Of a stretch of DNA of 64,000 nt, positions 1 to 64,000 are shown piece after piece. This stretch comes from an uncultured Planctomycetia bacterium. Its GTDB lineage: Bacteria; Omnitrophota; Gorgyraeia; 2-02-FULL-51-18. The notes below the pieces were generated by a model. It saw only the letters and a list, made by a program, of their open reading frames with translations. It made no database searches and had not been told where the DNA came from. The DNA is taken from assembly GCA_964606485.1 (NCBI GenBank), contig CAZSGP010000003.1, positions 270,479 to 334,478 on the forward strand, in the 5' to 3' direction. Numbering within the stretch: position 1 is the first letter of the stretch; every line of letters begins with the position of its first letter. Position numbers and translations under genes: made by a program.

Positions 1-539
1 CCTCGCACAAAGCCTGAGCGCGCATCAAAAAAAACTTTAGGCCTAGCTTCCTTACCGCTCAAAGCAATGCGCTCGCAAAGAATTCCCTCTTTCGCCGAAA
101 ATGTTTCTAAAAATCGATTGAGCAGCGAATTTCCGGAAAACTCAGGAAACGGCCTCGCAGCTCCCTCAAAAAGAAGAATGCGGGACGGCTTATAGCGTTC
201 AATAACCATTTGGGCTAGAAGAAGATTTTTTAGCATCTGCACCAGAGCGTATCCAAAATCCAAAAAAATGACTTCGGCTAAATTTAAAACCGCCTTGTCG
301 CTCTGTCTCCAGAAATCAATCCATTCAGCGGCTTTTTGACGCCCCCACGCATTCGCCTCAACCCATCGATCCTGTATCTGAAAATCATCCAACCGAATAA
401 AACCGGGGCAGATCAGATTCAGTTTCTCAAAATAAGAGGGGTTATCACAAAAAACGGTAATTTCTGACCAATTGCCGCCGAGTCGCGCACTCAAGGCCTC
501 ATATTGCCGTTCGTTGGAAATGACAACAGCTGTATTCAT
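1..539 (-). CDS. Hypothetical protein, N-terminal part only (gene continues past the window start)
   Basis: Minus-strand ATG at 539..537 (MNTAVVISNERQYEALSARLGG...) sits 2 nt after the stop of the SDR gene. The frame is open to position 1. I recognise no family motif. Confidence 0.4.
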   Translation of the reverse strand, partial: MNTAVVISNERQYEALSARLGGNWSEITVFCDNPSYFEKLNLICPGFIRLDDFQIQDRWVEANAWGRQKAAEWIDFWRQSDKAVLNLAEVIFLDFGYALVQMLKNLLLAQMVIERYKPSRILLFEGAARPFPEFSGNSLLNRFLETFSAKEGILCERIALSGKEARPKVFFDARSGFVR

Positions 540-541
540 TA

Positions 542-1279
542 TTAGAGCGTCCACCCATCATCAACAATAAGATTTTGGCCATTCATATACCGCGATAAAT
601 CCGACAAAAGATAAACGAGCGTGCCGTTAATATCGGTGCGGTCAAGCATGCCCTTAGTTTTACCGAACACATTGTATTTTTTTAAAAATGCTTTGGGCTG
701 AGCATCCAAAATACCCCCGGGGCTGATGCAGTTAGCCCGCACATTCCATCCCTTAAAGTAATTTGCCATATAACGCGTCAACTGAACCACTCCTGCCTTA
801 ATGGCCGCATACTCAACGGGCATGGTCATGGGTGTTCCGTCATAAATTGAAAAGCGAGGGGCCGCCGTCGCGTACATTGAACCCAAGTTGATGATGTTGC
901 CATGACCTTGTTTCTTGAAAAAAATCGCTAATCTCTGAGACACAAGAAAATATCCGCCCAGCTGCAGATTCACGTTTTCACAAAAATCTTCATAACGCAC
1001 CGCCTCAAACTTGGCGCCGTAACGCTTATTGCGCGGATAAGCACTGTTGACCACGGCATCAATGCGGCCAAATTTCTTTTTCACCGTTTCAATCATTTGA
1101 TCGACGGATTCCGTAGAGTTCACATCAACCTGAACCGGAAATACATTCGATGACCCATCGAGTCTTTTGATATCGGCCGCGGCAACTTTACCACCCTCCG
1201 CAACCACCGCCTTGACAAATTCACGACCGAGCAGTCCCCCGGCACCCGTAACAATGACGATTTTATTTTTTAAAATCAT
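542..1279 (-). CDS. Short-chain dehydrogenase/reductase (SDR) family oxidoreductase
   Basis: N-terminal TGAGGLLG Rossmann glycine motif and a ~245-aa length typical of classical SDRs. It is the last gene of the legionaminic acid operon. Confidence 0.75.
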   Translation of the reverse strand: MILKNKIVIVTGAGGLLGREFVKAVVAEGGKVAAADIKRLDGSSNVFPVQVDVNSTESVDQMIETVKKKFGRIDAVVNSAYPRNKRYGAKFEAVRYEDFCENVNLQLGGYFLVSQRLAIFFKKQGHGNIINLGSMYATAAPRFSIYDGTPMTMPVEYAAIKAGVVQLTRYMANYFKGWNVRANCISPGGILDAQPKAFLKKYNVFGKTKGMLDRTDINGTLVYLLSDLSRYMNGQNLIVDDGWTL

Positions 1280-1283
1280 TTTC

Positions 1284-2282
1284 TTAAGCCTTTCTCAATA
1301 CGACTTGCATTTTGTAGCCCCAGAGATTCTGGTGCAGTGTTTCAGCCGGAATCGCCCCCAAGAATTTTTCACCGCCATAAGGCGACTGCCCGAAATACGG
1401 ATCCTGATAACTCAGATAATTATTCATCACCGCGATTTCCGAAATCACGGTCGTCAAATGCACAACGCTATAGCCGCACTTTTCGGCAATTCTGCGAATG
1501 GTGTCGGGATTGTATAAATTCACGTGTTCCACTCCGTCAAACATGCGGCATTTGGCCTGCATGAGGCGCGGCGCCAAACCTCCGGCGTTGGGGATCTGAA
1601 GAAACAATACACCCCCGTCTTTAATGAGGCTGCGCATAAAATTCAGCTGCCCCTGTCCGTCGGGGATATGCTCAAACACATCCCACATTGTGATTGCATC
1701 GAATTTTGTGTTTAGTTTCAAATCGCGGACGTCTTGCGTGTACAAGACATGACCTTTTTTTCGGCAAAGCTCGGCTTCTGCGAGACCCAGCTCAATCCCA
1801 TTCGTGCTCCAGCCTTTCTCGCGCGCAACATCAAGAAAAAAACCGCTAGAACAACCAATATCGAGAATCGTTCCCGGCTTTTGATGCGTCGCAATGGCCG
1901 AGAGGCCCATCGAATAAATTTCGCGGTGAAACGCGCTTTCATTGGCTGTAATCGCTGCTTGCCCTGTATTTAGATCTCGGTAATACATCTTTAAATGCTC
2001 ATCCTTGAAAACCGGGTCCAGATACACCATCGTGCAGGCCTCGCAACTCACATAAGTCCCGCCTGAACTGTCAAAAGCCTTCAAAGGTTGATCGGCTCCG
2101 CAAACCGGACAAACGCGGTGCTCGGTGTAACGCGTATCAAACCGACCCGTTTTAGGGTCGATAAATTTCTGGTGATACGCGTTTACAAGTTCATAACTGA
2201 AAGCCCGGCCCTCGTGAAGCGCTTTGGCGTTTTTGGATTCGGTCTTGATCATTTTTAACTCACCCGATGTTTCAGGTGCCAA
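1284..2282 (-). CDS. Class I SAM-dependent methyltransferase with an N-terminal Zn-ribbon
   Basis: CPVCG...CEAC zinc-ribbon followed by the ILDIGCSSGFF glycine-rich SAM motif (Methyltransf_11/23-like). Start may be the internal Met at 2252 (MIKTESKN), which would remove the 28-nt overlap with the upstream gene. Confidence 0.7.
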   Translation of the reverse strand: MAPETSGELKMIKTESKNAKALHEGRAFSYELVNAYHQKFIDPKTGRFDTRYTEHRVCPVCGADQPLKAFDSSGGTYVSCEACTMVYLDPVFKDEHLKMYYRDLNTGQAAITANESAFHREIYSMGLSAIATHQKPGTILDIGCSSGFFLDVAREKGWSTNGIELGLAEAELCRKKGHVLYTQDVRDLKLNTKFDAITMWDVFEHIPDGQGQLNFMRSLIKDGGVLFLQIPNAGGLAPRLMQAKCRMFDGVEHVNLYNPDTIRRIAEKCGYSVVHLTTVISEIAVMNNYLSYQDPYFGQSPYGGEKFLGAIPAETLHQNLWGYKMQVVLRKA

Positions 2283-3451
2283 TCGCTACCGCGTTTTTCC
2301 CATAAGTGAGGGCGGCTTAAGCGGTAATAATCGATAATTTCCCAAAACTCTGCCTCCGTAATGTCGAGGTATTTTAAGAAAACCTGGAAATGCTTTTCCG
2401 GAAACTCGCCGTCGTAACGGTGCACGAGTGCAATCCCCTCTTCACGCGTTAAATGGCTGTCGCGTATTTCATGTGCAGCATCCGAAGTCGCGCGGCAAAT
2501 GCCAAATTTGATGTAGGCCAGCCAATAATGAAATCCGTCGGTTTGGTCATCAATGCTTGCGTATTTGGAATAGGTGCCTTCAGAGCGGCCGGGGTTGGCT
2601 TTGAAACCGCAGTGCTGGGTCGCATAGTAAAAATTTTCCTGCGGCACCCATTTTTTGAAATACGAAAACCAGTGCATTTGAGCGTTGAGTGCTTTAATTT
2701 TTTCAATGGCCGGAGGCCGGTAATGTTCAAAATTTGTGCGCTCCAATTCTTGCTTAGTGAAGCGTCCGTGCTTCTTTCCCTCTTCAACCAAATTATCGAC
2801 ACCGCCTCCGTGAAAATAAATCTCATTCCAATTTTCGGTGCCTTCCGCAGACACATCTTTATTTTCCGTTGAACCTCCGTACTCCACTTCACCGCTTTCG
2901 CCGTAAAAAATCAGCGGAATGCCGTATTTCACAGCCATGTGAAATGCGAGCGCTTTCTGGCCATAGCCGAAGGGCAGAAAATGATCGCCGTATACTTCGA
3001 AAGCAATCCGTGCAAGCTTACGGTGAATTTGCCCGTTTGGAAACACCAACACATTGTCAAAACCTGAATCTTTCCAAGCTACATAATTGTCCCAGCCGAT
3101 TTGCGTGTATACGTAAGGCGCCCAGGTCACTGTGAGCGGATTCATGTTGTACTGGTATTTGAGCATATGGGATACGTAAGCACTGTCCTTGCCGCCCGAT
3201 CCGGGAACCACGCAATCGTAACTACCGTCTTTGGAACGGTATTTATCAAGCAAGGCGTGCAACTGCTCCTCGCGCTTCTTCCAATCAATAACGTGGTGCT
3301 TTTCATGCGCATATTCACACGCACTGCAAACGCCATCCTTGTTAAACGTGATCCGCGGTCGCTGATTGGAAACCACGCATTTTTTACAGTAAAAAACATC
3401 TTTAGGGCTTTTGGCTAGCTGGGTATCGCGTATATTTTTAATAATGGCCAC
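2255..3451 (-). CDS. N-acetyl sugar amidotransferase (WbpG/PseA-type PP-loop ATPase)
   Basis: N-terminal CKKC...CSAC zinc-ribbon and a PP-loop SGGKDS motif, immediately followed by HisH- and HisF-like genes. The likely start is a GTG at 3451 (VAIIKNIRD...), overlapping the HisH-like stop by about 10 nt; the longest ORF runs to 3553. Confidence 0.75.
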   Translation of the reverse strand: MAIIKNIRDTQLAKSPKDVFYCKKCVVSNQRPRITFNKDGVCSACEYAHEKHHVIDWKKREEQLHALLDKYRSKDGSYDCVVPGSGGKDSAYVSHMLKYQYNMNPLTVTWAPYVYTQIGWDNYVAWKDSGFDNVLVFPNGQIHRKLARIAFEVYGDHFLPFGYGQKALAFHMAVKYGIPLIFYGESGEVEYGGSTENKDVSAEGTENWNEIYFHGGGVDNLVEEGKKHGRFTKQELERTNFEHYRPPAIEKIKALNAQMHWFSYFKKWVPQENFYYATQHCGFKANPGRSEGTYSKYASIDDQTDGFHYWLAYIKFGICRATSDAAHEIRDSHLTREEGIALVHRYDGEFPEKHFQVFLKYLDITEAEFWEIIDYYRLSRPHLWEKRGSDWHLKHRVS

Positions 3452-4118
3452 TGGTTTTCTCTTTCTGGGTTTGACACAGTCTGGCAAAGTTGCGGTAAAT
3501 CCGCAGACCTGCCTCGCCGCTTCTTTCAGGGTGAAATTGAAATGCAAAAACATTTTTAAATCTCAACGCCGAACAAAAATTCGTCTGACCGTACTGGGAC
3601 TCGGCAAGCACCACCGCCCTGTCCGCAGGTCTTACATAATAGGAGTGGACAAAATACATAAAATCACCCGGCTCAACTTCATCCATAATCGCACCGCCCC
3701 AGCGGCCGGCCGGAGGATTTATGCGGTTCCAGCCGACATGAGGCACTTTCAGAACTTCGCCCGATTCCTTCGGTTTTTCAAAACGAACCACGTCTCCCGG
3801 GACAATATCAAGACCACGATGCTCTCCAAATTCAAAACTTTTAGACATTAAAAGCTGCATACCTAGACAAATACCCATCACCGGCTTTTCGGCATGAACC
3901 GCCTCCTTCAAAATCGCCTCAAGCCCTAAATCTTGAATCGCCTTCATCGCATCGCCAAAAGCTCCAACGCCCGGCAAAATAATCGCCGGAGCATTTTTGA
4001 TTTGAGCCGGATCGGATAAGATCTTGCCGTTTAAACCCACGTGCTGACAAGCCCGCAGGATACTATAAAGATTTCCAAGACCAAAATCGATGATGGCGAC
4101 CGTGGGAGCGCTAGACAT
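3438..4118 (-). CDS. Imidazole glycerol phosphate synthase HisH-like glutamine amidotransferase subunit (sugar-amidotransferase partner)
   Basis: Class I GATase signatures GICLGMQLL (catalytic Cys) and HPERS. The likely start is the internal Met MSSAPTVAIIDFG at 4118, just after the HisF-like stop; the ORF extends to 4157. Confidence 0.75.
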   Translation of the reverse strand: MSSAPTVAIIDFGLGNLYSILRACQHVGLNGKILSDPAQIKNAPAIILPGVGAFGDAMKAIQDLGLEAILKEAVHAEKPVMGICLGMQLLMSKSFEFGEHRGLDIVPGDVVRFEKPKESGEVLKVPHVGWNRINPPAGRWGGAIMDEVEPGDFMYFVHSYYVRPADRAVVLAESQYGQTNFCSALRFKNVFAFQFHPERSGEAGLRIYRNFARLCQTQKEKTSGHY

Positions 4119-4983
4119 GGGCGGCCTCGCTTTGCGCCGGGCGGCAATCAAGACCATGGTTGATCAGATATTGTTTCACCTGAGCCACCGTAGCGCCAAA
4201 AGTGCGGTTGGATATTTTTTTATCATTCAAAAAATGAAGGTTGCCCTCAGACGAAAAATCGCCTTCAATAGCGTTGTTGTTCACCATGTGATAATGAAAG
4301 AGTGACGCAATACAAGCCGCATCTGCCTTAGCCTTCTCAAACACGTCCGCAATATGCGATAGTTGGCCGGCTCCGCCGCAGGCCACCACAGGAATCGACA
4401 CGGATTCCGAAATGCGGCGCGTAAGCTCCAAATCGTATCCGGTGCCTGTGCCCTCTCGGTCGATCGATGTGATAATAATTTCACCGGCGCCTAATTTAGC
4501 TGCGCGAATCGCCCATTCATAAACATCGAAACCAGTATGTTCACGGCCGTTGTCAGTATAGGCTTCGTAGCTGCCGTCAGGTTTTTTCAGCGCCTCAATC
4601 GAAACAACTATTGTCGAAGAGCCGAATTTGTTTGCCGCTTCAGAAATAAGCTCAGGCCGCTTTACCGCCGCCGTATTCAGCGTTACTTTGTCAGCGCCGG
4701 CGCAGAGAATCTTTCGAATGTCGTCAAGACTGCGAATCCCGCCGCCCACGATGAGCGGAATAAAAATTTCTTTCGATGTTTTTTCGATAATATCCAACAA
4801 CCCATTTCGACCATACAAACTGGCGACCACGTCCATATAAAGAAGCTCATCGACGCCGGCCGCATAATAATGCCGCGCAAATTGCTCGGGCTTTCCCATC
4901 ACACGCAAACCTTCTAAGTGTACGCCTTTAACCAGATTCGGCCCTTTAATATCAAGTCTCGCGATAACGCGCGGGTGTGACAT
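4111..4983 (-). CDS. Imidazole glycerol phosphate synthase HisF-like cyclase subunit (WbuZ-type)
   Basis: (beta/alpha)8 HisF-like sequence (RVIARLDIKGPNLVKG..., GAGEIIITSIDREGTGTGYD). It pairs with the HisH-like gene and the PP-loop amidotransferase, as in O-antigen acetamidino-sugar loci. Confidence 0.75.
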   Translation of the reverse strand: MSHPRVIARLDIKGPNLVKGVHLEGLRVMGKPEQFARHYYAAGVDELLYMDVVASLYGRNGLLDIIEKTSKEIFIPLIVGGGIRSLDDIRKILCAGADKVTLNTAAVKRPELISEAANKFGSSTIVVSIEALKKPDGSYEAYTDNGREHTGFDVYEWAIRAAKLGAGEIIITSIDREGTGTGYDLELTRRISESVSIPVVACGGAGQLSHIADVFEKAKADAACIASLFHYHMVNNNAIEGDFSSEGNLHFLNDKKISNRTFGATVAQVKQYLINHGLDCRPAQSEAAHV

Positions 4984-5690
4984 TAGCTTTTTAATCCTTC
5001 CGCAAAAAGTTCGGCGACTTTAAAATCATAGGGCGTATCAATCTCAATTGAGCGCTCTCTGGGCATTTCATAAAGCCGCGTTCCAAGATTAAACACTTTC
5101 CCTTGTTTTAGTGAGCGCCGGGTCCACAAATAAATCGAAGCGTTTAAATCGTAGCAAATTGGCGAATCCTGGCGGCGCACCACTTTAAAGCGCGGCGCCT
5201 TCGAAAGCTTCACCGTCCCCACCGAGGTTTTCTCTGCCAAGTTGAAATAGGGCGATTTCCGGGCCAAAGCTCCGGTGATCACATTGGGAGCCTTGGTTTT
5301 TTTTAAAAGATCGATGCAGCCGCGGATATCCCCAATCGTTCTAAACGGTGACGTTGGATCTAGATCGCAGATGAGGTCAAATGTCATACCCGTCACCCTT
5401 TCGACTTCGGCCACACAATGCTGTATAGCAGGTACTTTCGGAGCGTTGTCAGTGGCAAGGTGTGCAGGTCGTTTAATCAGATAATCAGCCCCCCATCTTT
5501 TCGAAATCTTTAGAATATCTTGAGAGTCACTTGACACTGCAACCCTATCAAATAAACCTGATTTTTTAGCCAAAAGAATCGTATGAGCAATTAAGGGTTT
5601 GCCATTTAAAAGCTTGATATTCTTGCTCGGTACGCCCTTAGAGCCACCACGCGCGCAAATCGTACAAATAATTTTCAAAGTTTCACCCAT
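4983..5690 (-). CDS. CMP-nonulosonic acid synthetase (acylneuraminate cytidylyltransferase family; LegF/NeuA-like)
   Basis: CTP_transf_3-type N-terminus (ICTICARGGSKGVPSKNIKLLNGKPLIAHTI) and a ~235-aa length. It lies next to the NeuB/NeuC homologues. Confidence 0.8.
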   Translation of the reverse strand: MGETLKIICTICARGGSKGVPSKNIKLLNGKPLIAHTILLAKKSGLFDRVAVSSDSQDILKISKRWGADYLIKRPAHLATDNAPKVPAIQHCVAEVERVTGMTFDLICDLDPTSPFRTIGDIRGCIDLLKKTKAPNVITGALARKSPYFNLAEKTSVGTVKLSKAPRFKVVRRQDSPICYDLNASIYLWTRRSLKQGKVFNLGTRLYEMPRERSIEIDTPYDFKVAELFAEGLKS

Positions 5691-6586
5691 TTTTTTTGAC
5701 GCGCCGCTTTTTCCACAGCATCAACCACGCGAACAACCTCTAACGCATCCTTCACGGAACATAAATTGTCATTTTTTTTCAAAATAACTGCGCGATGCTG
5801 TTCGCGGTAGGTAAAATCTCTTTCTGCCGCATAACCTTCTTCTTTTCCATCAATACTCACCATCCCTTTGACCAGATCTGCTTTAAAAGTATGCCGGTCA
5901 GTGTTCACCAGAATCTCGCGACGTCCCGGACGATCCAAATAATTAATTTGTACGGTTACCAGTGGACAGCGGCTGGTTTCCATAAGCATACCAAAAGCAT
6001 CATCTGAATCAATCTTCAAAGCGCTAAAATGTCCGCCGATTGCTGCCACTCGCTTACAAGAGCCAAAAACCCAGCCAATTACGTCCAACTCGTGACTTAA
6101 GTCCCTTAATACTCCTCCGCCTTGATTTTTTTTGGCAGAATAGCATTTACGATAATCGCCCGGCCGCCAATTGGGTAAATAACCTCCCGCATACACCTGC
6201 GCCGAAATAATCTTTTCCTTTTTTAAAAGCGTTTTTAATCGCACAAGCGCCGGATGGAATCTCAGATTATAACCGACCGCCACGCTTTTAAAGTCGAACC
6301 TTCCCAGTTTTTGAGGTGTGTCGTAGAGAGGCTTTTCGACAAGGACTGCACCCTTAAAACCGCTTAAGTCCAGCACTCTTAGACTTTCCGCATGCGCCGA
6401 GGTCTCATTCGCTACTACAACGTATTCGGGCAACCAACCCTTAACAGCTTTGGCAATGGATGCGAACACCGGAAATGGCTCGGAAAGCTTGCGGCGCGAC
6501 ACCAAAGCAACATCACAACCCAGTTCTTTCAACACGCGCGCATGGCGCCGTCCGATCGAACCATAACCAATCACAAGGCTTTTCAA
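5675..6586 (-). CDS. Gfo/Idh/MocA-family NAD(P)-dependent oxidoreductase
   Basis: N-terminal Rossmann MKSLVIGYGSIGRRHARVL and a family-typical length. A similar oxidoreductase gene occurs in legionaminic acid loci. Confidence 0.65.
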   Translation of the reverse strand: MKSLVIGYGSIGRRHARVLKELGCDVALVSRRKLSEPFPVFASIAKAVKGWLPEYVVVANETSAHAESLRVLDLSGFKGAVLVEKPLYDTPQKLGRFDFKSVAVGYNLRFHPALVRLKTLLKKEKIISAQVYAGGYLPNWRPGDYRKCYSAKKNQGGGVLRDLSHELDVIGWVFGSCKRVAAIGGHFSALKIDSDDAFGMLMETSRCPLVTVQINYLDRPGRREILVNTDRHTFKADLVKGMVSIDGKEEGYAAERDFTYREQHRAVILKKNDNLCSVKDALEVVRVVDAVEKAARQKKWVKL

Positions 6587-7632
6587 CGGAATACCTCCGA
6601 AAACTCCCCGTTGGCGCGCTCTAAATCATCCATGCGGCCGATGTCGAGCCAATACTCACGAATCGGAAATGCTGCGGCCTTGTATTTTTTATAAATTAAT
6701 TTCTGGAAAAGCTGCGGCATGTCCATCGCTGCATTTTTAGGCAGATACTTCAAAGTATCGGGACCGAGCAAATAAATGCCGGCATTCACATAAAAACGAT
6801 GCGCTGGCTTTTCATCAATCCCAAGAATGTGATGCCCCGTCATTTTTACTACACCAAACGGCACCTGGAAATCGTATTCACGCACGCACATCGTCGCATC
6901 GGATTTATTTTGCGCATGAAAATGCAAAAGCTGGCTGAAATTAACCTTAGTCAAAAGATCCCCGTTCATCACAAAAAACGGTTTAGCCGGTTTGGAAGGC
7001 AAAAGACTTAGCGCTCCGGCCGTACCAAGCTTCTGGGTTTCCTCAAGATAGCGAATATGAACGCCCCATTTCGAACCGTCTCCAAAGTGGCGCTTCACCA
7101 TTTCATTCTTGTAGTTCACGGCAATATAAAAATTCTTAAATCCGTATTCAATAAAGTTTTCTAAAATGGTTTCGAGAATGGGTTTAGTGCCAACGTTCAG
7201 AAGCGGCTTGGGGCAATTGTCGGTGAGCGGCTTCAAACGCGAGCCCAAGCCCCCCGCCATCAACACCACCCAGTTCTCCCGTGATCCTGCGCTCAAAAGC
7301 TCGTCGAGATATTCTAGTCCCGCCACACGGTTTTTTTTGTCGACGAGCGGAACTTGATGGATCTGCTTTTTTTTCATCAGCGTCAATATCGTCTCACGAT
7401 CCTCTCCTAACGGAGCGGAGACACAGCGCTTTCGCATGATTCGCTCGACCGGCTCATCGAGACCGATGCCTCGCAGAATTCCGCGCCGCACGTCCCCATC
7501 CGTCACCGTGCCTAATAATTTTTTTTCAGCGTCAACCACAACACCGATTTGAAGTGAGTGGGTATCGATAATTTTAATCAGATCCCGAATAGGGGTCTTG
7601 GGCTTAACCAGCGCTTTTTCCCAGAGCTTCAC
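6583..7632 (-). CDS. CBS-domain sugar-1-phosphate nucleotidyltransferase (PtmE-like GlcN-1-P guanylyltransferase candidate)
   Basis: N-terminal CBS pair followed by the nucleotidyltransferase motif MAGGLGSRLKPLTDNCPKPLL. This architecture matches the Campylobacter legionaminic acid pathway enzyme PtmE. Confidence 0.75.
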   Translation of the reverse strand: MKLWEKALVKPKTPIRDLIKIIDTHSLQIGVVVDAEKKLLGTVTDGDVRRGILRGIGLDEPVERIMRKRCVSAPLGEDRETILTLMKKKQIHQVPLVDKKNRVAGLEYLDELLSAGSRENWVVLMAGGLGSRLKPLTDNCPKPLLNVGTKPILETILENFIEYGFKNFYIAVNYKNEMVKRHFGDGSKWGVHIRYLEETQKLGTAGALSLLPSKPAKPFFVMNGDLLTKVNFSQLLHFHAQNKSDATMCVREYDFQVPFGVVKMTGHHILGIDEKPAHRFYVNAGIYLLGPDTLKYLPKNAAMDMPQLFQKLIYKKYKAAAFPIREYWLDIGRMDDLERANGEFSEVFR

Positions 7633-8219
7633 TGAGGCATCCCCTTGCCCACTGTAGAGCCCGCCGAAACAAAACCTTTAATAATCTGCCCTTGAATTGA
7701 TTCAGCGCCTGTGCCAACATGCGTATTCGGCTCCACGCAAACACCGCCGCTCAAAGTAACTCTAGGTGCCAAATGGACGTGATCTCCAATTTTACAGTCA
7801 TGATCTACGGATGCGCATGTGTTGATGATTGTATTTTTTCCGATTACAGTTCCTGTTTGAATTACAACGCCGGCCATGATTTGCACCCCTTCTCCTAATT
7901 CGGTCCCCTGTGCCAGCACCGCGGACGGATGGATCACATTAGTGAAGGAGTACCCCATTTTTTTAAAGCGTTCATAAATTTCGCGACGCTTGGAAGTGTC
8001 TCTGATCGAACCGATACCGTTGACGAGTCCCACTTCTTTTTTCCATTTTTCATTCTGAAGCACTTCGTCTGCACCTAAATAAGGCACCGACCGCCCACCC
8101 ACGCTCATTTGGGTTTGAACCGGATCGACGAAACCCACAATTTTAATTTTATTTTTTAACAGCGTGTCCACTAGGACGCGCGCATGCCCGCCGCCGCCAA
8201 TCACAATAACAGACTTCAT
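7629..8219 (-). CDS. NeuD/PglD-family hexapeptide N-acetyltransferase (LegH-like)
   Basis: N-terminal Rossmann-like IVIGGGGHARV followed by left-handed beta-helix hexapeptide repeats in the C-terminal half, in a ~196-aa protein. Confidence 0.75.
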   Translation of the reverse strand: MKSVIVIGGGGHARVLVDTLLKNKIKIVGFVDPVQTQMSVGGRSVPYLGADEVLQNEKWKKEVGLVNGIGSIRDTSKRREIYERFKKMGYSFTNVIHPSAVLAQGTELGEGVQIMAGVVIQTGTVIGKNTIINTCASVDHDCKIGDHVHLAPRVTLSGGVCVEPNTHVGTGAESIQGQIIKGFVSAGSTVGKGMPQ

Positions 8220-10444
8220 GAGACCTCCACTGCTTCGTCGCGTTTAAAACTTTTTTTAGCTGTTTTACCAATCAAATCCCAATACTGCATGGGCGATAAG
8301 CCGCTTCCCGGTCTCTTGGCCGTTAAATTTTTTTCGGTAAACCGCTCACCTTTTCGAATATCTTCTTTGGCCACCAGGCTTTTGCGCGCCACCATTCGGT
8401 TCTTTATTTCGCAATCCGCCGGCTTTTTTTCTGACGAACCCAGAAGCACTTCGACCTGTCTAACCATTTGAACAAGTTCGGAAAATTCGCTCGGCGATAG
8501 CGATGCGCGGTGATCCGGTCCTGGTAGCTTTTTATCAAGCGTTAGATGTTTTTCAATCACTTGAGCTCCTCGAGCCGCAGCAGCCACCGATGCCGCAATG
8601 CCAACCGAATGATCTGAGAGTCCGACCGATAATCCAAAACGTGCTCGTAAAGTGTCCATCGCAAACAAATGGATAGCTTCGAAAGGTGCCGGATACTCCG
8701 TCGTGCAATGCAGCAAGGTTACTTTTTCGCGCAAAACTGCAGCTCCTTTAGCCGAGTAAAATGCTTTCTCAAAATCAGCCTGGCCGGCGGGTTTGGCATA
8801 ACGATTCAGATAGCCAAAAGCCAGCGCCCCTAATGCGCGCTCAATATCATTCAAATCCGTCATTCCCGTAGACACAATAACCGGAAGCCCGGTGCGCGAC
8901 GCCGCCAGCAAAAGCGGCGCATTGGTAATCTCACCGGACGGAATTTTCAAACGTTTTAGGCCTAGAGCTGTTAAAAGCTCAAGGCTCTTTAGATCAAAGG
9001 GTGTGGATAGAAAATCAATGCCTGCGCGTGCCGCGTAAGCCAAAAGCTCACGATGCGCGCGCTCATCCAGCTCCAGTTTTTTGAGCATTTGCCACTGGGT
9101 TTCAGAGACGCTAGTGGATTTTTTTTGATAATCAGCCTTCTCGGCATTTTTTGAAACAAGCGCGTCCGCTTTGAAGGTTTGAAATTTCACCGCATCAGCC
9201 CCAGCCGCTTTTGATGCATCAATCAAACGTTTAGCTAAATTTAAATCACCGTTATGATTCACCCCTGCTTCCGCAATCACATAAACTTTTTGGGCAAAAC
9301 AGTCAGTAGAACAAAAGCTCTTTTTAACCAACGTTTGTGAATCAACAAGTTTTTCCTTCAAGATCCGGTGAATGCGCCCCGCGCTTTGGCCATCGCCGTA
9401 CGGATTGATGGCATCGGAACAATCCATCAAAAAACTTTTGTGGATTGCGGTAAGGATCGCATCCTTGTCAGCGCGAGATTCAATCACTGACGATGCGGCA
9501 AGTCGTCCCTTTTGGCGATCTCCGATATTCACGGTAGGAATTTTAAAAGACGGCACTTCGTAGAAACCACTCGAGGAGTTACCGACCACCACATTCACAT
9601 GACTCAGAACACTGTAATAAAGCTTTTGACCTAGAGACGGGTAAAAGTGCGCGTTTTTATGCTGCCGGCAAAAAACCTTAATGGCCGCTCGAATTTCATC
9701 GGAGCCCGGATCTGAATTAGGCGCCGTAAAAATAAGACTCGTGTCCGGTCCGAGCTCCGCCAAAGCCGTTAAAAGCGCGGCGATTCCCTGTTTCGAATTT
9801 TGAGCGATTGTTTCCGGATGATACGTTACGAGAAGGTTTTTGGTTAAAAATTTAAATCCCAACGCTTTTTCAGTTTCTTCGCGCGGCAAAAGAGCAAGCG
9901 TACGGATTAAATCCAGCGCCGGACTACCGACGTTAAAAACATTCGACGGATTCTCGCCCATCTGCAAAATCCTTCCCCGCGAAGATTCATTCGTTGCAAA
10001 ATGAAGGTGCGAAAGCTTGGTGATCGCATGACGCACCGAATCATCAAACGCTCCCTCGGTAAGATCGCCGCCGGCGATGTGCGCCACGGGAATATTTGCA
10101 AGAACCGCTGCCTGGGCTGCGCCCAAGATCTCATAACGATCACCGACCACAACCACTGCATCCGGCTCCAGTCGCTTAAAAGCTTCGCCTAGTCCCTTTA
10201 CGGCTTTGGCTAACTCAGTTGCCGTCCCGCCGCCCAAAATTGGCACGCGCGCATCCACTCGAAACCCGTCTTTTTCAATTTCACGCACGGTAAAGCCATG
10301 TGCTTTACTCAAATGTGTTCCGGTCACCACGATCTGCAGACGCATGTCGCGATCGGCTTTTAAATTTCGCATCAACTGGCTTAAATAGCCGTATTCGGCT
10401 CTTGAGCCCGTCACAACACATACCTTTCGAACTCTTTTCTTCAT
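8216..10444 (-). CDS. Bifunctional fusion of a hydrolysing NDP-sugar 2-epimerase (NeuC/LegG-like, N-terminal) with a nonulosonic acid synthase (NeuB/LegI-like with SAF domain, C-terminal)
   Basis: One uninterrupted 742-aa ORF. Residues 1-~380 look NeuC-like (CVVTGSRAEYG..., HPET..). Residues ~385-742 look NeuB-like (VYVIAEAGVNHNGDLNLAKRLIDASKAAGADAVKFQTF, plus a C-terminal SAF/antifreeze-like segment). Confidence 0.8.
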   Translation of the reverse strand: MKKRVRKVCVVTGSRAEYGYLSQLMRNLKADRDMRLQIVVTGTHLSKAHGFTVREIEKDGFRVDARVPILGGGTATELAKAVKGLGEAFKRLEPDAVVVVGDRYEILGAAQAAVLANIPVAHIAGGDLTEGAFDDSVRHAITKLSHLHFATNESSRGRILQMGENPSNVFNVGSPALDLIRTLALLPREETEKALGFKFLTKNLLVTYHPETIAQNSKQGIAALLTALAELGPDTSLIFTAPNSDPGSDEIRAAIKVFCRQHKNAHFYPSLGQKLYYSVLSHVNVVVGNSSSGFYEVPSFKIPTVNIGDRQKGRLAASSVIESRADKDAILTAIHKSFLMDCSDAINPYGDGQSAGRIHRILKEKLVDSQTLVKKSFCSTDCFAQKVYVIAEAGVNHNGDLNLAKRLIDASKAAGADAVKFQTFKADALVSKNAEKADYQKKSTSVSETQWQMLKKLELDERAHRELLAYAARAGIDFLSTPFDLKSLELLTALGLKRLKIPSGEITNAPLLLAASRTGLPVIVSTGMTDLNDIERALGALAFGYLNRYAKPAGQADFEKAFYSAKGAAVLREKVTLLHCTTEYPAPFEAIHLFAMDTLRARFGLSVGLSDHSVGIAASVAAAARGAQVIEKHLTLDKKLPGPDHRASLSPSEFSELVQMVRQVEVLLGSSEKKPADCEIKNRMVARKSLVAKEDIRKGERFTEKNLTAKRPGSGLSPMQYWDLIGKTAKKSFKRDEAVEVS

Positions 10445-11586
10445 AAAAAGGCACTCGACGGAATATTGAGAATTCGCCGCTCTAGGTCCTCTGCGATACT
10501 CAAATCCATTTTTGGACAGCTCTTAAACATGGGGAGCTTGTGCATTAAAACCCAAGCCGGCCGCGTCATCAACCCACTCTCGTTGGTTTTGGCCAACACG
10601 GCATCTCTGTGGCCGGAATTTTTGGAATCGAGCAGAAGTACATTCAGCCAGTAATTACTCTTAGCATACGAAGGCTCCTTAAAAAACCGAACCCCCTCGA
10701 TTTTTTCAAAATTTTTCTGGTAGCGCGTTGCAAGCTTTCGCTTCGCCTCGAGCATCTTGGGAAGCGTTTCCAGCTGTGCGCAACCTAGTGCCGCATTAAG
10801 ATTGGGGAGCCGGTAATTAAAACCGACTGCATCATGGTAAAAATTCCACGGGTGTTTGGCCTTTGCGGTCGTGGTTAGATGCTTGATTTGTTGGGCCAAC
10901 TTCGGATCTGCGGTCATCACGGCGCCGCCCCCGCCCGTAGTCACGATTTTGTTGCCGTTAAAACTAAGACAGGAAAACTTTCCGGCAAAACCCGTATGCT
11001 TTTTCTTATAAAAACTACCGAGCGACTCTGCTGCATCTTCGATCAGAACAATATGATGACGATCCGCCGTCGCTTTAATGGCGTCCAAGTCTACCGGATG
11101 CCCGTAGGTATGCATTGCAATCAGCGCCGGAATGCGCTTACCGGTTTTTTTATTAAAGCATTCACCGTTTTTTTGAAGCGTTTCTTTTTTTAGCCAGGCA
11201 TCAAGTTTGCTGGCATCAACACCGAGAGAATTTTCTTCACTGTCCACGAAATGCGGCTCCGCCCCGCAGTAGGTCACCGCATTGGCCGTCGCGACAAAGG
11301 TTAGAGTCGGCACGAGCACCTCGTCCCCTTCTTTTACGCCGGCCATTCTCAAGCAGATATGCAGCGCTGCCGTTCCGTTCATCGTCGCAACAGAAGAAAT
11401 GCCCGTAAAATCGGTGAGAATCTGCTCGAAGCGGTCTACAAATTTACCAGCTGAGGACACCCATTTGGTGTCAATGCATTCTTTCACATAATCGGCTTCA
11501 TTGCCCTCAAACAAAGGCTCGTGCAAATTGGCCTTTGCACCCACGGTCGCACGAATCGCCGAAAAAATCGCGTCGGAAACGGGCAT
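10441..11586 (-). CDS. DegT/DnrJ/EryC1/StrS-family PLP-dependent sugar aminotransferase (LegC/PglE-like)
   Basis: Fold-type I sugar aminotransferase sequence of ~380 aa with the FNGNKIVTTGGGGAVM region. It is located within the nonulosonate operon. Confidence 0.8.
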   Translation of the reverse strand: MPVSDAIFSAIRATVGAKANLHEPLFEGNEADYVKECIDTKWVSSAGKFVDRFEQILTDFTGISSVATMNGTAALHICLRMAGVKEGDEVLVPTLTFVATANAVTYCGAEPHFVDSEENSLGVDASKLDAWLKKETLQKNGECFNKKTGKRIPALIAMHTYGHPVDLDAIKATADRHHIVLIEDAAESLGSFYKKKHTGFAGKFSCLSFNGNKIVTTGGGGAVMTADPKLAQQIKHLTTTAKAKHPWNFYHDAVGFNYRLPNLNAALGCAQLETLPKMLEAKRKLATRYQKNFEKIEGVRFFKEPSYAKSNYWLNVLLLDSKNSGHRDAVLAKTNESGLMTRPAWVLMHKLPMFKSCPKMDLSIAEDLERRILNIPSSAFL

Positions 11587-12254
11587 TAGTCGCGATCCTT
11601 GATAATATATTTAGGGGTGTTGCAAAAAGGGAAACTGCGGATTTTAACTTTCCTGCCTTTAAAATAATCATCCACCGCTTTGGTTTCACCGGCAAAAACC
11701 CCGTAATCATCCAGCGCCAAAATCCCGCCCTTCACAAGCCTTGGGTAGAAACGCTCTAAGATAGTCACCGCCGGTTCATATATATCGGTATCCAGATTCA
11801 ATAGGGAAATTTTCAGATTTGGATACTTGCGCAGATAAGCAGGGACGGTTTTTAAAATATCTCCTTTAAGGCATTCTATATTTTTGGAAGTTTTTTTAGC
11901 CGCTAAAACTTTCATCAATTGCTCTGCGCCGATACCCTCTTCACCGGCCGTTTGAATAAAACGCTTACGAAGTTTTTGATCATCAGCAAAACCTGTTTCG
12001 GGAAATTTTCCAAAGGCGTCGAAACCTAAAATTTTTTTTGAGTCCGCTTGGCCAAAAAGCTCACGAAAAATAGCAAAACGACAGAGCGACGCACCTTTAA
12101 AAACACCGCACTCAACTATCGCCCCCTTAACACCCATGCTCATTTTATAAAGTTCGTAATGAGCGAGCATTTTCCCGATTCGCTGTGGCTGACAGGATAA
12201 ATAGAATGAGTTTTCGTATTCGAATGCTTTTTTAAAATCAGGCAATGTGATCAT
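11586..12254 (-). CDS. TylF/MycF-family SAM-dependent O-methyltransferase
   Basis: Macrocin-O-methyltransferase-like sequence (GAIVECGVFKGASL, LDTDIYE). Start is taken at the internal Met MITLPDFKK (12254), which gives a 17-nt overlap with the upstream gene; the ORF extends to 12389. Confidence 0.65.
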   Translation of the reverse strand: MITLPDFKKAFEYENSFYLSCQPQRIGKMLAHYELYKMSMGVKGAIVECGVFKGASLCRFAIFRELFGQADSKKILGFDAFGKFPETGFADDQKLRKRFIQTAGEEGIGAEQLMKVLAAKKTSKNIECLKGDILKTVPAYLRKYPNLKISLLNLDTDIYEPAVTILERFYPRLVKGGILALDDYGVFAGETKAVDDYFKGRKVKIRSFPFCNTPKYIIKDRD

Positions 12255-13266
12255 AGGCGTCCTTGTAATGAATAACATAATTACCGTAAAAATTGCGGTT
12301 TTGGACAGTGTCGGTGAAAGCGCCGGCTTTAAGTGCCGCCAAGAGCTCCTCAATCCCCATCGGAATTGTGTAGCGAGGCTCAAAACCAAGCCGGGATTTT
12401 ATTTTTGAAAAGTCGACGCGATAATTACGCGGGTCGGAACCATGTTCTTTGAATTGGACTACCGCCCCCGGTACGCGCCGGCGAATCTCATCGAGAATTG
12501 TTTGCTTGGTTGCATTATTGGCTTGCCCGCCGGCATTAAAGACCTCGAAGGCCACATCTTGAGAGCGCGCCTCTATTGCCTTCTGAATCACGACTGCAAA
12601 ATCCTTCACGTGGCAATAGGGCCGCCACGTATGTGCGTCGTACACCAAAAGCTCTTTGCCTCGCGCCAACTCATGTGTAAATTCGTTAACCGTCAGATCA
12701 AAACGCATGCGCGGTGAAAGCCCAAAAGCTGTGGCAAAACGCAAAATCACAGGCTCGTAATCGACCTGGCCTTTAAGCGATAACAATGTTTTTTCCATCT
12801 CGACTTTGGCTTGGGCGTAGGTAGACAGCGGACTCAACTTGAAATTTTCATCGGCAAGCTCGTTATCCTTAATCAGTCCGTAATTCGAGCAAGTTGAAAC
12901 GAAAATCACGCGGCTCAGCTTCCTCCCATTCAAATCTGCAATCAAGTCAAGCATTCCGTCACGATTAATTTTTTTAGATTCTTCAGGATATTTTTTGGTG
13001 ATAGGGTCTCCGACGAGGCCCGCCAGTATCACAACCTCGGAAACACCCTCGAGCGCCTTTCGCCGCGCAGCGGGTTCCACAAAGTCGCCGGTCATACACT
13101 CAAAGTTTGGATGGTTCAAAAGCGGTTCGATCGATTTGTGATTCTGGTAAAGAAACAGATCCAGGCATCGCACTGAGTAGCCGTTTTTTAATAGTGCCTC
13201 GCACAACACTGATCCGATATACCCTGCACCACCGATCACCAGTACATTTTTTTTCATTTTAAGCAA
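12238..13266 (-). CDS. NAD-dependent sugar epimerase/dehydratase (extended SDR)
   Basis: N-terminal VLVIGGAGYIGS Rossmann motif, extended-SDR length (342 aa) and a YAQAK (YxxxK) catalytic motif. Candidate 4,6-dehydratase/epimerase step of the nonulosonate pathway. Confidence 0.7.
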   Translation of the reverse strand: MLKMKKNVLVIGGAGYIGSVLCEALLKNGYSVRCLDLFLYQNHKSIEPLLNHPNFECMTGDFVEPAARRKALEGVSEVVILAGLVGDPITKKYPEESKKINRDGMLDLIADLNGRKLSRVIFVSTCSNYGLIKDNELADENFKLSPLSTYAQAKVEMEKTLLSLKGQVDYEPVILRFATAFGLSPRMRFDLTVNEFTHELARGKELLVYDAHTWRPYCHVKDFAVVIQKAIEARSQDVAFEVFNAGGQANNATKQTILDEIRRRVPGAVVQFKEHGSDPRNYRVDFSKIKSRLGFEPRYTIPMGIEELLAALKAGAFTDTVQNRNFYGNYVIHYKDAYDHIA

Positions 13267-14458
13267 CCCTCGACTGAATTCGATTCACCACAATGTCCGC
13301 AAAAGCGAAGCTACTCGTAAAAGCCGGTGACACCGCATTAAGAATGTGTGTTGACCGCGGGCCGTCTTCAATTAAAAAATCCATCACGAGTTTTAAAGAT
13401 TTTTTATCAACGAGCTGAGCACGAAGCCCGACTTTTCCGCAAGATTGAATGTCTTCTTTTTTTAAGAACGGCGCCAAGCGCTGGATACACTTTAGAAATA
13501 CAGACGGATTGTATTTGAAAATTTCCTGACGCACCAACGTGCGAAAGCCGTTTAGATTTTTTAGCATCATCCTGGAAAGATCGCGAGCGATGCCGGCCCA
13601 TTCACCGTCAATACCACTAAACAAACCATAATTTTCACGGCCAAAAGCCGGAATAGCCGTCGGACCCACGTACACCTCGCCCGAGACGGTTTTGGTGGTG
13701 TGAACCCCTAGAAACGGTACATCCAGATCTGGTACCGGGTAAATGGATCCGCGAAAACGCGACGCCGCCTCTGGGCGCAGCTTGCGGTAGATTCCCTTAA
13801 ACGGCATAATTTTGTAACGCTCTCCCACTCCCATGGCATGAGCCACTTCGTCAGCATGAAGTCCCGCGGCATTGATAAGGTGTCCGAAGTGAATTTTAGA
13901 GGATCCACAAGATAAGAAACCGCTTTCAATGTCGCCCAACCGCGCGTTTTTCCGAATCGTCACGCCTTGCGCTGTGATGTCATTTTCCAAAGCAGCCAAC
14001 ACAGCCTTTGAATCAATCACATTAGTATCTGGTGAAAAAATAGCGGCCTCAACCGTGCGCGCTTCTGGCTCAATCTGAGAAAGCCTTTTTTCGTCGATGA
14101 GTTCAACGCGTACGCCGTTGGCACGGCCGCGGTCAAATAAATTTTTCAAAGAAGACACTTGAGAAACATCAGATGCAACAATGACTTTTCCGTTCTTAGC
14201 CAAAGGAAGTTTTTTTTCAGCGCAGTAATCCGCAAGTAGTCGCGCGCCGGCGGCGCAAACTTTAGCTTTTAAGGAATCGGGAGCGTAGTAAATACCAGTG
14301 TGCAAAACACCGCTGTTGCGGCCGCTAGAATGAAGGCCAAGTGCGCGCTCTTTTTCGAGAATGCAGACCGTACCCAGCTTCAGCGCCGCAATTTTTCTAG
14401 CCACCGCCAAACCCACGATGCCCGCCCCGACAATAACGAAGTCGTAACGCTCGCTCAT
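13259..14458 (-). CDS. FAD-dependent oxidoreductase, L-2-hydroxyglutarate oxidase (LhgO)-like
   Basis: Dinucleotide-binding N-terminus YDFVIVGAGIVGLAVA and a DAO-family length. The substrate is unknown in this context. Confidence 0.6.
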   Translation of the reverse strand: MSERYDFVIVGAGIVGLAVARKIAALKLGTVCILEKERALGLHSSGRNSGVLHTGIYYAPDSLKAKVCAAGARLLADYCAEKKLPLAKNGKVIVASDVSQVSSLKNLFDRGRANGVRVELIDEKRLSQIEPEARTVEAAIFSPDTNVIDSKAVLAALENDITAQGVTIRKNARLGDIESGFLSCGSSKIHFGHLINAAGLHADEVAHAMGVGERYKIMPFKGIYRKLRPEAASRFRGSIYPVPDLDVPFLGVHTTKTVSGEVYVGPTAIPAFGRENYGLFSGIDGEWAGIARDLSRMMLKNLNGFRTLVRQEIFKYNPSVFLKCIQRLAPFLKKEDIQSCGKVGLRAQLVDKKSLKLVMDFLIEDGPRSTHILNAVSPAFTSSFAFADIVVNRIQSRVA

Positions 14459-14688
14459 TCGTCTTTGTGTGCCCAGTTGCGGGCCTTGTTGTAGGCCTTA
14501 CCGACTTTGTCTTCAAGCTTGGGCGATAAAAGTCGGAGCAATTCTTTTCCGAGAATCCGGTATTGTTTTCCCACCTTGGCCGAACGGATCAAGCCCTTCT
14601 TAATCATCCGGGTCACCGTGCTCGAGCTAAGCTTTAGAAGCTGCTGGGTCTCTTCGTGCGTATAGACTTCATTTTCTTTGATTTCCAT
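14455..14688 (-). CDS. Small helix-turn-helix DNA-binding protein (excisionase/MerR-type HTH_17)
   Basis: 77-aa protein with YTHEETQQLLKLSSSTVTRMIKKGLIRSAKVGKQYRI, typical of excisionase-family HTH domains. It is the first gene of the minus-strand operon, 4-nt overlapped (ATGA) with the next gene. Confidence 0.6.
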   Translation of the reverse strand: MEIKENEVYTHEETQQLLKLSSSTVTRMIKKGLIRSAKVGKQYRILGKELLRLLSPKLEDKVGKAYNKARNWAHKDE

Positions 14689-14706
14689 CGAATTCAGACC
14701 CTCTAA

Positions 14707-14717
14707 TTGACCGTCAA
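14707..14717. promoter_or_regulatory. Inverted repeat TTGACcGTCAA in the divergent intergenic region; candidate operator
   Basis: Perfect 5-nt arms around a central C, followed by the direct repeat CAGTCAttggCAGTCA (14731..14746). It sits between the divergently transcribed HTH gene and the MBOAT gene. Confidence 0.3.
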
Positions 14718-14813
14718 ATCATATCATTACCAGTCATTGGCAGTCAAACATAGATGTGGGAGAGCTTAAAAATATCATTGCAGGCCCTATCAATAAAATA
14801 TAGAATTTCTCCC

Positions 14814-16286
14814 ATGCTCTTCAATTCCTTTGAATTCGCAGTATTTTTCCCTATCGTCACACTCCTCTACTTTGTTTTACCTCATTCAATGCGATGGTTA
14901 CTGCTGTTAATCGCCAGTTGCTATTTTTACATGGCGGCGATACCCGTTTATATCCTAGTGCTTTTCATACTGATTGGAATTGATTATGTCGCCGGCATTT
15001 TCATCGAGCAAAGCTCCGGGAAAAGACGTAAGTTGTATTTGATTATCAGTTTGATTTCAAATTTAAGTGTTTTGGCTTTATTTAAATACTTCAACTTCTT
15101 TAACGCCAACATAGCTGCACTTGCCAAACTCTTAAACTGGAATTACCCCGTCCGCGCGCTTGAACTCATATTGCCCATCGGGCTGTCCTTTCACACATTT
15201 CAAGCAATGAGCTACACCATTGAGGTTTATCGCGGCCAACAAAAAGCCGAACGACACCTGGGGATTTATGCTTTGTATGTCATGTTCTATCCTCAGCTCG
15301 TTGCAGGTCCAATTGAGCGCCCGCAAAATCTAATTCATCAGTTTCACGAAAAACATACGTTCGATGCGATCAGGGTTTCTGATGGCCTAAAATTAATGCT
15401 ATGGGGGCTTTTCAAAAAAATCGTGATAGCGGATCGTCTTGCAATTCTGGTCAACCACGTTTACGACTCACCACTGGACAAGCCTGGAGCCATCTTGCTC
15501 CTTGGCACCGTGTTTTTTGCCTTTCAGATTTACTGCGATTTCTCCGGCTACGCGGACATCGCAATCGGCTCCGCTCAAGTGATGGGTTTCAAGCTCATGG
15601 ATAACTTCAATAGGCCCTATGCCGCGCGCTCTATCGCTGAATTTTGGAAACGCTGGCACATTTCACTCAGCACCTGGTTCAAGGATTATCTCTACATTCC
15701 GCTCGGCGGAAACCGCGTTGCTCAACCGCGTCTTTACTTTAATCTATTGATCACCTTTTTGATCAGCGGTCTTTGGCACGGAGCCAACTGGACATACGTA
15801 GTATGGGGCGCGCTTAATGGCTTTTATCTAGCTATGTCAATGACGACGGTTCATATTCGAAAAAAAATAACGGACGCATTAGGCTTCGACCGCAGGCCCA
15901 CACTTCACAAGTGGGTTAAAGTAAGTTCGACTTTTTCGTTAATTTGTTTCGCCTGGATTTTTTTTAGAGCCAATTCTATCAGCGAAGCGCTGATGATTAT
16001 TCAACGCATTTTTTTGGATTTTGGAAAGTCAATAAATCCAACTTATCTTCGCTACGATGTTTTCACGTTAAAGAATATGGGTTTTTATAAAACGGACCTA
16101 CTACTGGCCCTTGTGTCCATTGCGCTTATGGAATTTATTCACAAAATCCAGACGCACGGCAGCATTCGCCACATGCTTAGGCAGTATAATATTTTCATTC
16201 GCTGGGGCCTTTATTACGCAATGATTCTATCTATTGTCTTTTGCGGCGTTTTTAAATATACACCGTTTATCTATTTTCAGTTTTAG
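14814..16286 (+). CDS. MBOAT-family membrane-bound O-acyltransferase (AlgI/DltB-like)
   Basis: MLFNSFEFAVFF start typical of AlgI/DltB, multi-pass membrane sequence, and the conserved His region (WHISLSTWFKDYLYIPLGG, LWHGANW). Start is taken at the internal ATG 14814; the ORF begins at 14754. Confidence 0.8.
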   Translation: MLFNSFEFAVFFPIVTLLYFVLPHSMRWLLLLIASCYFYMAAIPVYILVLFILIGIDYVAGIFIEQSSGKRRKLYLIISLISNLSVLALFKYFNFFNANIAALAKLLNWNYPVRALELILPIGLSFHTFQAMSYTIEVYRGQQKAERHLGIYALYVMFYPQLVAGPIERPQNLIHQFHEKHTFDAIRVSDGLKLMLWGLFKKIVIADRLAILVNHVYDSPLDKPGAILLLGTVFFAFQIYCDFSGYADIAIGSAQVMGFKLMDNFNRPYAARSIAEFWKRWHISLSTWFKDYLYIPLGGNRVAQPRLYFNLLITFLISGLWHGANWTYVVWGALNGFYLAMSMTTVHIRKKITDALGFDRRPTLHKWVKVSSTFSLICFAWIFFRANSISEALMIIQRIFLDFGKSINPTYLRYDVFTLKNMGFYKTDLLLALVSIALMEFIHKIQTHGSIRHMLRQYNIFIRWGLYYAMILSIVFCGVFKYTPFIYFQF

Positions 16287-16293
16287 AAATCCT

Positions 16294-17298
16294 ATGAAAA
16301 AATGGCTCTTAAGATACGCTGGTTTTACTGCTGGATTTGTTACACTCTACATCGCATTCATGTGGCTGGCAGCGCTTCCGGTTCTCGATAAGTACCCTCA
16401 CCTGCGATATCTGTTTCTGGATCGTAAAATTGTGAAGCTCGTAACAAATGCCGGCAATCTTGAAGCTGACAATAACGATGGTGCTAATTTATTAAGATTT
16501 CAAGAGCTTCGAAAAACCGGCCAAGTTGATATTTTGGCCCTTGGCTCATCGCATTGTTACATGTCGTTTGATCCGCGCGTATTCTCGCAATACGGACTAT
16601 CCAGTTTTGCGTTGGGTAGCGGCAGCCAAACACCCCTAAACTCCTACTATCTGCTCAAGACCTATTTTCCGCAACTAAAACCCAAATTAGTCATCTTAGA
16701 CGTCTATTCACTCGTCAACGAAAGCGATGATGGACTGGAAAGTTTTTGCGAAATCTTGGTTAGTAGTCCGATCCACGTAAATTTAATTCGAATGGCTATG
16801 GCAACTTCCTCGATGCACGCCTTCAACGCACTAACCTTTGAATGGATGCGGCGAATTTGGCTACCTCTCGAGAATCGGGTTCAATCCCCAACTTTTTCGG
16901 GTGAGTATGTATCCGGCGGTTATGTGGTCGACAATACCACCTTTGACGGTACCGGTTCGTTTAAAAACCGGAATTTGCGTTTGTCAAAAAAGCAGTTGGG
17001 CTACTTAGAAAAGATCATCCGCGCCGTTCAAAAAGAAAACTCAAAGATTGTGCTAGTGACAGTTCCGTACTCGTATGAGTATCGCCAAAGTTTTTTGAAT
17101 GATGAGGAGCTCGCGGGCACCTATCGATTGCTGGCCACAAAACACCACATCTCTTACTATGACTTTAATGCGTTAATGGACACTCGAAACAACGCTTATT
17201 TTTCCGATAAAAGCCATTTGAATGGTTATGGCGCTGAAACCTTTTGCCATCTTTTGATGAAGGTAATAAAATCAGATCCGCTCTATCAGTCGCTCTAA
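16294..17298 (+). CDS. DltD/AlgX/AlgJ-like SGNH-type partner protein of the MBOAT acyltransferase
   Basis: N-terminal membrane anchor MKKWLLRYAGFTAGFVTLYIAFMWL followed by LALGSSHC (a SGNH-like Ser-His region). It starts 8 nt after the MBOAT stop; the ORF begins at 16234. Confidence 0.55.
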   Translation: MKKWLLRYAGFTAGFVTLYIAFMWLAALPVLDKYPHLRYLFLDRKIVKLVTNAGNLEADNNDGANLLRFQELRKTGQVDILALGSSHCYMSFDPRVFSQYGLSSFALGSGSQTPLNSYYLLKTYFPQLKPKLVILDVYSLVNESDDGLESFCEILVSSPIHVNLIRMAMATSSMHAFNALTFEWMRRIWLPLENRVQSPTFSGEYVSGGYVVDNTTFDGTGSFKNRNLRLSKKQLGYLEKIIRAVQKENSKIVLVTVPYSYEYRQSFLNDEELAGTYRLLATKHHISYYDFNALMDTRNNAYFSDKSHLNGYGAETFCHLLMKVIKSDPLYQSL

Positions 17299-19160
17299 TT
17301 TTTACGCCTATAAATGCTGTATGAAAATTTCTTGGGCTTTTCGGTGAAAGAGTACATAAACACTCTCGTGTAATTTTTCTCAAGCTCTTTTGCCAGGAAC
17401 GGCTCAACGCCGCTAGACTCCTCAACCCATACCAACGCAAAGCATTCCCGTTTAAGATACGCCTCGAAGCTGTCATCCGCTTTTTCAAGTGCCTGTCGCT
17501 CAGCCGGCATTACAATTATCGGCAGAGTTCCTTGGTCATAAAAATAACGCCTCTCTCCGGACACCAGCACCCTCTCTCCGGGCTTTAAGTTTTGCTTTAA
17601 ATACTCATAACCCTTAAACGATCGCTCATGCTCTCTCAAATAATCTTCGGTGCTCTGCAGACCGGTAATCACTCCCCAAGAATCGCGCGTGCGGTACAAA
17701 AATAATGCCGAATGAATGATAATCACCAACACAAACAGCACTCGGATCGCCACTCCAGCCAACCGCTTTTGGTCCCACAATGCGTTAAGAGCAACGCCGC
17801 ACCCTAAGGCCAAAAATGGCAAAAGCGCCAAGATGTACCGGATCTGTTGGGACTGGGTAAATAAAAAGAGAATCCCAAAAAATGTGAACGCCGCCATCCA
17901 GCGCGCCGGTGCTGTTGATTGCTTGATTTTAAAAATAAGCGGCGGTAAAAACATGAGGTACAGCGGCCCTAATATCTCACCGCCAAACGGTTTCGGATGC
18001 AGTGTCATGTTCCATAAAAGTTTCAAAAATGCAGCTGGACCGTAACCCAATCCGTCGCGAATATTCATTTCGTATCCGTTCCCCCCAAAAAACGAAGGAA
18101 AAAATGGGTACAACGGATTACCTAAAATCCACCAGCTTCGCAAATACCAAATACCAGCCGTTAAAAATGATCCAAGAAAAAAAAGCGCGCAAGCTTTCAG
18201 TTTGTTTTTTGACCGGATTCCCCAAAAAATGAATAGAATGCCAGCAAAACCGAGCGCCAGGTACTTCGTGGCGAGTGCCCCGCCCATAAAAACCCCCGAC
18301 CACCAGGCCGCGCGGCTCTCACTCTTGTGCTGCACCAGAAATAATTGAACTGAAAGAAACGTAAAAAATGCGAGAGCTAGATCGACATAGGCTTGGCTCG
18401 ACTGAGTAAAGATAGCGGGTGTAAAAATAAATACGGCGGCACCAAGCGCTGCTGAACGAGAACTTGTGTATCGTTTTCCAAAAATGTAAATTGCCGTCGC
18501 GGTTAAAACGTAAAATGCCCAGTGAAATAGCTTGGCCAATGCCGTTCCTTGCAATAAAAGTCCGAGTGTAAAAAGCATTTCGGTTTGCAACGGCCATAGA
18601 GAGGCAAAACTGTAAGGCAAATAGTCGATTCTGCCTTTTAAAATAAAGTCCCGCGGATAAGCCAAATGATACGCAAGCGCGTCACTTTCGATGGGAGGCG
18701 TCAAACACTGAGTCCAAGCTAGAAAAAAAACAGGCGCGATCATTATTGCTAGTCGCCATCCATTCTTCTCAAATCCTAACGGACTGGGTTTAGTTTTAAT
18801 GAGGAAGAATGATCCGAGAAAAAGAAAACAAAGTAACAGCGTAATTGAAACCGTGCTAACAAATCCCGCTATCCCCAAAAGAAGGACTCCCAGCGCAAGG
18901 ACAATAATTCCCGTCCCCATCGCAAAGAAGGCGGTTTCTTCCATAGCGACAGCTGCGGCTCCAAGCCCACCACTCAAATGAATGACTTTTTGGCCGGTTT
19001 GAAGAGCAATTCTTAATATAACCGCCAACCAAACGGATGCTAAAACGGCTTGCAGTAAACCCGTCCGGACAAACTCCATTAAAATGCGCCTTGAATCTTG
19101 GGTAGCAGCACCCAAAACCCGTAGAGAGTCAGCACCAAAATACTCCAAAAAAGGGCGCAA
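17295..19160 (-). CDS. GT-C-fold membrane glycosyltransferase (ArnT/PMT_2-like)
   Basis: 621-aa polytopic protein with about 12 hydrophobic segments and a large C-terminal soluble domain. An acidic-His motif (ESDALAYHLAY) follows the first TM region, as in ArnT/PMT enzymes. Confidence 0.6.
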   Translation of the reverse strand: MRPFLEYFGADSLRVLGAATQDSRRILMEFVRTGLLQAVLASVWLAVILRIALQTGQKVIHLSGGLGAAAVAMEETAFFAMGTGIIVLALGVLLLGIAGFVSTVSITLLLCFLFLGSFFLIKTKPSPLGFEKNGWRLAIMIAPVFFLAWTQCLTPPIESDALAYHLAYPRDFILKGRIDYLPYSFASLWPLQTEMLFTLGLLLQGTALAKLFHWAFYVLTATAIYIFGKRYTSSRSAALGAAVFIFTPAIFTQSSQAYVDLALAFFTFLSVQLFLVQHKSESRAAWWSGVFMGGALATKYLALGFAGILFIFWGIRSKNKLKACALFFLGSFLTAGIWYLRSWWILGNPLYPFFPSFFGGNGYEMNIRDGLGYGPAAFLKLLWNMTLHPKPFGGEILGPLYLMFLPPLIFKIKQSTAPARWMAAFTFFGILFLFTQSQQIRYILALLPFLALGCGVALNALWDQKRLAGVAIRVLFVLVIIIHSALFLYRTRDSWGVITGLQSTEDYLREHERSFKGYEYLKQNLKPGERVLVSGERRYFYDQGTLPIIVMPAERQALEKADDSFEAYLKRECFALVWVEESSGVEPFLAKELEKNYTRVFMYSFTEKPKKFSYSIYRRKN

Positions 19161-19212
19161 TACACGTAGGGAAAATCATTTTTCATAGCGGGTATGTTAT
19201 CACAATTCAAAT

Positions 19213-19240
19213 TGATTTTAGCCCTAAAAAGTCGTAGATT
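19213..19240 (+). promoter_or_regulatory. Candidate sigma70-type promoter (TTGATT-16-TAGATT) for the plus-strand glycan operon
   Basis: Hexamers at 19213..19218 and 19235..19240 lie 7 nt upstream of the ATG at 19248, with AAGG as a possible RBS. Confidence 0.3.
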
Positions 19241-19247
19241 AAGGCCC

Positions 19248-20237
19248 ATGAATTATAATTTTAAGGGTCGCCGCGCGCTCATTACCGGCGGCCTTGGATT
19301 CATCGGCAGTAATCTAGCGCTAAAACTGGTTGAGCTCGGCGCTCACGTCACTTTAGTTGACGCCATGATTCCCGAATATGGCGGCAACCCTTTCAACATC
19401 GAACCCGTCAAAGACAAAGTCACTATTAATTACGGTAATATTTGCGATGCGCACGCGATGAATTGGCTTGTGCGCGACCAAGACTATGTTTTCCATTTGG
19501 CAGGCCAAGTTTCCCACGTCAAAAGTCTTCATGATCCATTTACTGATATTGAATATAACATTAAGGGCACCGCTACGCTTGCCGAAGCCATGCGAACACA
19601 TAACCCCAAAGCAAAGCTCGTATTTACCGGTACGCGCGGCCAATACGGATCCGTGGCAAAGCTCCCCGCTGCAGAAGACACGCCGGTAAATCCCAAGGGA
19701 ATCTACGAAATTACAAATCTGGCCGCCGAACAAATTATTAAAGCCTATCATCGCTCGCACAATCTCCAGGCGGTATTACTTCGCTTGACAAATATCTACG
19801 GTCCCCGCGGCCAGATGAAGCATTCACAGTTTGGCGTTGTAAATTGGTTCGTTAGATTGGCCATTGATGGAAAGACCCTTCCGATTTTCGGAGACGGAAA
19901 AATTCTACGCGACTTTGTTTACGTGGATGACTGTGTGGATGCTATTTTGATGGCAGCCGCAAAACCAGAAGCTGTCGGAGAAATTTTTAATGTTGGTACC
20001 GATAAACCCTCGGATTTTCTAACACTCGCTAAAATCATAACCAGCCAAACCGGTAAGGGGCGTTGGGAATTTGCTCCATTTTCCGAAGAACGAAAAGCTC
20101 AAGAACCCGGTGATTTTTATTCTGACATCTCCAAAATCCGCTCCATTGTCGGCTGGGAGCCTAAGACGAACCTTGAGGACGGCATTCGTCAGACAATCAC
20201 CTATTACCAGCAACACCAATCCCGCTACTGGCCGTGA
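19248..20237 (+). CDS. NAD-dependent epimerase/dehydratase (extended SDR) with an atypical catalytic motif
   Basis: ALITGGLGFIGSNL Rossmann motif and extended-SDR length. The canonical YxxxK reads YEITN (Lys replaced by Asn). Start is taken at the ATG at 19248 (MNYNFKGRRALITGG), downstream of the candidate promoter. Confidence 0.65.
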   Translation: MNYNFKGRRALITGGLGFIGSNLALKLVELGAHVTLVDAMIPEYGGNPFNIEPVKDKVTINYGNICDAHAMNWLVRDQDYVFHLAGQVSHVKSLHDPFTDIEYNIKGTATLAEAMRTHNPKAKLVFTGTRGQYGSVAKLPAAEDTPVNPKGIYEITNLAAEQIIKAYHRSHNLQAVLLRLTNIYGPRGQMKHSQFGVVNWFVRLAIDGKTLPIFGDGKILRDFVYVDDCVDAILMAAAKPEAVGEIFNVGTDKPSDFLTLAKIITSQTGKGRWEFAPFSEERKAQEPGDFYSDISKIRSIVGWEPKTNLEDGIRQTITYYQQHQSRYWP

Positions 20238-21409
20238 TAGAGAAAGGTCGCATCCCAGCTCTGGACGGCGTCCGGGGGCTGGCCATTCTCTTAGTCTTAT
20301 TCCATCACTTTACAATTATCATCCCCCGAACTCGTGTCGAAACTTATTGGAAAGAAATTTCTGAGCTAGGCCGCTACGGCGTAGATCTGTTTTTTGTTCT
20401 ATCCGGCTTTCTAATCACGGGTATCTTGATTAATAGCCGGAACAAACCCGATTATTTTCGGAATTTTTATATCCGCCGCTCACTCCGCATCTTCCCTTTG
20501 TATTATTTATTGGTCATCGGCAGCCTAACGGTGCTTCCAAAGCTGTTAAACCTACTGCCCCCGCCACTTTCCGAGCAAATCGCCTCACAAACGGTCGCGG
20601 GCCACTGGCTTTGGTACGCCACTTATTGCTCCAACTTCTTAATTGCCCTTCAGAACAAGTATTCTCACGGCACCTTAGATATCAGCTGGTCGCTTTGTAT
20701 CGAAGAGCATTTTTATTTAATATGGCCATTTCTTATTTACACCTGCGGAAACAGCACAGTAAAAAAAATTTGTGTTTGGGCTATTTCAGGCGCTCTGGCG
20801 TTGCGTATTTTATTGTGGAGCTTGGGTTTTTCTCGCCTGCAAATCTACGTGCTAACCTTCACGCGTATAGACGCCATCTTATTCGGCGCGCTGCTTGCGG
20901 TGTTATTCGCGGAACCTTCTACCCGAGCCAAATGGGCATCGCTCAGCCGAAAAAAACTATTTCTTGGATTGGGATTTGTGCTGGCAGCGCTCGCTCTCTA
21001 CGGACAATTCCGCTATGATTCCTTTACAATGAACACCATTGGCTACACGGTAGTTGCAATATTCTTTCTACTCCTCATTGATTTATGTCTGCCCGGTCAA
21101 AACGGAAACAACTTTGAAAGATTTTTTGACCATCCTTTCTTTAAATTTTTCGGAAAATACTCCTATGCGCTGTATATTTTTCACCTGCCCTCAACCTACT
21201 TCACCAAACACGTTTTTTTTAGGGGCAACGACTTTCATTCGCTTCCGGGTTTTGCTATACTATGGCAGTTTATTTTTTACGTCATCGCAACACTTGTCAG
21301 CGTTCTCCTAGCTCTGGCAAGCTGGAATTTATTAGAAAAACCAATGCTTTCTCTAAAAGAGAAATTGACAAAAATGAAGCCGGTCAATGCCGTCCATCCA
21401 AAACTCTAG
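20234..21409 (+). CDS. Acyltransferase family 3 (OafA/YrhL-type) integral membrane O-acyltransferase
   Basis: [18 protein letters not shown]-terminal motif and about 10 TM segments. ATGA overlap with the upstream gene. Confidence 0.75.
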
Positions 21410-22505
21410 CGCCGTACGTTTTGGCGATTTATCCCGTGAGTACTCTGCCCTCAAAAGTGAAATTGATTCGGTTGTCGGAAATGTTCTTACCAGCGGCTCA
21501 TTTATCTTAGGACAAGAGCTGGTTCACTTTGAAAAAGCGTTTTCTGCATATCTAGGAATACCTCACTGCGTCGGAGTCGCCTCTGGCACCGAGGCAATTG
21601 CGATTGCTCTTTTAGCTTGCGGCGTTAAGCCGGGCGACGAAGTGATCACCGTTTCTTATACTGCCCCGCCAACCGCCATGGCCATTTCTATGATTGGAGC
21701 CGTCCCAAAATTCGTGGATATTGAGGAGCGCTCTTGCTTAATGGACATTTCAAAATTTGAACAAGCCGTAACCCCCAAAACAAAAGCTGTGGTTCCGGTC
21801 CACATGTACGGTCAATGCGTGGATATGGACCCCCTCTTAAAAATTGCGCGTGCGCATGGTTGCCGCGTTGTTGAAGATTGCGCGCATGCCCATGGAGCGA
21901 CTTACAACGGCAAAAAAGCCGGCACCTTGGGTGACGCAGCCGCTTTCAGCTTTTATCCCACGAAAAATCTCGGCGCCTATGGTGATGGCGGCGCGGTCAC
22001 GACGAATGACGCCGCCATCTATGAGAAGGTCCGTCTATTGCGCAATTATGGCTTGCAAAAGCGCGGACACTACACGCTAAAAGGTTGGAACAGCCGCCTC
22101 GATGAAATACAAGCCGCGATTTTAAGCGTTAAGCTTAAACACCTGGACCAATGGAATCTTCGCCGCCGTGCCATTGCCGCTCGGTATCAAAATGGGTTAT
22201 CGGGGCTTAATCTTAAGCTTCCCCAGGAAATACCGGGACGCTTTTCGGTGTATCATCTCTATGTCGCACACACTGCGCGACGCGATCAGGCAATCAACTA
22301 TCTGAAAGAACGCGGCGTCGAGGCCATGGACCACTACGCATTTGCTTCACACACACTGGAAGCGTTTAAAAATCTTTCTTCCCCTTCACTTCCGGTCACC
22401 GAACAAAAGGCCGCCCAATCTTTGTCACTGCCCATCTACCCTTATTTACAGGATTCCGAAGTCGACCGTGTCATCGAAGCTGTGAGGGATTTTTTCAAAT
22501 CATGA
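21387..22505 (+). CDS. DegT/DnrJ/EryC1-family PLP-dependent sugar aminotransferase (ArnB-like)
   Basis: Typical sugar aminotransferase sequence ([29 protein letters not shown]). Confidence 0.8.
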
Positions 22506-23437
22506 AAACGCTGTCCATCGTCGTTCCTGTTTACTGTAATTCCGGCAGCCTTCAGGCTCTCAAGGTAGAATTCGACAAAGTTGCAGCGGCGCTTTCAGAG
22601 TACGTCTGCGAATTCGTTTTCGTTGATGACGGCTCTCCTGACGATTCTTATTTGGTATTAAAGGAATTAGCCGCAGATCCCCGCGTGCGCGTGGTCAAGC
22701 TTTCGCGCAATTTCGGATCAAATGCGGCTATCCACGCAGGTCTTACACACGCCAAGGGCGACGCCGTGGCCATCATATCCGCTGATCTCCAAGATCCCCC
22801 AGAAATGATTCCCGATCTCGTCCGCTCCTGGGAAAAAGGTTTTTCTGTAGTATTAGCCGCGCGGAACAACCGAGAGGACGGCCTTCTCACGCGCTTTTTT
22901 TCCAATATTTTCAACCAGCTCTTCCGCAAATTCGTATTTCGAGATTTCCCGCGCGGGGGCTTTGATTTTCTGCTCATCGACAAAAAAGTGGTGACGATTC
23001 TTGTTGATTTGGCCGAGAAAAATTCTTATATTTTTGGACAAGTGCTCTGGGTTGGCTTTAAGCGCACAGTTCTTTACTACAATCGTCGTCAACGCCACAG
23101 CGGCCGCTCTCATTGGACATTCTTGAAAAAAATTAAGTACTTCATCGACGCTTTTACTGCATTCTCCTACTTGCCTATACGGCTTATGTCAGCACTCGGC
23201 TTCATCATGGCAACGCTTGGAATTCTTTATGCTGGCACCGTTGTGATTTTATCGAGGGTCTTTTATTACAAAATTCCCACAGGCTGGGCGTCGCTGGTAA
23301 TCATCATTCTGACCGTTTCAGGCACCCAGTTAATTCTAATGGGCGTGCTTGGCGAGTATCTCTGGCGTGTACTAGATGAATCGCGTCGGAGACCGCTCTA
23401 CGTCGTTGAATCCGTCGACGAAAAAATCCAACCATGA
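22502..23437 (+). CDS. GT2 polyprenyl-phosphate glycosyltransferase with C-terminal TM helices (ArnC/GtrB/CsbB-like)
   Basis: VVPVYCN...VDDGSPD...DLQDPPE GT-A motifs. Two C-terminal hydrophobic helices ([43 protein letters not shown]) are typical of ArnC/GtrB. Confidence 0.8.
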
Positions 23438-24093
23438 AGCGTGGCCAAAACGTTACCATTTATCCTAATGTATCAATTGGCAAAGACTGCATCCTCTTTG
23501 ACGGCGCCGTAATCGGTCGTCCGCCGATGGCCACAAAGACAATGAACCGTTTAATTCCAAAAAAAATTCCGGGCCTCAAAATCGGCTCCTCCTGCATCAT
23601 TGGAGCCAACAGTGTTCTGTATACGGGTAGCCGGCTTGGCGACGGCGTCTTAATAGGAGATCTCGCCTCAATCCGCGAAGGCTGTCAAATCGGAGAAGGG
23701 TCGGTGATTGGACGCGGTGCCATGTTGCTTTATGACTGCATGATTGGAAACTACGTTCGCATTCAAGATCAAGTGCATATTGCCGGAAAAACCATAATTG
23801 AGGATCATACTTTTATTGGTATGGGGGTAGTGACGTCCAACGATAACGATGTCTATTTGTCCCGTTTCGGCTTGGCGCCATTACGCCATCAAAAACTGGT
23901 AATTCGTAAATATGCTTTTATCGGCGTCAACGCCACACTCTTGCCGGGGATCGAAATTGGGAGAGGCGCCATCGTTGCGGCCGGTGCCGTAGTCACAAAA
24001 GATGTTCCAGCTTGGACAATGGTGGCCGGCGTCCCGGCGCGCCATTTTAAAAATATACCCAATGATTGGCGCCGCAAAGTAGAAAAAAAATAA
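23434..24093 (+). CDS. Left-handed beta-helix (hexapeptide repeat) acyl/acetyltransferase
   Basis: Repeated [LIV]G-x-x-x-x-I hexapeptides throughout the 219-aa protein. ATGA overlap with the upstream GT2 gene. Confidence 0.7.
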   Translation: MKRGQNVTIYPNVSIGKDCILFDGAVIGRPPMATKTMNRLIPKKIPGLKIGSSCIIGANSVLYTGSRLGDGVLIGDLASIREGCQIGEGSVIGRGAMLLYDCMIGNYVRIQDQVHIAGKTIIEDHTFIGMGVVTSNDNDVYLSRFGLAPLRHQKLVIRKYAFIGVNATLLPGIEIGRGAIVAAGAVVTKDVPAWTMVAGVPARHFKNIPNDWRRKVEKK

Positions 24094-24103
24094 AGCAAAA
24101 CCC

Positions 24104-25582
24104 ATGACACCTTCTCCAAGCCTCTTTTATTATCTCTACAAACTACTAGAAACTAATCGGTACACAGGTTATCTTCTGTTGTTGGTAGCAGCGCTACCTT
24201 TCCTGAAATTTATTAAACTACCAAAGTTCTCCCCCAAAATAACATTGATTCTAATCCTCCTGCTGGGCGCTCTCTTAAGGTTAGGTTGGCTTGGATTTTC
24301 AAGTCACACCCCCAAAACATCCTACGCTCAGGGATCAATCTATGAAGGCGACATCATTAATATTCATGCCGTTGATATTACACGTGGCGTATGGTTTTAT
24401 AATTCCGAAAATCTACCCTCTGCCCGCAGGCCCATCGGCTACCCGGTCGTCCTCGGCGTTTTTTATAAGCTTTTTGGCGTAAGTACGGCTGTAGCCTACG
24501 GGTTGCACCTGGCGCTGCATCTAGCAACAATCCTTCTGCTTTATTTAATCGGTAAGCGGCTATTCGGCGAAGGTCCGGGGCTTTTGGCGGCATTTCTCTT
24601 CTCTATTTACCCCATTTCTATTTACAGCATCAAGCTGATTACGGACGAAAACCTTTTCCTGTCCATTTGGTACGCTGGGCTCTATTTATTAATCCGGGAC
24701 ATTTCCGGACGGCGCATTCCTTTCGCGCCGCTCTGGTATGGAATTATTTTTGGTTATGCTGCCATGACACGAACGCATGTCATTTTTATGCCTCTCGTCG
24801 TTGCGTTGGCATATTTGCTAGTAAAGCGTTCTTGGAGAAAAATTATCACTGCTTTTATTATCACAGCGCTCGCCATGCAGCTTGTAAATCTGCCCTGGAT
24901 CCTGCGCAATTACCATGTCTGGAAAACATTCGTCCCCTACACACTGAACGGACGCGGCATCTATTCGGCGGTCAACTCCACCTCAACCCCTGAGGGCGGG
25001 CAAGTGCCGGAGCGCGGCCAACCAGGATACTCGGAGGAACTAGAAGCCGCTGTCAAGTCGGAGAATATTTTAAGCGTCCATCGCATATCCAATCATCTGA
25101 TGACGCGCTGGATCATAGAACATCCGGTTGATTTTTTAGACTTGGGCTCAAAGCGGCTGGTTGTTTTTTTGGGTTGGCAACGCTTAGGCGTCTGGCCAAT
25201 TTGGTTCCAGTATTATGATAATCATTTTGATCCAACCAGGCCAATTTCGCAAAAATTTAAAGACTCGCTTGAGGAATATGCTTATATTTTTTACTATATT
25301 CTCTTCTTCGCCTTCTTCTTTTCCCTTGTACTAGTTTTCAGGAAAAGAAAATCACTTACTCCGGAGATGCGCAACGGTATCATCGTAGTAGGGGCGTGCT
25401 TTCTATTGTACTGCGCGGAACAAATGATTATTTACCCCGACCGGAAATACCGCTATCCCCTCGAACCGCTGATGATTCTTTTTGCTTCCTACTGGATCGT
25501 TTATTGGGCGGAATCATTCCGCTGGAGGGAAATGAAAATTATTTCGTGGGTAAACCGAAAGTTTCTAAAAAAAATTATCTAG
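24104..25582 (+). CDS. GT-C-fold membrane glycosyltransferase (ArnT/PMT_2-like)
   Basis: 492-aa polytopic membrane protein with an acidic-His motif after TM1 (SIYEGDIINIHAVD). It immediately follows the aminotransferase, GT2 and acetyltransferase genes, in an Arn-like gene order. Confidence 0.6.
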   Translation: MTPSPSLFYYLYKLLETNRYTGYLLLLVAALPFLKFIKLPKFSPKITLILILLLGALLRLGWLGFSSHTPKTSYAQGSIYEGDIINIHAVDITRGVWFYNSENLPSARRPIGYPVVLGVFYKLFGVSTAVAYGLHLALHLATILLLYLIGKRLFGEGPGLLAAFLFSIYPISIYSIKLITDENLFLSIWYAGLYLLIRDISGRRIPFAPLWYGIIFGYAAMTRTHVIFMPLVVALAYLLVKRSWRKIITAFIITALAMQLVNLPWILRNYHVWKTFVPYTLNGRGIYSAVNSTSTPEGGQVPERGQPGYSEELEAAVKSENILSVHRISNHLMTRWIIEHPVDFLDLGSKRLVVFLGWQRLGVWPIWFQYYDNHFDPTRPISQKFKDSLEEYAYIFYYILFFAFFFSLVLVFRKRKSLTPEMRNGIIVVGACFLLYCAEQMIIYPDRKYRYPLEPLMILFASYWIVYWAESFRWREMKIISWVNRKFLKKII

Positions 25583-27858
25583 CTTGGGTTAGGCAAGTAA
25601 GTTGCGCACAATCCCACCAAAACCAACGCCAGCACTGCCAGATGCGCCCATAGGCCAATGGTGTAGTATTTTGGCTCGAATTTAAACCACAGCTCGTGAG
25701 AGCCCGCTGATAAAAATACTCCCTGGAAAGCGCCGAGCGCGCGCTCAACCAAACTCTTCCGCCCGTCAGCCGTGACCGTCCAATTCTGGTCGTACGTTTG
25801 ATTACGCACAAGATAGCCGGCCTCCGGCATCGTCACTCGAAGCCGCACTCCGTCGTTTTGACGGTCAATAATTTCGGAGGAGACCTGTTTGGATGCAGAA
25901 AAATCAGCACCCTTATTAATATTTTTTAAAAAACTAAACTCCTGCTTCCTGGCGGGATTGCGAAAATATTCCTTTTCGGTGCCTCCGACTTTTAATCGGC
26001 CCTCGGAAGAAAAATCATTAATCGGAATATCGCTGAGCACATAATCCACTCCGAGAAAATTGATCAGATCCCGCTTCTCATTAAAGGCAGTTTCGCTAAA
26101 AGGCCTGCGCCCTAGAGAATCATCGCTCCCCCCCAAATCTTTAACCAGCGCGTAATAGTCTTTATCCAAAAGTGGCGAATAAGCATTCACGTTTGAGTGT
26201 CCGGTGGGTATGTTCATGCTTGGAGGGCAAAGGTCTTTGCCATTCTTTGAAATCTCAAGCCATTTACCTTGCGGAGCGCTAGCTAAAGGCCGTAAATCCA
26301 AAAAATTCCCACGCCCACAAATAATACTCGTGGCCTTGGCCTTAAAACCGGGTAAACCATAACCATAGACAACCAAATCTAAGCAGAGTAAAAATAAAAT
26401 TATACGGGCAGCGTTTATCCATGCAATCTTCCGTCTCCATACCACCGCAAAAACAAGAATCTGAATAAACGGCACAAGTATGACAGGATTTTGAAAAGGG
26501 TTTGTTGAGGCTCTAAGCTCAGCGATTGCTGTTTGAATTAAGCCAAAGTAGGTATCGATGCTTCGCTGATGAAAACTTTTACCAGCGACAAAGTTTTTAA
26601 TATACCAATGCCCGAACGCATCTAAAATCCCTGCTCCCACGTGCGCCATAGCAAAGAGAAGCGCGGCCATTGCGGCTACGCTCAGTGCCAAGATCAGAAA
26701 ACGCTGATGAATACGCTTTGTCCAATCAGCGGTCGGTTGCTTTAATTTCATCATGAAAGCATCGAAAGAAAATCCGGCAATCATCGACAGAAAAAAAGCC
26801 GCAAAAAATAGAAACTTCGAAGGATTACGCAGAAGCGATGCGATCGGAAATTTTATTAGGATCCAATAAAGCGGGTTAAAACGTCCAAGTGCCATAGCCA
26901 AACTAATCGCCAATAGAACCCACCACAATCCGGAGCGACCGCTTCTAGGTATCAACACTGCCAATGCAACAGGCGCAAACCCTATGTAAAAATTGCTGCT
27001 TAAAATTCCGTTCCAGCCGTAAAAAAATAAAAGGCTCAATGACCACGGTGCCATTGAACCCCAAAGTGCGAATTCCGGCTCCTGCAGGGTGCGCGTCGAA
27101 TGGGCCGCGAGCTCCAGCGTTGCCCAAATCTGAGGCAATCCAATTACCAATGCCGCTAACAAACTCCCCGCCAGCAAAACTGGGTTCGAACGTTTAAAAC
27201 CTCCGCTCAAATAATAATAAAACACCGCGAATCCAAACTGATACGCCGCCATCTGCACAAAACCCGCCAGCCATGTCTGTCCCACGATTAACGCCAGCCA
27301 GAACAATTCCCGAATACGATTAGTCTGGGAATAACGGTCAATCAAAAGAAGAATTAAAGGAAACCAGCAGAGCGTCTTCAGTGTTCCGAGCGTATAAAAA
27401 CCACCGGCCGATGCGCTGCCGAATGTAAAACAGATTGCCGTTAATGTGCCTGCTGCGCCCGACAAGCCCTTCGATCGTCCAAACATATACGCAAATGTGC
27501 CGCCCAATAAATAATGAATTAAAAAGTCGGTGTTATAGGCTATATGAAACGGTAGAAAGCGGAAAAGGGCCAGATTTGGAAGGTACAACATACCAGTTTG
27601 ACCCTCGGCAAAAAGTGGAAAACCTGACTGGATGAGCGGTGTCCACAAGAGTATTTTGCCGTGCTTCAGCGCCTCTGCGTAGGCCCAAGACCACGGATAA
27701 AATTGAGCCCCGTAGTCGCCCTTCACCAACCCTTGCGTGAAAGTTAAAAATGGCGCTACAAAAAATAGATATAGAACACCAAAGAAACTCAGAAAGACAG
27801 AGTGATCTTTAAGAAAATCCAAGAAACCGGATTTATTTTTTAATGCGGTAGAGTTCAA
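25579..27858 (-). CDS. YfhO-family membrane glycosyltransferase (GT-C-like)
   Basis: 759-aa polytopic protein with the YfhO-typical N-terminal region (GDYGAQFYPWSWAYAEAL) and a large C-terminal extracytoplasmic domain. Confidence 0.6.
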   Translation of the reverse strand: MNSTALKNKSGFLDFLKDHSVFLSFFGVLYLFFVAPFLTFTQGLVKGDYGAQFYPWSWAYAEALKHGKILLWTPLIQSGFPLFAEGQTGMLYLPNLALFRFLPFHIAYNTDFLIHYLLGGTFAYMFGRSKGLSGAAGTLTAICFTFGSASAGGFYTLGTLKTLCWFPLILLLIDRYSQTNRIRELFWLALIVGQTWLAGFVQMAAYQFGFAVFYYYLSGGFKRSNPVLLAGSLLAALVIGLPQIWATLELAAHSTRTLQEPEFALWGSMAPWSLSLLFFYGWNGILSSNFYIGFAPVALAVLIPRSGRSGLWWVLLAISLAMALGRFNPLYWILIKFPIASLLRNPSKFLFFAAFFLSMIAGFSFDAFMMKLKQPTADWTKRIHQRFLILALSVAAMAALLFAMAHVGAGILDAFGHWYIKNFVAGKSFHQRSIDTYFGLIQTAIAELRASTNPFQNPVILVPFIQILVFAVVWRRKIAWINAARIILFLLCLDLVVYGYGLPGFKAKATSIICGRGNFLDLRPLASAPQGKWLEISKNGKDLCPPSMNIPTGHSNVNAYSPLLDKDYYALVKDLGGSDDSLGRRPFSETAFNEKRDLINFLGVDYVLSDIPINDFSSEGRLKVGGTEKEYFRNPARKQEFSFLKNINKGADFSASKQVSSEIIDRQNDGVRLRVTMPEAGYLVRNQTYDQNWTVTADGRKSLVERALGAFQGVFLSAGSHELWFKFEPKYYTIGLWAHLAVLALVLVGLCATYLPNPS

Positions 27859-29488
27859 GGTATGGTCCTAGTCGTTTGCGGCTAAAGAGATCCAGCCACT
27901 GATGCGGCGCTGCGGTTGCGGCGAAGCGGTCCTCCACCTTCCTTTTGCTGACATCCCAATAAGGTGAAACGCTTTCAACCAGTTCAAGTCCCGGCAGAGT
28001 TTCCTTTAGCGCATGTTTACGCGCATCGATTTCCGCGTAATTCAAAAGAAGGTATTCGGCACCTGTCTCAAGCACGCTCTCGGCGTCGGGCGCCACAGTC
28101 GGCCGATAAAATAAATAAGCATCGCTCACATCATCCGTGGAACGAATCACATAAACGTTATACGTGGGTTTCCCCTCGACAACCTTAAGACTCAGGTCCA
28201 AACGCTTTTCTCGTGCAGAGCCCTTTTCCGAATCCGACAAAAATGCATATTTTTCAAGAATCTGCTCTATAGATTGCAATAAAGGCGCCCCAAAGAAGCG
28301 GTGATCAACCGCAATTACAGCGCCTGGCTTTACGTTGACGTGAATCCATTCGAGCATCTCAGCGCGAGTATCTTTTTTTGTCATCAAATAATCCGAATAA
28401 ATAGTAGGCGCCAAAAGCTCGGCCGTTACCGCCAACAGAAATAACGCCGATATCACCTTTATTCGGTGACGTGATTGCAAAAACTCAGCGCCAAGTCCCG
28501 CAAAAAGACATATCAGGGGCAAAATTGGCATCATATAGCGTGGAAACGGCTGGCTAAAAAAGATGCTGACGCCAAAATAAACAACTATAGCCAACGCGAT
28601 GACGGCTATTTTTTTTCCATAGACCCTACAAACCCCGACACCGACAGCTGACAACAATAGAAACAGTACACCTGTTCCGTACCGCAGAGAATACATGAGG
28701 TGATGCCCAACGCCCTGGTACCCTCTTACCTGCGATTGTCCGGCAACTTGAGAAATAAAATTAGGCCAATCAAGAAAACTAAAAGGGCTGATAGCTGCGT
28801 ATGTGGCAACTGAAATCATTCCAATAGCGATTAAATCCCGGATTTTATGTGAGGCTCTCGAAAAATAAATACTGACAGCCACCACCGGAAAAAAATAAAC
28901 GGCCGTGTATTTAACAGCCACACACCATCCAAATGCTAACCCTATAGCCCACAACCGACCGACGCTATATCGCTCAAGCGCACCCAGGCACAGATAAAAC
29001 AAAAGTAGACACGAAAACGATAGCACTATATCCATATAAATATAATGACTGTGTTGTGAATGTAAAAGACAAGCAGCCAGAAATAATCCCGACCAAAAAG
29101 CGCTTTTCTCGGAAAAAAAACGCCCGCATAGACGAATCAAAAGCCACACTGCAGCCACTCCCGGAATTACGCCCAACACCCATCGCCCAATCAAATAAAA
29201 TTCGGTGGGATCCGAAAGAAACTTTAAAGCAAAGTCCGCCGCACCGGTTACCCCGCCCACTGTTTTTAGGATGACGAAATACGCCGCATAAAAGAAAAAA
29301 AGGTAGTAGCTTGCAAATTGCGGCGGTAGATATGTGCGGGTATTCCAACCCTCGGCCCCGATAGCCATAGCATGATTAACCACGATTGGCTCATCTTGAT
29401 GAGTGGGGTACGGCAATCCAAAATCAAGACCGATAACGCGCAGAATAAGCGCTAGACTTAATATAAGAAAAATTTTATTTCGACTCAT
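27833..29488 (-). CDS. GT-C-fold membrane glycosyltransferase (ArnT/PMT_2-like; polyprenyl-phosphate-sugar dependent)
   Basis: Motif GLPYPTHQDEPIVVNHA after TM1 (the DE motif of the PMT/ArnT family), about 11 TM segments and a C-terminal soluble domain. Confidence 0.65.
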   Translation of the reverse strand: MSRNKIFLILSLALILRVIGLDFGLPYPTHQDEPIVVNHAMAIGAEGWNTRTYLPPQFASYYLFFFYAAYFVILKTVGGVTGAADFALKFLSDPTEFYLIGRWVLGVIPGVAAVWLLIRLCGRFFSEKSAFWSGLFLAACLLHSQHSHYIYMDIVLSFSCLLLFYLCLGALERYSVGRLWAIGLAFGWCVAVKYTAVYFFPVVAVSIYFSRASHKIRDLIAIGMISVATYAAISPFSFLDWPNFISQVAGQSQVRGYQGVGHHLMYSLRYGTGVLFLLLSAVGVGVCRVYGKKIAVIALAIVVYFGVSIFFSQPFPRYMMPILPLICLFAGLGAEFLQSRHRIKVISALFLLAVTAELLAPTIYSDYLMTKKDTRAEMLEWIHVNVKPGAVIAVDHRFFGAPLLQSIEQILEKYAFLSDSEKGSAREKRLDLSLKVVEGKPTYNVYVIRSTDDVSDAYLFYRPTVAPDAESVLETGAEYLLLNYAEIDARKHALKETLPGLELVESVSPYWDVSKRKVEDRFAATAAPHQWLDLFSRKRLGPYLELYRIKK

Positions 29489-30230
29489 CGGGCATTAGCA
29501 CATATACCGGCGTGGCTGTTTTTTTTCCAGCGCGGCGCGTTAGACGCCCAAGCGGAGAAAACTGCCAAAAGCCGTTGGCGGCTAATTTAAGCATTTTTGA
29601 TAAGGAATATTTGGTCTGACCCGCAAAACGGGCCTGTCGATGAATTGCAATGGGTTTTGGATTTTTAGCAGCGTAGGCCACCCATCCGCGGATATAAGGA
29701 TCTTTCTCATCAATCCCACGAATCACATCAGCAATGCTTTTGGACATCAGCCGGAAATCCCCGGTATCTAGCGGCAGCTTTACAGAAGAAAGGCTTCTCA
29801 GTGTTCTGTAAAAAATAGCGGCCGTCCATTTCTTGAAAAACGTTTCTCCATCACGTTTGGCTCGCATTGCGTAGACAACATCATACCCCTTCTCCCATTC
29901 GAGTAACATGTCCGCAAAGAGCTCGGGGGGGTCCTGTAAATCAGCATCAATAGTACCAACCGCTTCGCCCTTGGCATAATCGATGCCAGCCTTGAGCGCA
30001 ATCTGGTGGCCAAAATTCCTCGAGAAGCGTAAAACCCTCACATTCGGAGTCTGGGCGCGGATTTGGCTTAAAATTTCAGCGCTCCTGTCTTTCGATCCAT
30101 CGTCAACATAGATAATCTCGGATGAAACTTTCAACCCCTTAAGCGTTTTAAAAAGACGCGAATGAAACTCGCTCAACACCTCCTCTTCGTTATAAACAGG
30201 CACAACGATTGATAAGAATGGATCAGACAT
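29475..30230 (-). CDS. GT2 polyprenyl-phosphate sugar synthase (DPM1/ArnC-like, soluble type)
   Basis: SIVVPVYNEEE...VDDGSKDRS...[13 protein letters not shown] motifs. Start is taken at the internal Met MSDPFLSIVV (30230); the ORF extends to 30281. Confidence 0.75.
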   Translation of the reverse strand: MSDPFLSIVVPVYNEEEVLSEFHSRLFKTLKGLKVSSEIIYVDDGSKDRSAEILSQIRAQTPNVRVLRFSRNFGHQIALKAGIDYAKGEAVGTIDADLQDPPELFADMLLEWEKGYDVVYAMRAKRDGETFFKKWTAAIFYRTLRSLSSVKLPLDTGDFRLMSKSIADVIRGIDEKDPYIRGWVAYAAKNPKPIAIHRQARFAGQTKYSLSKMLKLAANGFWQFSPLGRLTRRAGKKTATPVYVLMPDESK

Positions 30231-31845
30231 TTTTCTCTTCCTTTTTATCACGGAAATCATAAATAAACATCGAGTACCCAATTACTGCGCTTGGCGGCGT
30301 GGATAGCGTCCATTCACACTGATCAATGCGATGCGCGCCAATCGCATAAACAGTTTTCTCAGGAACGCTTCTTTCGCTATCACGGATAGCTCTTGCTGGC
30401 AGCGACGGGTCTACAGGCCCAATTGTACTTAGCGCCAGGTCATGAACGTCGTTTTGACGCACGTATTCTCCCACGCGCTTCATTTCCTGCCCCCAATCGA
30501 GGTTCGAATCTCTTAAATATCGATAACCATTTTTCGGCCCGCCCACAAATTCATTAAAATAGGCCAGATGATTTGGAAAAATAAAAAGCGCCTCACAGAC
30601 ATGCCATCCCATCAAGCCAATCACAAACACTTTCATTACTTTTGTTTTGTTATAAATAAAAGCCAAGGCACCGCCACACAAAACAAACAATATTGGATAG
30701 ATGGGTAAAAAATAACGTATCCCGGCTTGCGCCTTGTCATTCAGTGTAGCAAAAAATAAAAAAATTACTGGAACTGAAATCAAAGCGATGGTTAATCGGT
30801 CAGGCAAAACCTTTTTGATTAGAATAAAACTGAGTAGTATGGCCAAAATAAAAGGAATTGAATTTTTGATTAAAAAAGCCACAAAATAATAATACCACCA
30901 TCCGTTTCTTGACCATTCACCCATGAGGTATGCATCAACTCCTCTGGCTCTCGTAAACATCATACTGATAAAGGCCGAAGAAAATGTCGATAAAGGCACG
31001 GGTACCTTTTGCGCGAATTCAAGCAACTTCTCACCACCCACCTTTTGATACATCTCCATTTTTTTTGATGGGTCAGGCGTGTCTTTTAAAAGTGGTTTCA
31101 ATTCAAAAAAATAGCCGGCCCAAATGGTTAAAAAACAGCTGACCGCAAATATCCCCATCTTAGACAAGCGAAGCTCTTTGCGTTTACCACCTGCCAACGC
31201 CACTAATAGTAAAATAGGCAGGAGAATCACTGCGCTGAATTTCGATAAAAAGGTCATCCCCGCCGCAATTCCAGTCCACGCGGCATTTGTTTTGGAAGGT
31301 TTTATGAGATAGGAATAAAAACAGATGAGGGTCAAAAAGAAAAAGAAAGCGACTGAGAGGTCCGCCGTCGCAAGACCCGAATGAGCAATAATATTAGGAC
31401 AAAAGCAGTACAGCCCAAGACTAAAAAGAGCTGCTACTCCGCCAAAAAGACGTTTGCTAAAAAGAAAAATGGTCAAACCAAATAACGCAGATAAAAAAAC
31501 GATCGGAATTCGAGCCCAGAATATGAACCGGTCCACAGCGTGATTAGCATGGAAAAAAAACTGCTTTGCAAACTCAGGACTATCCCCAACTTTCCAGGAC
31601 TCATGGTCCAAAGGAGCTTTGGCCCCCAGTAAATAAAGCGGCGCAGAAGCCAAGAGCCTAGGAAACGGTGGCGAAGCTGGGTTCATCTTGAAGTTGCCGG
31701 TCATCCAATAAGAGTAACCACTGGCAACATGGTGATAGAACTCGTCTGCAGTAGCCGACTTCGTTCGCATTCCAAGAATCGTTTGTGCGGCCAGACAAAT
31801 AAGGAGCACCGCTGCGCCCACCCAAAGCTGAGCCTTAGCTCTCAC
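30223..31845 (-). CDS. GT-C-fold membrane glycosyltransferase (ArnT/PMT_2-like)
   Basis: Motif KSATADEFYHHVASGY after TM1, polytopic membrane region and a C-terminal soluble domain; 540 aa. Confidence 0.65.
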   Translation of the reverse strand: MRAKAQLWVGAAVLLICLAAQTILGMRTKSATADEFYHHVASGYSYWMTGNFKMNPASPPFPRLLASAPLYLLGAKAPLDHESWKVGDSPEFAKQFFFHANHAVDRFIFWARIPIVFLSALFGLTIFLFSKRLFGGVAALFSLGLYCFCPNIIAHSGLATADLSVAFFFFLTLICFYSYLIKPSKTNAAWTGIAAGMTFLSKFSAVILLPILLLVALAGGKRKELRLSKMGIFAVSCFLTIWAGYFFELKPLLKDTPDPSKKMEMYQKVGGEKLLEFAQKVPVPLSTFSSAFISMMFTRARGVDAYLMGEWSRNGWWYYYFVAFLIKNSIPFILAILLSFILIKKVLPDRLTIALISVPVIFLFFATLNDKAQAGIRYFLPIYPILFVLCGGALAFIYNKTKVMKVFVIGLMGWHVCEALFIFPNHLAYFNEFVGGPKNGYRYLRDSNLDWGQEMKRVGEYVRQNDVHDLALSTIGPVDPSLPARAIRDSERSVPEKTVYAIGAHRIDQCEWTLSTPPSAVIGYSMFIYDFRDKKEEKNV

Positions 31846-32917
31846 GGTCGAATCCTCTCACCCAATTGCGCATGGGCAATTCATAAAAGTGAAAAGAAAA
31901 ATACGCGATCAAAAGAACAGAGATCACGAAGCTCAGGAAAAATGAGCCTGTTGAAAAAATATTGCGGTTAAGAGCCTTATAATCAAAAAAAGTAAGGACC
32001 GCGATTTGAATTGGGATATGCCACAAGTAAATGCTGTAGGTTAAATCACCAAAACCTTTAAAGTAGGAGCCGATTCTCCCCTCATCTTTGGCGTCCATCA
32101 GCGCTGCCATCAACACGATTGGTGGCAGCATCAACACAAATTGAATAGTCGACTCAATAAGGCCAGGCTTTATATAAACAATAATCACGGAAGCGGCTAG
32201 GCTAAGAGCGCTAAGAATCATCAAAACAACTGTATAAACACGAAAAATACGCCACACATAAAATGAGAGACAGCCCAAATAAAAATAAAGACCGCACTGC
32301 CAAATCGAGGATTGAGGGATCAACGCCTTTACTCCAAGACCAAAAAATACAATAAAAAATAAAACAGCCGTTATTCCCCGCTTAATCACGATGGGCAGCG
32401 TCATAAAGAAAAAAAAGTAAATCAACACCTCGATTGACACCGACCAAATTGGCCCGTTAAAAGAGTACCCTTTTTCAAGGCCCCAGTTAGAGACAAAGAA
32501 AAGGTTTAGAATAAAATGATAGGCATCATTAATGCCATATATCTGATAGCCCCCCGTTAAACGAAGGCTGATCAATTGCAAAACCAAGACCGCAATTAGC
32601 GTCAAAAAATGAAGCGGATAAAGCCTTGCCAGCCGGTGCACAAAAAAACTCTTAGAAGAAGTTCTTTTTGATTTAATGTACACAGTTGAAAAAACAAAAC
32701 CCGAGATCACCCAAAAAAGAAACACCGCATGACGACCATAATTGTAAAAAATATTCAAAACCTCGTAAAAGGGCTGGCTTGAACGATTAGCCAGCGCATT
32801 GGCCGTTTTTATAAAATAAAAATGCTGGTAATGCCAAACAAGGACTGCCAGCGCCGCGACGCCACGTAGGCAGTCAATCCAATAAAAGTATTTTATTTTT
32901 TTTGTAGTCGCGTCCAA
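31835..32917 (-). CDS. Acyltransferase family 3 (OafA-type) integral membrane O-acyltransferase
   Basis: WIDCLRGVAALAVLVWHYQHF N-terminal motif and about 10 TM segments. Confidence 0.7.
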   Translation of the reverse strand: MDATTKKIKYFYWIDCLRGVAALAVLVWHYQHFYFIKTANALANRSSQPFYEVLNIFYNYGRHAVFLFWVISGFVFSTVYIKSKRTSSKSFFVHRLARLYPLHFLTLIAVLVLQLISLRLTGGYQIYGINDAYHFILNLFFVSNWGLEKGYSFNGPIWSVSIEVLIYFFFFMTLPIVIKRGITAVLFFIVFFGLGVKALIPQSSIWQCGLYFYLGCLSFYVWRIFRVYTVVLMILSALSLAASVIIVYIKPGLIESTIQFVLMLPPIVLMAALMDAKDEGRIGSYFKGFGDLTYSIYLWHIPIQIAVLTFFDYKALNRNIFSTGSFFLSFVISVLLIAYFSFHFYELPMRNWVRGFDRES

Positions 32918-34248
32918 GCTAAAAGACCCCCATAAGCAGACAGCGCCATTAAATAAAGGGCTGAAATACGCTTAAAGTAAAAGAAAAGTCCCGGTATGCT
33001 ATAAAAAAGCGCCCAGCCTAATGCTATCGGAAATTCGCTCAATACCAAAAAAGGCAATGCCCAGATCAGATGGTGCCCATAAAAAGTAATGGTATAACTC
33101 AAATTCATAGCGACGAACATCCAGCTCACCGTTCGAAAAAGCACTTTCACATCTGCTTTTTTTGTCGTCATCCAACAGAGCGCTAAGATGCAATTCACCA
33201 TAAAAAATCCGAAAAAAATCTTGGTGATGACCGACTCCGAAAGAGACAAACCTGCCTTGCCCAGCATGAACCTAACCGCATACGGCACCGAACTACTTGT
33301 AAACCAACCACCGGCATTGGAAAAATAAATTAATGTTTTGGGCCCCACCCAAAACGGCGCATACAGTAAAACTGAAATCCCAAAAAAAAGGACTAAGCTG
33401 ATGAGCGTTGCCTTAAAAACACCGAATGTCGATCGGATCTCATGTTTTTTTATGTAATGAATCAGTAGCGGTGGCAAAAGAATAATGGCTGTGAATTTGA
33501 TGAGCACCGCCATCGTTGCTGCAGCGATTGCCGGATAAAAGAAATCTCTTAAGTGGAGATAAATCGCCAACAAACACCAAAAAACCATGACAATGTCATT
33601 ATGGCCATCGATGAGAATATTGCTAACAAGAATGGGGTTTAGCGCAAAAAATGCTGTTAAATACTCCCCGTGGCGTAAATTGGCCTGATAGCAAACTCGA
33701 CCCAACAACCAAACCGATGCCGCATAAAACCCAAAGAGCATCATCTTGAACAAAAATATATTACAGAAATATGAGTTGCCTGCAATAGCCGGAGCAATCC
33801 ATTGCAAAAGACTCCAGCCTGGGCCGTAGTTTTCTGGTAGCTTGACAATGCGTACCCACGTGGAAAGTTCATAAAAAAGATCCCCTGAGTATACCCTTGG
33901 CGCCAAGTAGGGATTTTCGTGGTAAACTCCCAAAATTCGACCCCGCATGATGTACTCATGCAAATCCCCTGAAAATATCGGCGGCAGCGCACATAAAAAA
34001 ATACCCACCAACCCCATAAAACACCAATCTATTTTTTTTAAAATTGATCCTTGCGTTTTTTTTGGCCAAAAAAGAAATGCAAAGGCCACTATCAGGTTAA
34101 GAAAAATCAGATTAATCCAAAAACGGGGCAAAGCTTTTTGGGGTGGGAGGTTGATATCTCCGCCGATCCGGCAGATCGTGGGAAACGCGAGCATCACCAG
34201 AACGCTCGCAGCGTAATAAATTTTTCTAAGTCTTTCCGAGAGGAGCAT
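32893..34248 (-). CDS. Polytopic integral membrane protein, possible GT-C/DUF2029-like glycosyltransferase
   Basis: 451 aa and highly hydrophobic throughout. An acidic-His pattern (SGDLHEYIMRG) follows the early TM segments. I see no other recognisable motif. Confidence 0.35.
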   Translation of the reverse strand: MLLSERLRKIYYAASVLVMLAFPTICRIGGDINLPPQKALPRFWINLIFLNLIVAFAFLFWPKKTQGSILKKIDWCFMGLVGIFLCALPPIFSGDLHEYIMRGRILGVYHENPYLAPRVYSGDLFYELSTWVRIVKLPENYGPGWSLLQWIAPAIAGNSYFCNIFLFKMMLFGFYAASVWLLGRVCYQANLRHGEYLTAFFALNPILVSNILIDGHNDIVMVFWCLLAIYLHLRDFFYPAIAAATMAVLIKFTAIILLPPLLIHYIKKHEIRSTFGVFKATLISLVLFFGISVLLYAPFWVGPKTLIYFSNAGGWFTSSSVPYAVRFMLGKAGLSLSESVITKIFFGFFMVNCILALCWMTTKKADVKVLFRTVSWMFVAMNLSYTITFYGHHLIWALPFLVLSEFPIALGWALFYSIPGLFFYFKRISALYLMALSAYGGLLAWTRLQKK

Positions 34249-34249
34249 C

Positions 34250-35527
34250 CTATTTTTTGCGTTGAGGCGGAATCAGCGTCATTTTTGGAAGCGGCACAAT
34301 AAATCGTCCCCCGGAACTCAAATATTTCTTCTCCTGCTTAACAAATACCTCTAGAAAATGCCACGGCAACACAAGAAAATAATCAGGCTTAGCTTCGCGC
34401 GCTTCATCCTCACTGACGATTGGGATCATCGTTCCAACAGTTTTTTTTCCAAATTTATCGGGGTTACGTTCAGCGGCACCCGCAATCAAACGATGATCCA
34501 GATCAAAATACTGGAGCAACGTATTTCCCTTAGTAGAGGCACCGTACACATAAACAACTTTCCCTTTTTTTACTTCGGTGTTAATAAAATGATAAACGGC
34601 CTCACGAACCGAATCAACGCGCTGAGCAAACTGGAAGTACGCTTCCTTTTCAAGAAGCTTGAGCCTCTTTTCTTTCTTTTCCATATCGCGAACACGCTCG
34701 AGACCCTCTGGGCTTGATGCGCAATCCTCGTGCTTAATATAGACACGAAAACTTCCAGCATTCACGTCGTTAAGCTCAACATCGACAACCTTAAAAGCGT
34801 GGCGTTTGAGCAAATTTTGCAGCGAATACAGCGAGTAATACTCCAAATGTTCGTGGCAAATATTATCAAACGCATTGCGCTGCAGCATCAGCGGCAGATA
34901 ACTCATCTGGATTATCCAAAGCCCTTCTGGGTCAAGGCATTTTGAGATATCCGATACGAACTTATTTGGATCATCAAGGTCGTAGAACATCGCAATACTT
35001 GTAATCACCTTCGCTTTCTTTCTATTAAAATTTTTTTCGAAAGCTGCATGGTTAAAGTAATCGTTGATGATTTTCGTCGTGCCCACCTTCGCTTCTGGGA
35101 CTAGGTTTTTTGCAGGGTCAAAACCGACGAGCTGGATACCCTTTTTCGTGTATGATCTTAAAAGCGTCCCATCGTTACAACCAATATCAATAACAAGATC
35201 ACCCTTCTTGAGTGCGATGCGCTTTTCAGCTGAATGCGAAATATCCGCAAGGGCCTTTCGCATCATTGAGTTTGTCCCAGAGTGGTAGTAGTAAAAGCGG
35301 TACATTTTTTCAGGATTCACTGTGTGTCTTAATTGCAAAAGACCGCAACCGTTCTGCTCCGGATCACAAAGAACAAGCTCGAGGGGATAAGTTTTCTCGG
35401 TGGCTGACGCACGATCAGTAACAAAATCTGAAACGTAAATACTTCCCAGGGACAGAATAAACGCCAAATGCTCAGAACCACAAACACGGCAGCGCGAAAT
35501 AATTTTAAAATCAAAATCCTTTTCCAT
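34250..35527 (-). CDS. Sugar C-methyltransferase (TcaB9/TylC3-like, with N-terminal Zn-ribbon)
   Basis: N-terminal CRVCGS...CG zinc-ribbon, central SAM motif VIDIGCNDGTLL, and a C-terminal C-methyltransferase-type domain; 425 aa. Confidence 0.6.
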   Translation of the reverse strand: MEKDFDFKIISRCRVCGSEHLAFILSLGSIYVSDFVTDRASATEKTYPLELVLCDPEQNGCGLLQLRHTVNPEKMYRFYYYHSGTNSMMRKALADISHSAEKRIALKKGDLVIDIGCNDGTLLRSYTKKGIQLVGFDPAKNLVPEAKVGTTKIINDYFNHAAFEKNFNRKKAKVITSIAMFYDLDDPNKFVSDISKCLDPEGLWIIQMSYLPLMLQRNAFDNICHEHLEYYSLYSLQNLLKRHAFKVVDVELNDVNAGSFRVYIKHEDCASSPEGLERVRDMEKKEKRLKLLEKEAYFQFAQRVDSVREAVYHFINTEVKKGKVVYVYGASTKGNTLLQYFDLDHRLIAGAAERNPDKFGKKTVGTMIPIVSEDEAREAKPDYFLVLPWHFLEVFVKQEKKYLSSGGRFIVPLPKMTLIPPQRKK

Positions 35528-35529
35528 TC

Positions 35530-36312
35530 CTAGTCCCTTCTTTTATGATTCATGGCAGACCTAGCCTCTCCCATGGACGATTTGCTCAATAAATAGCGGT
35601 TTTTTTGAAAAATAGTTCGGCCCCAAATATAAACCAAAAGCCATACACTTTGACTAATGTCCTGAACCTTCATTTTGGAATGCCCATAGGTACGCTTGGG
35701 CAAGCTAATCGAAATCTCGTGCACTGAATATCCGTTAAAAGAGAGGATATACAGACTTTCAAAGAAAAATGAATAACTCTTTGAAACCACTAAACCAAAC
35801 ACATCCTTAGTAATACGGTCGAGACGGTACACCCGAAAAGCGCCTGATGCGTCGTGCGGAATCTTCAAAAGATGCCTTGTTAAAAAATGCCCTAAATGCG
35901 TTAGGGTTTTACGGTAGAGATTCCAATCAGACAAACTCTTTTTGTCAAGATACCGCGACCCAATCACCACATCATATTTCTTAGAACACTCGACAAACTG
36001 AGGAATATCATCGGGCTGATGCGTAAAATCGCAATCTAGAGTCACGAGCGTCTGAAAACCTCGTTCGTACGCCCAGCGAATCCCCTCGCTATGGGCGCTT
36101 CCGATCCCCATCTTACCCTTGCGATGAATCACGCTTACAAGCGGATCATTTTTAGCGATCGCATCAGCAACGTCGCCTGTGCCATCAGGAGAACCGTCGT
36201 CCATAAAGAGTATTTCGGTTGCCAAGCCGAGACTTTTTAATTTTTCATACATCGGGCCTATATTTTCACGCTCGTTGTATGTTGGGATAAAAATCAGCGT
36301 GTCGTTTTTCAT
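35530..36312 (-). CDS. GT2 polyprenyl-phosphate sugar synthase (DPM1-like)
   Basis: LIFIPTYNEREN...MDDGSPDGT...LDCDFTHQPDD GT-A motifs. Start is taken at the internal Met MKNDTLIFI (36312); the ORF extends to 36351. Confidence 0.75.
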   Translation of the reverse strand: MKNDTLIFIPTYNERENIGPMYEKLKSLGLATEILFMDDGSPDGTGDVADAIAKNDPLVSVIHRKGKMGIGSAHSEGIRWAYERGFQTLVTLDCDFTHQPDDIPQFVECSKKYDVVIGSRYLDKKSLSDWNLYRKTLTHLGHFLTRHLLKIPHDASGAFRVYRLDRITKDVFGLVVSKSYSFFFESLYILSFNGYSVHEISISLPKRTYGHSKMKVQDISQSVWLLVYIWGRTIFQKNRYLLSKSSMGEARSAMNHKRRD

Positions 36313-37058
36313 TTTTCTAAAACTCCAGCGCTCCGACCCCAACACAACCACAGCAGCGCAAAATACCCACCAATTGTTTTAAGCGGCTTGTTTTTACTGG
36401 CACCTGCCTTTTTTTCATAGTGAAGGACGAACGGAATTTCGGTGATTCTGCATTTCATGAGACGAAATTTAATGAGAATTTCCGGTGTCACCACAAAACC
36501 CATATGCGGCAGCTCGACAAATTTGTCACCAAAAATCCGAAACGCTTTTTGAAGTGTCTCGGCGCGCATTGCGCGGTAACCGCAGCTGTATTCCCAAACA
36601 CCTTTGATGGGAAAAAAAAGTTTCAAAAAAAGTCCCGCGCCACGGCTTAAAACACTTCGAACACCGGACAACCCCTCTTCCCCGCCGCCTTTTTGATAGC
36701 GCGACAAAATCACAACGTCGTAACCTTCGCTTAGCTTTTGCATCGCCTTCGGAATGTACACCGGGTCATGCGTGTCATCGCAGTCCAGAGTAACAATCGT
36801 ATCGCCGGGAGCGGACGTTTTAGCTGCGTGATGAAGCCCGTCAATCATCGTCTGCCCCAAACCTCGGTTAACCTCATGACGAAGAATCTCGAATGGAAAT
36901 TTCACGGACAATTCTTTTGCTTTTTCATACGTCCGGTCGCTACTACCGTCATCCAAAATTAAAATTCGGTAGCCAGAACCGAGAGCAGCATGAATTTTTT
37001 GAGCGATCGGCTCGAGAGCGAGCTCCTCGTTATAGGCAGGCAAAAAAACGGTGATCAT
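36309..37058 (-). CDS. GT2 polyprenyl-phosphate sugar synthase (DPM1-like)
   Basis: ITVFLPAYNEE...LDDGSSDRT...LDCDDTHDP GT-A motifs. ATGA overlap with the upstream gene. Confidence 0.75.
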   Translation of the reverse strand: MITVFLPAYNEELALEPIAQKIHAALGSGYRILILDDGSSDRTYEKAKELSVKFPFEILRHEVNRGLGQTMIDGLHHAAKTSAPGDTIVTLDCDDTHDPVYIPKAMQKLSEGYDVVILSRYQKGGGEEGLSGVRSVLSRGAGLFLKLFFPIKGVWEYSCGYRAMRAETLQKAFRIFGDKFVELPHMGFVVTPEILIKFRLMKCRITEIPFVLHYEKKAGASKNKPLKTIGGYFALLWLCWGRSAGVLEK

Positions 37059-38155
37059 TCGAAAAAGAGGCGCAGCGCCGCCACCACGTGTTTCTGGGCG
37101 CCGAGCGTTAAGCCGTTAAACATGGGAAGCGATATCATTCGTTCGCTAACACTCTCCGTTACAGGCAGATCCCCTTGCTGGTAACCCAGCTCCTTATAAC
37201 ACTCCTGCAAATGAAGCGGTACCGGATAGTAAATACCCGTCCCGATACCTTTGGCCGTGAGAAATTCGCGGAGCGCATCACGCTTTTCGACAAGCAGTGT
37301 GTACAAATGAAAGACATGCGTCTGATTTTTAGGCACAAACGGAACAGTTACAGACACATTCTTCAGTAGTGCGTTGTAGCGGGAGGCTATTTGATTGCGC
37401 TCCTTGTTCCATCGCTCGATGTATTGCAGCTTGATCAAAAGCACCGCAGCTTGCAAATCATCCAGCCGACAGTTAAATCCAACAATCTCGTGATAGTATT
37501 TTTTTCGTGAGCCATAGTCTCGATAAAGCTTGATCTGATCCGCAATCTTGTCGTCGGAAGTCAACACCATACCCCCATCTCCGCACCCACCTAAATTTTT
37601 TGTCGGGTAAAATGAAAGACAGCCCGCATCCGCAATCGAACCCGCATTTTTACCTTTATAAATTGCGCCGTAGCTCTGAGCGGCGTCTTCCACAACTTTC
37701 AGATTGTACTTTTTTGCAATTTTTTGAATCGGCTCCAAATCCGCACAGAGACCGTAAATGTGAACCGGTAGAATTGCTTTTGTTTTTTTAGTGATTGCCT
37801 TTTCAATTTGGGAAGGGTCAATGTTAAAAGTCTTAGGATCAATATCCACAAACACCGGCTTTGCACCAATGCGCGAAATCGATCCGCCCGTTGCAAAAAA
37901 AGTAAACGGTGTGGTGATTACTTCATCACCGGGACCCACTCCACAAGCTAAAAGCACGAGATACAACGCGTCAGAACCCGAAGAAACACCGATAGCGTGT
38001 TTCACGCCACATCTTTTAGCAATTTCTTTTTCAAGGCTCACCACATTGCTTCCCAGTATGAATTGGCGGGACTTCAAAACTTTCGAAAATGCTTTTTCAA
38101 TCTTCGAATCAACAAGGCGAAACTGAGGATTTAAATCAATAAACGGAACCTTCAT
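37055..38155 (-). CDS. DegT/DnrJ/EryC1/StrS-family PLP-dependent sugar aminotransferase
   Basis: [30 protein letters not shown] and a ~366-aa length typical of the family. Confidence 0.8.
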   Translation of the reverse strand: MKVPFIDLNPQFRLVDSKIEKAFSKVLKSRQFILGSNVVSLEKEIAKRCGVKHAIGVSSGSDALYLVLLACGVGPGDEVITTPFTFFATGGSISRIGAKPVFVDIDPKTFNIDPSQIEKAITKKTKAILPVHIYGLCADLEPIQKIAKKYNLKVVEDAAQSYGAIYKGKNAGSIADAGCLSFYPTKNLGGCGDGGMVLTSDDKIADQIKLYRDYGSRKKYYHEIVGFNCRLDDLQAAVLLIKLQYIERWNKERNQIASRYNALLKNVSVTVPFVPKNQTHVFHLYTLLVEKRDALREFLTAKGIGTGIYYPVPLHLQECYKELGYQQGDLPVTESVSERMISLPMFNGLTLGAQKHVVAALRLFFE

Positions 38156-38165
38156 GAATACTCTC

Positions 38166-40151
38166 TTAAGCTAAAACGGCTTGAGCCGGTGTTGAATGAA
38201 CTTTGACAATTTCGTAGTTAGTGTTGCGCTGGAAAGGCGTTTTGCCAATTTCGGAAATCAAACGGATCGCTTCGGCTTTATCGACGCCAGAATAAAGCTT
38301 ATCACTCTTAGTAGCGCTTACCACATTTTCTTCCATTAGAATTCCGCCAAAATCATCAGCGCCAAAACGGAGTGCTGCTTGCGATAATTTTGGACCTTCG
38401 GTGACCCAACCTGCTTGAATATGTTGAATATTGTCGAGCATAATGCGTGACAGCGCCACCATGCGAAGGTATTCGCTTCCCGTGCGGCGCGGCATCAACA
38501 TCTGTGTAGACTCTGATTCAAAACTCCACGGAATAAACGCGCGGAAGCCACCAGTCCTGTCTTGTAGAGTGCGGTACTGGTCAAAATGAATCATCCGCTC
38601 TTCGATGGTTTCTCCAAGCCCGTAAACCATGGTGCTCGTGCTTTTTAAACCGGCGCGGTGGGCGGCTTCATGAACTTCAAAATAATCTTTCACGGTGGTT
38701 TTGAGCGGACTTACGATTTGACGCACGCGATCCACTAAAATCTCGGCTCCCCCACCCGGAAGACTGTTTAAACCCGCCTTTTTTAAGCGCGCAATCACTT
38801 CATCGATAGAAATTTTAGAAATTTTGGACATATGTTTAATTTCAGATGCTGAGAACGAGTGCACGTGAACCTGTGGAAACGTCGTGTGCACAAACGTCAC
38901 CAGATCTTCGTAGTATTCGATACCGAGCTCAGGATTGTGCCCGCCCTGCAGCAGCACTTGTGTTCCGCCAATATCCAAAAGCTCCTGAATTTTGTTGCGA
39001 ATTTCTTCCTGCGAGCGCACATAGCCTTCACTTTTGTCGCCCGGCAAACGATAAAACGCGCAGAACTTGCAAAGCGTGTAGCAGTAATTGGTGTAATTGA
39101 TATTGCGATCCACCACAAAAGTTGCTTGGGTCGCGGCATTCGGATTTTTTCGCTCGCAAATCTCATTTGCTACCGCACCCAATGCATGCAAACTCGCTTC
39201 ATAATAAAGTTTTACACCTTCTTGAATCGAAACCCGCTCGCCCTTCAAAGCTTTCCCGAGAATTTCCTCGCAAGATAGCGTGCTGTGCGATGACTGGGAA
39301 TGATCCTTAAAAAGAGACGGGAGCTCTTCTAAAACTACCGCTTCCTTTAAAAGACCGTATTCTGCAGCGTACTCCAAAAAGATTCTCAAACCATTTTTTA
39401 GCGAATCATCGAAATGATAACGCAGAACCGAAAAATAATCTTGAAGCACGGTGCGTGAAAGTTCGGTTTTTTCGAACGCCTTATTCAGAACCTCTTGTGA
39501 GTTGGCCTTACCCCAATCACGGGAACGTAAAATTCCTTCGTAAATAGCCGTTACGGCATCGGGGTATTGATCATAAAACTCACGGCGTACGGCCCAGAGC
39601 GCAAATACGAACGGTGTTTGGGTGGTCTCCTGCCAAACTTTGGCCAAATCAATAAAATGAAGCCCCGCGTCTTTTTTGTGGGATTCATACGCATGAAGCG
39701 CCTGATCGCCAATCAGCAGCACCGCATCGAAACCTTGCGGAATCTCTCCAAAATCGGAGGATGCAATAGTTAAATCCGGATCAAATCCGTGGCGCGTGCG
39801 GCACAGCACTTTTAAAAGCGCCGGCGTGGTGCTCCCCTTGTCAGTGATCGCTATCTTTTTTCCCTTAAGCTCGGCAAGTGTAAACCGGCTCACCAAAAGA
39901 ACACTATAAACCGCGCTTTCGGAGCTAATGGACAGATCTGGCAACAGATAAAATTTCTCCGAGTGAGACGCGTACCAAAAAGCTGAGATCGGACTAATAT
40001 CGAGATCCCCACTCAACATTTTTTCGTTGAGCTGCATCGGAGTGCCTTGAACGATTTGTGCGTTCAAACGGATTTTGGAATTTAAAATTCCCAAGTCCAC
40101 CGGCAAAGAATTGATGAATTCAATTGAGCCTACTTTTGCGAGGGATTTCAT
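38166..40151 (-). CDS. Fusion of an MqnA/MqnD-family (VitK2_biosynth) domain with a radical-SAM MqnE/MqnC-family domain (futalosine pathway)
   Basis: Single 661-aa ORF. The N-terminal ~270 aa are MqnA-like (GSIEFINSLPV..., ISPISAFWYA). The C-terminal ~380 aa are radical SAM with CYTLCKFCAF (CxxxCxxC) and the CofH/MqnC/MqnE-type C-terminus. Confidence 0.7.
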   Translation of the reverse strand: MKSLAKVGSIEFINSLPVDLGILNSKIRLNAQIVQGTPMQLNEKMLSGDLDISPISAFWYASHSEKFYLLPDLSISSESAVYSVLLVSRFTLAELKGKKIAITDKGSTTPALLKVLCRTRHGFDPDLTIASSDFGEIPQGFDAVLLIGDQALHAYESHKKDAGLHFIDLAKVWQETTQTPFVFALWAVRREFYDQYPDAVTAIYEGILRSRDWGKANSQEVLNKAFEKTELSRTVLQDYFSVLRYHFDDSLKNGLRIFLEYAAEYGLLKEAVVLEELPSLFKDHSQSSHSTLSCEEILGKALKGERVSIQEGVKLYYEASLHALGAVANEICERKNPNAATQATFVVDRNINYTNYCYTLCKFCAFYRLPGDKSEGYVRSQEEIRNKIQELLDIGGTQVLLQGGHNPELGIEYYEDLVTFVHTTFPQVHVHSFSASEIKHMSKISKISIDEVIARLKKAGLNSLPGGGAEILVDRVRQIVSPLKTTVKDYFEVHEAAHRAGLKSTSTMVYGLGETIEERMIHFDQYRTLQDRTGGFRAFIPWSFESESTQMLMPRRTGSEYLRMVALSRIMLDNIQHIQAGWVTEGPKLSQAALRFGADDFGGILMEENVVSATKSDKLYSGVDKAEAIRLISEIGKTPFQRNTNYEIVKVHSTPAQAVLA

Positions 40152-41246
40152 TTAGGCCACCAAATGCTCTTTGTGAATCGCGGTATAAGTGCTATTAACT
40201 TCCACCGGCTCAAAATGACAAGCCTTAATCAAATTCACAAGTTCGCTGTAAGTAAACCCTTTGGAGGTGGACCCGGCAACCTTTGCAATGACTTCATCAA
40301 AGTTCGTGCCGCCCAAATCATCCACGCCATACTCGAGCGCCACGTGAATGAGTTTTTCGTCGACATAATTCCAAAGCTGGCGAATATGCGGGAAATTATC
40401 AATCATCAGCCGCGCCGTCGCAAGCACCTGCAAATCGGTGGCGCCGCTGGTTCTAGGAATGTAGGACAGTTCGTTATTCTCCGGCTGAAACGCGAGCGGC
40501 ACAAAAGCAAGGAATCCGCCCGTTTCATCCTGCGTCTCGCGCAAACGAATCATATGATCCACGCGCTCTTCCGGTGTCTCGACATGACCGTACAACATGG
40601 TTGCGTTTGATCGCAGTCCTGAACGGTGAACCATTTTGTGAACGTCAAGCCAACGCGTGGCGCTAATTTTGGGCGCACAAATAAGAGCCCGGGCGCGTTC
40701 ACTGAAAATTTCAGCTCCTCCACCTGGCACGCCGCCAAGCCCAGCAGCAATAAGACGATCGATCACTTCCTGAACATTAATTTTTTCAAGTCTGGCATAA
40801 AAATCAAGCTCAACCGCCGTGAACGCCTGAATTAAAACGCCGGGGCAGGATTTTTTAATGCGCGAGAGCATTTCTTCGTAGTAAGAAAGTTTGAGCTCGG
40901 GGTCGAGCCCCCCAACAATGTGAACCTCCCAAACGCCGTGACTTGCCGCAACCTTGACGCGCCGCTCAATCTCATCGATCGAAAGCTGATAAGCATCCGA
41001 CTCCATTTTCTTTTTGGAGAATGCGCAAAACTTACACTCCAAAACGCAAATGTTCGTGTGATTGACGTTGATGCTATGCGTAAAATGGGCTTTGTTTGCA
41101 TGTAAGCGGCGGCGCACAAAATCAGCCATTGCGCCAAGCTCCGGTAAATTGTGGCTACGAATCAACCGGTGCCCATCCTCACGGGAAAGACGCGTGCCTG
41201 CTTTTACTTTTTCAAAAATATCCGCAAATTCTTTGACGATTGTCAT
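40152..41246 (-). CDS. Radical-SAM enzyme of the MqnC/MqnE (CofH-like) family (futalosine pathway)
   Basis: CVLECKFCAF CxxxCxxC motif; 364 aa. The sequence is homologous to the C-terminal half of the adjacent fusion protein. Confidence 0.75.
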   Translation of the reverse strand: MTIVKEFADIFEKVKAGTRLSREDGHRLIRSHNLPELGAMADFVRRRLHANKAHFTHSINVNHTNICVLECKFCAFSKKKMESDAYQLSIDEIERRVKVAASHGVWEVHIVGGLDPELKLSYYEEMLSRIKKSCPGVLIQAFTAVELDFYARLEKINVQEVIDRLIAAGLGGVPGGGAEIFSERARALICAPKISATRWLDVHKMVHRSGLRSNATMLYGHVETPEERVDHMIRLRETQDETGGFLAFVPLAFQPENNELSYIPRTSGATDLQVLATARLMIDNFPHIRQLWNYVDEKLIHVALEYGVDDLGGTNFDEVIAKVAGSTSKGFTYSELVNLIKACHFEPVEVNSTYTAIHKEHLVA

Positions 41247-41854
41247 TCAGCTCCAGCCTCTTTCCAGCGCTTAAAAAGGTTATGTTCTATTTTCAACAAA
41301 TCAAAAACTCGCCCAATCGTAAAATCCACCATCTCTTCAATTGTTTTGGGCTTGTGGTAAAACGCTGTGGTGGCCGGCACAATGTGAACACCGATCTCCG
41401 ACAGATAGAGCAAATTTTTCAAGTGAATCGGACTTAAAGGACTCTCGCGCGGCACAAGTAGCAGCGGTCGCTTTTCCTTGATCGACACGCTCGCTGCGCG
41501 ATGAATCAAATTCATCGTAATCCCATTCGCGATGGCTCCCACCGTGGACAAGCTACACGGGATCACCACCATGGCGTCCATTTTAGCAGAACCACTGGAA
41601 ACTTTTGCAGCAAAATCATCGGCCGGATAAACGGTGAGATTCTTGCTATTTCCAAAGTGTTTCTTAAAATTTTTGTCAATTTCGCCGTGCGTCTTTCCCA
41701 GAAAAATTTCGCGCTCTTGGGCGAACACCTCAACCCCATCTCGACTAATGACAACATGCGCCTCGTGACCTGCTTTAAGCAAATGCCCCACAAAGCGCTC
41801 TCCTAAGATCGCGCCGCTAGCACCCGTAATACCAACGATAATTTTTTGACCCAT
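41243..41854 (-). CDS. ubiX: UbiX-family flavin prenyltransferase
   Basis: MGQKIIVGITGASGAILG N-terminus typical of UbiX/Pad1. Start is taken at the internal Met (41854), so the gene abuts the UbiA-family gene; the ORF extends to 41884. Confidence 0.75.
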   Translation of the reverse strand: MGQKIIVGITGASGAILGERFVGHLLKAGHEAHVVISRDGVEVFAQEREIFLGKTHGEIDKNFKKHFGNSKNLTVYPADDFAAKVSSGSAKMDAMVVIPCSLSTVGAIANGITMNLIHRAASVSIKEKRPLLLVPRESPLSPIHLKNLLYLSEIGVHIVPATTAFYHKPKTIEEMVDFTIGRVFDLLKIEHNLFKRWKEAGAE

Positions 41855-41855
41855 A

Positions 41856-42701
41856 CTACAAGATCTCCAATAGGGTAAACACAAAAAGAAGCACGCCCAC
41901 CCAACCGTTCACAGTAAAGAAAGCAGCGTTAATATTTGACAGATCGTCTTCCGAAACAAAGTTATGCTCGACTTTGAGTAGAACGGCCGTGACACAAACC
42001 CCCGCCCAATACACCCAACCCAGTCCCGCAATCACTCCAAAAAAACCGAGCAGAACCACGGTTGCAATGTGGCAGATCCGGGCAATTCGAAGAGCCCCGC
42101 CAATTCCAAATCGAACCGGCACAGAGTGAAGTTTGTTTGCTCGGTCAAAATCCAAGTCCTGCAAACTATAAATAATGTCAAAGCCCGCTACCCAGAGTAA
42201 CACCGCAAACGCAAGCGGCACAGGGATCCACGAAAACGCGCCGGTCACCGCAATCCATCCGCCCATCGGCGCCATGGCGAGCACCAGGCCCAGCACCCAG
42301 TGGCTTAGAAAGCTAAAGCGCTTTACGCTGTGATAACCCACCAAAAAAACAAGTGCTACAAAAGACAACTTAAAACAAAGTGCGTTCAAAAAATAAGCGC
42401 TTAAGAAAAATATCGCGAGTGACACTCCCGCGACCATCCACGACACTTTCGCAGAAATTTGCCCGGTGACACTCGGCCGGTCCTTGGTCCGCGGATTTTG
42501 CGCGTCTATTTTTAAATCGATAATCCGGTTTAAAACCATGGCGGCGGTTCTTGCTGAAACCATTGCAAGCGTGATCCAAAAAAAAGTCGCACCATCCGGA
42601 AATCGCCGACGCGCCAGCACCATCCCCAGATACGCAAATGGAAGCGCAAATACTGTATGCTCAAACTTAATGAGATTAAAAAAAGTTCGGACTTTATTCA
42701 C
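41856..42701 (-). CDS. UbiA-family aromatic prenyltransferase (menaquinone/MqnP-like)
   Basis: 281-aa polytopic membrane protein with Asp-rich motifs (NRIIDLKIDAQN; DIIYSLQDLDFD) characteristic of UbiA prenyltransferases. Confidence 0.75.
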   Translation of the reverse strand: MNKVRTFFNLIKFEHTVFALPFAYLGMVLARRRFPDGATFFWITLAMVSARTAAMVLNRIIDLKIDAQNPRTKDRPSVTGQISAKVSWMVAGVSLAIFFLSAYFLNALCFKLSFVALVFLVGYHSVKRFSFLSHWVLGLVLAMAPMGGWIAVTGAFSWIPVPLAFAVLLWVAGFDIIYSLQDLDFDRANKLHSVPVRFGIGGALRIARICHIATVVLLGFFGVIAGLGWVYWAGVCVTAVLLKVEHNFVSEDDLSNINAAFFTVNGWVGVLLFVFTLLEIL

Positions 42702-42708
42702 TTAAAGG

Positions 42709-43026
42709 CTAATAAACTTTTACGATTTCGTTGACGCGTGTCACATTCAAAACTTTTTTAACCGTATCAGAGGCATTGACGATAGCCACGTTGATCTTTC
42801 GCTCCGACGCGACTTGCGCCAACTCAAAGATGAGACCGATGGCGGCGGAGTCGATGTATTCGGCTTCCTTAAAATCCATAAAAAATTCACGCCCGGTGAT
42901 TTCGCGAATTTTATCGAGCATGGAGTCGTGAATTTTCATCACGTCTTCCCCAGCCATCTCCCCTTGTATCCGCGCAATGCAGGAACCATTTTTTTGAATA
43001 TCGTAAAAAATTTTAAGATCGTCCAT
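42709..43026 (-). CDS. STAS-domain protein (anti-sigma-factor antagonist SpoIIAA-like)
   Basis: About 105-aa STAS-like sequence (DSAAIGLIFELAQVASERKINVAIVNASDTVKKVLNVT). Start is taken at the internal Met MDDLKIF (43026); the ORF extends to 43104. Confidence 0.55.
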   Translation of the reverse strand: MDDLKIFYDIQKNGSCIARIQGEMAGEDVMKIHDSMLDKIREITGREFFMDFKEAEYIDSAAIGLIFELAQVASERKINVAIVNASDTVKKVLNVTRVNEIVKVY

Positions 43027-43028
43027 TT

Positions 43029-44483
43029 CTAGACTCCTAATTTGCTCCACAGCGCATCGACTGTTTTTTTGGTTGTGTCGTCCATCTGAATCTCTTCGGG
43101 CCACTGCCGAGCGTAGCCCTCATCTTTTCGTTTGGCCGTCGCATCAATTCCAAGTTTTGAACCAAAATCTCTTTCGGGTGAAGCGTGATTCAGGGTGTCC
43201 ACCGGCCCCTCCACCACAAACAAATCACGCTTAGGGTCAATATTGTTAAAAACGGTGAGTGCAACTTCGGAAAGATTGTGCACGTTTACGCTTTTGTCGA
43301 CGACAATCACCACTTTGGTGAACGACAACTGACCCAAACCCCAGATGGCATGCGCAACCTTGCGCGCTTGGTGAGGATACTGTTTGTCGATGGATACGAT
43401 CACGGCGTTGTTAAAGGTGCCTTCCATTGGGAAATTCATATCCACGATTTCCGGAATCTGTTTTTTTAAAATCGGCAAAAAACTTTTTTCAATCGCCTTG
43501 CCCATGTAATAGTCCTCCATCGGGGGTTTTCCGACAATTGTTGTCAGATAAATTGGATTTTTTCGCATCGTGATGCAGTGCACTTTGAAAGCAGGGAAAT
43601 ATTCGACCGGTGTGTAAACACCCGTATGATCGCCAAACGGACCTTCAATTCGCAAGTCGTCCGGATCCACCGTGCCCTCTAAAATAATTTCACTCTCAGC
43701 CGGAACGTCCACATCAATTGTTTTGCATTTGACGAGGTCGACACCTTTGCGCCTTAGAAAACCGCTGAATAGTAATTCGTCCATTCCAAATGGAAGCGGC
43801 ACCACACCTGCAAATACCGTCGCAGGGTCTCCACCCAAAGCCACGGCCACTTCCAGCTTCTTCCCCATTTTTTTTGCTTTTTGGGCGTGAATCGCGCCGT
43901 CCTTTTGCGTCTGCCAATGCATTCCGGTAGTCTTATCATCATACACATGCATTCGGTAAACGCCCATATTGCGCTCACCCGTTTCAGGGTCCTTCGTGCA
44001 AACGAGCGGAAGCGTGATAAACGGGCCACCATCATTCGGCCAACATTTTAAAATAGGGATCTGGGAGAGCCTGGGTTCATGAATCACAATTTCTTGGCAC
44101 GGCGCTGACTGAACGTGTTTGGGTGGAATCTTAGACAAATCTAAAAGCGTTCCGAGTAATTTTACTTTTCCCTCGAATGTTTTAGGCACACCTTTGATTT
44201 CTAGAATCTCATGAATGGACTTCGCAGCATCGTCGATGGTTTCGCAGCCCATGGCCATGGCCATTCGTTTGTAAGAACCAAAAGCATTGATGAGAACCGG
44301 AATGTTGTGGCCTTTGACGTTTTCAAAAAGCAAGGCTTTGCCGCCATCCGGGCTCTTAGAGACGCGGTCTGTGATCTCGGTGATTTCGAGCTCTGCTGAA
44401 ACTTCCTGGCGGACACGGACAAGTTCGCCGGCACGGTCTAGCGCTGAAATAAACTCTCGAAGATTTCGGTGGTGACCCGCCAT
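43029..44483 (-). CDS. ubiD: UbiD-family (prenylated-FMN dependent) decarboxylase
   Basis: 484-aa UbiD-like sequence located between UbiA/UbiX and UbiE homologues. Confidence 0.75.
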   Translation of the reverse strand: MAGHHRNLREFISALDRAGELVRVRQEVSAELEITEITDRVSKSPDGGKALLFENVKGHNIPVLINAFGSYKRMAMAMGCETIDDAAKSIHEILEIKGVPKTFEGKVKLLGTLLDLSKIPPKHVQSAPCQEIVIHEPRLSQIPILKCWPNDGGPFITLPLVCTKDPETGERNMGVYRMHVYDDKTTGMHWQTQKDGAIHAQKAKKMGKKLEVAVALGGDPATVFAGVVPLPFGMDELLFSGFLRRKGVDLVKCKTIDVDVPAESEIILEGTVDPDDLRIEGPFGDHTGVYTPVEYFPAFKVHCITMRKNPIYLTTIVGKPPMEDYYMGKAIEKSFLPILKKQIPEIVDMNFPMEGTFNNAVIVSIDKQYPHQARKVAHAIWGLGQLSFTKVVIVVDKSVNVHNLSEVALTVFNNIDPKRDLFVVEGPVDTLNHASPERDFGSKLGIDATAKRKDEGYARQWPEEIQMDDTTKKTVDALWSKLGV

Positions 44484-45199
44484 TACTTCGTTGCCTGATA
44501 AAGCGTTACGGTTCCCAACATAAAGGAACGAAAGCGAATATCACGAAAACCTGCCTTTTTTAATTTCTCGATAAATTCCGGAACTTTCACAAATCGCTCC
44601 GCAGAATCCGGCAGATATGCGATTGGGTACACTTTTCCAAAAAGAAGCCGCCCGTATAACGCGGTCATGGTGTGCATGTAAAATCTAAAAAATTTCACGC
44701 GCCATTCTTGCTTGGGTGCCGTGATGTCTAGAAAACTAATTTGGCCGCCTACTTTAAGCGAAGCGCTCACCCCTTTTAAAATCGCATCTATGTTTTGATA
44801 GAGATTTCTTAAAACAAATCCAGAGACCACGAGGTCAAACGGTTGTTCGTTGGCAATCGGCAATTCCTCGGCTTTCATGAGAACAAAGCGCGGCTTTGAG
44901 CCAATTTTTGACTCGAGCGACTGCCCCCTCTGATTGGCCACTTCCAGCATCTTGTCCGAGAAATCTATTCCGACAACGCTGCCCTCTTTACCAACAAGAG
45001 GCACGGCTCCCAGCGACAAATCTCCCGTTCCACAACCCAGATCCAAAACGCGCATTCCCGGTTTTAGAGGCTTCAACGTCTCTTTTCTCCAACCCGTGGC
45101 GAGGCCCATGCTCGTTAAGTGATTAAAAAGATCGTATTTGAGCGCAAGATTATCGAACATGGTCTTGATGTATCTAGAATCAGGTTGACTGGACGGCAT
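44483..45199 (-). CDS. ubiE: Demethylmenaquinone/ubiquinone C-methyltransferase (UbiE/MenG family)
   Basis: UbiE-type sequence with VLDLGCGTGDL SAM motif; 238 aa. It is the first gene of the minus-strand menaquinone operon. Confidence 0.8.
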   Translation of the reverse strand: MPSSQPDSRYIKTMFDNLALKYDLFNHLTSMGLATGWRKETLKPLKPGMRVLDLGCGTGDLSLGAVPLVGKEGSVVGIDFSDKMLEVANQRGQSLESKIGSKPRFVLMKAEELPIANEQPFDLVVSGFVLRNLYQNIDAILKGVSASLKVGGQISFLDITAPKQEWRVKFFRFYMHTMTALYGRLLFGKVYPIAYLPDSAERFVKVPEFIEKLKKAGFRDIRFRSFMLGTVTLYQATK

Positions 45200-45216
45200 C
45201 GTTTTTTTATGCGAAA

Positions 45217-46404
45217 ATGTGGCAATATCCTACTATGGAAGAACTTAGATTACAAGAAGAACTCAAGAAAACCCGCCGCGAACTGCAGCTTTTTTATGAA
45301 ATCGGCAACCTCATCCGGAAAACACTTTTTTTGGATGAAGTTATTTATTTAATTTTAAGCGCCATCACGAGTCACGAGGGAATGGGATTTAATCGCGCTG
45401 TTCTTTTTCTCGTCGACGACACTGGCACTTTGCTGGAAGGAAAAATGGGCATCGGTCCAAAAGACCCTCAGACATCGAAAGCCACATGGAAAACGATTGA
45501 ACAAAACCACATCACCCTCGAAGGTCTGCTGGATGTTTATCATAAGGCCAACAAAGTAATTGATCCGGAACTCAACGAAACGATTCGCCAGGTCAAGCTT
45601 CCGATTCAGAAAGATTTTGGAATTCTTCCCAAAACAATTATTTACGACAACCCATCTCTGATTGAAAAAGAAGATGCGAACCACGAGTTGTGTGATATGA
45701 AGCTGCAGGAGCTCGGCGCTGAGCAATTTGTGACAGTTCCCTTGCGCGGCAAGGACCGCGTTATTGGAACTCTGTTTATTGACAATGTCTCCACTCGCAA
45801 AGCCATCTCCGAAAATGATGTGCAGCGTCTCATGATGCTCGCCAATCACGCAGGGCTTGCCCTTGAAAATGCCCTCACCTTTAGCGCGCTAGTCGTCAAT
45901 TCGCAACAGGATTCCCTGACCAAACTATGGAATCATGGCCACTTTCAGAAACTTCTTCATGAGTGTCTCATGGACTCCAAAATTCACAAGCGCCCACTCA
46001 GTCTCGTTATTTTTGACGTTGATAATTTCAAAGAGTACAACGATAGCTTCGGTCATCCGGCTGGCGATCGCGCCTTGGAACTGATTGCCCTCAACGCAAA
46101 AACCGTGATGCGACGCATGGATTATTTGGCGCGCTACGGCGGGGAAGAATTTGCGGCTGTTTTGCCGGGGACCTCTAAAGAGGAAGCGATTAAGCTCGCG
46201 GAACGCCTGAGAGATGGCATTGAAAAAGAAACTTCGAGCAAATCCATCGCCCCACGCAAAGTAACCGTTTCGGTGGGAGTGGCCTCATATCCGGAAGATG
46301 CGGATGAAAAAGAGAAATTGATTTTCTGCGCCGATGGCGCCCTGTACGAAGCTAAGAAATTAGGAAAGAATCAAACCCGCGCTTATAAAAAGCCGACCCG
46401 CTAA
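45217..46404 (+). CDS. GAF-GGDEF diguanylate cyclase
   Basis: N-terminal GAF-like region and a C-terminal GGDEF domain with an intact RYGGEEF active-site motif. Confidence 0.75.
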   Translation: MWQYPTMEELRLQEELKKTRRELQLFYEIGNLIRKTLFLDEVIYLILSAITSHEGMGFNRAVLFLVDDTGTLLEGKMGIGPKDPQTSKATWKTIEQNHITLEGLLDVYHKANKVIDPELNETIRQVKLPIQKDFGILPKTIIYDNPSLIEKEDANHELCDMKLQELGAEQFVTVPLRGKDRVIGTLFIDNVSTRKAISENDVQRLMMLANHAGLALENALTFSALVVNSQQDSLTKLWNHGHFQKLLHECLMDSKIHKRPLSLVIFDVDNFKEYNDSFGHPAGDRALELIALNAKTVMRRMDYLARYGGEEFAAVLPGTSKEEAIKLAERLRDGIEKETSSKSIAPRKVTVSVGVASYPEDADEKEKLIFCADGALYEAKKLGKNQTRAYKKPTR

Positions 46405-49358
46405 ACCAGCACTTCTTCTTTGTCTTTATCCTTCACAGCGTCTTTTTCTTTGGCCTTCTCAGAAAACTTCACAGAAACAATGCGACTTACTCCGGTTTGA
46501 GCCATGGTGATGCCGTACATGGCATCCGCCAAACTCATGGTGCGCTTGTTGTGAGTGATTAAAATAAATTGGGACCCCGTAATAAATTCCTTTAGCACGT
46601 TGCAGAAGCGTTCTACATTGGTTTCGTCAAGTGGTGCATCGATTTCGTCGAGCACACAGAACGGGCTAGGACGCACTTTGAAAAGTGCAAAAACCATGGC
46701 AACGGCCGTCAGCGCTTTTTCTCCACCCGACAACAGGGAAATATTTTGTAATTTCTTTCCGGGAGGACGCGCGACAATTTCAATACCGCTTTCTAAGATA
46801 TTATCCGCATCAAGCAGTACGAGCTCCGCGGTGCCACCATTAAAAAGGATTTTATAGTACTCGGAAAAATATTGCTGAACCTTTTCAAAGGTTTCCGCAA
46901 AAAGCTCACGGGTTGTGCGGTTAATTTTTAAGATCGCCTTATGCAGATCCTCTTTGGCTTGAACTAGATCCTGCTCTTGTTTGGTGAGGAAATCGTATCG
47001 CTCACGCATCTCATCATACTCTTGCATGGCCGCTAAGTTCACTGGGCCGAGCTTTTGAATTTTATCTTTTTGGGTTTGAATTTGAGCTCTCGCCTCATCC
47101 AGGTCTGAGATTTCCGATTCGGGCAGCGTGGCGAGCGCCTCAATCGTGAGCTCAAAGTTATACGCATTAAAAACGCGGTCACGCAAACGGCTAATCTCAA
47201 ACTGATCTTTGGCGTTTTCAAGTTCAGCGTGATGAGCTTTGTCGCGGCACTCTTTGATAAAATCTTCTTTTTCGTCTTTTTGGGTTTCTAAAAGCTCGAG
47301 ACGCGCAGAGGCGTCTTCCAGATCCCGCCGCAATCCTTCGCTCTGACGCAGAATTTCATCGCGTTCCTCGGCGGCTTTCATAGACTCTTCTTCGAGCGCC
47401 AGATTTTCCTCTTCCAACTGGTCTTTCTTGGAAACGGCCTCCATGACTTCTTTTTCAAAATTTAGGATTTGTGCTTCTTCCGAACGCCTGGAACTTTCAA
47501 CCCAAGCGCGATCTTTTTCGATTTGCTCACACTTGGCACTGCGACTCGCCTGCTCTGAACGCGCTTGGGTGAGACGAATCAACTTTTCGTCCTTCAATAC
47601 TGCGCTCTGGCTAAAACTCTCTTCGATTTTTAAGATTTGTGCGGCGATATTCCGTTCTTCTTCAAACACCTGATTCAAGGACTGTGAAATGGTCTGCTCT
47701 TTTTCAAGGAGAGCATTTTCTTCATTTAGCACCTGCTGAATTTCACCAGCAATTACCGCAAGCTTGGCTTCGAGCTTGTTTCGAAGCTCGGTTAACGCTT
47801 TTTGGCGGGTTTGGTATTCGAGTGTTTGTGCATGCAAGCCAACCACGTCGTCCGTGAAACGCTGAATCTCACTCTCAATTAAAAGCTCTTCTTCGGCGCC
47901 AGGCGACTGCTTGCCAGCCTGGAAAAGATTTTGGAAAATTTCAATCAGCTTCGTTTTAAAATTTTTAAAGCGGTCGTTTAAGCGCTCCACTGGCGTCTGG
48001 ACGGGCAACGACCCCTCTTGGCCCGCATTCTCAAAGAGAGGGAGACCGGAGCCGATGCTCGCTTCGCGGATCTCTGCTAAAAGCGCCTCTTCTTCGGACT
48101 TGATACGCTTCAATCTTCCCTGTAAACCAGCTGTCAAAGAGGTTGCGCGGGAAAACTCTGACTGCCAGCGGTTTTTCTCGTCACCCAATTCGTTAAGCCT
48201 TACACGCAAAGCGTGCCGCTCGGATTCGGTTGAGGCGACTTGGCTTTGAAATTGATTAAAATCTGATTCTGCCGATTGCAATACAACAACCGCTTCTTCC
48301 TCTTCGCCTTTCAGCATTGAAAGCTGTGCATCCAGACGCTCAAATTCCTGCGAAAGTCCGGCAGCGCGGGTTCGGGTGTCTTCAATTTGCCGCGTCAAAT
48401 TTTCACGACGCTCCACAAGCTCGCCGATGCGTTCGCGATTCAAAAGAACGCGGTCGCGGCTTTTCTGCACACGCGCATCGATTTCAAAAATTTTAGACTG
48501 ACTAAGGCTCGCCTGCACCTCGAGCTCATGAAGCGCTTCTTTTTGTTCGTGATAGCTCTGCGCAAGTTCCGTCAAACCATTTTCTGCATTTGACACTTCT
48601 TCGCGAAGGGCTTCCAGATTTTCCTGGGCAAATTTAAGCTTCGCCTCAAGGCTTAAAAATTCCTTACTCGCTACAGCAATTTCGAGATTCTTTAATTTTT
48701 CAAACTCAATTTTATAGCTTTCGGCTTTTTTGGCTTGGCGCTCCATCGACCCAATCTGGCGCTTCACTTCCTGGATGATGTCATTGACGCGGAGTAAGTT
48801 TTGTTCGGTTTGCTCAAGCTTACGGAGCGCTTCTTTTTTCTTGGCCTTAAATTTGGTAATACCGGCAGCTTCTTCGAAAATCTCGCGGCGCTGATCAGGC
48901 TTTGCGTTGATCACCTGATCCATCTTCCCCTGCTCGATGATGGAATAACCTTCCGTTCCAATACCGGTTCCCAAGAGAAGCTCTTGAATATCTTTTAAGC
49001 GAACCACATTTTTGTTGAGAAGGTATTCACTGTCGCCTGAGCGATACAAGCGGCGCGTAATCACCACTTCATCGTAATCAATGGCGAGCAGTCGGGTTTC
49101 GTTGGCAAGGGTTAGTGAAACTTCGGCGAGATTTTGAGCATCGCGGCTAGAGCTACCGTTAAAAATAACATCTTCCATGCTAGAGCCGCGCAAAGACTTA
49201 GCGCTTTGCTCACCAAGCACCCACCGAATGCCGTCGGAAATATTGGATTTGCCGCAACCATTCGGCCCGACAATGGCGGTGACACCCGGCTCAAATAAAA
49301 TCTCGGTTTTATCGGCGAAGGACTTGAATCCGAAGATTTCTAATTTTTTAAAATACAA
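46401..49358 (-). CDS. smc: SMC-like chromosome segregation ATPase (compact, hinge apparently absent)
   Basis: Walker A GPNGCGKSN; SMC C-terminal motifs LGPVNLAAMQEYDEMRERY, LSGGEKALTAVA (signature) and DEIDAPLDE (Walker B); long coiled-coil regions. It is only 985 aa, and the mid-region (~430-500) lacks the glycine-rich SMC hinge motifs. TTG start at 49358 with an AAGGAG RBS. Confidence 0.7.
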   Translation of the reverse strand: MYFKKLEIFGFKSFADKTEILFEPGVTAIVGPNGCGKSNISDGIRWVLGEQSAKSLRGSSMEDVIFNGSSSRDAQNLAEVSLTLANETRLLAIDYDEVVITRRLYRSGDSEYLLNKNVVRLKDIQELLLGTGIGTEGYSIIEQGKMDQVINAKPDQRREIFEEAAGITKFKAKKKEALRKLEQTEQNLLRVNDIIQEVKRQIGSMERQAKKAESYKIEFEKLKNLEIAVASKEFLSLEAKLKFAQENLEALREEVSNAENGLTELAQSYHEQKEALHELEVQASLSQSKIFEIDARVQKSRDRVLLNRERIGELVERRENLTRQIEDTRTRAAGLSQEFERLDAQLSMLKGEEEEAVVVLQSAESDFNQFQSQVASTESERHALRVRLNELGDEKNRWQSEFSRATSLTAGLQGRLKRIKSEEEALLAEIREASIGSGLPLFENAGQEGSLPVQTPVERLNDRFKNFKTKLIEIFQNLFQAGKQSPGAEEELLIESEIQRFTDDVVGLHAQTLEYQTRQKALTELRNKLEAKLAVIAGEIQQVLNEENALLEKEQTISQSLNQVFEEERNIAAQILKIEESFSQSAVLKDEKLIRLTQARSEQASRSAKCEQIEKDRAWVESSRRSEEAQILNFEKEVMEAVSKKDQLEEENLALEEESMKAAEERDEILRQSEGLRRDLEDASARLELLETQKDEKEDFIKECRDKAHHAELENAKDQFEISRLRDRVFNAYNFELTIEALATLPESEISDLDEARAQIQTQKDKIQKLGPVNLAAMQEYDEMRERYDFLTKQEQDLVQAKEDLHKAILKINRTTRELFAETFEKVQQYFSEYYKILFNGGTAELVLLDADNILESGIEIVARPPGKKLQNISLLSGGEKALTAVAMVFALFKVRPSPFCVLDEIDAPLDETNVERFCNVLKEFITGSQFILITHNKRTMSLADAMYGITMAQTGVSRIVSVKFSEKAKEKDAVKDKDKEEVLV

Positions 49359-49390
49359 ACGCGCTCCTTGGACAAACTTTAATTTTTAGG

Positions 49391-49419
49391 AGATTATCAC
49401 GCTAGTGGTCCCCCGTCAA
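49391..49419 (-). promoter_or_regulatory. Candidate sigma70-type promoter for smc (TTGACG-17-TAATCT with upstream TG)
   Basis: On the minus strand the -35 is TTGACG (49419..49414) and the -10 is TAATCT (49396..49391) after a 17-nt spacer. The AAGGAG RBS lies at 49369..49364 and the TTG start at 49358. Confidence 0.4.
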
Positions 49420-49451
49420 GGGGAATACTATATATAGGGGGTTAAAAAGGA

Positions 49452-50228
49452 CTAGAATCCGATGATATTGTAGCCAGAATCCACAAAAATGACTTCGCCG
49501 GTAATTCCGCGGCTCAAGTGGCTAGCTAGGAACAAAGTGGTGTCGCCGACTTCCTCGGGCTCCGTGTTGCGTCGAAGCGGAGATTTTTCACGCGCAAGTC
49601 TCAAAATATCCTGAAGTCCGGAAATGCCGCGTGCTGCAAGCGTGTTGATGGGGCCGGCTGAAATAGCATTTACACGAATATTTTTAGGGCCCAAATCAAA
49701 CGCCAAGTATTTTACGCTCATCTCAAGTGCTGCTTTAGCAACGCCCATCACATTGTAATGCGGCATCACGCGCTCACCACCCAAATACGTGAGCGTCACT
49801 ACACTTCCGCCGCCTCTTTTTTCAAAGAGCGGAACAAATTTTTGGCAGACCCCTGTGAGCGAATAAGCGCTAACGCCGAGTGCCGTGTCAAAACCATCTT
49901 TTTTGGTGCGAAAATAATCCGTCTCCAAATCTTCCGCTTTAGCGAAAGCGACGGCGTGCAGAATAAAATCAATTCCACCCCAAGCCTTATCGATTTCCGT
50001 CACTAGCGCATCCACTTGCGCCTCCTGCATCACATCACATGGAAAGACGAGCGAGTTCGGAAGCGTCTTAGCAAGTTCTTCCACATTTTCCTTGAGCCGC
50101 TCCCCTTGATAGGAAAAAACGATTTGAGCGCCTTCGCGCGACAAACTCTTTGCGGCCGACCAAGCGATACTGCGCTTATTGGCGACGCCTAAAATTAATC
50201 CTTTTTTACCTTCCATTAGATTTGCCAT
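49452..50228 (-). CDS. fabI: Enoyl-[acyl-carrier-protein] reductase (NADH), FabI
   Basis: FabI-type SDR sequence (GLILGVANKRSIAW..., catalytic Tyr/Lys region). Start is taken at MANLMEGKKG (50228), which abuts the fabF stop; the ORF extends to 50276. Confidence 0.8.
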   Translation of the reverse strand: MANLMEGKKGLILGVANKRSIAWSAAKSLSREGAQIVFSYQGERLKENVEELAKTLPNSLVFPCDVMQEAQVDALVTEIDKAWGGIDFILHAVAFAKAEDLETDYFRTKKDGFDTALGVSAYSLTGVCQKFVPLFEKRGGGSVVTLTYLGGERVMPHYNVMGVAKAALEMSVKYLAFDLGPKNIRVNAISAGPINTLAARGISGLQDILRLAREKSPLRRNTEPEEVGDTTLFLASHLSRGITGEVIFVDSGYNIIGF

Positions 50229-50229
50229 A

Positions 50230-51474
50230 TTAGCCCCTGAATTTTTTAACGATAACCGACGTATTGTGCCCGCCAAATCCTAGTGAATTCGATAGACAAG
50301 CTTCAACCTTAGTCTGGCGTGCGGCGTTTGGCACATAATCCAAATCACATTCCGGATCGGGTGCGGTCAGATTCATCGTCCCGTGAAGTGTTTGATGCTC
50401 GAGCGACAAACAGCAGGCTACAAATTCAATTCCACCGGCGGCACCTAGCGTGTGACCTGTCATCGACTTTGTGGAATTGACCTGAAGTTTTTTAGCGTGA
50501 TCACCAAATGTTTTCTTGATCGCCAATGTTTCGATTTTATCGTTAAGATCCGTTGAGGTTCCGTGCGCGTTGATGTATTGAATATCAGAAGGATTCATCT
50601 TGGCGTCTCTTAGCGCAAGATTCATGCAGTGGGAAGCGCCCTCTCCGTCCGGATTTGGGGCGGTCATGTGGTACGCGTCCCCATTCAAAGCGTAACCCAC
50701 AAGCTCTCCGTAAATTTTGGCACCGCGTTTTTTAGCGTGCTCTAATTCTTCAAGCACCACCACACCTGCACCTTCGCCCATCACGAATCCATCGCGCTCT
50801 TTGTCAAACGGCCGCGAGGCGGCGTGCGGGTCATCATTTCTCGTAGAAAGCGCTTTGAGCGCGCAGAATCCGCCAATTCCCAAAGGGGTTATGCAGCTCT
50901 CAGTTCCACCTGCAATCATGACTTTAGCTTGGCCGTGTTGAATGATGCGAAAGGCCTCGCCAATCGAATGAGTTCCCGTAGCGCACGCTGTGACGACCGC
51001 TAAATTAGGACCCTTAAAATTCAGGAGAATTGAAATCCAGCCGGAGGCCATATTGATAATTAGAAGCGGGATCATGAATGGAGAAAATTTCTCCGGTCCC
51101 TTGTTTAGATAAATCGAATGCGTTTCTTCGACAATGCGCAGACTTCCAATGCCAGAACCAACCAGAACGCCGAGCTCCCGAGGATCTTCCTTGGAAACAT
51201 CAAGCCCCGAATCTTTAAAAGCCTCCAACGCCGCAGTCACCGCAAACTGAGCAAACTGCTCCATGCGGCGGGACTCTTTTAAAGGAATGGTTGCTTTGGG
51301 ATCGTAGCCTTTGACTTCCGCGGCAATTTTAGCGTCGAATCTCTGAGGGTCAAAATAGGAGATTTTTTCGACACCACTTTTACCGGAAAGAAGAGACTTC
51401 CAAAACTCTGGGACGTTGTTGCCCACAGGCGTGACAGCGCCAAGACCTGTAACAACAACCCGTGAATAGGACAT
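50230..51474 (-). CDS. fabF: Beta-ketoacyl-ACP synthase II
   Basis: RVVVTGLGAVTPVGN N-terminus, active-site Cys region (AVVTACATGTHS) and the His-His region; 414 aa. Confidence 0.85.
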   Translation of the reverse strand: MSYSRVVVTGLGAVTPVGNNVPEFWKSLLSGKSGVEKISYFDPQRFDAKIAAEVKGYDPKATIPLKESRRMEQFAQFAVTAALEAFKDSGLDVSKEDPRELGVLVGSGIGSLRIVEETHSIYLNKGPEKFSPFMIPLLIINMASGWISILLNFKGPNLAVVTACATGTHSIGEAFRIIQHGQAKVMIAGGTESCITPLGIGGFCALKALSTRNDDPHAASRPFDKERDGFVMGEGAGVVVLEELEHAKKRGAKIYGELVGYALNGDAYHMTAPNPDGEGASHCMNLALRDAKMNPSDIQYINAHGTSTDLNDKIETLAIKKTFGDHAKKLQVNSTKSMTGHTLGAAGGIEFVACCLSLEHQTLHGTMNLTAPDPECDLDYVPNAARQTKVEACLSNSLGFGGHNTSVIVKKFRG

Positions 51475-51499
51475 TCGTGGGGTCTAAAAAGCCTGGAGT

Positions 51500-51748
51500 T
51501 TATTTAGAAGCTTTGCTGGCTTTTTCTTCGATATATCGGACAGCTTCGCCGACATTCGTCATCTTTTCGGCGTCTTCATCAGGAATCTCGATACCGAATT
51601 CTTCTTCCAAAGCCATCACAAGCTCAACCGTATCCAGCGAATCTGCTCCCAAATCATCTACAAAAGAAGCGGTGTCACTGACTTCTTCAACCTTAACACC
51701 TAGCTGTTCGGCAATAATGGACTTCACTTTCGCTGCTACTTCGGCCAT
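51500..51748 (-). CDS. acpP: Acyl carrier protein
   Basis: 82 aa with [20 protein letters not shown] around the phosphopantetheine Ser. A strong AAGGAGG RBS lies upstream. Confidence 0.9.
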
Positions 51749-51776
51749 CGATTCCTCCTTTTACCGCGTTTGAAAT

Positions 51777-52535
51777 TTATTGCATCACCATTCCACCGTC
51801 TACGGTGATGACTTGCCCTGTTACGTAATTACTTTCGTCGCTAGCCAGATAAAGCGCTGTTTTTGCAACGTCCAACGGTTTACCGAAGCACGCCGCCGGA
51901 ATATTTTTGAGTATTGCTTGTTTGGTCTCCTGGCTTAAAGCGTCTGTCATTTCCGTTTCAATGAACCCAGGAGCGATTGCGTTCACTAAAACGTTGCGCG
52001 AACCTAATTCTTTGGCGAGTGACTTGGTTAGAGCGATGATCCCCGCTTTGCTAGCGGCGTAATTGGCCTGCCCGGCATTGCCAGTCAATCCAATCACGGA
52101 AGCCATATTAATAATGCGCCCCGCTCTTTGTTTCATCATTGCTTTTGAAGCGGCGCGCATGCATAAAAATGTGCCTTTGAGATTGGTGTTAAGCACTTCA
52201 TCCCATTGGTCTTCCGACATTCTAACAAAGAGCCCGTCGCGTGTGATTCCCGCGTTGTTGACGAGTATATCAATGCGACTATAATTGTCAAGAGTTTTGT
52301 CCGTCATTTCCTCCACTTTGGCCGCGTTTTTCACGTCCAATTCAAAAACCATCGGCGACTTTCCGCCGAATGCCGTAATTTCTTGGGCAAGTTTTTGGAG
52401 TGCGTCCAAACTTCTGGCTGTAAGCACGAGCTGGGCGCCCTCTTTGGCAAAAAGGAGCGCAATCTCGCGGCCAATGCCGCGACTCGCACCCGTTACGATT
52501 GCAACCTTCCCCTCTAATTTTTTAGTCGAGGACAT
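51777..52535 (-). CDS. fabG: 3-oxoacyl-ACP reductase
   Basis: GKVAIVTGASRGIGREIA Rossmann motif with the SDR catalytic region. Start is taken at the internal Met MSSTKKLEGK (52535); the ORF extends to 52583. Confidence 0.85.
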   Translation of the reverse strand: MSSTKKLEGKVAIVTGASRGIGREIALLFAKEGAQLVLTARSLDALQKLAQEITAFGGKSPMVFELDVKNAAKVEEMTDKTLDNYSRIDILVNNAGITRDGLFVRMSEDQWDEVLNTNLKGTFLCMRAASKAMMKQRAGRIINMASVIGLTGNAGQANYAASKAGIIALTKSLAKELGSRNVLVNAIAPGFIETEMTDALSQETKQAILKNIPAACFGKPLDVAKTALYLASDESNYVTGQVITVDGGMVMQ

Positions 52536-53442
52536 GGAAGTCTCCAATCGAGCTGAGTGAAATAGTTTCGACCGTAGGATCAATTTTTTTAAGCAGTCCC
52601 TTTAATACCTTGCCCGGCGAAAATTCAACAAACGTTTTGACACCATTGGAAATCATAAAACGCATCGAGTCTTCCCAGAGCGTGCGGTGATTCATTTGAA
52701 GCACCAGATTCTGCTTAATTTTAATGGGGTCATTTTCAATATTGGCCGTCAGATTGCTCACTACTGGAATGAGCGGTTTTTGAACGGGTACAATTTCAAG
52801 CGCCTTCTCAATTTTTTGACAGGCGGAGTTCATGCAGGAAGAGTGAAACCCACCGCTAACTTCCAATGGAATTACTTTGCGGGCACCCGCCTCGCGCAAT
52901 TTTTCAATGGCCACCTCTACTTTGTGTTTGAATCCAGAGATAACAATCTGACCGGGCGCGTTTAGGTTCCCCACCTCGGCGCCGGTTTCATGGCAAATCT
53001 TTTCCACAATGGCAAGTTCGAGACTCAGCACCGCAGCCATCATTCCAGGCTTCTCGGCGGCTGCTTCGTCCATAAAAAGTCCACGCGAACGCACAAAACG
53101 AACGCCATCATCAAAACTAATAGCCCCTGCCGCGCAAAGTGCGGTGGCTTCGCCTAGTGAAAGTCCGGCGGTAAACTTAGGGTTATAATTATTGGCCTTA
53201 GCATAGGTTTTAAAAACTGCCAGTGCGGCCATGCTGGTCGTAAATATAGCCGGCTGGCTATAGCGAGTCTTTGTGAGCTTGTCTTCGGGTCCGTCAAAAC
53301 AGGCGCTCTTCACATCAAAATCTAAAAGTTCAGCGGCGCGGTCAAAAATCTTTTTAGCTTCGGGATGGTGATCATAGAGATCCTTGCCCATTCCCACAAA
53401 TTGCGAGCCCTGGCCCGGAAATAAAAAGGCTGCGTCTACCAC
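52522..53442 (-). CDS. fabD: Malonyl-CoA:ACP transacylase
   Basis: AFLFPGQGSQFVGMG and GLSLGE motifs. The likely start is a GTG at 53442 overlapping the fabH stop; the longest ORF begins with TTG at 53463. Confidence 0.85.
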   Translation of the reverse strand: MVDAAFLFPGQGSQFVGMGKDLYDHHPEAKKIFDRAAELLDFDVKSACFDGPEDKLTKTRYSQPAIFTTSMAALAVFKTYAKANNYNPKFTAGLSLGEATALCAAGAISFDDGVRFVRSRGLFMDEAAAEKPGMMAAVLSLELAIVEKICHETGAEVGNLNAPGQIVISGFKHKVEVAIEKLREAGARKVIPLEVSGGFHSSCMNSACQKIEKALEIVPVQKPLIPVVSNLTANIENDPIKIKQNLVLQMNHRTLWEDSMRFMISNGVKTFVEFSPGKVLKGLLKKIDPTVETISLSSIGDFHVLD

Positions 53443-54413
53443 TCCATCACCACAGCACCCCAAACAAGCCCGCTTCCGAAAGTTGCCATAAGCACTTTGT
53501 CGCCCTTCTTAATTTTTTGTGTCTCCACCGCTTCGCATAGCGCGATCGGACAAGACGCGGCTGAAGTATTACCATATTTTTGTAGATTCACAAACACTTT
53601 TTCTTTTGGAAAGTCCAGCCGCTCGGCAATCGCGTCGATAATTCTTTGATTGGCTTGGTGTGGAATCAAGCACGCCACCTCTTCCTTGGAAACCTTTGCC
53701 TGAAGAAGTGCTTTTTCGATGGCGTCACTCATCCCTCGAACTGCGAGTTTAAAAACCTCTGAGCCGCTCATCTGCAAATAATGCCCTTTTTCGGAAAGGG
53801 TTTGGCTCGACGCCGGAAATTTTGATCCGCCTGCACAAATTTTTAAGAGCTCCGCGTATTGGCCGTCGGACCCAAGAACGCTCGATAAAATTCCGCCGCT
53901 TGTCACAGGACCTAGCACCGCCGCCCCAGCTCCATCCCCAAACAACACGCAGGTCGAGCGATCCGTCCAGTCAATGTAAGATGAAATAAGGTCCGCGCCA
54001 ATCAAAAGAATATTTTTGTAAAGACCGCTGCGCACAAAGCCGTCCACCGTCACAAGCCCGTAAACAAACCCTGCACAAGCTGCGCCGAGGTCAAACGCCG
54101 CCGCGTTCTTAGCGCCAATCTTTGCTTGAACAAAACAAGCTGTCGATGGAAGTGGCATATCAGACGTTGTAGTTGCACAGACAATAAGATCCAAATCTTC
54201 GGCTTTTAAGTTTGCATTTTGGAGTGCTAGTAGAGATGCTTTGGCTGCCAAATCACTGACACCGGTTCCCTTTTCCGCAATACGCCTCTCAGAAATTCCC
54301 GTACGCGTGCGAATCCACTCGTCAGTGGTCTCGACCATTTTGGTCAGATCGTGATTTGTGAGTTTTTTTTCGGGAACGTAAAACCCGATTCCTTTAATTC
54401 CCGTTCTCATCAT
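53436..54413 (-). CDS. fabH: Beta-ketoacyl-ACP synthase III
   Basis: KGIGFYVPEKKLTNHDL N-terminus and the active-site Cys region (AFDLGAACAGFVYG); 325 aa. Confidence 0.85.
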   Translation of the reverse strand: MMRTGIKGIGFYVPEKKLTNHDLTKMVETTDEWIRTRTGISERRIAEKGTGVSDLAAKASLLALQNANLKAEDLDLIVCATTTSDMPLPSTACFVQAKIGAKNAAAFDLGAACAGFVYGLVTVDGFVRSGLYKNILLIGADLISSYIDWTDRSTCVLFGDGAGAAVLGPVTSGGILSSVLGSDGQYAELLKICAGGSKFPASSQTLSEKGHYLQMSGSEVFKLAVRGMSDAIEKALLQAKVSKEEVACLIPHQANQRIIDAIAERLDFPKEKVFVNLQKYGNTSAASCPIALCEAVETQKIKKGDKVLMATFGSGLVWGAVVMEW

Positions 54414-55424
54414 TTATTCTGCTTCGGAGGATTCTTTGGAAGCGCGAAGGGCTTCGACAATGTGGTTGTTGATTTCGTATTTTACAAATTCAGACGCAAC
54501 TCGAATTGCATTTTTAATAGCGCGCGCGTTTGACGATCCGTGAGTGATAATACAGGTGCCGTCGATTCCAAGAAGTGGCGCGCCACCCTGCTCAGAATAA
54601 TCGATTTCTTTTTTAAGCGCGTTGAATGCGGGCTTGGCGATAATTGCGCCAAGCATGGTGATCCAGCTTTCTTTTAATTTTTGCTTCAGCAATTTACCGA
54701 TCACATCGGCGATGGATTCGGAAACTTTTAAAACCACATTTCCGACAAACCCGTCACAAACGACAATATCCACGCGGCCGTTAAAAATATCGCGGCCTTC
54801 GACATTGCCAATAAAATGAAGCTTGCTCTTATTTAAGAGCTGGTGAGCTTCTTTAATATTCTCGGTGCCCTTGGACTCTTCTTCGCCGATGTTGAGAATT
54901 CCAACCGAAGGCCGGTTCTTGCGGAGAATGTAGCGAAAATACACATCACCCATGATGGCGTACTGCACGAGATTCATGGGCTTGGTGTGAATATTGGCAC
55001 CCACATCTATGAGAAACGACGGAGTCCCGAGCGTCGGAAAAACAATTCCGATTCCAGGCCGATCGATTCCTTCGAGCAGTCTCAGTTTGAGCGTGCAAGC
55101 CGCGACGGCCGCTCCGGTGTGACCTGCCGTGACAATCGCATCCGCCTGACCCTCTTTAACAAGATCCGCGCAAATAGACACAGACGCATCCTTTTTCTTA
55201 CGGATGGCATTTGCGGCGGACTCGTCCATGCGAACAAAACTTCCCGCGTGATGAATGGAAATATTGCTCGAAACCGGCCCGTGCTTTTCAAGCTCGGACC
55301 GAAGCAGCGTTTGATCGCCGACTAAGATGATTTTACAACCATATTCCTTGGCTGCTAAAACCGCTCCGGCAACAATTTCCTGCGGGGCGTTGTCGCCCCC
55401 CATTCCATCGACGGCGATGCGCAA
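54414..55424 (-). CDS. plsX: Phosphate:acyl-ACP acyltransferase
   Basis: RIAVDGMGGDNAP N-terminal motif. The likely start is a TTG at 55424 (M-RIAVDGMGGD), just downstream of the rpmF stop; the longest ORF extends to 55505 and would overlap rpmF by 76 nt. Confidence 0.8.
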   Translation of the reverse strand: MRIAVDGMGGDNAPQEIVAGAVLAAKEYGCKIILVGDQTLLRSELEKHGPVSSNISIHHAGSFVRMDESAANAIRKKKDASVSICADLVKEGQADAIVTAGHTGAAVAACTLKLRLLEGIDRPGIGIVFPTLGTPSFLIDVGANIHTKPMNLVQYAIMGDVYFRYILRKNRPSVGILNIGEEESKGTENIKEAHQLLNKSKLHFIGNVEGRDIFNGRVDIVVCDGFVGNVVLKVSESIADVIGKLLKQKLKESWITMLGAIIAKPAFNALKKEIDYSEQGGAPLLGIDGTCIITHGSSNARAIKNAIRVASEFVKYEINNHIVEALRASKESSEAE

Positions 55425-55429
55425 TTCTA

Positions 55430-55648
55430 TTAAGCCTTCTTCTTCTTTTCTTTGGTCTTTATCTGAATAACGGGACGGCCTTTGTAATAGCCGCACTTGG
55501 GGCAAACCCGGTGAGGCGCGTGAGGCACGCAGTTATCCGCACCTAGTGGGCAATGCGGATCCTTGGACGTTCCCATAGCCGTCATCACATCATGTGTGCG
55601 GCGCTTGCGCGTACGGGTATTTGAATGTCTTCGTTTTGGATTAGGCAC
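55430..55648 (-). CDS. rpmF: 50S ribosomal protein L32
   Basis: MPNPKRRHSNTRTRKRRTHD N-terminus characteristic of bL32, with a C-terminal CxxC..CxxC zinc-ribbon; 72 aa. Confidence 0.85.
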   Translation of the reverse strand: MPNPKRRHSNTRTRKRRTHDVMTAMGTSKDPHCPLGADNCVPHAPHRVCPKCGYYKGRPVIQIKTKEKKKKA

Positions 55649-56065
55649 TTATTCCTCCTGTTTACAATCACACTTTTCGTTGTTGAGATTGGCGCCGCAG
55701 AACGGGCACAACCCCCGGCAGTCCGGCCGGCATAAAATCCGGATCGGATGCTCCATGATCAATTCGTCGCGAACGTCCGAATCAATCGTGACAGATTCCA
55801 AACCCTTGATATCATAATGAAGGGTAAAGTCTTTTTCAAATACATTATTGAAGTTTTCGAGGCAGAGTGAACACTCCAACTCCTTCTCACCTTCTAAATG
55901 CACTTGCACCGTCAAATCCTTGTCAATCTTCCAAACTTCGGCCCGCAAATAAAGACTGCTCGGAAAATGCATCACCCCGATATCTAAATCCATATCTTCG
56001 GGGATAATTTCTTCCTCAAGCACTAAACTTTTGTCTTCGCGGAGCTGATTAAGAAAAATTTTCAT
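55649..56065 (-). CDS. yceD: YceD/DUF177 family protein
   Basis: 138 aa with the C-terminal Cys cluster CRPDCRGLCPFCGANLNNEKCDC typical of DUF177. Conserved position upstream of rpmF-plsX. Confidence 0.75.
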   Translation of the reverse strand: MKIFLNQLREDKSLVLEEEIIPEDMDLDIGVMHFPSSLYLRAEVWKIDKDLTVQVHLEGEKELECSLCLENFNNVFEKDFTLHYDIKGLESVTIDSDVRDELIMEHPIRILCRPDCRGLCPFCGANLNNEKCDCKQEE

Positions 56066-56549
56066 ATTTCTTCATTAAAGCTTTCACCACAAAATCAGGC
56101 GCGAAGGAACGGATATCTCCTTTCAACGAAGCAAGCTCCTTGATGAGCCGGCTTGAAAGATACGCGTACGCTTCGTGCGGCATTAAAAAAATAGTCTCAA
56201 TGTCTCCGGCTAATTTCCGGTTCGTGAGCGCCATTTGAAATTCGTATTCAAAATCGGAAATCATGCGCACTCCGCGAATCATGGAATGCGCCTTTTTCTT
56301 GCGCGCAAAGTCTACCACAAGTCCATCAAAAGATTCGACTCTCACGCCTTTTAAGCCTTTTACGGATTTCTTAAGCAGATCAACACGCTCTTCTAACGTA
56401 AAAAGCGGTTCCTTGCCGGCGCCCTGGGGCGCTACCGCCACAATCACCTCGTCAAACACGCGAAGCGCTCGTTTGATGAGATCGATGTGTCCGTTGGTTA
56501 CCGGATCGAACGTCCCGGGATAAATTCCAATTTTGGTCGATTTCGTCAT
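56049..56549 (-). CDS. coaD: Phosphopantetheine adenylyltransferase
   Basis: IGIYPGTFDPVTNGHIDLI (T/HxGH nucleotidyltransferase motif) and a 166-aa length. Confidence 0.85.
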   Translation of the reverse strand: MTKSTKIGIYPGTFDPVTNGHIDLIKRALRVFDEVIVAVAPQGAGKEPLFTLEERVDLLKKSVKGLKGVRVESFDGLVVDFARKKKAHSMIRGVRMISDFEYEFQMALTNRKLAGDIETIFLMPHEAYAYLSSRLIKELASLKGDIRSFAPDFVVKALMKKYENFS

Positions 56550-56588
56550 AAGGCGTGATTATAATCGATATGTTATACTGCGACAACA

Positions 56589-59150
56589 ATGAAATCACGT
56601 AAACGAACTCATTTTAAATTGTTTCTTTTTACGGGCTTTCTCCTCAGTTTATTGGCAGCCTACCTGGAGTTTGGCCTCTTGCCCGGAGACCTCAAAGCTT
56701 ACGCCATCCAAAAAATAGAGCCCGCAATCCAGCGCAAAGTCCGTTTTCGAAAAGTTCTCTATGTGCCCTTTCAAGGGCTATCCTTCTACGGACTCAAGGT
56801 CTACAAGCTCACCGGCGAACCCATTTTCGCAGCAAAACGTTTCTCGGTGCGCGTCGATCTTCTGGAATTTCTTAAAACAAAAAAATTTATCATTCGCCGC
56901 ATTCTGATTGATTCGTTCCGCTTCGACGTCATTCTTGAGCCGGAGGCCGACGCTAAAAAAGAAGCCCCGCCCGTCACCAAGCTTACGGGTCAAATCAATG
57001 TTCCAACGATTCCAGAAAACAAAAAAATCGACGCCGAACATCTAGCCGATGCCCCGGAACTTTTTTTACCAGAAAACGTATTTCTAGAAGAAATTGAAAT
57101 CAGTAACGGAACGGTGATCTTTAAAAAGACAAAAGACGGCCCTGGACTCGAAACAGCGCATTCCATTGATTTGCACGTTCGCTTTCAGAAACCGCCTCTT
57201 TTAGAAATATCGGGTTCGTTTCGCTTAGGTAAAAATTCTTACGCTTATCTTGGGGTAGATGGGCACTGGAATCTTCAAAGCGAAGATTATGAATTTAATC
57301 TCAAAACAAAGTGCGACACGATCCCCCTTTGGCTTCTGAGTTACCAAGAAGGGCATTTCCTCCGTCTTGAACAAGGAAAACTCACGATCACAAGCCACCT
57401 GAAGAGTCTCGGAGAAAGCCGCGTGCGGTTCGAATCCAAATGCAGTCTCGTTGACTCGCTTGTCGCCGTTAAGCAAACCAATTTTAGCGGGCGGATGAAT
57501 GTTGCAACGGATGGCATTTTTGATTGGGGCGATAAAAAATTCGAGACCTACAAAGGAACACTGCAACTAGAAGACGTCTTGGTTGATCATTTGTCCGAGA
57601 AAATTGAATCGCTGGAGCATTTGAGTGGAACTGTTCGGTTTGAGCCTGATCTTTTAGATGTCCAATCCCTGAAAGGCAAATACAAAGACATTGGCTTTAA
57701 TGCCGTAGGAAAACTCGAGTCCTTCAAAGAGCTGCGACTCTCCGGCGTGATTGAGTCGCACTTATCCGCGCAAAATATTCTCTCGCTACTTCCGCCCGAG
57801 CAGAAACAAAAAATAGCCGGATGGGACATTAGTGGTGACGCCCAGGCACTCACTCACCTTGAAGGAACACTGCTTGATGCTAAAAATATCCGTTCCTCTC
57901 ACGCCGTGCAACTCACAAACGGACTTGTGAAAGATAAAACCGGAAAAGAAATTTTAAAAGATGTTTCGCTCGAGCTTTCGGAAAACGAAAGCGCTTATCA
58001 GATCAAAAATGCTCACTTTACTTTTTCGGGCGCTGAGTACGCCTTGACGCTTGAGCATCCCAAAAACGCGGATCAGCGAGGGAAAATTTCACTCCGCTCA
58101 AAGGAATTAGACCTGGAGTCTTATTACATGCTCGCAGGCCAAAAAATCTCATTTGATAGGACTCAACTTAATTATTCCGGTATTCATCTTGAACCGAAAG
58201 GCACGCTCGAAAACTTTGCAAACCCTCGGCTCGACCTGCAAGGCCCCTTTCAAGCAAATCTCGAAACCGTCAGCTTAAAATTTGCTGACAAAAACGCCGC
58301 TCTTAAGACGTGCTCACCCAAAGGGCTGCTTTCCGGCTACTTTTCTCTAAAGGGCTTGTGGAATGATTTTAAGAACTGGGACTTTCAGGCGGACTGCTCA
58401 AGCCCATTTCTCACCCTTCAAAAATTCAAACTCTCTAATTTGGAATTTCAAATCCGGATGAACAATCAAATTCTCAATATCCCCTATCTGCGCTCAACGG
58501 CTTACCAGGGAATGTTGACGGGATCAGGGCTCTTCAATCTTTCTCGCCCCAAAACGTCGTTTGACGCAAGAGCGTATTTAACTCAAATGAATTTAGCGCC
58601 GCTCGGAGCGGATCTTGAATTAAAAAATAAGGATTTTTCCGGTACCGGCAACGCCCAGCTTTTTTTAAATGGCACACTTTCGGAGCCGCAAACATTTACG
58701 GGCCAAGGCTTTTTGGATGTTAAAAATGGAAATCTCTTTCAAAGCGATCTTTTTAAAAAAATGGGCCAGCTGCCGTTTGTGCGCGTGCAAGGACTCGACA
58801 TGGTCACGTTTCGAAATTTAGGAGCCAACTTTACGATTCACGATCAGAAAATATGGACCTCGGATCTTTTTATTCACGGCGAGACGGTGCACTTAAATCT
58901 AGACGGGTCGATCGGATTTGATCAGAAGCTTGATCTCTTGATGGACATTCATTTCTCGAATGAAGTTATTGCCGGCGCACAGGCTACCGGCGGACTGGTG
59001 CCGTTTGTGGTGCAGGAAGCGGAAGATTTTATTTCGCAGTATAAAGTCGTCGGAACACTCAAAGAACCTAAGTACGAAAAACAAACACTTCCCACCGGAA
59101 AAATTCTTGGGAAAAAATTAAGCGGATTTCTGCAGAATCTAACGCGCTAA
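56589..59150 (+). CDS. AsmA-family protein (large periplasmic/outer-membrane biogenesis protein with N-terminal membrane anchor)
   Basis: 853 aa with an N-terminal hydrophobic anchor (LFLFTGFLLSLLAAYL), followed by a long beta-rich soluble region with an AsmA-like C-terminal segment. Confidence 0.5.
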   Translation: MKSRKRTHFKLFLFTGFLLSLLAAYLEFGLLPGDLKAYAIQKIEPAIQRKVRFRKVLYVPFQGLSFYGLKVYKLTGEPIFAAKRFSVRVDLLEFLKTKKFIIRRILIDSFRFDVILEPEADAKKEAPPVTKLTGQINVPTIPENKKIDAEHLADAPELFLPENVFLEEIEISNGTVIFKKTKDGPGLETAHSIDLHVRFQKPPLLEISGSFRLGKNSYAYLGVDGHWNLQSEDYEFNLKTKCDTIPLWLLSYQEGHFLRLEQGKLTITSHLKSLGESRVRFESKCSLVDSLVAVKQTNFSGRMNVATDGIFDWGDKKFETYKGTLQLEDVLVDHLSEKIESLEHLSGTVRFEPDLLDVQSLKGKYKDIGFNAVGKLESFKELRLSGVIESHLSAQNILSLLPPEQKQKIAGWDISGDAQALTHLEGTLLDAKNIRSSHAVQLTNGLVKDKTGKEILKDVSLELSENESAYQIKNAHFTFSGAEYALTLEHPKNADQRGKISLRSKELDLESYYMLAGQKISFDRTQLNYSGIHLEPKGTLENFANPRLDLQGPFQANLETVSLKFADKNAALKTCSPKGLLSGYFSLKGLWNDFKNWDFQADCSSPFLTLQKFKLSNLEFQIRMNNQILNIPYLRSTAYQGMLTGSGLFNLSRPKTSFDARAYLTQMNLAPLGADLELKNKDFSGTGNAQLFLNGTLSEPQTFTGQGFLDVKNGNLFQSDLFKKMGQLPFVRVQGLDMVTFRNLGANFTIHDQKIWTSDLFIHGETVHLNLDGSIGFDQKLDLLMDIHFSNEVIAGAQATGGLVPFVVQEAEDFISQYKVVGTLKEPKYEKQTLPTGKILGKKLSGFLQNLTR

Positions 59151-59726
59151 AAACTTCTTCGATTTATCAAGCGCTCTGCCCCGATGGCTGATTTTATTTT
59201 TTTCAGCCGGATCGAGTTCGGCGTAGGTCTTTGTGAATCCATCAGGGATAAAGATCGGGTCATATCCAAATCCATTCTTACCGCGAACCTCGTGCGCAAT
59301 TTTGCCGCGGCACTCTCCCCGCACCGATTTTATAAATTTTCCATTATCGTAAAGAGCGATCACGCAAACGAATTTGGCATTGCGCTTAGAATCCGGCTTT
59401 CCCTTGAGGAGTTTGAGGAGTTTTTTATTATTGTCCGCGTAAGAGCAGCCCACTCCTGCAAAACGCGCAGAATAAACACCCGGACGGCCGTTAAGAGCGT
59501 TCACCATCAACCCCGAATCATCCGCCAAAACGAGCGATTTTGTGTGTTTTGAGTAAAACCGCGCTTTCAGCTTGGCGTTCGCAATAAATGTCTTGCCGGT
59601 TTCTTCTACGTCTTTGCAGGGCGGGAAATAATTGAGTGAGCGAACCTGAAACGGCAGTCCTTTTAAAACGCGGGCGATCTCGGCGGCTTTGTCTTTATTT
59701 TTACTCGCGATAACAAGAGTCTTCAT
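59139..59726 (-). CDS. rdgB: Non-canonical purine NTP pyrophosphatase (RdgB/Ham1 family)
   Basis: LVIASKNKDKAAE N-terminus, the FGYDPIF motif and a 195-aa length. Confidence 0.8.
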   Translation of the reverse strand: MKTLVIASKNKDKAAEIARVLKGLPFQVRSLNYFPPCKDVEETGKTFIANAKLKARFYSKHTKSLVLADDSGLMVNALNGRPGVYSARFAGVGCSYADNNKKLLKLLKGKPDSKRNAKFVCVIALYDNGKFIKSVRGECRGKIAHEVRGKNGFGYDPIFIPDGFTKTYAELDPAEKNKISHRGRALDKSKKFLAR

Positions 59727-59771
59727 GACGAGCTAGTATACGAAACGGCGAGCCGCTCAACAATAAAAGTT

Positions 59772-61637
59772 TTAAAAATCCGATAAATCTCTTGGTGGGA
59801 ACGCGGCCCGAAGAGCGTTTAAGACGGCGAGCAAATCGATCACTTCCTGGGTAATCGCTCCTAAAACAGGCGTCAAATGACCACTCGCTGCTAAAATCAT
59901 TCCGATCACGCTGAGCGCCATACCACCCACCGCACTCTGTAGTGCTATGGACCGCATGCGGCGACCAATGTGAATAAGTTCATCCACCTTCGTGAGTGAG
60001 CTATCCATAATCACCGCTCCGGCGGCCTGGCTTGTGATATCACTGTTTCTGCCGATAGCAACTCCCACCGTTGCAGCCATCAGCGCCGGCGCGTCATTGA
60101 TACCATCCCCAACATAAAGAGTTCGGGCAAGCCGTGTTTCTTCTTTCACAATCACTAATTTTTCTTCGGGGCTTTTTTCAGCAAAAATTTCAGTGATCCC
60201 TACTTTATCGGCCAAATACCGCACCTCGGACTCCCGGTCACCCGAAACGATGATGCTCCGGTGCAGCTGATGTCTTGGGCTTAAGTGTTTGATAAATGGT
60301 TGGCTTTCTGTCCGCGGAGAATCACGAAATCGAAAAGTTGCCGCATATGCGGCGCCCACAAACACAACCGCTTCAAGACCTTCTTTGGTAGGCGGTAGCG
60401 CGTCTAATCCGGTAAAATTTTTTTGTGAAACAAGATTGCGTCCGGTAATTTGAATCACACGTCCCGACACTGCCCCCTTAAGTCCTTCCCCTGGAATTTC
60501 GTGTATCTCGGACGCGTCCGGAATTAATAGCTGTTCTTTTTTTGCAGCAGCCGTGATCGCGCGCGCAAGCGGATGCTTGGAGTATCGCTCAAGCCCCGCG
60601 GCCAGTCCTAAAATCTCATTTTTTTGGGTTCCCGCGGCGCAAATAATTTCTGAAAGCTCCGGCTCTCCGTAAGTCAGCGTACCGGTCTTGTCAAAAATAG
60701 CCGTTTCGCATTTTCCGATTTGTTCCAAAATCGCCGGTTTTTTTATGATAATTCCCCTGCGCGCTGCGAGCGACACGGAACCAATCACCGCAACGGGAAT
60801 TCCAATTAAAAGCGGACAGGGTGTCGCCACAACAAGTACCGCTAAAAATCGAGTCGCATCACCACTGAATATCCACGCAAGAGCCGCGAGCACCAAAGTG
60901 ATCGGCGTATAAATGACTCCGAGTTGATCGCCCAGACGTCTCAGCTCGGGCTTATTTTGCTCGGAGACGCGCATCACCTCCATGATTTTGGCGTATCTGG
61001 AGTCCACAGAAAGTTTAGCGGCGGTAATGGTCAGCGCGGTATTCCCGTTGATGGCGCCGGAGATAACGCTTGCACCAGGTGCTTTATCAATTTCAAAAGG
61101 TTCGCCGGTCAAATAAGCTTCGTTCATCACGCCGTGACCTTCCAGTACCACTCCATCCACCGGACAAATTTCGTGCGGATAAATCAGCAGCGTGTCGCCG
61201 ACCGCGATGTCACTTGCTTTAATTTCTTCAACTTTCAAATTGTTTCGTCGGTGGGCCAGTGACGGCATGCGATTTGCCAGCGCCTTGAGCACGGACGATG
61301 CGCTCTCAACCGCGTACGATTCAAGCGCATTTCCGCCGGCGAGCATCAAAACTACAATCGTTCCGGCTAGATATTCGCCAAGCCATAAAGACGTAAGAAT
61401 GGCGATTCCCGCAAGGAGATCCGCGCCAAAATCTTTTTTTAAAATTTTTTGAAAAATACCAAAAAGAAGTGGGATGCCTCCAAAAAATAATGCCGCTAGA
61501 AGTGGAAAATGGGTTATGCGCGGGTCTTGGCGTAAAACAAATCGGGAGATTAGATAAGCGCAGATAGCAAGAAGCGAAAAAATCGCAATCACGCTGCTCT
61601 TGTGCTTTCGAATGAAGCACAAGAGATTATTCATCAT
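59772..61637 (-). CDS. P1B-type heavy-metal translocating P-type ATPase (minimal form, TPC motif, no N-terminal metal-binding domain)
   Basis: TGEP actuator motif, DKTGTLT phosphorylation site, the P1B HP dipeptide (SKHPLA) and GDGINDAPAL. The TM4 metal motif reads ATPCPLL (TPC instead of CPC). It is 621 aa and has no HMA/CxxC N-terminal domain. Confidence 0.75.
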   Translation of the reverse strand: MMNNLLCFIRKHKSSVIAIFSLLAICAYLISRFVLRQDPRITHFPLLAALFFGGIPLLFGIFQKILKKDFGADLLAGIAILTSLWLGEYLAGTIVVLMLAGGNALESYAVESASSVLKALANRMPSLAHRRNNLKVEEIKASDIAVGDTLLIYPHEICPVDGVVLEGHGVMNEAYLTGEPFEIDKAPGASVISGAINGNTALTITAAKLSVDSRYAKIMEVMRVSEQNKPELRRLGDQLGVIYTPITLVLAALAWIFSGDATRFLAVLVVATPCPLLIGIPVAVIGSVSLAARRGIIIKKPAILEQIGKCETAIFDKTGTLTYGEPELSEIICAAGTQKNEILGLAAGLERYSKHPLARAITAAAKKEQLLIPDASEIHEIPGEGLKGAVSGRVIQITGRNLVSQKNFTGLDALPPTKEGLEAVVFVGAAYAATFRFRDSPRTESQPFIKHLSPRHQLHRSIIVSGDRESEVRYLADKVGITEIFAEKSPEEKLVIVKEETRLARTLYVGDGINDAPALMAATVGVAIGRNSDITSQAAGAVIMDSSLTKVDELIHIGRRMRSIALQSAVGGMALSVIGMILAASGHLTPVLGAITQEVIDLLAVLNALRAAFPPRDLSDF

Positions 61638-61647
61638 GATTTAAAAA

Positions 61648-62715
61648 TCACAGAACCTTAACGTGCTTCATGGCTTGACGTATGCGGCCCAGGCCTTCTT
61701 CAATCTGCTTGATATTCAGCGCATAGCTTAAGCGAATACGGTCCGGCGCTCCAAACCATGCGCCAAGATACGTGATCACTTTGTATTCCTGAAAGAGCAC
61801 GCTTAAGAATTTTTGAGGATTCTTGCATTTTGGAAGCACGTAGAACGCACCCTCCGGTTTCCAGAGATCAAAACCAAGATCAAGCAAACCTTTATAAATA
61901 TAATCGCGCCGCTCGCGCCAGATATTCCGCTGGTCATGAATGTAGGATTTGGGTGCTTTCATAGCCGCTAAGGCCATGTCTTGTGCGATCAAACTCGTGT
62001 TCATCGACGTGTGCGTTTTCATTTCGCACACGGCCTCGACAATTTTTTTATCCGCACACCACAAATACCCAACGCGCACGCCGCACATGCAGTAAGTCTT
62101 CGAAAAAGAATTGATCGTAATGACATGATCGCCCTTGATGTGATAATTTTCACGTTCGTAAATCAAATCTTTGTAAACTTCGTCGGAAACGACGTGAACA
62201 CCGAGTTTATGCGTCACCTTTTCGATCATCTTAAGCGTCTCAATCGACTCCACGCGCCCGGTGGGGTTTGACGGAGAGTTAATTAAAACGGCGCGGCACC
62301 CGCGGATTTTTTTCTTAAAGTCATCCACGTCAATTCGCCCATCCACAAGATCCGTAAAAACAGGAACCATTCCCGCCATTTCAATAATCGGCAAGTAAGA
62401 ATAGTAATAGGGCCTCGGTAAAAGCACTTTCTGACCCTTGCCCCATGAGCGAAAGATAAGGTCGAGCGCTTCAGAGGCGCCGTTCGTGATGACAAAATTT
62501 TCGGCGGTTGAACCAGCATATTCGTGCGCCAGTGTTTGTCGGAGCTTGACCTCGCCTTGGATTAACCCATAGCGCAGATCGCCCTTACGGTCGAGCACCT
62601 GAAACGCTTCTTGTGGCGGCGGAAGATCCGGCTGCCCCGAACCAAAACTAATGACACCCGGCCCTTGTTTTCCGATAAAAAAGGCAGGACTTTTTAAATT
62701 GAGTAATTTAGACAT
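61648..62715 (-). CDS. Class I/II pyridoxal-phosphate-dependent aminotransferase
   Basis: NSPSNPTG and SFSKTY..GVRVGY (PLP-Lys region) motifs; 355 aa. Confidence 0.75.
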   Translation of the reverse strand: MSKLLNLKSPAFFIGKQGPGVISFGSGQPDLPPPQEAFQVLDRKGDLRYGLIQGEVKLRQTLAHEYAGSTAENFVITNGASEALDLIFRSWGKGQKVLLPRPYYYSYLPIIEMAGMVPVFTDLVDGRIDVDDFKKKIRGCRAVLINSPSNPTGRVESIETLKMIEKVTHKLGVHVVSDEVYKDLIYERENYHIKGDHVITINSFSKTYCMCGVRVGYLWCADKKIVEAVCEMKTHTSMNTSLIAQDMALAAMKAPKSYIHDQRNIWRERRDYIYKGLLDLGFDLWKPEGAFYVLPKCKNPQKFLSVLFQEYKVITYLGAWFGAPDRIRLSYALNIKQIEEGLGRIRQAMKHVKVL

Positions 62716-62774
62716 CGGATTAGTATACGCAAGGACGGACTTTAGGACAATGAAACTTTAAAGCCCTTGGCCGA

Positions 62775-64000
62775 TCAATCCGACTTACTGCTTGGGACGG
62801 AGGCCGATTTCCCTAAAATAATTTGGAAAATAAAAATAACATACGCCAAGGCTCCCATTGCAAAAATCGTATCCCCGGGCATGCGCATCCAACGCACAAA
62901 TTGTAAAAGCGGCGTTTGCAAAAACTCTGAACTACGAGCATACCAATACCCCTGATCGACAGAGGCCCAGGTCTGTATAAGGCCTACCGGCAAAAGGCTT
63001 AAGACGCACATCGCAAAAAGCCCGATATTCATCGACCAAAATGAAAAGCGTATTGTTTTTTCTTTCCATTCTCCACGCGGCTCATAAACTCTGAGACAAA
63101 ATAATATCAGTCCCAGTCCCAACATCCCGTACACACCAAATAATGCCGCGTGTCCGTGAAGCGGGGTTGTGTTTAGGCCCTGCATATAATACAAAGCGAT
63201 CGGAGGATTGATCATAAATCCAAAAAGTCCGGCGCCGACCATATTCCAAAAGGCCACCGCCACAAAAAAATAGATCGGCCATTTGTATTTGCGGATCCAT
63301 CCGGGCATTTGAGCACGGCGAATATTCTCCCACGCTTCAAAACCAACCAGTACTAGCGGCACAACTTCGAGCGCGCTGAAAGTGGCGCCAAACGCAAGGG
63401 CCGAAACAGGCGTGCCTGCAAAATACAAGTGATGCAGTGTTCCGATAATGCCACCAGAAAGATAGACAGTCGAAGCAAAAAGCGCGGCGCGCGCGGCATG
63501 GGTGACCTCAATCAGTCCCATCCTTGCAAATAAAAACGCGATCGTAACGGTGGCGAAAACCTCGAAAAATCCTTCCACCCAGAGATGCACCACCCACCAG
63601 CGCCAATATTCGGCAACCGTCACACTCGAATGCTGTCCGTAACAAAGTCCTGCCCCGTAAAACAAACTGATCGCAACCAACGACACAATAAAAAGGCCTA
63701 AAAGCGGCTTTTGCTCGCCTGCATTTTTGAGAGCGGGAATCAGCGATCGCACCACCATAAAAAGCCAAAGCAAGAGCCCTCCAAAAAGCGCCCACTGCCA
63801 AATGCGGCCCAAGTCCAAGTATTCATACCCTTGGTGCCCCAAATAAAACCAGCTGTCTCCCCCAAATTTTTGAAAGATGCTAAGCCATTCTCCGGCGAGT
63901 GAACCCACCACAACCACCACCAGCGCCGCGAGCAACGTCCACACTAAAAACTTTTGCCCCTTCGCCTCGCCGCCTGCAATGACGGGCGAAATAAAAAGAC
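62775..64000 (-). CDS. norB: Nitric oxide reductase large subunit NorB-like (heme-copper oxidase superfamily), C-terminal part; gene continues beyond the window end
   Basis: WWVVHLWVEGFFE, the HHLYF (His ligands) region and about 10 TM helices. The frame is open through position 64000; the GTG at 63944 is only the first in-window start. Confidence 0.7.
   Translation of the reverse strand, partial: LFISPVIAGGEAKGQKFLVWTLLAALVVVVVGSLAGEWLSIFQKFGGDSWFYLGHQGYEYLDLGRIWQWALFGGLLLWLFMVVRSLIPALKNAGEQKPLLGLFIVSLVAISLFYGAGLCYGQHSSVTVAEYWRWWVVHLWVEGFFEVFATVTIAFLFARMGLIEVTHAARAALFASTVYLSGGIIGTLHHLYFAGTPVSALAFGATFSALEVVPLVLVGFEAWENIRRAQMPGWIRKYKWPIYFFVAVAFWNMVGAGLFGFMINPPIALYYMQGLNTTPLHGHAALFGVYGMLGLGLILFCLRVYEPRGEWKEKTIRFSFWSMNIGLFAMCVLSLLPVGLIQTWASVDQGYWYARSSEFLQTPLLQFVRWMRMPGDTIFAMGALAYVIFIFQIILGKSASVPSSKSD

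Follow-up and report, generated by a model that had tools for sequence, protein, structure and literature searches.

A probable legionaminic-type nonulosonate operon with a 6VO6-like SDR in the LegB position beside an LhgO homologue

Introduction

The CMP-legionaminic acid (Leg) pathway of Campylobacter jejuni and Campylobacter coli, set out by Schoenhofen et al. in 2009, reportedly comprises PtmE, PtmF, PtmA, LegB, LegC, LegH, LegG, LegI and LegF. PtmG produces CMP-Leg5Am7Ac and PtmH its N-methyl form (PMC3766260 and a preprint), and Leg5AmNMe7Ac is known from Campylobacter and Legionella (PMC3766260). In Plesiomonas shigelloides, a flagellar Leg cluster with the order GlmU-PtmA-LegF-PtmF-PtmE-LegH-LegI-LegG-LegC-LegB is experimentally tied to Leg glycosylation, and its mutants lose flagella (PMC4481668). 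Nonulosonates carrying acetamidino and N- or O-methyl groups include the poly-Leg5AmNMe7Ac O-antigen of Legionella pneumophila serogroup 1, made by a UDP/PglF-type route as opposed to the GDP type considered here, and CMP-NulOAcAmOMe, observed in Magnetospirillum gryphiswaldense without assigned genes.

Two dehydrogenases from other pathways are relevant to the redox chemistry discussed below. WbpB of Pseudomonas aeruginosa is a sugar dehydrogenase that binds NADH tightly and recycles it with 2-oxoglutarate; the aminotransferase WbpE regenerates 2-oxoglutarate, full glycan output needs 2-hydroxyglutarate dehydrogenase, and O-antigen synthesis falls on D2HGDH loss because WbpB reduces 2-oxoglutarate to D-2-HG (PMC8651671). 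Cj1427 is a C4 dehydrogenase that acts on GDP-heptose and converts 2-oxoglutarate to L-2-hydroxyglutarate (PMC10680097).

Results

Open reading frame listing and start-codon inspection revealed 15 tightly packed, co-directional genes on the minus strand (as are all features below), running from 14688 down to 542 of the window, by which we mean the whole 64-kb stretch of DNA analysed. With likely starts, the junctions are overlaps of 1–17 nt or gaps of 1–4 nt; 4-nt ATGA, GTGA or TTGA overlaps lie at 14455–14458, 10441–10444, 8216–8219, 7629–7632 and 6583–6586, and an overlap of 16 nt at 5675–5690. This layout agrees with the original prediction of a ~14-kb co-directional, overlapped operon at 542–14688. 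Every enzyme named there was found, but genes for an HTH_17 protein and an LhgO homologue within the same coordinates had been missed.

The first gene encodes the HTH_17 protein, a small (77 aa) excisionase/MerR-like DNA-binding protein (14455–14688; Pfam PF12728, 46.6 bits), whose stop overlaps the LhgO start (ATGA) and which is 91% and 84% identical to HTH_17 genes beside LhgO homologues in the metagenome contig L093 and in L095, respectively. A promoter-like site, TTGACT-18-TATGAT with an extended TG (14718–14747), lies 30 nt 5′ of its start; this is the best sigma-70-like match (10/12) in window positions 1–15000, as a consensus match only, and its TTGAC element aligns with L093. The genes probably form a chromosomal operon read from a single promoter at ~14720–14750. 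At the other end, 2 nt past the last gene, a truncated, co-directional 16th ORF (3–539), a candidate transferase, exits the window start; Pfam and NCBIfam searches gave it no family match. A 33% identical homologue follows HisH in L030, a partly masked locus.

Families were assigned with Pfam and NCBIfam models and their curated cut-offs, which the LegC, NeuC, NeuB, NeuD and WbuX models exceeded; genomic context came in part from 80 genome loci found with the LegG–LegI fusion. The PLP aminotransferase at 10441–11586, predicted as DegT, is of the LegC family (TIGR04181, 533 bits, cut-off 420; PseC, 231 against 423) and 49–64% identical to the LegC of ~58 related loci. One 742-aa protein (8216–10444) fuses a LegG/NeuC-like hydrolysing NDP-sugar 2-epimerase (TIGR03568 NeuC, 431 bits, cut-off 236) to a LegI/NeuB-like nonulosonate synthase (TIGR03569 NeuB, 472 bits, cut-off 400) and SAF, a fusion shared by at least 45 protein clusters and by 51/80 genome loci from many phyla. 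LegC and the CBS-nucleotidyltransferase each occur in 69/80 loci of this set, which was collected via the fusion. A NeuD/PglD-type N-acetyltransferase (7629–8219; TIGR03570, 185 bits, cut-off 161; PglD_N and Hexapep) would fill the LegH role, and a LegF/PtmB-like CMP-nonulosonate synthetase lies at 4983–5690 (CTP_transf_3, 66 bits; syntenic genes 43–58% identical). For the latter, PseF was the best model at 128 bits but fell below its cut-off of 206, so we left the subfamily unassigned.

NeuB, NeuC and a CMP-synthetase are common to sialic acid clusters, and together with the PseF score could indicate an operon for Neu5Ac or pseudaminic acid. We consider this highly improbable, as a LegC-family aminotransferase and a NeuD/PglD acetyltransferase are unneeded for Neu5Ac, whereas the PseC, PseB, PseF and PseI (269 against 340) models all fell below cut-off, model searches of the operon found no PseG or PseH, and a NeuC-type hydrolysing 2-epimerase is present. 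The predicted legionaminic rather than sialic or pseudaminic type is thus upheld.

The PtmE-like protein at 6583–7632 (CBS pair and NTP_transferase) is a presumed GlcN-1-P guanylyltransferase, 48% identical to the syntenic Campylobacter concisus gene (L073); the best PDB matches of its NTP domain are mannose-1-phosphate guanylyltransferases, consistent with a GDP route. Adjoining it is a PtmF-like Gfo/Idh/MocA oxidoreductase (5675–6586; Pfam), syntenic with ptmF-position genes in L073 (32% identity) and Geomonas L008 (50%), whose only PDB match was WbpB (3O9Z, E 6.6e-4). A classical SDR (542–1279) belongs to the PtmA-like ‘flagellin modification protein A’ family (NF006619 (PRK09186), 323 bits, cut-off 255; PtmA model NF050062, 238 against 350) and shares 43% identity with its syntenic counterpart in L073. 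The order CBS-nucleotidyltransferase, Gfo/Idh/MocA enzyme, CMP-synthetase and SDR is that of ptmE-ptmF-ptmB-ptmA in C. concisus, and agrees with Geomonas, Cohnella (L012) and the P. shigelloides Leg cluster (PMC4481668). The oxidoreductase and SDR that the original prediction had set apart as additional genes are therefore the canonical PtmF and PtmA of the GDP segment rather than extra tailoring enzymes. Its GDP-linked Leg route gains from this content and order and from the NTP-domain matches, and of the profiles it named, NeuB and NeuC scored above cut-off and CTP_transf_3 matched, with the PtmE-like protein recognised as CBS plus NTP_transferase. That this is a Leg-type, GDP-route nonulosonate operon is, in our judgement, very probable.

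Tailoring genes include a WbuX/PseA/PtmG-type N-acetyl sugar amidotransferase (2255–3451; TIGR03573, 354 bits, cut-off 203; likely GTG start at 3451, longest ORF to 3553), a HisH-like glutaminase subunit (3438–4118; TIGR01855, 211 bits, cut-off 105; likely start 4118) and a WbuZ/HisF-like cyclase subunit of an acetamidino-forming amidotransferase (4111–4983; TIGR03572 WbuZ, 280 bits, just under the cut-off of 300; His_biosynth, 220 bits). This trio occurs in 18–19/80 related loci. Adjoining it, a class I SAM methyltransferase with an N-terminal zinc ribbon (1284–2252; Methyltransf_23, 91 bits; CPVC-x18-CEAC, Cys58/61/80/83) is a positional analogue of PtmH; its PDB matches were weak (3CC8, the sugar C-methyltransferase TcaB9 and DesVI-type N-methyltransferases), and 0/80 genome loci held a homologue. 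A TylF-family SAM-dependent sugar O-methyltransferase lies at 11586–12278 (PF05711, 56 bits; likely start 12254 or 12278); its best PDB match was CalS11, a TDP-rhamnose 3′-O-methyltransferase (E 9e-17), and homologues follow the SDR in L093 (59% identity) and occur in the LegB-type loci L045, L048 and L077 (33–35%). By analogy, the trio and adjoining methyltransferase parallel PtmG and PtmH, makers of Leg5Am7Ac and Leg5AmNMe7Ac. Acetamidino plus methyl tailoring of the product is likely, as had been predicted, although such Leg is already known from Campylobacter, Legionella and Magnetospirillum.

The gene in the LegB slot (12238–13257) encodes a 339-aa extended SDR, ‘type 3’, with the motifs STCSNYG, YAQAK and PRMRFDL. 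Its STCSNYG occupies the position of LegB’s STSEVYG, which holds the catalytic Glu. In known 4,6-dehydratases, the catalytic Thr is followed by an acid/base pair, Asp-Glu, Ser-Glu or Asp-Lys (RmlB, GMD and PglF motifs). With Cys-Ser there instead, and a LegB model score of 69 bits where 475 is required, we rejected a LegB identity. The rest of the 64 kb showed no canonical 4,6-dehydratase; another SDR, at 19194–20237, carries GTRGQYG and is without the lysine of YxxxK. The predicted ‘dehydratase/epimerase’ is thus an extended SDR without a dehydratase signature, and calling the pathway ‘complete’ is doubtful despite the presence of the other listed enzymes.

This SDR belongs to a very large uncharacterised family, in which STCSNYG, RPYCH[VL] and PRMRFDL were invariant in 120/120 top homologues. 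The nearest solved relative is 6VO6 (E 1.4e-44, 34% identity over 312 residues), which we take to be Cj1427 from the deposited molecule name. Both have YxxxK and PRMR(F/L)DL and lack the acid/base pair after the catalytic Thr, but 6VO6 has Asn and Ile at the family’s invariant Cys positions (STCSNYG and RPYCH), so family chemistry may differ from that of Cj1427.

The preceding gene encodes a 399-aa homologue of the FAD-dependent L-2-hydroxyglutarate oxidase/dehydrogenase LhgO (13259–14458; DAO, 181 bits; NF008726 LhgO, 333 bits, cut-off 299; best PDB match 8W75, E 1e-56). LhgO homologues lay within sugar or sugar-nucleotide clusters in 8/10 sampled contexts, among them the heptose-type L084, L087 and L096, the last with another 6VO6-like SDR; L092 and L098 were non-sugar contexts. 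The HTH–LhgO–SDR–TylF module recurs in L093 at 59–63% identity, where the contig stops right after TylF. In L095, an LhgO–HTH pair adjoins a pseudaminic-like cluster whose SDR is of another kind, so the association may be with the locus or a Gfo/Idh/MocA enzyme, not the type-3 SDR. We incline slightly to the view that LhgO is functionally tied to the operon; the SDR at 12238–13257 as its partner is a tentative assignment, on the doubtful side.

These head genes could also be a separate pathway to an O-methylated NDP-sugar (hexose or heptose), merely co-transcribed, with a Leg dehydratase acting in trans. GDP-heptose is the Cj1427 substrate, TylF’s closest solved relative methylates TDP-rhamnose, LhgO homologues occur in the heptose-type clusters and the module stands alone at the end of L093. 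That contig simply ends past TylF, however, and the SDR family abuts LegC directly upstream in five nonulosonate loci without TylF or LhgO (L004, L066 and L081–L083). Given also that the module lacks a C4 reductase or epimerase with which a neutral sugar could be completed, and that no canonical 4,6-dehydratase is visible in the remaining 64 kb, we regard this pathway as improbable.

A more serious possibility, though still short of probable, is an ordinary Leg pathway in which the type-3 SDR acts isofunctionally, as an NDP-GlcNAc 4,6-dehydratase with other catalytic residues, such as the invariant Cys. The product would be a 9-deoxy Leg5Am(NMe)7Ac with an O-methyl group, and LhgO either a lineage-specific neighbour that plays no part in the pathway or a partner of the PtmF-like enzyme. 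Three unrelated SDR types (STSEVYG LegB, STDKA Polysacc_synt_2-type and STCSNYG) share the slot directly upstream of LegC, the usual mark of non-orthologous displacement. Neither LegC nor LegG–LegI of type-3 loci forms a separate clade or co-diverges with SDR type, and the closest relatives of the window LegC are partnered with LegB (64% identity with L008, 61% with the type-3 locus L081), which fits an isofunctional swap. LhgO is absent within ~9 kb in 5/7 type-3 contexts; TylF-like genes in LegB-type clusters imply that a 9-OH is not required; and bacterial 5,7-diamino nonulosonates are known only in 9-deoxy form. Yet the SDR has Cys-Ser in place of the acid/base pair, its nearest characterised relative is a dehydrogenase and not a dehydratase, and neither the L093 LhgO–SDR–TylF module nor the enrichment of LhgO in sugar clusters is accounted for.

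Discussion

On balance we favour, with some reserve, a Leg-type operon with a non-LegB C4 step, an LhgO redox shuttle and tailoring. From the gene families, synteny, motifs and module recurrence observed here, we infer a CMP-activated 5,7-diamino nonulosonic acid made by the Campylobacter ptm/leg-type GDP route; sequence cannot give its Leg stereochemistry, and substrates and methylation sites are likewise predictions. PtmF/PtmA-like enzymes and the PtmE-like CBS-guanylyltransferase would supply a GDP-hexosamine, with mutase and GlmU encoded elsewhere. The SDR, not LegB, would oxidise C4, LegC would transaminate it and the NeuD-type enzyme would N-acetylate the product. The fused LegG–LegI would then remove the nucleotide with 2-epimerisation and condense the sugar with PEP, and the CTP_transf_3 enzyme would activate it with CMP. 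WbuX/HisH/HisF may convert one N-acetyl to an acetamidino group, and the zinc-ribbon (PtmH-like by position) and TylF-type O-methyltransferases may add methyl groups.

In the proposed shuttle, a dehydrogenase of the operon would reoxidise bound NADH with 2-oxoglutarate, itself released by LegC, and LhgO would return the resulting L-2-hydroxyglutarate to 2-oxoglutarate, pulling C4 oxidation forward and preventing product inhibition. The likeliest such dehydrogenase would be the SDR, whose gene is translationally coupled to that of LhgO, with the PtmF-like enzyme as the alternative. That Cj1427 yields L-2-hydroxyglutarate matches the adjoining L-specific LhgO gene, although Cj1427 serves a heptose pathway and the SDR here a nonulosonate pathway. 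P. aeruginosa WbpB/WbpE with D2HGDH provides experimental precedent, but there a Gfo/Idh/MocA enzyme makes D-2-HG and D2HGDH is unlinked, whereas here the candidate is an SDR and the adjacent gene is of an L-specific oxidase family.

The operon shares its enzyme families with Campylobacter Leg synthesis, including an amidotransferase followed by a methyltransferase as in ptmG-ptmH, but has a 6VO6-like SDR for LegB, fused LegG–LegI, LegH within the operon, HisH/HisF adjoining the amidotransferase, and TylF, LhgO and HTH_17 as extras. The P. shigelloides cluster is collinear with a nearly identical gene set, but has a 395-aa LegB dehydratase and lacks the amidotransferase, methyltransferases and LhgO; unlike there, no flagellar genes are visible in the 64-kb window. 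The operon is of a well-known kind, and what is unusual is the replacement of LegB and the adjoining LhgO gene. A different, uncharacterised SDR beside LhgO in place of the usual first enzyme hints at another possible way of driving this step.

Results

A predicted legionaminic-type operon

Fifteen co-directional minus-strand open reading frames (ORFs) run from 14688 to 542, and a sixteenth (3–539) is cut by the window edge. When starts were inspected, the most plausible ones left junctions of 1–17-nt overlaps or 1–4-nt gaps, with 4-nt ATGA/GTGA/TTGA overlaps at five of them. Across the first 15 kb, the best-scoring sigma-70-like site, TTGACT-18-TATGAT plus an extended TG element (14747–14718), lies just 5' of the first gene, and no convincing terminator was found within the array. 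GC content is even, at ~47–48%.

From its head, the operon encodes a putative HTH_17 regulator (14455–14688; Pfam HTH_17), an FAD oxidoreductase resembling L-2-hydroxyglutarate oxidase (LhgO; 13259–14458), an extended SDR (12238–13257), a TylF-family methyltransferase (11586–12278; PF05711), a LegC-family aminotransferase (10441–11586; TIGR04181, 533 bits, cut-off 420) and a 742-aa NeuC–NeuB–SAF fusion (8216–10444). The fusion passed both TIGR03568 (NeuC, 431 bits, cut-off 236) and TIGR03569 (NeuB, 472 bits, cut-off 400), models that do not tell legionaminic (Leg) from neuraminic (Neu) enzymes. There follow a NeuD/PglD acetyltransferase (7629–8219; PglD_N and the NeuD/PglB/VioB family model TIGR03570, 185 bits, cut-off 161), a protein of PtmE-type CBS plus NTP_transferase architecture (6583–7632), a Gfo/Idh/MocA oxidoreductase (5675–6586; Pfam) and a CTP_transf_3 cytidylyltransferase (4983–5690; Pfam, 66 bits). 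The 3' part encodes WbuZ/HisF (4111–4983; 280 bits, just below the cut-off of 300), HisH (3438–4118; 211 bits, cut-off 105), the amidotransferase WbuX (2255–3451; 354 bits, cut-off 203), a class I methyltransferase with a CPVC-x18-CEAC zinc ribbon (1284–2252; Methyltransf_23) and a PRK09186/PtmA-like SDR (542–1279; NF006619, 323 bits, cut-off 255). Pfam and NCBIfam profiles recovered every enzyme listed in the original prediction, which had omitted the first two genes, those for HTH_17 and LhgO.

We compared the window proteins by tblastn with 80 loci from many phyla, collected in a genome scan with the fused LegG–LegI and not including the source genome. LegC and the CBS-NTP protein were each present in 69 of the 80, the CMP-synthetase in 64, NeuD in 57 and the LegG–LegI fusion, as a single piece, in 51; this fusion is a common arrangement. 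Less frequent were the PtmA-like gene (25/80), the Gfo gene (22/80), WbuX/HisH/HisF (18–19/80) and the TylF gene (3/80); LhgO gave one distant match, and the Zn-ribbon methyltransferase and HTH_17 gave none among these loci. Other loci, those of Geomonas and Cohnella among them, keep the order SDR–LegC–LegG/I–NeuD–CBS-NTP–Gfo–CMPsyn–SDR(–WbuX–HisF–HisH). In Campylobacter concisus (locus L073) the order is LegC–NeuD–NeuB/C–PtmE–PtmF–PtmB–PtmA, and a Plesiomonas shigelloides cluster has the same core gene set; P. shigelloides mutants in ptmA, legH, legF and pgmL no longer have Leg-glycosylated flagella (PMC4481668).

That the operon specifies a GDP-linked legionaminic-type pathway, as first proposed, is well supported, because pathway models including that for LegC were passed, the syntenic order of known Leg clusters is conserved, and the nucleotidyltransferase domain of the CBS-NTP protein (which shares 48% identity with its syntenic C. 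concisus counterpart) has mannose-1-phosphate guanylyltransferases as its closest structures. A pseudaminic (Pse) identity was rejected, as the PseB, PseC, PseI and PseF models all scored under their cut-offs and PseG and PseH were absent; PseF was the best specific model for the CTP_transf_3 enzyme (128 bits, cut-off 206), which is 43–58% identical to genes in the syntenic LegF position. Neu5Ac was rejected in turn, since the LegC aminotransferase and NeuD acetyltransferase would be superfluous for it. The Gfo/Idh/MocA and SDR genes, previously labelled as additional, occupy the PtmF and PtmA positions of the Campylobacter-type pathway and on this synteny are assigned as canonical PtmF and PtmA, not added tailoring, even though the latter scores below the PtmA model itself (238 bits, cut-off 350). 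Taken whole, the operon is ordinary, one further case of a legionaminic-type cassette that is very widespread.

The product was also predicted to be amidinated and methylated, which is reasonable given two methyltransferase genes and a three-subunit acetamidino-forming set in which WbuX and HisH are clear and WbuZ/HisF is borderline. In Campylobacter, the WbuX-type PtmG converts CMP-Leg5Ac7Ac to CMP-Leg5Am7Ac, which PtmH then N-methylates (PMC3766260; also a preprint), and Legionella serogroup 1 carries the same N-methylated residue (PMC3766260). Magnetospirillum gryphiswaldense makes CMP-NulOAcAm and CMP-NulOAcAmOMe. The Zn-ribbon methyltransferase gene lies 2 nt after WbuX, as ptmH follows ptmG, a likeness of position; its PDB relatives are generic class I enzymes, including sugar C- and N-methyltransferases. 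For the TylF protein, the nearest solved structure is that of CalS11, an NDP-sugar O-methyltransferase. A Leg-type product with amidino and methyl groups would belong to a kind of sugar already known.

Surroundings of the operon

tRNA and Rfam scans of the window gave no matches. Additional glycan genes fill over 20 kb beyond the operon (17295–38155); among their products are five GT-C-type proteins (PMT/PMT_2/YfhO), three GT2, two Acyl_transf_3, two further DegT proteins and a Zn-domain sugar C-methyltransferase (34250–35527; Methyltransf_13/23/14). Metagenome loci L093–L095 have a PMT_2/YfhO neighbourhood resembling this one. After the glycan genes come menaquinone genes of the futalosine pathway, SMC, a fab operon and an AsmA-like gene; the surroundings indicate a chromosomal locus in a diderm bacterium. 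Named relatives of single window proteins come from MAGs of Omnitrophota, Bdellovibrionota and 'Deltaproteobacteria'.

Divergent from the operon, and with only 65 bp between it and the start of HTH_17, a plus-strand gene pair (14754–17298) encodes an MBOAT/DltB-like membrane O-acyltransferase and a DUF1574/GDSL-like protein, which could be a glycan O-acylation pair. Within the menaquinone gene group, a 661-aa protein (38166–40151, minus strand) fuses an MqnA-like domain (VitK2_biosynth) to radical SAM MqnC (TIGR03699, 451 bits, cut-off 428). The edge-cut ORF 3–539, directly 3' of the PtmA-like gene, had no Pfam or NCBIfam match; the sole relative found, at 33% identity, comes after HisH in locus L030 of an Omnitrophica MAG, where N runs mask it. 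It could encode a transferase or other tailoring enzyme.

A different SDR in the LegB slot

The pathway had been called complete, with a dehydratase/epimerase. LegB is absent: the SDR in its slot scores 69 bits against a cut-off of 475 for the 4,6-dehydratase model (TIGR04180), has STCSNYG in place of STSEVYG, and is ~25% identical to the SDRs preceding LegC in most related loci. Alignment and motif scans resolved three unrelated SDR types before LegC: type 1, TIGR04180 LegB with STSEVYG (~40 loci); type 2, ~397-aa Polysacc_synt_2-like proteins with STDKA (Gammaproteobacteria and C. concisus); and type 3, 6VO6/Cj1427-like proteins with STCSNYG (the window and compared loci L004, L066, L081–L083 and L093). 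Types 1 and 2 carry, beside the catalytic Thr, the acid/base residues used by the known 4,6-dehydratases RmlB, GMD and PglF; type 3 has Cys-Ser at the position of this pair.

The type-3 family is large, with at least 7,975 matches at E < 1e-20 among 8,000 candidates scored, and is without any characterised member. Members ~60% identical occur in Leptospira, Paramagnetospirillum, Omnitrophota and Gemmatimonadaceae; STCSNYG, RPYCH[VL] and PRMRFDL are invariant among the top 120, and in all contexts with sufficient flank the gene immediately precedes LegC.

The nearest solved relative of the window SDR is 6VO6/6VO8 (E 1.4e-44, 34% identity). We take 6VO6 to be Cj1427, which its deposited name, 'putative sugar-nucleotide epimerase/dehydratease', fits. 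The two proteins share T-x-S-x-YG and PRMR(L/F)DL motifs, and each has a Thr/Tyr/Lys triad whose Thr is not followed by an acid/base pair (STCSNYG and YAQAK in the window, NTNSGYG and YGIDK in 6VO6). Cj1427, a C4 dehydrogenase, holds its NADH tightly, and 2-oxoglutarate reoxidises this NADH, yielding L-2-hydroxyglutarate (PMC10680097).

It is quite possible, though short of an even chance, that the type-3 SDR is instead an isofunctional dehydratase. In a neighbour-joining tree, type-3-partnered LegC proteins are scattered among LegB-partnered ones, as such a swap predicts, and the window LegC and LegG–LegI have their nearest homologues among LegB-partnered proteins. The argument from these partners is not strong, however, since 6-OH substrates are naturally accepted by NeuC/NeuB-type enzymes. 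The invariant Cys of the type-3 family, absent from 6VO6, could supply a different chemistry.

A nearby plus-strand extended SDR (19194–20237), heading a second amino-sugar cluster (Acyl_transf_3, DegT, GT2, hexapeptide acetyltransferase, PMT_2), was rejected as a trans-acting dehydratase, as, with GTRGQYG and YEITN motifs, it appears to have neither the acid/base pair nor the YxxxK Lys.

Two further contexts were observed. A plasmid protein search with the window SDR returned only relatives of 31–40% identity, among them a 6VO6/Cj1427-like SDR (37%) on a plasmid of the haloarchaeon Haloterrigena alkaliphila (L100, 5067–7898), which adjoins a DegT aminotransferase with no further sugar genes nearby, another pairing in the dehydrogenase–aminotransferase style; another of the plasmid regions carried no annotation. 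In Paramagnetospirillum caucaseum (L083), two B12-binding radical SAM genes (3547–5109 and 17657–19140) flank the nonulosonate cluster that holds the type-3 SDR. Enzymes of this kind can C-methylate. Ten-carbon ulosonic acids have been reported in M. gryphiswaldense, of the related genus Magnetospirillum (preprint 10.64898/2026.04.20.719630); a tie between these and the radical SAM genes is speculation.

An LhgO-like gene beside the SDR

Immediately upstream of the type-3 SDR gene, with a 1-nt spacer, lies the LhgO-like gene, the start of which overlaps the HTH_17 stop. Its product passes the L-2-hydroxyglutarate oxidase equivalog model (NF008726, 333 bits, cut-off 299), and close homologues are named LhgO in their sources. 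The best structure match is 8W75 (E 1e-56), presumably an L-2-hydroxyglutarate dehydrogenase.

The same module occurs in metagenome contig L093, with HTH_17 91%, LhgO 63%, STCSNYG SDR 59% and TylF 59% identical. An HTH_17 gene accompanies the LhgO homologue in both L093 (5749–5976) and L095 (7338–7565), and its product is 91% and 84% identical, respectively, to that of the window, against only 58–63% for the neighbouring proteins; differences fall mainly at third codon positions, which argues for strong protein-level conservation of this putative regulator.

We sampled ten contexts of LhgO homologues (40–63% identical; a metagenome scan yielded eight loci). Eight are sugar-nucleotide or heptose clusters (L093–L097, L084, L086 and L087), which is not as predicted for a housekeeping LhgO of glutarate/lysine catabolism. 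The homologue follows an HldE-like gene in L084, is flanked by RmlA-like and RmlD-like genes in L086, and precedes a nucleotidyltransferase and a GmhA-like SIS gene in L087; L096 has a second 6VO6-like SDR (33% identity) with SSGSVYG and the PRMR motif. The other two, L092 and L098, lie outside sugar clusters. Five type-3 SDR contexts have no LhgO nearby.

LhgO could alternatively partner the Gfo/Idh/MocA enzyme. In L095, an LhgO–HTH pair flanks a pseudaminic-like cluster without a type-3 SDR but with a Gfo/Idh/MocA–DegT pair, as well as a Polysacc_synt_2 SDR. For the window PtmF-like protein, WbpB was the only PDB match, and a weak one. Coupling of a sugar dehydrogenase to 2-hydroxyglutarate oxidation has an experimental precedent in Pseudomonas aeruginosa, where WbpB, with its tightly bound NADH, turns 2-oxoglutarate into D-2-hydroxyglutarate and O-antigen synthesis falls when D2HGDH is lost (PMC8651671). 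Cj1427 makes the L isomer, matching the L-specific oxidase of the window.

A possible 2-oxoglutarate shuttle

We hypothesized that the STCSNYG SDR may act as a C4 dehydrogenase only, like Cj1427. Its bound NADH would be reoxidised by 2-oxoglutarate, supplied from glutamate by LegC, and LhgO would close the loop by acting on the L-2-hydroxyglutarate formed. C6 of the hexosamine would then never be deoxygenated, and the operon product would be a 9-hydroxy 5,7-diamino nonulosonate (7-acylamino-7-deoxy neuraminic acid), amidinated and methylated. To our knowledge, no natural sugar of this class is described; the nonulosonates of M. gryphiswaldense and Ca. Kuenenia stuttgartiensis are known to be of the Pse/Leg (9-deoxy) type. 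The indirect grounds for the shuttle are that the LhgO gene is adjacent and translationally coupled to the SDR gene and that the module is conserved in L093; we consider such a coupled dehydrogenase, and the 9-hydroxy product that it implies, tentative and on balance unlikely. A reading of TylF as a 9-O-methyl enzyme, and hence of a retained 9-OH, was weakened by TylF-like genes also occurring in LegB-type clusters.

Discussion

The original prediction holds in its outline and lacks precision on three points: the roles of PtmF and PtmA, the presence of LegB, and the overlooked LhgO and HTH genes. The possible importance of the locus rests in the operon head, where a large, highly conserved SDR family in the dehydratase slot is here physically coupled to LhgO. 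If the shuttle proposal is true, thousands of clusters with a type-3 SDR upstream of LegC would make the same 9-hydroxy class. Were the coupling real, it would give LhgO homologues in sugar clusters a testable function and be a second case, with L stereochemistry, of glycan synthesis sustained by the recycling of 2-hydroxyglutarate. Genome-based prediction of Leg, Pse and Neu products would be affected too, and the coupling may define a new class of sialic-acid-like sugars.

Follow-up and report, generated by a model that had tools for sequence, protein, structure and literature searches.

A rare fusion of LegG-type epimerase and LegI-type synthase, probably of the legionaminic acid pathway, in an uncultured Planctomycetia bacterium

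Can two enzymes acting one after the other in nonulosonic acid biosynthesis be carried on a single natural polypeptide, and to which pathway would such a protein belong? The question is raised by a stretch of 64,000 nucleotides, hereafter the window, from an uncultured Planctomycetia bacterium (GCA_964606485.1, CAZSGP010000003.1:270479-334478), in which one continuous 742-aa open reading frame was predicted to have a NeuC-like N-terminal half and a NeuB-like C-terminal half including a SAF domain. The ORF listing returned this frame at exactly the predicted coordinates (Table 1), the junction was located where it had been placed, around residues 380-390, and the identity of both halves was confirmed by full-length Pfam and NCBIfam matches. 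Two full-length domain matches in the same frame, each with an E-value below 1e-80, are far beyond chance. The fusion is a real but rare and biochemically uncharacterised joining of two well-known enzymes. Judged from its sequence and gene context, the ORF would encode a genuine bifunctional LegG-LegI enzyme of the CMP-legionaminic acid pathway, arisen from abutting legG and legI genes, a reading to which a probability of about 0.85 is given.

Table 1. Predicted features of the fused gene and its operon (positions counted from the first letter of the window; residues numbered along the 742-aa protein)
Feature	Residues	Coordinates	Strand	Remarks
Fused legG-legI gene		8216..10444	-	single 742-aa ORF, ATG start, no internal stop
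N-terminal hydrolysing NDP-sugar 2-epimerase domain (NeuC/LegG type)	1-377	9314..10444	-	
Junction/linker CSTDCFAQK	378-386	9287..9313	-	
Nonulosonate synthase TIM-barrel domain (NeuB/LegI type)	387-675	8420..9286	-	
C-terminal SAF (antifreeze-like) domain	688-739	8228..8383	-	
SDR epimerase/dehydratase, LegB position		12238..13266	-	weak LegB match, TIGR04180 69 bits (cut-off 475)
TylF-like methyltransferase		11586..12389	-	between SDR gene and legC
LegC-family aminotransferase		10441..11586	-	directly upstream, translationally coupled; TIGR04181 532.6 bits (cut-off 420)
NeuD/PglD-family N-acetyltransferase (LegH role)		7629..8219	-	directly downstream; TIGR03570 184.6 bits (cut-off 160.8)
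PtmE-like CBS + nucleotidyltransferase		6583..7632	-	CBS + NTP_transferase architecture; same beside fusion in relatives
Gfo/Idh/MocA oxidoreductase		5675..6586	-	
CMP-nonulosonate synthetase, LegF role		4983..5690	-	CTP_transf_3 66 bits
WbuX amidotransferase + HisH-like + WbuZ/HisF-like (acetamidino modification set)		2255..4983	-	
Class I methyltransferase + PtmA-like SDR, distal operon end		542..2282	-	

The N-terminal half was matched by Pfam Epimerase_2 (PF02350; residues 27-363, profile positions 2-347 of 347, 274 bits against a cut-off of 30.6, E 1.9e-81) and by NCBIfam NeuC_NnaA (TIGR03568; residues 6-362, model positions 1-365 of 365, 431 bits against a cut-off of 235.9), while the model of the non-hydrolysing WecB enzymes scored 98 bits, under its cut-off of 210. 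The family-invariant residues D102, R103, E105, H122, G125-G126, D134, R138, H209, S290-S291 and E296 are all kept, and we take them to correspond to the published catalytic residues of Neisseria meningitidis SiaA. They are identical to those of Acinetobacter baumannii NeuC in the alignment and vary little or not at all among 159 homologues, fused and stand-alone; position 127 is Asp here and is Glu or Asp in the family in a ratio of 82:75, close to 50:50 in fused and stand-alone proteins alike. In the AlphaFold2 model this half has the two-Rossmann-domain (GT-B-like) fold, with pLDDT mostly above 90, and superposes on two solved structures, A. baumannii NeuC (5XVS; TM-score 0.91, rmsd 2.4 A) and human GNE (4ZHT; TM-score 0.90).

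The C-terminal half was matched by Pfam NeuB (PF03102; residues 407-673, profile positions 1-241 of 241, 300 bits, E 1.4e-89), by Pfam SAF (residues 688-739, E 8e-11) and by NCBIfam NeuB_NnaB (TIGR03569; residues 387-738, model positions 1-328 of 329, 472 bits against a cut-off of 399.65), whereas the PseI model reached 269 bits, under its cut-off of 340. Residues E392, K420, Q422, K500, S503 and S525 align with E25, K53, Q55, K129, S132 and S154 of N. meningitidis NeuB (NmNeuB), Y584, H612, E631, H633 and D644 with its Y186, H215, E234, H236 and D247, and R711 of the SAF domain with its R314. After the NmNeuB structures, we take H612 and H633 to bind the metal, K420, K500, S503 and S525 to bind phosphoenolpyruvate (PEP), E392 and E631 to be catalytic and R711 to occupy the position that completes the active site. 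The synthase residues checked (E392, K420, K500, S503, S525, Y584, H612, E631, H633, D644 and R711) are invariant in 42 of 42 fused proteins, and the modelled half superposes on NmNeuB 1XUU with a TM-score of 0.81 and on PseI 8H2C with 0.84-0.86. Thus, when each half was aligned to its family, as had been proposed as a check on the original prediction, all the catalytic residues checked were found in both and none was lost. The monomer model of the whole 742-aa chain has a mean pLDDT of 93.4 and a pTM of 0.86 and shows no disordered linker, the linker residues being modelled at a pLDDT of about 79-89.

The junction (residues 372-399) reads ...LVKKSF-CSTDCFAQK-VYVIAEAGVNHNG, and its DNA, when scanned for a stop codon, an ATG and a Shine-Dalgarno-like purine run, contained none of the three. 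The sole candidate internal start is a GTG (V388) two residues ahead of the IAEAG motif; it has no ribosome-binding site, and a separate LegI made from an internal start was ruled out. At both ends the gene shares 4 nt (ATGA) with its neighbour, the start codon overlapping with the stop of legC and the stop codon with the start of legH.

The same NeuC-NeuB fusion was found in at least 45 sequence clusters in public data, 40-56% identical over their full length and with the same junction geometry, and a reverse-order (NeuB-NeuC) fusion in at least 13. The linker sequence is not conserved, and 13-17 residues separate the invariant F377 and A391 in most fused members. Around the fused relatives P0007 and P0030 the operon context matches that of the window gene, in the order SDR, DegT, fusion, PglD-like, CBS/NTP-transferase and CTP_transf_3. 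The fusion is rare relative to its families, with 4-5 fused clusters among thousands at 50% identity. NeuB is also fused to other pathway enzymes in database proteins, the nonulosonate synthase being a frequent fusion partner of the epimerase, acetyltransferase, cytidylyltransferase and formyltransferase of these pathways. The fused clusters have automatic names only, some of them the JGI pipeline name 'N-acetylneuraminate synthase/UDP-hydrolysing UDP-N-acetyl-D-glucosamine 2-epimerase'. No natural NeuC-NeuB or LegG-LegI fusion was found described in the searchable literature or among PDB structures; a 'neuB-neuC' match in PMC13457516 is an expression cassette and not a fusion. The claim of novelty therefore holds for a characterised enzyme of this type, but not for the architecture, which the public clusters already contain.

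The origin of the fusion was examined against the 80 best GTDB loci among the matches listed, which are a sample and not a census. None of these 80 carries a fused gene; in 47, legG and legI are separate ORFs, the second immediately after the first, and in seven the two genes are in frame with one stop codon between them, as in L001 (...KKHFYEVD*GMTGNQRVRIIAEAG). Read-through or recoding in these seven loci was considered and rejected, as a Met start lies right after the stop and the taxa use the standard code. Long frames that precede legG in L070 and L071, open from stop to stop, have no extra domain inside and were likewise discarded as further fusions. A single origin of the same-order fusions was rejected on neighbour-joining trees, in which they never formed one clade (best F1 0.64 and 0.61) and an F1 of 1 was reached in 0 of 100 bootstraps for each half. 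The placement of the window protein is unstable, a clade of at least 10 members and at least 90% fused including it in 39% (N-terminal half) and 57% (C-terminal half) of bootstraps. Domain by domain, it is 53-59% identical to the best stand-alone homologues, about as much as to fused ones, so that phylogeny alone is no proof of an inherited fusion. Most simply, the fusion would be explained by stop-codon loss between abutting genes: from the common legG-then-legI arrangement, an in-frame pair may have lost its stop, or a small change may have restored the frame. The data show a simple route from abutting genes through in-frame pairs one stop apart to fusion.

By its predicted gene content, the operon is a translationally coupled legionaminic acid set of the Campylobacter type, with LegB-like, LegC, fusion, LegH, PtmE-like, CMP-synthetase and amidotransferase members. 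The PseC model scored 230 bits on the aminotransferase, under its cut-off of 423. The SDR gene in the LegB position sits where the loci of the relatives carry their SDR, and a second SDR at 19194-20237 scored 135 bits against the same LegB model, TIGR04180 (cut-off 475). The best NCBIfam match of the putative CMP-nonulosonate synthetase is PseF, at 127.8 bits, below its cut-off of 205.7. Since the NCBIfam models name the two halves NeuC and NeuB, the assignment to legionaminic rather than sialic acid would rest on gene context.

These names are what favours a true Neu5Ac fusion acting on UDP-GlcNAc and ManNAc, both halves exceeding the equivalog cut-offs of NeuC_NnaA and NeuB_NnaB. However, no LegG- or LegI-specific NCBIfam model was returned for either half, and the NeuC and NeuB models may therefore absorb the Leg enzymes. 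Neu5Ac synthesis has no need for a 4-aminotransferase, an N-acetyltransferase, an SDR dehydratase or a PtmE-like nucleotidyltransferase, yet the fusion is flanked by the first two, of LegC family and PglD/NeuD type, and shares its operon with a PtmE-like gene and a dehydratase-like SDR gene. The best solved match of the N-terminal half, moreover, is named in the PDB 'GDP/UDP-N,N'-diacetylbacillosamine 2-epimerase (hydrolyzing)', and a Neu5Ac enzyme is accordingly considered improbable. More improbable again is an artefact in which a miscalled stop or an indel merged two abutting genes, legG and legI. The source is a metagenome-assembled contig, and in the GTDB sample, where fused loci are absent and most loci have two abutting ORFs, the seven loci one stop codon away mean that a single base error could create a false fusion. 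Against this, at least 45 divergent clusters share the fusion and linker length, and one fused relative recurs in independent metagenomes with the gene context preserved, which makes an assembly artefact unlikely: this relative, P0007, occurs on six contigs, of which the two displayed are from different JGI samples, and for the window protein itself the NCBI record and an independent Logan assembly yield an identical 742-aa protein. The confidently modelled linker and a junction free of start signals argue in the same direction, stand-alone legI genes having a Met 5-15 residues upstream. The slimmest chance of all is given to a monofunctional protein in which one half is a degenerate, non-catalytic scaffold, for which nothing specific speaks beyond its being a generic possibility for fused enzymes. 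The catalytic and ligand-binding residues checked are kept in both halves and invariant in the 42 fused proteins, and the ORFs of at least 150 aa scanned between positions 542 and 23437 included neither another legG nor another legI, so that both activities would be needed from the fused gene.

For the bifunctional LegG-LegI enzyme thus preferred, family knowledge and the conserved residues suggest the following mechanism. The N-terminal two-Rossmann module would take NDP-2,4-diacetamido-2,4,6-trideoxy-alpha-D-glucose, most likely as the GDP-sugar, since the PtmE-like CBS-nucleotidyltransferase neighbour points to a GDP-linked precursor route; it would expel the nucleotide and re-hydrate the sugar with inversion at C2, giving free 2,4-diacetamido-2,4,6-trideoxy-D-mannose. 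In the C-terminal TIM barrel, with a divalent metal on H612 and H633 and the active site completed by R711, this sugar would be condensed with PEP to legionaminic acid (Leg5Ac7Ac), and the products of the downstream genes would carry out CMP activation and then probably amidination and methylation. That the two halves catalyse consecutive steps, as originally proposed, agrees with the order LegG, then LegI, given in PMC5378307. The intermediate is a free reducing sugar. It had been supposed labile, and evidence for such lability was not found in the literature examined.

The likely benefit of joining the two modules would be a fixed 1:1 stoichiometry and co-assembly of both activities, with channelling a possible addition. 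A dedicated channel or closed interface, handing the hexose straight from the epimerase to the synthase active site, is considered unlikely. In the model, the pTM of the two-module chain and its short, ordered linker suggest domains that keep a fixed orientation to each other, the linker length is conserved in the fused family, and fusions arose or persisted in both gene orders; on the other hand, the linker sequence varies, unfused clusters outnumber fused ones by thousands to a handful, and the absence of fused genes from the 80 best GTDB loci among the matches listed implies that any advantage of fusion is not strong. Stand-alone LegG, furthermore, sets the sugar free, and PMC5378307 observed it directly as the isolated enzyme's product. 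Equally doubtful is an oligomer, built from a domain-swapped synthase dimer and an epimerase dimer or tetramer, with a shared active-site cavity from which the sugar would never equilibrate with the cytosol; if it exists, nonulosonic acid biosynthesis would have its first natural channelling bienzyme, which would also be a ready one-protein catalyst from NDP-diNAcBac and PEP to legionaminic acid.

Confirmation of both activities would make the bifunctional LegG-LegI protein the first natural single chain studied that performs both committed late steps on the way to legionaminic acid, and useful in the chemo-enzymatic production of this sialic acid mimic for glycoengineering. The fusion is also a clean system in which to ask whether joining consecutive enzymes of a sugar pathway is of any kinetic benefit. 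Knowledge of the pathway is unchanged by the finding, enzymes of successive steps are commonly found fused, and this fusion, though unstudied, was already present in public sequence data.

Comparison with known systems places the protein among stand-alone enzymes and other fusions. Campylobacter jejuni LegG (Cj1328) and LegI (Cj1327) and Tannerella forsythia BFO_1065 and BFO_1066 carry out, according to PMC5378307, the same two reactions in the same order that the fusion is predicted to perform, namely NDP removal with C2 epimerisation followed by nine-carbon condensation. The halves of the fusion match the same domain families end to end, and the fusion locus has LegC and N-acetyltransferase neighbours like those of the stand-alone loci, along with candidates for their LegB, PtmE and LegF. 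In Campylobacter and Tannerella, however, the two enzymes are separate polypeptides from adjacent genes, while here they form one chain, epimerase then synthase, with a joint of about 9 residues; Campylobacter-type loci (L073, L075) have the reversed gene order, legI then legG. The uncharacterised fused proteins P0002-P0045, taken as examples, have the same Epimerase_2, NeuB and SAF content as the window protein, whereas in the reverse-order examples (P0042, P0046-P0054, P0124-P0129) the SAF domain lies mid-chain instead of at the C-terminus.

Among solved structures, A. baumannii NeuC (5XVS, 5ZLR, 5ZLT) is the best relative of the N-terminal half (E 3e-83, 39% identity structurally) and shares with it the motifs GDR, GG(E/D)xTEG, DD/DE-RH, HP and GNSSSG-E, but is a single domain of about 380 aa without a synthase module. 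NmNeuB (1XUU, 1XUZ) and C. jejuni PseI (8H2C) have the TIM barrel and C-terminal SAF domain of the C-terminal half, along with its metal-binding His pair and SAF arginine. Each is a separate protein of about 350 aa. Compared with them, the window protein has an insertion of about 35 residues (539-574); it has T582 where NmNeuB has N184, and its substrate would probably be 2,4-diacetamido-6-deoxy-mannose and not ManNAc. The NeuB of Leptospira interrogans is, according to PMC3438082, a natural synthase fusion likewise deduced from sequence, its partner being a C-terminal phosphatase-like domain and not an N-terminal epimerase. The vertebrate UDP-GlcNAc 2-epimerase/ManNAc kinase GNE (4ZHT), to which the N-terminal half is related (E 2.6e-50), is likewise a characterised natural fusion of a hydrolysing 2-epimerase with the enzyme of the next step, that enzyme being a kinase with a different C-terminal fold in the animal Neu5Ac pathway, and a synthase in the window protein.

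The fused gene is a single ORF of 742 codons that starts with ATG and has no internal stops, in which an N-terminal hydrolysing NDP-sugar 2-epimerase of the NeuC/LegG type is joined to a C-terminal nonulosonate synthase of the NeuB/LegI type carrying a SAF domain. Both halves are matched end-to-end and above cut-off by the corresponding NCBIfam models (table), whereas neither the model for the non-hydrolysing WecB nor that for PseI reaches its cut-off. The junction DNA, encoding ...LVKKSF-CSTDCFAQK-VYVIAEAGVNHNG, was searched for a stop codon, an ATG and a Shine-Dalgarno-like purine run, none of which was present. Thus, the single polypeptide with NeuC-like, NeuB-like and SAF parts described in the original prediction is borne out exactly by the ORF call, Pfam, NCBIfam and the junction DNA.

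Positions of the fusion, its domains and the neighbouring features of the window (res, residues of the 742-aa protein)
Feature	Position	Strand	Remarks
FAD oxidoreductase	13259-14458	-	first in transcription order; L-2-hydroxyglutarate oxidase model, 332.8 bits (cut-off 299)
SDR epimerase/dehydratase	12238-13266	-	LegB position; weak LegB score
TylF-like methyltransferase	11586-12389	-	
LegC-family aminotransferase	10441-11586	-	532.6 bits (cut-off 420)
Fusion	8216-10444	-	742 codons
Epimerase_2	res 27-363		Pfam, E 1.9e-81, profile 2-347 of 347
TIGR03568 NeuC_NnaA	res 6-362		NCBIfam, 431 bits (cut-off 235.9), end-to-end
NeuB	res 407-673		Pfam, E 1.4e-89, complete 241-position profile
TIGR03569 NeuB_NnaB	res 387-738		NCBIfam, 472 bits (cut-off 399.65), end-to-end
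SAF	res 688-739		Pfam
Insertion in synthase barrel	res 539-574 (8720-8830)		
NeuD/PglD-type acetyltransferase	7629-8219	-	184.6 bits (cut-off 160.8)
CBS + nucleotidyltransferase (PtmE-like)	6583-7632	-	
Gfo/Idh/MocA oxidoreductase	5675-6586	-	
Cytidylyltransferase	4983-5690	-	
WbuZ/HisF-like, HisH-like, WbuX amidotransferase genes	2255-4983	-	
Methyltransferase	1284-2282	-	
PtmA-like SDR	542-1279	-	last in transcription order
MBOAT	14754-16286		
Four PMT_2/GT-C-type membrane glycosyltransferase paralogues and a YfhO-like membrane protein	17295-19160, 24104-25582, 25579-27858, 27833-29488, 30223-31845		
Acyl_transf_3 gene	20234-21409		
ArnC/PgfS-like GT2	22502-23437		
661-aa ORF	38166-40151	-	VitK2_biosynth (MqnA/MqnD-family), res 6-264; complete MqnC radical-SAM enzyme, res 305-649 (TIGR03699, 451 bits)
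853-aa ORF	56589-59150	+	DUF748 and AsmA-like matches weak and sub-threshold; no NCBIfam matches

Alignment of the halves to NeuC and NeuB, a check proposed with the original prediction, revealed that the family residues are kept in both. In the synthase half, aligned with Neisseria meningitidis NeuB (1XUU; equivalent residues in brackets), E392 (E25), K420 (K53), Q422 (Q55), K500 (K129), S503 (S132), S525 (S154), Y584 (Y186), H612 (H215), E631 (E234), H633 (H236), D644 (D247) and R711 (R314) show no variation among 42 aligned fused proteins; we take these positions to include the histidines that bind the metal, the lysines and serines that bind PEP and the arginine that the antifreeze-like domain contributes. 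The fusion carries T582 where the meningococcal enzyme has N184, and its barrel holds an insertion of about 35 residues that is absent from the latter and from Campylobacter jejuni PseI. This insertion breaks the HMMER alignments in two and is modelled by AlphaFold2 as two to three helices; since the C halves of stand-alone relatives are similar in length (about 355-365 aa), it is suggested not to be fusion-specific. The closest solved relative of the epimerase half is the hydrolysing 2-epimerase of Acinetobacter baumannii (5XVS, 5ZLR; E 3e-83), and D102, R103, E105, H122, G125, G126, D134, R138, H209, S290, S291 and E296 show little or no variation across 159 fused and stand-alone homologues. 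Position 127 is Asp in the fusion, which is normal variation, as Glu and Asp occur at about 50:50 among both fused and stand-alone members.

The fusion lies within a long, tightly packed, co-directional operon, its ATG overlapping the legC stop (ATGA) and its own stop overlapping the start of the next gene. The Campylobacter/Tannerella-type legionaminic acid route comprises LegB, LegC, LegH, LegG (NDP removal and C2 epimerisation), LegI (condensation) and LegF, and PtmE is a pointer to GDP-linked intermediates (PMC5378307). As the gene content of the operon resembles that of this pathway, the protein is best read as a putative LegG-LegI rather than a sialic acid NeuC-NeuB. The same operon contains the WbuX N-acetyl-sugar amidotransferase with its HisH-like and WbuZ/HisF-like companions, two methyltransferases and the PtmA-like SDR, and therefore the final sugar is probably a derivative of legionaminic acid bearing acetamidino and/or methyl groups, not plain Leg5Ac7Ac. 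The FAD oxidoreductase gene heading the operon overlaps the SDR gene by 8 nt and has no evident role in nonulosonate synthesis. What looks like a large surface-glycan island, including the membrane glycosyltransferase paralogues, adjoins the operon. Elsewhere the window consists of ordinary chromosomal genes (SMC, FabF, those of the futalosine pathway, a P-type ATPase). G+C is flat at about 0.47 over the whole window, and nearly all named relatives of the FabF, at 79-83% identity, come from Candidatus Omnitrophota MAGs. The 661-aa ORF is a second same-pathway fusion, belonging to the futalosine route to menaquinone.

An index of 5.8 billion proteins contains the identical 742-aa protein both from NCBI and from the Logan set, an independent assembly, and the next 40 matches are all full-length (725-782 aa). 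With the query split into halves, at least 45 clusters with the NeuC-NeuB order were found at 40-56% identity. Among the fused proteins, the stretch linking the last conserved motif of the epimerase (K-x-F) to the first strand of the synthase (V-I-A-E-A-G) is variable in sequence, and the spacing between the invariant F377 and A391 is constrained to 13-17 residues in 38 of 42. Two related fusions, P0007 (on six contigs, the two shown deriving from different JGI samples) and P0030 (on a 1.5-Mb contig), share the order SDR, DegT aminotransferase, fusion, PglD-like acetyltransferase and CBS/NTP-transferase, with a cytidylyltransferase after this set in P0007 and before the SDR in P0030. The recurring fused clusters, the constrained linker length and the shared context argue that the fused state is a reproducible, evolutionarily maintained architecture, and an error confined to the window is unlikely.

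The reverse order, NeuB-SAF-NeuC, was found in at least 13 clusters. Such proteins (P0042, P0046-P0054, P0061, P0124-P0129; 710-770 aa, NeuB - SAF - Epimerase_2), among which P0074 is named as from a Patescibacteria MAG, have the SAF domain internal to the chain. The SAF domain of NeuB swaps between subunits. When 1.84 billion 50%-identity representatives were searched exhaustively with HMMER, 7,706 proteins were found at E <=1e-30, the best 150 of which include only four to five same-order fusions (P0005, representing the window protein, together with P0025, P0040, P0123 and a partial one, P0055) and eight reverse-order fusions; more distant fusions could lie beyond these 150. At 50% identity the reverse-order proteins thus form at least 8 clusters.

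A scan of GTDB species representatives listed the best 80 loci among 600 pattern matches, and none of these 80 carries a fused legG-legI. Here legG is directly followed by legI, which overlaps or abuts it in another frame, in 37 loci; both are in the same frame with several stops between them in 3 and with exactly one in 7; legI abuts legG in reverse order in 11; and in the other 22 the genes are separated, on opposite strands or represented by one half only. The single-stop arrangement (L001, L002, L005, L006, L007, L033 and L047; Pseudomonas laurentiana JCM 32154 and Paenibacillus sp. S150 are among the genomes) lies at about 9140-9190 in most of these loci and near 4230 in L007, and legI starts with an ATG a few codons past the stop. 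In L001 (...KKHFYEVD*GMTGNQRVRIIAEAG), a change of that one stop codon would give a linker of the same length as in the fused family. The in-frame single-stop arrangement is the putative state immediately before fusion, and the obvious route would be for abutting genes to lose a stop codon or to be brought into frame by a small indel.

Neighbour-joining trees were inferred for each half (159 and 166 sequences, 100 bootstraps each). A single clade for the same-order fusions was rejected, with best F1 values of 0.64 and 0.61 that never reached 1 in 100 bootstraps per half. The same-order fusions are split into two large groups and singletons, implying that fusion or fission took place several times. 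The point-estimate trees place the window protein in a mostly fused clade (22/24 for the N half, 19/20 for the C half) recovered in 39% and 57% of bootstraps, respectively, a weak support, and its per-domain identity to the best stand-alone and fused homologues is about equal.

The protein thus combines, in one chain within a Leg-type operon, two complete modules with their conserved family residues. The N module would hydrolyse and 2-epimerise NDP-diNAcBac to 2,4-diacetamido-2,4,6-trideoxy-D-mannose, which the C module would condense with PEP to Leg5Ac7Ac, and the downstream genes would add CMP and probably the acetamidino and methyl groups. The AlphaFold2 model, built on the 42-sequence alignment, has a mean pLDDT of 93.4, a pTM of 0.86 and no segments below 50, with about 79-89 in the linker region, so that a short, ordered linker and a confident overall topology are predicted. 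By Foldseek against the PDB, the N half resembles NeuC (TM 0.91) and GNE (0.90) and the C half NeuB (0.81) and PseI (0.84-0.86); no solved chain there spans both halves, the query-normalised TM never exceeding 0.48.

The minimal reading of the benefit of the fusion is fixed stoichiometry and co-assembly. Channelling of the intermediate between the epimerase and synthase sites, proposed in the original prediction, could draw on the high pTM, which hints at a fixed inter-domain orientation; yet it appears rather improbable, as the linker sequence is unconserved, the fusion is rare and stand-alone LegG frees the sugar, which was seen directly as product (PMC5378307), all of which speak against a strong channelling advantage.

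The constituent enzymes are textbook, and their join is the unusual part. No description of a natural epimerase-synthase fusion was found in the open-access literature, and no solved structure. The interpretation given in the original prediction is largely right, but its implied novelty was overstated, given the many same-order clusters and the double name that JGI automatic annotation already gives to some fused proteins. The fusion is best described as rare, recurrent and uncharacterised, plausible rather than surprising to a specialist, and is of value mainly as a candidate biocatalyst and for studying enzyme fusion as a test case.

Other partners of the synthase are common in the database matches. 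PglD-type acetyltransferase-NeuB fusions match the NeuD-NeuB interaction cited in PMC2408645, and together with cytidylyltransferase-NeuB, formyltransferase-NeuB and PemK-like-NeuB proteins they make the synthase a frequent fusion hub. In P0079, P0110 and P0119 a PemK/MazF-like toxin domain, an unexpected partner for a sugar synthase, is N-terminal to a full NeuB and SAF (PF02452 at residues 28-129 in P0079). Among the closest characterised analogues of the epimerase-synthase fusion, which include the NeuD-NeuB interaction, a sequence-inferred NeuB-phosphatase fusion is described in Leptospira (PMC3438082), and vertebrate GNE (4ZHT) joins the same epimerase family to the next enzyme of its pathway, there a kinase.

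Follow-up and report, generated by a model that had tools for sequence, protein, structure and literature searches.

The window, that is, the whole 64-kb stretch of DNA analysed here, belongs to a Candidatus Omnitrophota MAG, and 21 kb of it encode six membrane GT-C glycosyltransferases together with four GT2 enzymes which would make lipid-linked sugar donors. Judged from the sequence, we lean towards regarding this locus as a large multi-component transmembrane glycosylation island that acts on a pre-existing envelope glycoconjugate made elsewhere. Its most likely role is to modify or assemble, outside the cytoplasm, a glycan of the cell surface through a mechanism of known type. The locus is not singular; it is the richest version among the loci compared, an enlarged copy of a phylum-wide block.

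The gene content listed in the first-pass annotation, including two Acyl_transf_3 proteins, two DegT aminotransferases, a hexapeptide transferase, an SDR and a C-methyltransferase, was found at the same positions and borne out, two of the GT2 genes having longer starts. All six membrane proteins were confirmed as GT-C glycosyltransferases, by family membership and topology in each case and also by the fold for GTC6 and the YfhO-family protein. A hydropathy scan suggested 7-11 TM segments in each of them. GTC1 (17295-19160, minus strand, 621 aa) is of the PMT/PMT_2 (GT39/ArnT-like) type, matching PF02366 with 27.5 bits as well as PF13231; it has approx. 7 or more TM segments, D160 and the adjacent residues are conserved, Omnitrophota homologues of it bear the name GT39 / ArnT family, and its orthologues come after YfhO in three relatives (L085, L014, L086). 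GTC2 (24104-25582, plus strand, 492 aa) is a PMT_2 protein (PF13231 54 bits, plus GT87) with about 9 TM segments, and L086 has orthologues of it scoring 550 and 360 bits. The anchor of the conserved core is GTC3 (25579-27858, minus strand, 759 aa), the YfhO-family member, whose GT-C fold was supported by structure comparison and whose C-terminus consists of a beta-rich extracytoplasmic domain followed by the last TM helix. Carbohydrate-binding modules are known in GT-Cs acting on polysaccharides (PMC11127046). The other two core members are PMT_2 proteins with about 10 TM segments each: GTC4 (PMT2a; 27833-29488, minus strand, 551 aa, PF13231 33 bits), which adjoins YfhO directly in most relatives, and GTC5 (PMT2b; 30223-31845, minus strand, 540 aa, PF13231 46 bits, plus Glyco_transf_22), the third member of the core, whose synteny is kept in the relatives. 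Acidic residues just after TM1 are conserved in YfhO (D48), GTC4 (D32-E33), GTC5 (D34-E35) and GTC6 (D95).

GTC6 (32893-34248, minus strand, 451 aa, or 433 aa counted from the start in the database copy) had been listed only as a possible sixth transferase beside five clear ones, and it can now be assigned to the MptA_B/GT87 type. The protein itself gave no match in the local Pfam copy, and its homologues carry PF26314 (MptA_B_family) and PF09594 (GT87). The predicted model has a pLDDT of 93.5, and the first 23 structures matched to it by Foldseek belong to the GT-C superfamily. PimE, GPI-mannosyltransferase I, ALG3 and ALG6 match best, and each of these enzymes acts on lipid-anchored glycans. 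D95, D123 and H216 are invariant, and the conservation of N217 and D218 is 90% or more. When the six GT-Cs were compared with each other the best pairwise E value was 5e-6; they are thus very divergent and not recent duplicates.

The four GT2 proteins all belong to Glycos_transf_2, with DDGS and D-x-D motifs present, and among named proteins they match DPMS, GtrB, ArnC or PgfS best. By family they are of the polyprenyl-phosphate-sugar-synthase type, as proposed before, and would catalyse the corresponding reaction. The full-length ArnC/PgfS-type enzyme (GT2_311; 22502-23437, plus strand) matches PgfS with 211 bits and ArnC with 167 bits over its full length, has two C-terminal TM helices (224-242 and 265-283) and carries DDGS and ADLQDPPE motifs. 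The GtrB-type enzyme (GT2_268; 29475-30281, minus strand) matches GtrB sll0501 (5ekp, E 8e-59, the alignment covering chain residues 28-249) and then ArnC, scores 162 bits against PgfS, carries the ADLQDPPE motif and has no TM segment in the hydropathy scan. Two further enzymes are of the DPMS type: that at 35530-36351 (minus strand) matches Pyrococcus DPMS (5mlz, E 4e-22), then ArnC, as well as PpgS and AglJ, and has no clear TM helix, while that at 36309-37058 (minus strand; 5mlz E 6e-31, then ArnC) is the conserved partner of the DegT gene adjoining the mqn operon, with orthologues of 321-376 bits in L001, L003, L005, L084 and L085. Internal starts at 30230 and 36312 had been taken previously; the full ORFs begin at 30281 and 36351. 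Three of the four GT2 proteins lack a TM helix, and a membrane protein that could be their partner did not come to light. TM-less GT-A enzymes working with a membrane partner have a precedent (PMC8035078).

The genes between and around these transferases are consistent with the making of modified sugars and with acylation. The plus-strand operon (19194-25582) follows the logic of the Arn pathway and comprises, in addition to the ArnC-like GT2 and the PMT_2 protein GTC2, an NDP-hexose 4,6-dehydratase-like SDR as its first gene (19194-20237; Epimerase/GDP_Man_Dehyd, best NCBIfam dTDP-glucose 4,6-dehydratase with 191 bits, under the equivalog cutoff), an Acyl_transf_3 membrane O-acyltransferase (20234-21409; PF01757 94.9 bits, about 8 TM segments), a DegT-family sugar aminotransferase (21387-22505; PF01041 382 bits, resembling PseC, ArnB and WecE) and a hexapeptide N-acetyltransferase of the NeuD/PglB/VioB family (23434-24093; Hexapep 110 bits, TIGR03570 106 bits), all on the plus strand. 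On the minus strand are the second Acyl_transf_3 membrane O-acyltransferase (31835-32917; PF01757 81.8 bits, about 7 TM segments), an NDP-sugar C-methyltransferase (34250-35527; Methyltransf_13, _23 and _14) and the second DegT-family sugar aminotransferase (37055-38155; PF01041 427 bits, orthologues 452-469 bits), which is the first conserved-backbone gene after the mqn operon. A plus-strand pair at 14754-17298 lies outside the coordinates of the first-pass annotation yet belongs to the island. It consists of an MBOAT gene (14754-16286; MBOAT 102 bits, DltB-like 152 bits) and a DUF1574/SGNH-like gene (16234-17298; weak DUF1574 and Lipase_GDSL_2 matches), and it resembles the extracytoplasmic O-acylation pairs AlgI/AlgJ, PatA/PatB or DltB/DltD. 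Relatives have MBOAT by SGNH/ALGX genes (L005), MBOAT (L009) or an ALGX gene (L086) in their clusters. With this pair there are three extracytoplasmic O-acylation systems in the region.

Next to the GT-C block lies a candidate regulator, an HTH_17 protein of 77 aa (14455-14688, minus strand; PF12728 E 4e-12), which separates it from the adjoining cluster for nonulosonic-acid (Leg/Pse-type) biosynthesis, acetamidino genes included (542-14458, minus strand). That cluster contains a NeuC-NeuB fusion, a CMP-transferase, PglD-like, DegT and CBS-NTP transferase genes, HisH/HisF-like genes and WbuX (354 bits), and throughout the phylum it occurs in synteny with the GT-C block. The HTH_17 gene is a conserved landmark, with orthologues of 138-144 bits at the same position in L001, L003, L005, L085 and L086. 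The tight overlap of two operons had been taken as special, but the packing is a trait of the whole genome: gaps do not exceed 33 bp throughout 14754-46404, and the gene run goes straight on into the menaquinone operon.

The comparison of synteny in relatives, which had been suggested as a check, showed that approx. 20 Omnitrophota-type loci share one backbone: menaquinone operon, DegT, GT2, PMT_2, PMT_2, YfhO, an optional PMT_2, HTH_17 and nonulosonic-acid genes. These loci have 3 to at least 5 GT-Cs each; orthologues of all six GT-Cs of the window recur clustered in other Omnitrophota, a sign that their grouping is not accidental, while YfhO homologues of other phyla have no such neighbour genes. 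Compared with the relatives, the window has three additions, namely the Arn-like six-gene operon, a block low in GC with GT2, C-methyltransferase, GT87-type GT-C and acyltransferase genes, and the MBOAT/SGNH pair. Parts of the locus, being low in GC and missing from some relatives, resemble recent add-ons.

The reported lack of Wzx, Wzy, an initiating transferase and GtrA was confirmed. When every window ORF of 120 aa or more was searched, no Pfam match to Wzx, Wzy_C, Bac_transf, Glycos_transf_4 or GtrA was obtained anywhere in the 64 kb, and tblastn with the Wzy_C, the Wzx and a small membrane protein of relatives gave no match in the window (all E > 0.7). Since only one unassigned gap exceeds 200 bp (51474-51777), there is no room in the window for an overlooked gene.

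The proposed logic, in which a GT2 makes a lipid-linked monosaccharide in the cytoplasm and a GT-C transfers it outside, holds. Sugar nucleotides would first be converted in the cytoplasm to modified, probably 6-deoxy-amino, sugars by enzymes that are, by homology, the 4,6-dehydratase-like SDR, the VioB/PglB-type N-acetyltransferase, the C-methyltransferase and the three DegT proteins of the wider region. The four GT2 enzymes (DPMS, GtrB and ArnC type) may then load the sugars onto polyprenyl phosphate, and a flippase coded outside the window, presumably unlinked and shared, would flip the lipid-linked monosaccharides. On the outside of the cytoplasmic membrane, the six GT-Cs would transfer them to an acceptor, for which a lipid-anchored glycan or polysaccharide of the LPS-like, capsule-like or lipoglycan kind is ranked first, and the product would be O-acylated outside the cytoplasm by the two Acyl_transf_3 proteins and the MBOAT/SGNH pair. 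A glycan acceptor outside the cytoplasm is suggested by the O-acylation systems, the beta-rich C-terminal domain of YfhO and the structural matches of GTC6; since PMT- and YfhO-family enzymes are also able to glycosylate proteins, it is only a preference.

Combinatorial decoration of one acceptor by four to six routes, as first put forward, is unproven. With four GT2 for six GT-Cs the simple picture of one pair for one route fails, and in several deeper relatives (L008-L012, L017) one GT2 stands directly upstream of the three core GT-Cs, with more GT2 further upstream; thus some donors may be shared. The order of the PMT_2, YfhO, PMT_2 core does not vary between deep branches of the phylum; it fits a sequential pathway equally well and resembles a fixed pathway more than a set of optional decorations. 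A sequential extracytoplasmic assembly line is a serious rival to combinatorial decoration, and a possible, though rather unlikely, explanation of the whole locus. The GT-Cs would act in turn and, starting from a membrane lipid or small primer, build an oligo- or polysaccharide from a few polyprenyl-phosphate sugar donors, with no parallel decoration of a finished polymer, and Wzx, Wzy and a priming phosphoglycosyltransferase would be absent because they are not needed. Mycobacterial PIM/LM/LAM and arabinan are built sequentially (PimE, MptA/B and Emb/Aft with Ppm1), and so is the dolichol-linked glycan extended in the ER lumen (ALG3/9/12/6/8/10 with DPM1/ALG5). The family and structural matches of GTC6 and the smaller number of GT2 than of GT-C genes agree with such an assembly, as does the lack of a priming transferase within 10 kb either side in any annotated relative. 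However, neither the window nor the relatives have a PimA/PimB-like cytoplasmic GT-B enzyme making a primer, a Wzy_C gene (ligase/polymerase family) inside the cluster of three relatives (L011, L012, L017) implies an Und-PP-linked glycan somewhere, and the add-on character of parts of the locus is typical of decoration modules. Gene order alone cannot separate a sequential from a parallel pathway.

Protein O-glycosylation, in which the PMT-/YfhO-type enzymes would move polyprenyl-phosphate sugars to Ser/Thr of secreted or surface proteins, is improbable. It has analogues in actinobacterial Ppm1/Pmt and in streptococcal Pgf and GtrB-dependent systems, and very long surface proteins, a known feature of Omnitrophota, would be plausible targets. 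GTC1 matches the PMT family, PgfS is the best match of GT2_311 and GT2_268, and in streptococci YfhO- and PMT_2-type enzymes are reported to glycosylate proteins (PMC11092751; 10.1101/2022.10.10.511621). However, the scores are far under the equivalog cutoffs (PgfS 211 and 162 vs 500 bits; PgfM1, weakly touched by YfhO, 21 vs 1400), the PMT_2 family is generic and takes in ArnT, GacL and GtsC (PMC8035078), the locus has neither a MIR domain nor a Ser/Thr-rich target gene, and the MBOAT/AlgX-like pair, the Acyl_transf_3 proteins and the MptA_B-type enzyme speak for a glycan or glycolipid as acceptor.

The idea that O-antigen genes lie just outside the locus failed within the window and found some support in relatives. 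It is very unlikely that the locus is an accessory to a usual O-antigen, capsule or LPS locus whose Wzx/Wzy (or ABC), priming transferase and ligase genes lie directly beyond the window or on another part of the 399-kb contig. In favour of this are the Wzy_C genes mentioned, a Polysacc_synt_3 (Wzx-like) flippase and a Glyphos_transf-type gene beside the nonulosonic-acid genes of L001 and a Glyphos_transf-type gene in L085. Against it, none of the O-antigen-type genes is present in the 17 kb upstream or the 26 kb downstream, they are likewise missing 10 kb either side in the closest relatives (L003, L005, L084, L085), and the genes of the downstream flank have housekeeping roles (menaquinone, SMC and fatty-acid synthesis). 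Below the nonulosonic-acid cluster the minus-strand run goes on without a gap into a partial ORF of no assignment, cut by the left window edge, so that a conventional pathway may exist elsewhere in the genome. Even then, such an arrangement would be compatible with the glycosylation island, since it would only name the acceptor.

The mycobacterial arabinogalactan cluster is GT-C-dense as well. The flippase of the island, shared and unlinked as we infer, would resemble CflA and GtcA of Firmicutes. To call the locus "not a described arrangement" was an overstatement, since the block is common in approx. 20 Omnitrophota genomes and multi-pair systems are known, often with flippases encoded apart from them: Bacillus subtilis has three GT2/GT-C pairs, and in Lactococcus lactis the three Csd GT2/GT-C pairs share one unlinked flippase (PMC8035078).

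The gene content that the first-pass annotation had listed at 17295-38155 was fully recovered by ORF listing and by Pfam and NCBIfam scans, and the membrane proteins proved to be GT-C enzymes in all six cases (GTC1 to GTC6), as judged by family and number of TM segments, for five of them also by acidic residues, and for GTC6 by fold. Five of the six exceeded the Pfam gathering score: GTC2 (24104-25582, plus strand, 54 bits), GTC4 (27833-29488, minus strand, 33 bits) and GTC5 (30223-31845, minus strand, 46 bits) for PMT_2, GTC3 (25579-27858, minus strand, 30.8 bits) for YfhO, and GTC1 (17295-19160, minus strand, 27.5 bits) for PMT. GTC6 (32893-34248, minus strand) had been named as a doubtful sixth member. 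Its own sequence gave no match in the local Pfam copy; its homologues matched PF26314 (MptA_B_family) and PF09594 (GT87), and some of those in the databases are labelled alpha-1,6-mannosyltransferase. In a hydropathy scan every one of the six showed approx. 7-11 TM segments, and multi-helix bundles could be observed in two predicted structures.

Since the GT-C sequences and profiles gave no usable match in the PDB, fold comparison was used for these enzymes. The AlphaFold2 model of GTC6, for which 35 homologues served as input, had a mean pLDDT of 93.5. Its closest Foldseek structures in the PDB were PimE (the lowest E-value), GPI-mannosyltransferase I, ALG3 and ALG6, and the GT-C superfamily accounted for 23 of the top 23 matches, at TM-scores of at most 0.59 (query-normalised) or 0.65 (target-normalised) and at 8-16% sequence identity to the solved enzymes. 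The homologue families and the Foldseek result together removed the doubt about this protein. The catalytic Asp or Glu of GT-C enzymes is situated just past TM1. In this position D48 of the YfhO protein and D95 of GTC6 are invariant, and D32-E33 of GTC4, D34-E35 of GTC5 and D160 of GTC1 are conserved to at least 90%; these acidic residues lie in the first loop, which we take to be extracytoplasmic. It had been considered earlier that the membrane proteins could turn out to be transporters. GT-C families, a GT-C fold and conserved acidic residues were found instead, thus this objection fails. The six families, which share one locus, are mutually divergent, and recent duplication as the origin of the GT-C density was ruled out, since the paralogues barely align.

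In the case of the four GT2 enzymes, the DDGS and D-x-D motifs were kept in every one, and the best matches were of the DPMS, GtrB, ArnC or PgfS type in 4/4, which agrees with their earlier designation as polyprenyl-phosphate sugar synthases. The enzyme at 36309-37058 matched the Pyrococcus dolichyl-phosphate mannose synthase (5mlz, E 6e-31) and that at 35530-36351 the same structure (E 4e-22), while the enzyme at 29475-30281 matched GtrB sll0501 (5ekp, E 8e-59); ArnC was the next match of all three. The fourth protein (22502-23437, 311 aa) matched ArnC and PgfS over its full length, and is the only one with two C-terminal TM helices, the others having a short hydrophobic stretch or none. A membrane partner of the GacJ or DPM2/3 type for the TM-less GT2s was not detected in the window. 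A precedent for a TM-less GT-A enzyme is found in Firmicutes, where GacI acts with GacJ (PMC8035078). From their sequences, all four are predicted to form polyprenyl-phosphate sugars from nucleotide sugars.

The remaining genes at 17295-38155 code for two Acyl_transf_3 proteins, two DegT aminotransferases, a C-methyltransferase with Methyltransf_13 and Methyltransf_14 domains, a hexapeptide transferase of the NeuD/PglB/VioB family and a 4,6-dehydratase-like SDR. Arn-type elements are assembled in the plus-strand operon, which contains this SDR, a DegT, the VioB/PglB-type N-acetyltransferase, the ArnC-like GT2 and a PMT_2 enzyme. The probable product of this operon, deduced from the enzyme families, would be a polyprenyl-phosphate 4-acetamido-4,6-dideoxyhexose.

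In order to cover the components of conventional export pathways, Pfam was run on all ORFs of at least 120 aa in the 64-kb window. Wzx, Wzy_C, Bac_transf, Glycos_transf_4 and GtrA gave no hit among these ORFs, as the first-pass annotation had stated for the locus. Neither a priming phosphoglycosyltransferase, a Wzx flippase, a Wzy polymerase or a WaaL ligase was present in the window, nor did Pfam detect in the 64 kb a dedicated flippase of the GtrA/SMR, Wzx or MATE type. When Wzy_C, Wzx and a small membrane protein of relatives were searched against the window by tblastn, all E-values were above 0.7, and the compactness of the genome leaves no space for an overlooked small gene. Some relatives do possess Wzy_C or Polysacc_synt_3. 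Among the loci compared from related genomes, Wzy_C genes (O-antigen ligase/polymerase family, 435-448 aa) were seen inside the GT-C cluster of three deeper Omnitrophota relatives, L011 (2558-3901), L012 (6962-8275) and L017 (6971-8275); in the latter two the gene is situated directly between a GT2 and the PMT_2 preceding YfhO, and the window has no counterpart of it.

Upstream of the GT-C block a pair of MBOAT and DUF1574/SGNH-like genes (14754-17298) was found, then a 77-aa HTH_17 (PF12728) gene (14455-14688, minus strand) and a nonulosonic-acid cluster (542-14458), thus the glycan island extends beyond the coordinates of the first-pass annotation. The nonulosonic-acid cluster encodes a NeuC-NeuB fusion, a CMP-transferase, a PglD-like acetyltransferase, a DegT, a CBS-nucleotidyltransferase, and HisH/HisF-like and WbuX amidotransferase proteins. 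The fusion (8216-10444, minus strand, 742 aa) corresponds to separate genes in relatives (cf. L003, L085). A 432-aa ORF in this cluster (2255-3553), which lacked a Pfam match, was considered as a hidden membrane component and rejected, since it is a soluble WbuX amidotransferase. The HTH_17 gene separates the GT-C block from the nonulosonic-acid operon. Its orthologues in L001, L003, L005, L085 and L086 are strongly conserved (138-144 bits) and have the same location, and its product is a candidate regulator dedicated to the island. At the left edge a partial ORF (1 to about 540, minus strand) runs out of the window and prolongs the gapless minus-strand run below the nonulosonic-acid cluster. 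Its visible 185 aa had no Pfam match and no counterpart in the fetched loci; the ORF may encode the missing nonulosonic-acid transferase or some other glycan protein.

Downstream, the minus-strand run continues unbroken into a futalosine-type menaquinone operon (38166-45199), beyond which a GGDEF protein, SMC and fatty-acid synthesis genes are located. MqnA and an MqnC-like radical SAM protein are fused (38166-40151, minus strand, 661 aa) and are separate in relatives (cf. L003, L085). The glycosylation genes adjoin the menaquinone operon with gaps of at most 10 bp over 25579-45199 (minus strand), and L001, L003, L084 and L085 keep the junction between the mqn operon and DegT/GT2; the quinone and glycan genes may be co-transcribed. 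Further on, an AsmA/DUF748-type protein of 853 aa (56589-59150, plus strand) fits a diderm envelope; lpx and lpt genes were absent from the window.

Intergenic gaps do not exceed 33 bp throughout 14754-46404. Divergent starts are 17-33 bp apart (19160/19194, 45199/45217) and convergent genes overlap by 4 bp (25579-25582, 17295-17298). The packing is so tight that promoters and terminators must fall within coding sequence. Scans of the window gave promoter-like sites at the shuffled expectation, and terminator-like sites with a slight enrichment only and none at gene ends. Since these scans were uninformative, the operon structure is read solely from the gene overlaps. Rfam and tRNA scans of the whole window were empty.

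The nearest homologues of the window YfhO belong to Candidatus Omnitrophota MAGs (at most 45% identity), and the close YfhO subfamily comprised 218 cluster representatives at E <= 1e-30. A Leptospira origin, which hits to DUF1574 and to the LIC_10190 family had suggested, was rejected, since the searches of homologues and loci led to Omnitrophota. A backbone recurs around them: the menaquinone operon, DegT, a DPMS-like GT2, the PMT_2 of GTC5, an optional GtrB-like GT2, the PMT_2 of GTC4, YfhO, an optional PMT-type GTC1, HTH_17 and the nonulosonic-acid genes. The order is exact in L085, L001, L003, L005 and L084 are close variants, and the deeper relatives L008-L012 and L017 carry DegT, a GT87-type GT-C, GT2, PMT_2, YfhO and PMT_2. 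At least five GT-Cs are present within 12 kb in L086, from an Omnitrophica RIFCSPHIGHO2 MAG, and orthologues of all six window GT-Cs were found in such clusters. The YfhO homologues of Latescibacterota, Gemmatimonadota, Chloroflexota and Patescibacteria had no detectable GT2, GT-C or DegT neighbours, thus the occurrence of the same cluster in these phyla was rejected.

Relative to the backbone, the window contains four insertions. The six genes of the plus-strand operon (19194-25582) separate YfhO from GTC1; a block of lower GC (0.42-0.44 against about 0.47) comprises a GT2, the C-methyltransferase, GTC6 and an Acyl_transf_3 gene; the GtrB-like GT2 and the MBOAT/SGNH pair are the other two. 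The GC content is 0.42-0.445 at 29000-37000 (GTC5 to the GT2 at 35530-36351) and at 15000-18000 (the MBOAT/DUF1574 pair), and about 0.47-0.49 elsewhere, which fits a more recent acquisition of the low-GC modules. Other additions were seen in the relatives. A B12-binding radical SAM protein stands in or beside the GT-C block of L007 (7038-8477) and L011 (13994-15298), and ORFs of comparable size follow the core in L008, L010 and L017. An APS-kinase/HD_4 protein is encoded between the GT2 genes of L003 and just before YfhO in L001, and L015 has a CysN/APS-kinase-like gene. These genes hint at methylated or sulfated variants of the glycan.

The best-supported reading of the locus is a multi-component transmembrane glycosylation island. 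It builds on the families, two folds and the synteny, and we infer the donors, the direction of flow and the acceptor. Cytoplasmic enzymes would produce modified deoxy-amino sugar nucleotides, from which the four GT2 enzymes would load polyprenyl phosphate; the lipid-linked sugars would be translocated by an unlinked flippase and transferred by the six GT-Cs at the outer face of the cytoplasmic membrane, and three O-acylation systems would finish the product. The interpretation in the first-pass annotation is supported in part: the GT2-to-GT-C logic holds, but the view that the arrangement is not a described one goes too far. On the present evidence the mechanism is not new; its class is established and no new biochemistry is demanded.

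As the acceptor we favour a lipid-anchored glycan or polysaccharide, because MBOAT genes and SGNH genes of the AlgX-like kind are met repeatedly in the clusters and because the MptA_B-type GTC6 resembles enzymes of lipid-anchored glycans. The C-terminal domain of YfhO, which is beta-rich and predicted to be extracytoplasmic, points in the same direction, since carbohydrate-binding modules are known on GT-Cs that modify polysaccharides (PMC11127046).

The GT-Cs of the island may also act one after the other, in an assembly line like those of mycobacteria or of the ER lumen. The fixed order of the core GT-Cs, their excess over the GT2s and the absence of priming transferases from all relatives examined argue for this, while the lack of a detected primer-making enzyme and the Wzy_C genes inside the cluster of three relatives argue against it. 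In its furthest form, which we regard as rather unlikely, diderm Omnitrophota would build a phylum-specific envelope glycoconjugate by GT-Cs: the fixed PMT_2-YfhO-PMT_2 core, joined by enzymes of the MptA_B type and by further ones of the PMT type, would put together a glycan of modified deoxy-amino sugars wholly at the periplasmic face from polyprenyl-phosphate monosaccharides, without Wzx/Wzy, ABC or synthase pathways, and a nonulosonic acid might cap it. If true, an unrelated bacterial lineage would possess a counterpart of glycan extension in the ER lumen and of lipoglycan synthesis in mycobacteria. An ordinary O-antigen or capsule pathway may exist elsewhere in the genome; it would merely supply the acceptor of the island. 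Protein O-glycosylation is possible, as protein-modifying enzymes exist in the PMT and YfhO families, but the equivalog scores are far too low to support such a claim.

Omnitrophota are uncultured, ultra-small organisms (nanobacteria), possibly host-dependent or predatory. As a candidate source of their main surface glycoconjugate, the glycosylation island offers a way into the surface chemistry of the phylum, and a conserved, GT-C-dominated island beside nonulosonic-acid genes is a candidate genomic marker of it. Having six GT-Cs and four synthases in one locus, it allows the matching of donors and GT-Cs to be studied, and it may show whether extracytoplasmic assembly lines exist beyond Actinobacteria and eukaryotes. 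Full-text literature searches returned no paper describing this cluster. The main paper on Omnitrophota genomics has no word beginning with 'glycosyl' (PMC10066038), and in a recent complete-genome preprint the only glycosyltransferases mentioned are generic ones for LPS and capsule, situated in variable regions.

The lipid A aminoarabinose (Arn) system, comprising ArnB, ArnC, ArnA, ArnD, ArnE/F and ArnT, follows the same logic as the operon at 19194-25582, where a keto-sugar-forming SDR, a DegT, N-acylation of the amine, an ArnC-like GT2 with its two C-terminal TM helices and a PMT_2 occur together. In contrast to Arn, the SDR is 4,6-dehydratase-like and not an ArnA decarboxylase (ArnA is a 30-bit partial match to it), and the amine would be acetylated, by a hexapeptide transferase, instead of formylated. 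ArnD, ArnE/F, a deformylase and SMR genes were absent here, and the NCBIfam scores remained below the equivalog level (ArnC 167 bits against a cutoff of 529; ArnT E 0.004, 15.7 bits against 567). In the Pgf system of Streptococcus mutans (PgfS, PgfM1, PgfE, PgfM2) a single operon unites a GtrB-like GT2, YfhO-type GT-Cs and a sugar epimerase. Two window GT2s have PgfS as their best NCBIfam match (211 and 162 bits, cutoff 500), while PgfM1 reached 21 bits against a cutoff of 1400, so that no Pgf equivalog is present. Pgf acts on adhesin proteins in a monoderm. The window has one YfhO and five GT-Cs of other types.

In the synthesis of dolichol-linked N-glycans in the ER lumen, two GT2-type Dol-P-sugar synthases (DPM1, ALG5) serve six GT-Cs (ALG3, ALG9, ALG12, ALG6, ALG8, ALG10), and ALG3 and ALG6 are among the top matches of GTC6. 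That system is eukaryotic, however, and acts on a Dol-PP-oligosaccharide whose priming takes place at the cytoplasmic face; in our data neither an oligosaccharyltransferase nor a primer pathway was identified. Mycobacterial assembly (Ppm1, PpgS/Rv3779, PimE, MptA/MptB/MptC, EmbA-C, AftA-D) likewise employs many GT-Cs with few polyprenyl-P donors, and GTC6 belongs to the MptA_B family; DPMS-like GT2s are present in the window. The mycobacterial arabinogalactan gene cluster is also GT-C-dense. A UbiA-type DPPR synthase, DprE1/E2 and PimA/B-like primer enzymes were absent from the window, and neither the window nor the relatives yielded a GT-B or GT4 primer enzyme. The phylum and the envelope differ as well, and the sugars here would be amino-deoxyhexoses and not mannose or arabinofuranose.

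A close comparison is with the multi-component systems GtrA/GtrB/GtrC, CsbB/GtcA/YfhO, CsdAB/CD/EF with CflA, and GacI/J/K/L. In these a GT2 of GT-A fold makes a polyprenyl-P monosaccharide, which a GT-C of the PMT_2 or YfhO type transfers extracytoplasmically; several pairs may occur per organism, the flippase may be unlinked and shared, and TM-less GT-A variants exist, all of which is already documented (PMC8035078, PMC11127046). The known systems have one pair per locus or are dispersed, whereas the window carries six GT-Cs and four GT2s in a 21-kb locus of a diderm candidate phylum, at a ratio other than 1:1, with no flippase in the 64 kb and with donors that are apparently modified deoxy-amino sugars and not Glc, Gal or GlcNAc. 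The novelty lies in the gathering of six divergent GT-C families and four donor synthases at a single locus in such a phylum, and in a conserved PMT_2-YfhO-PMT_2 core that is constantly linked to nonulosonic-acid genes and to the small HTH_17 gene.
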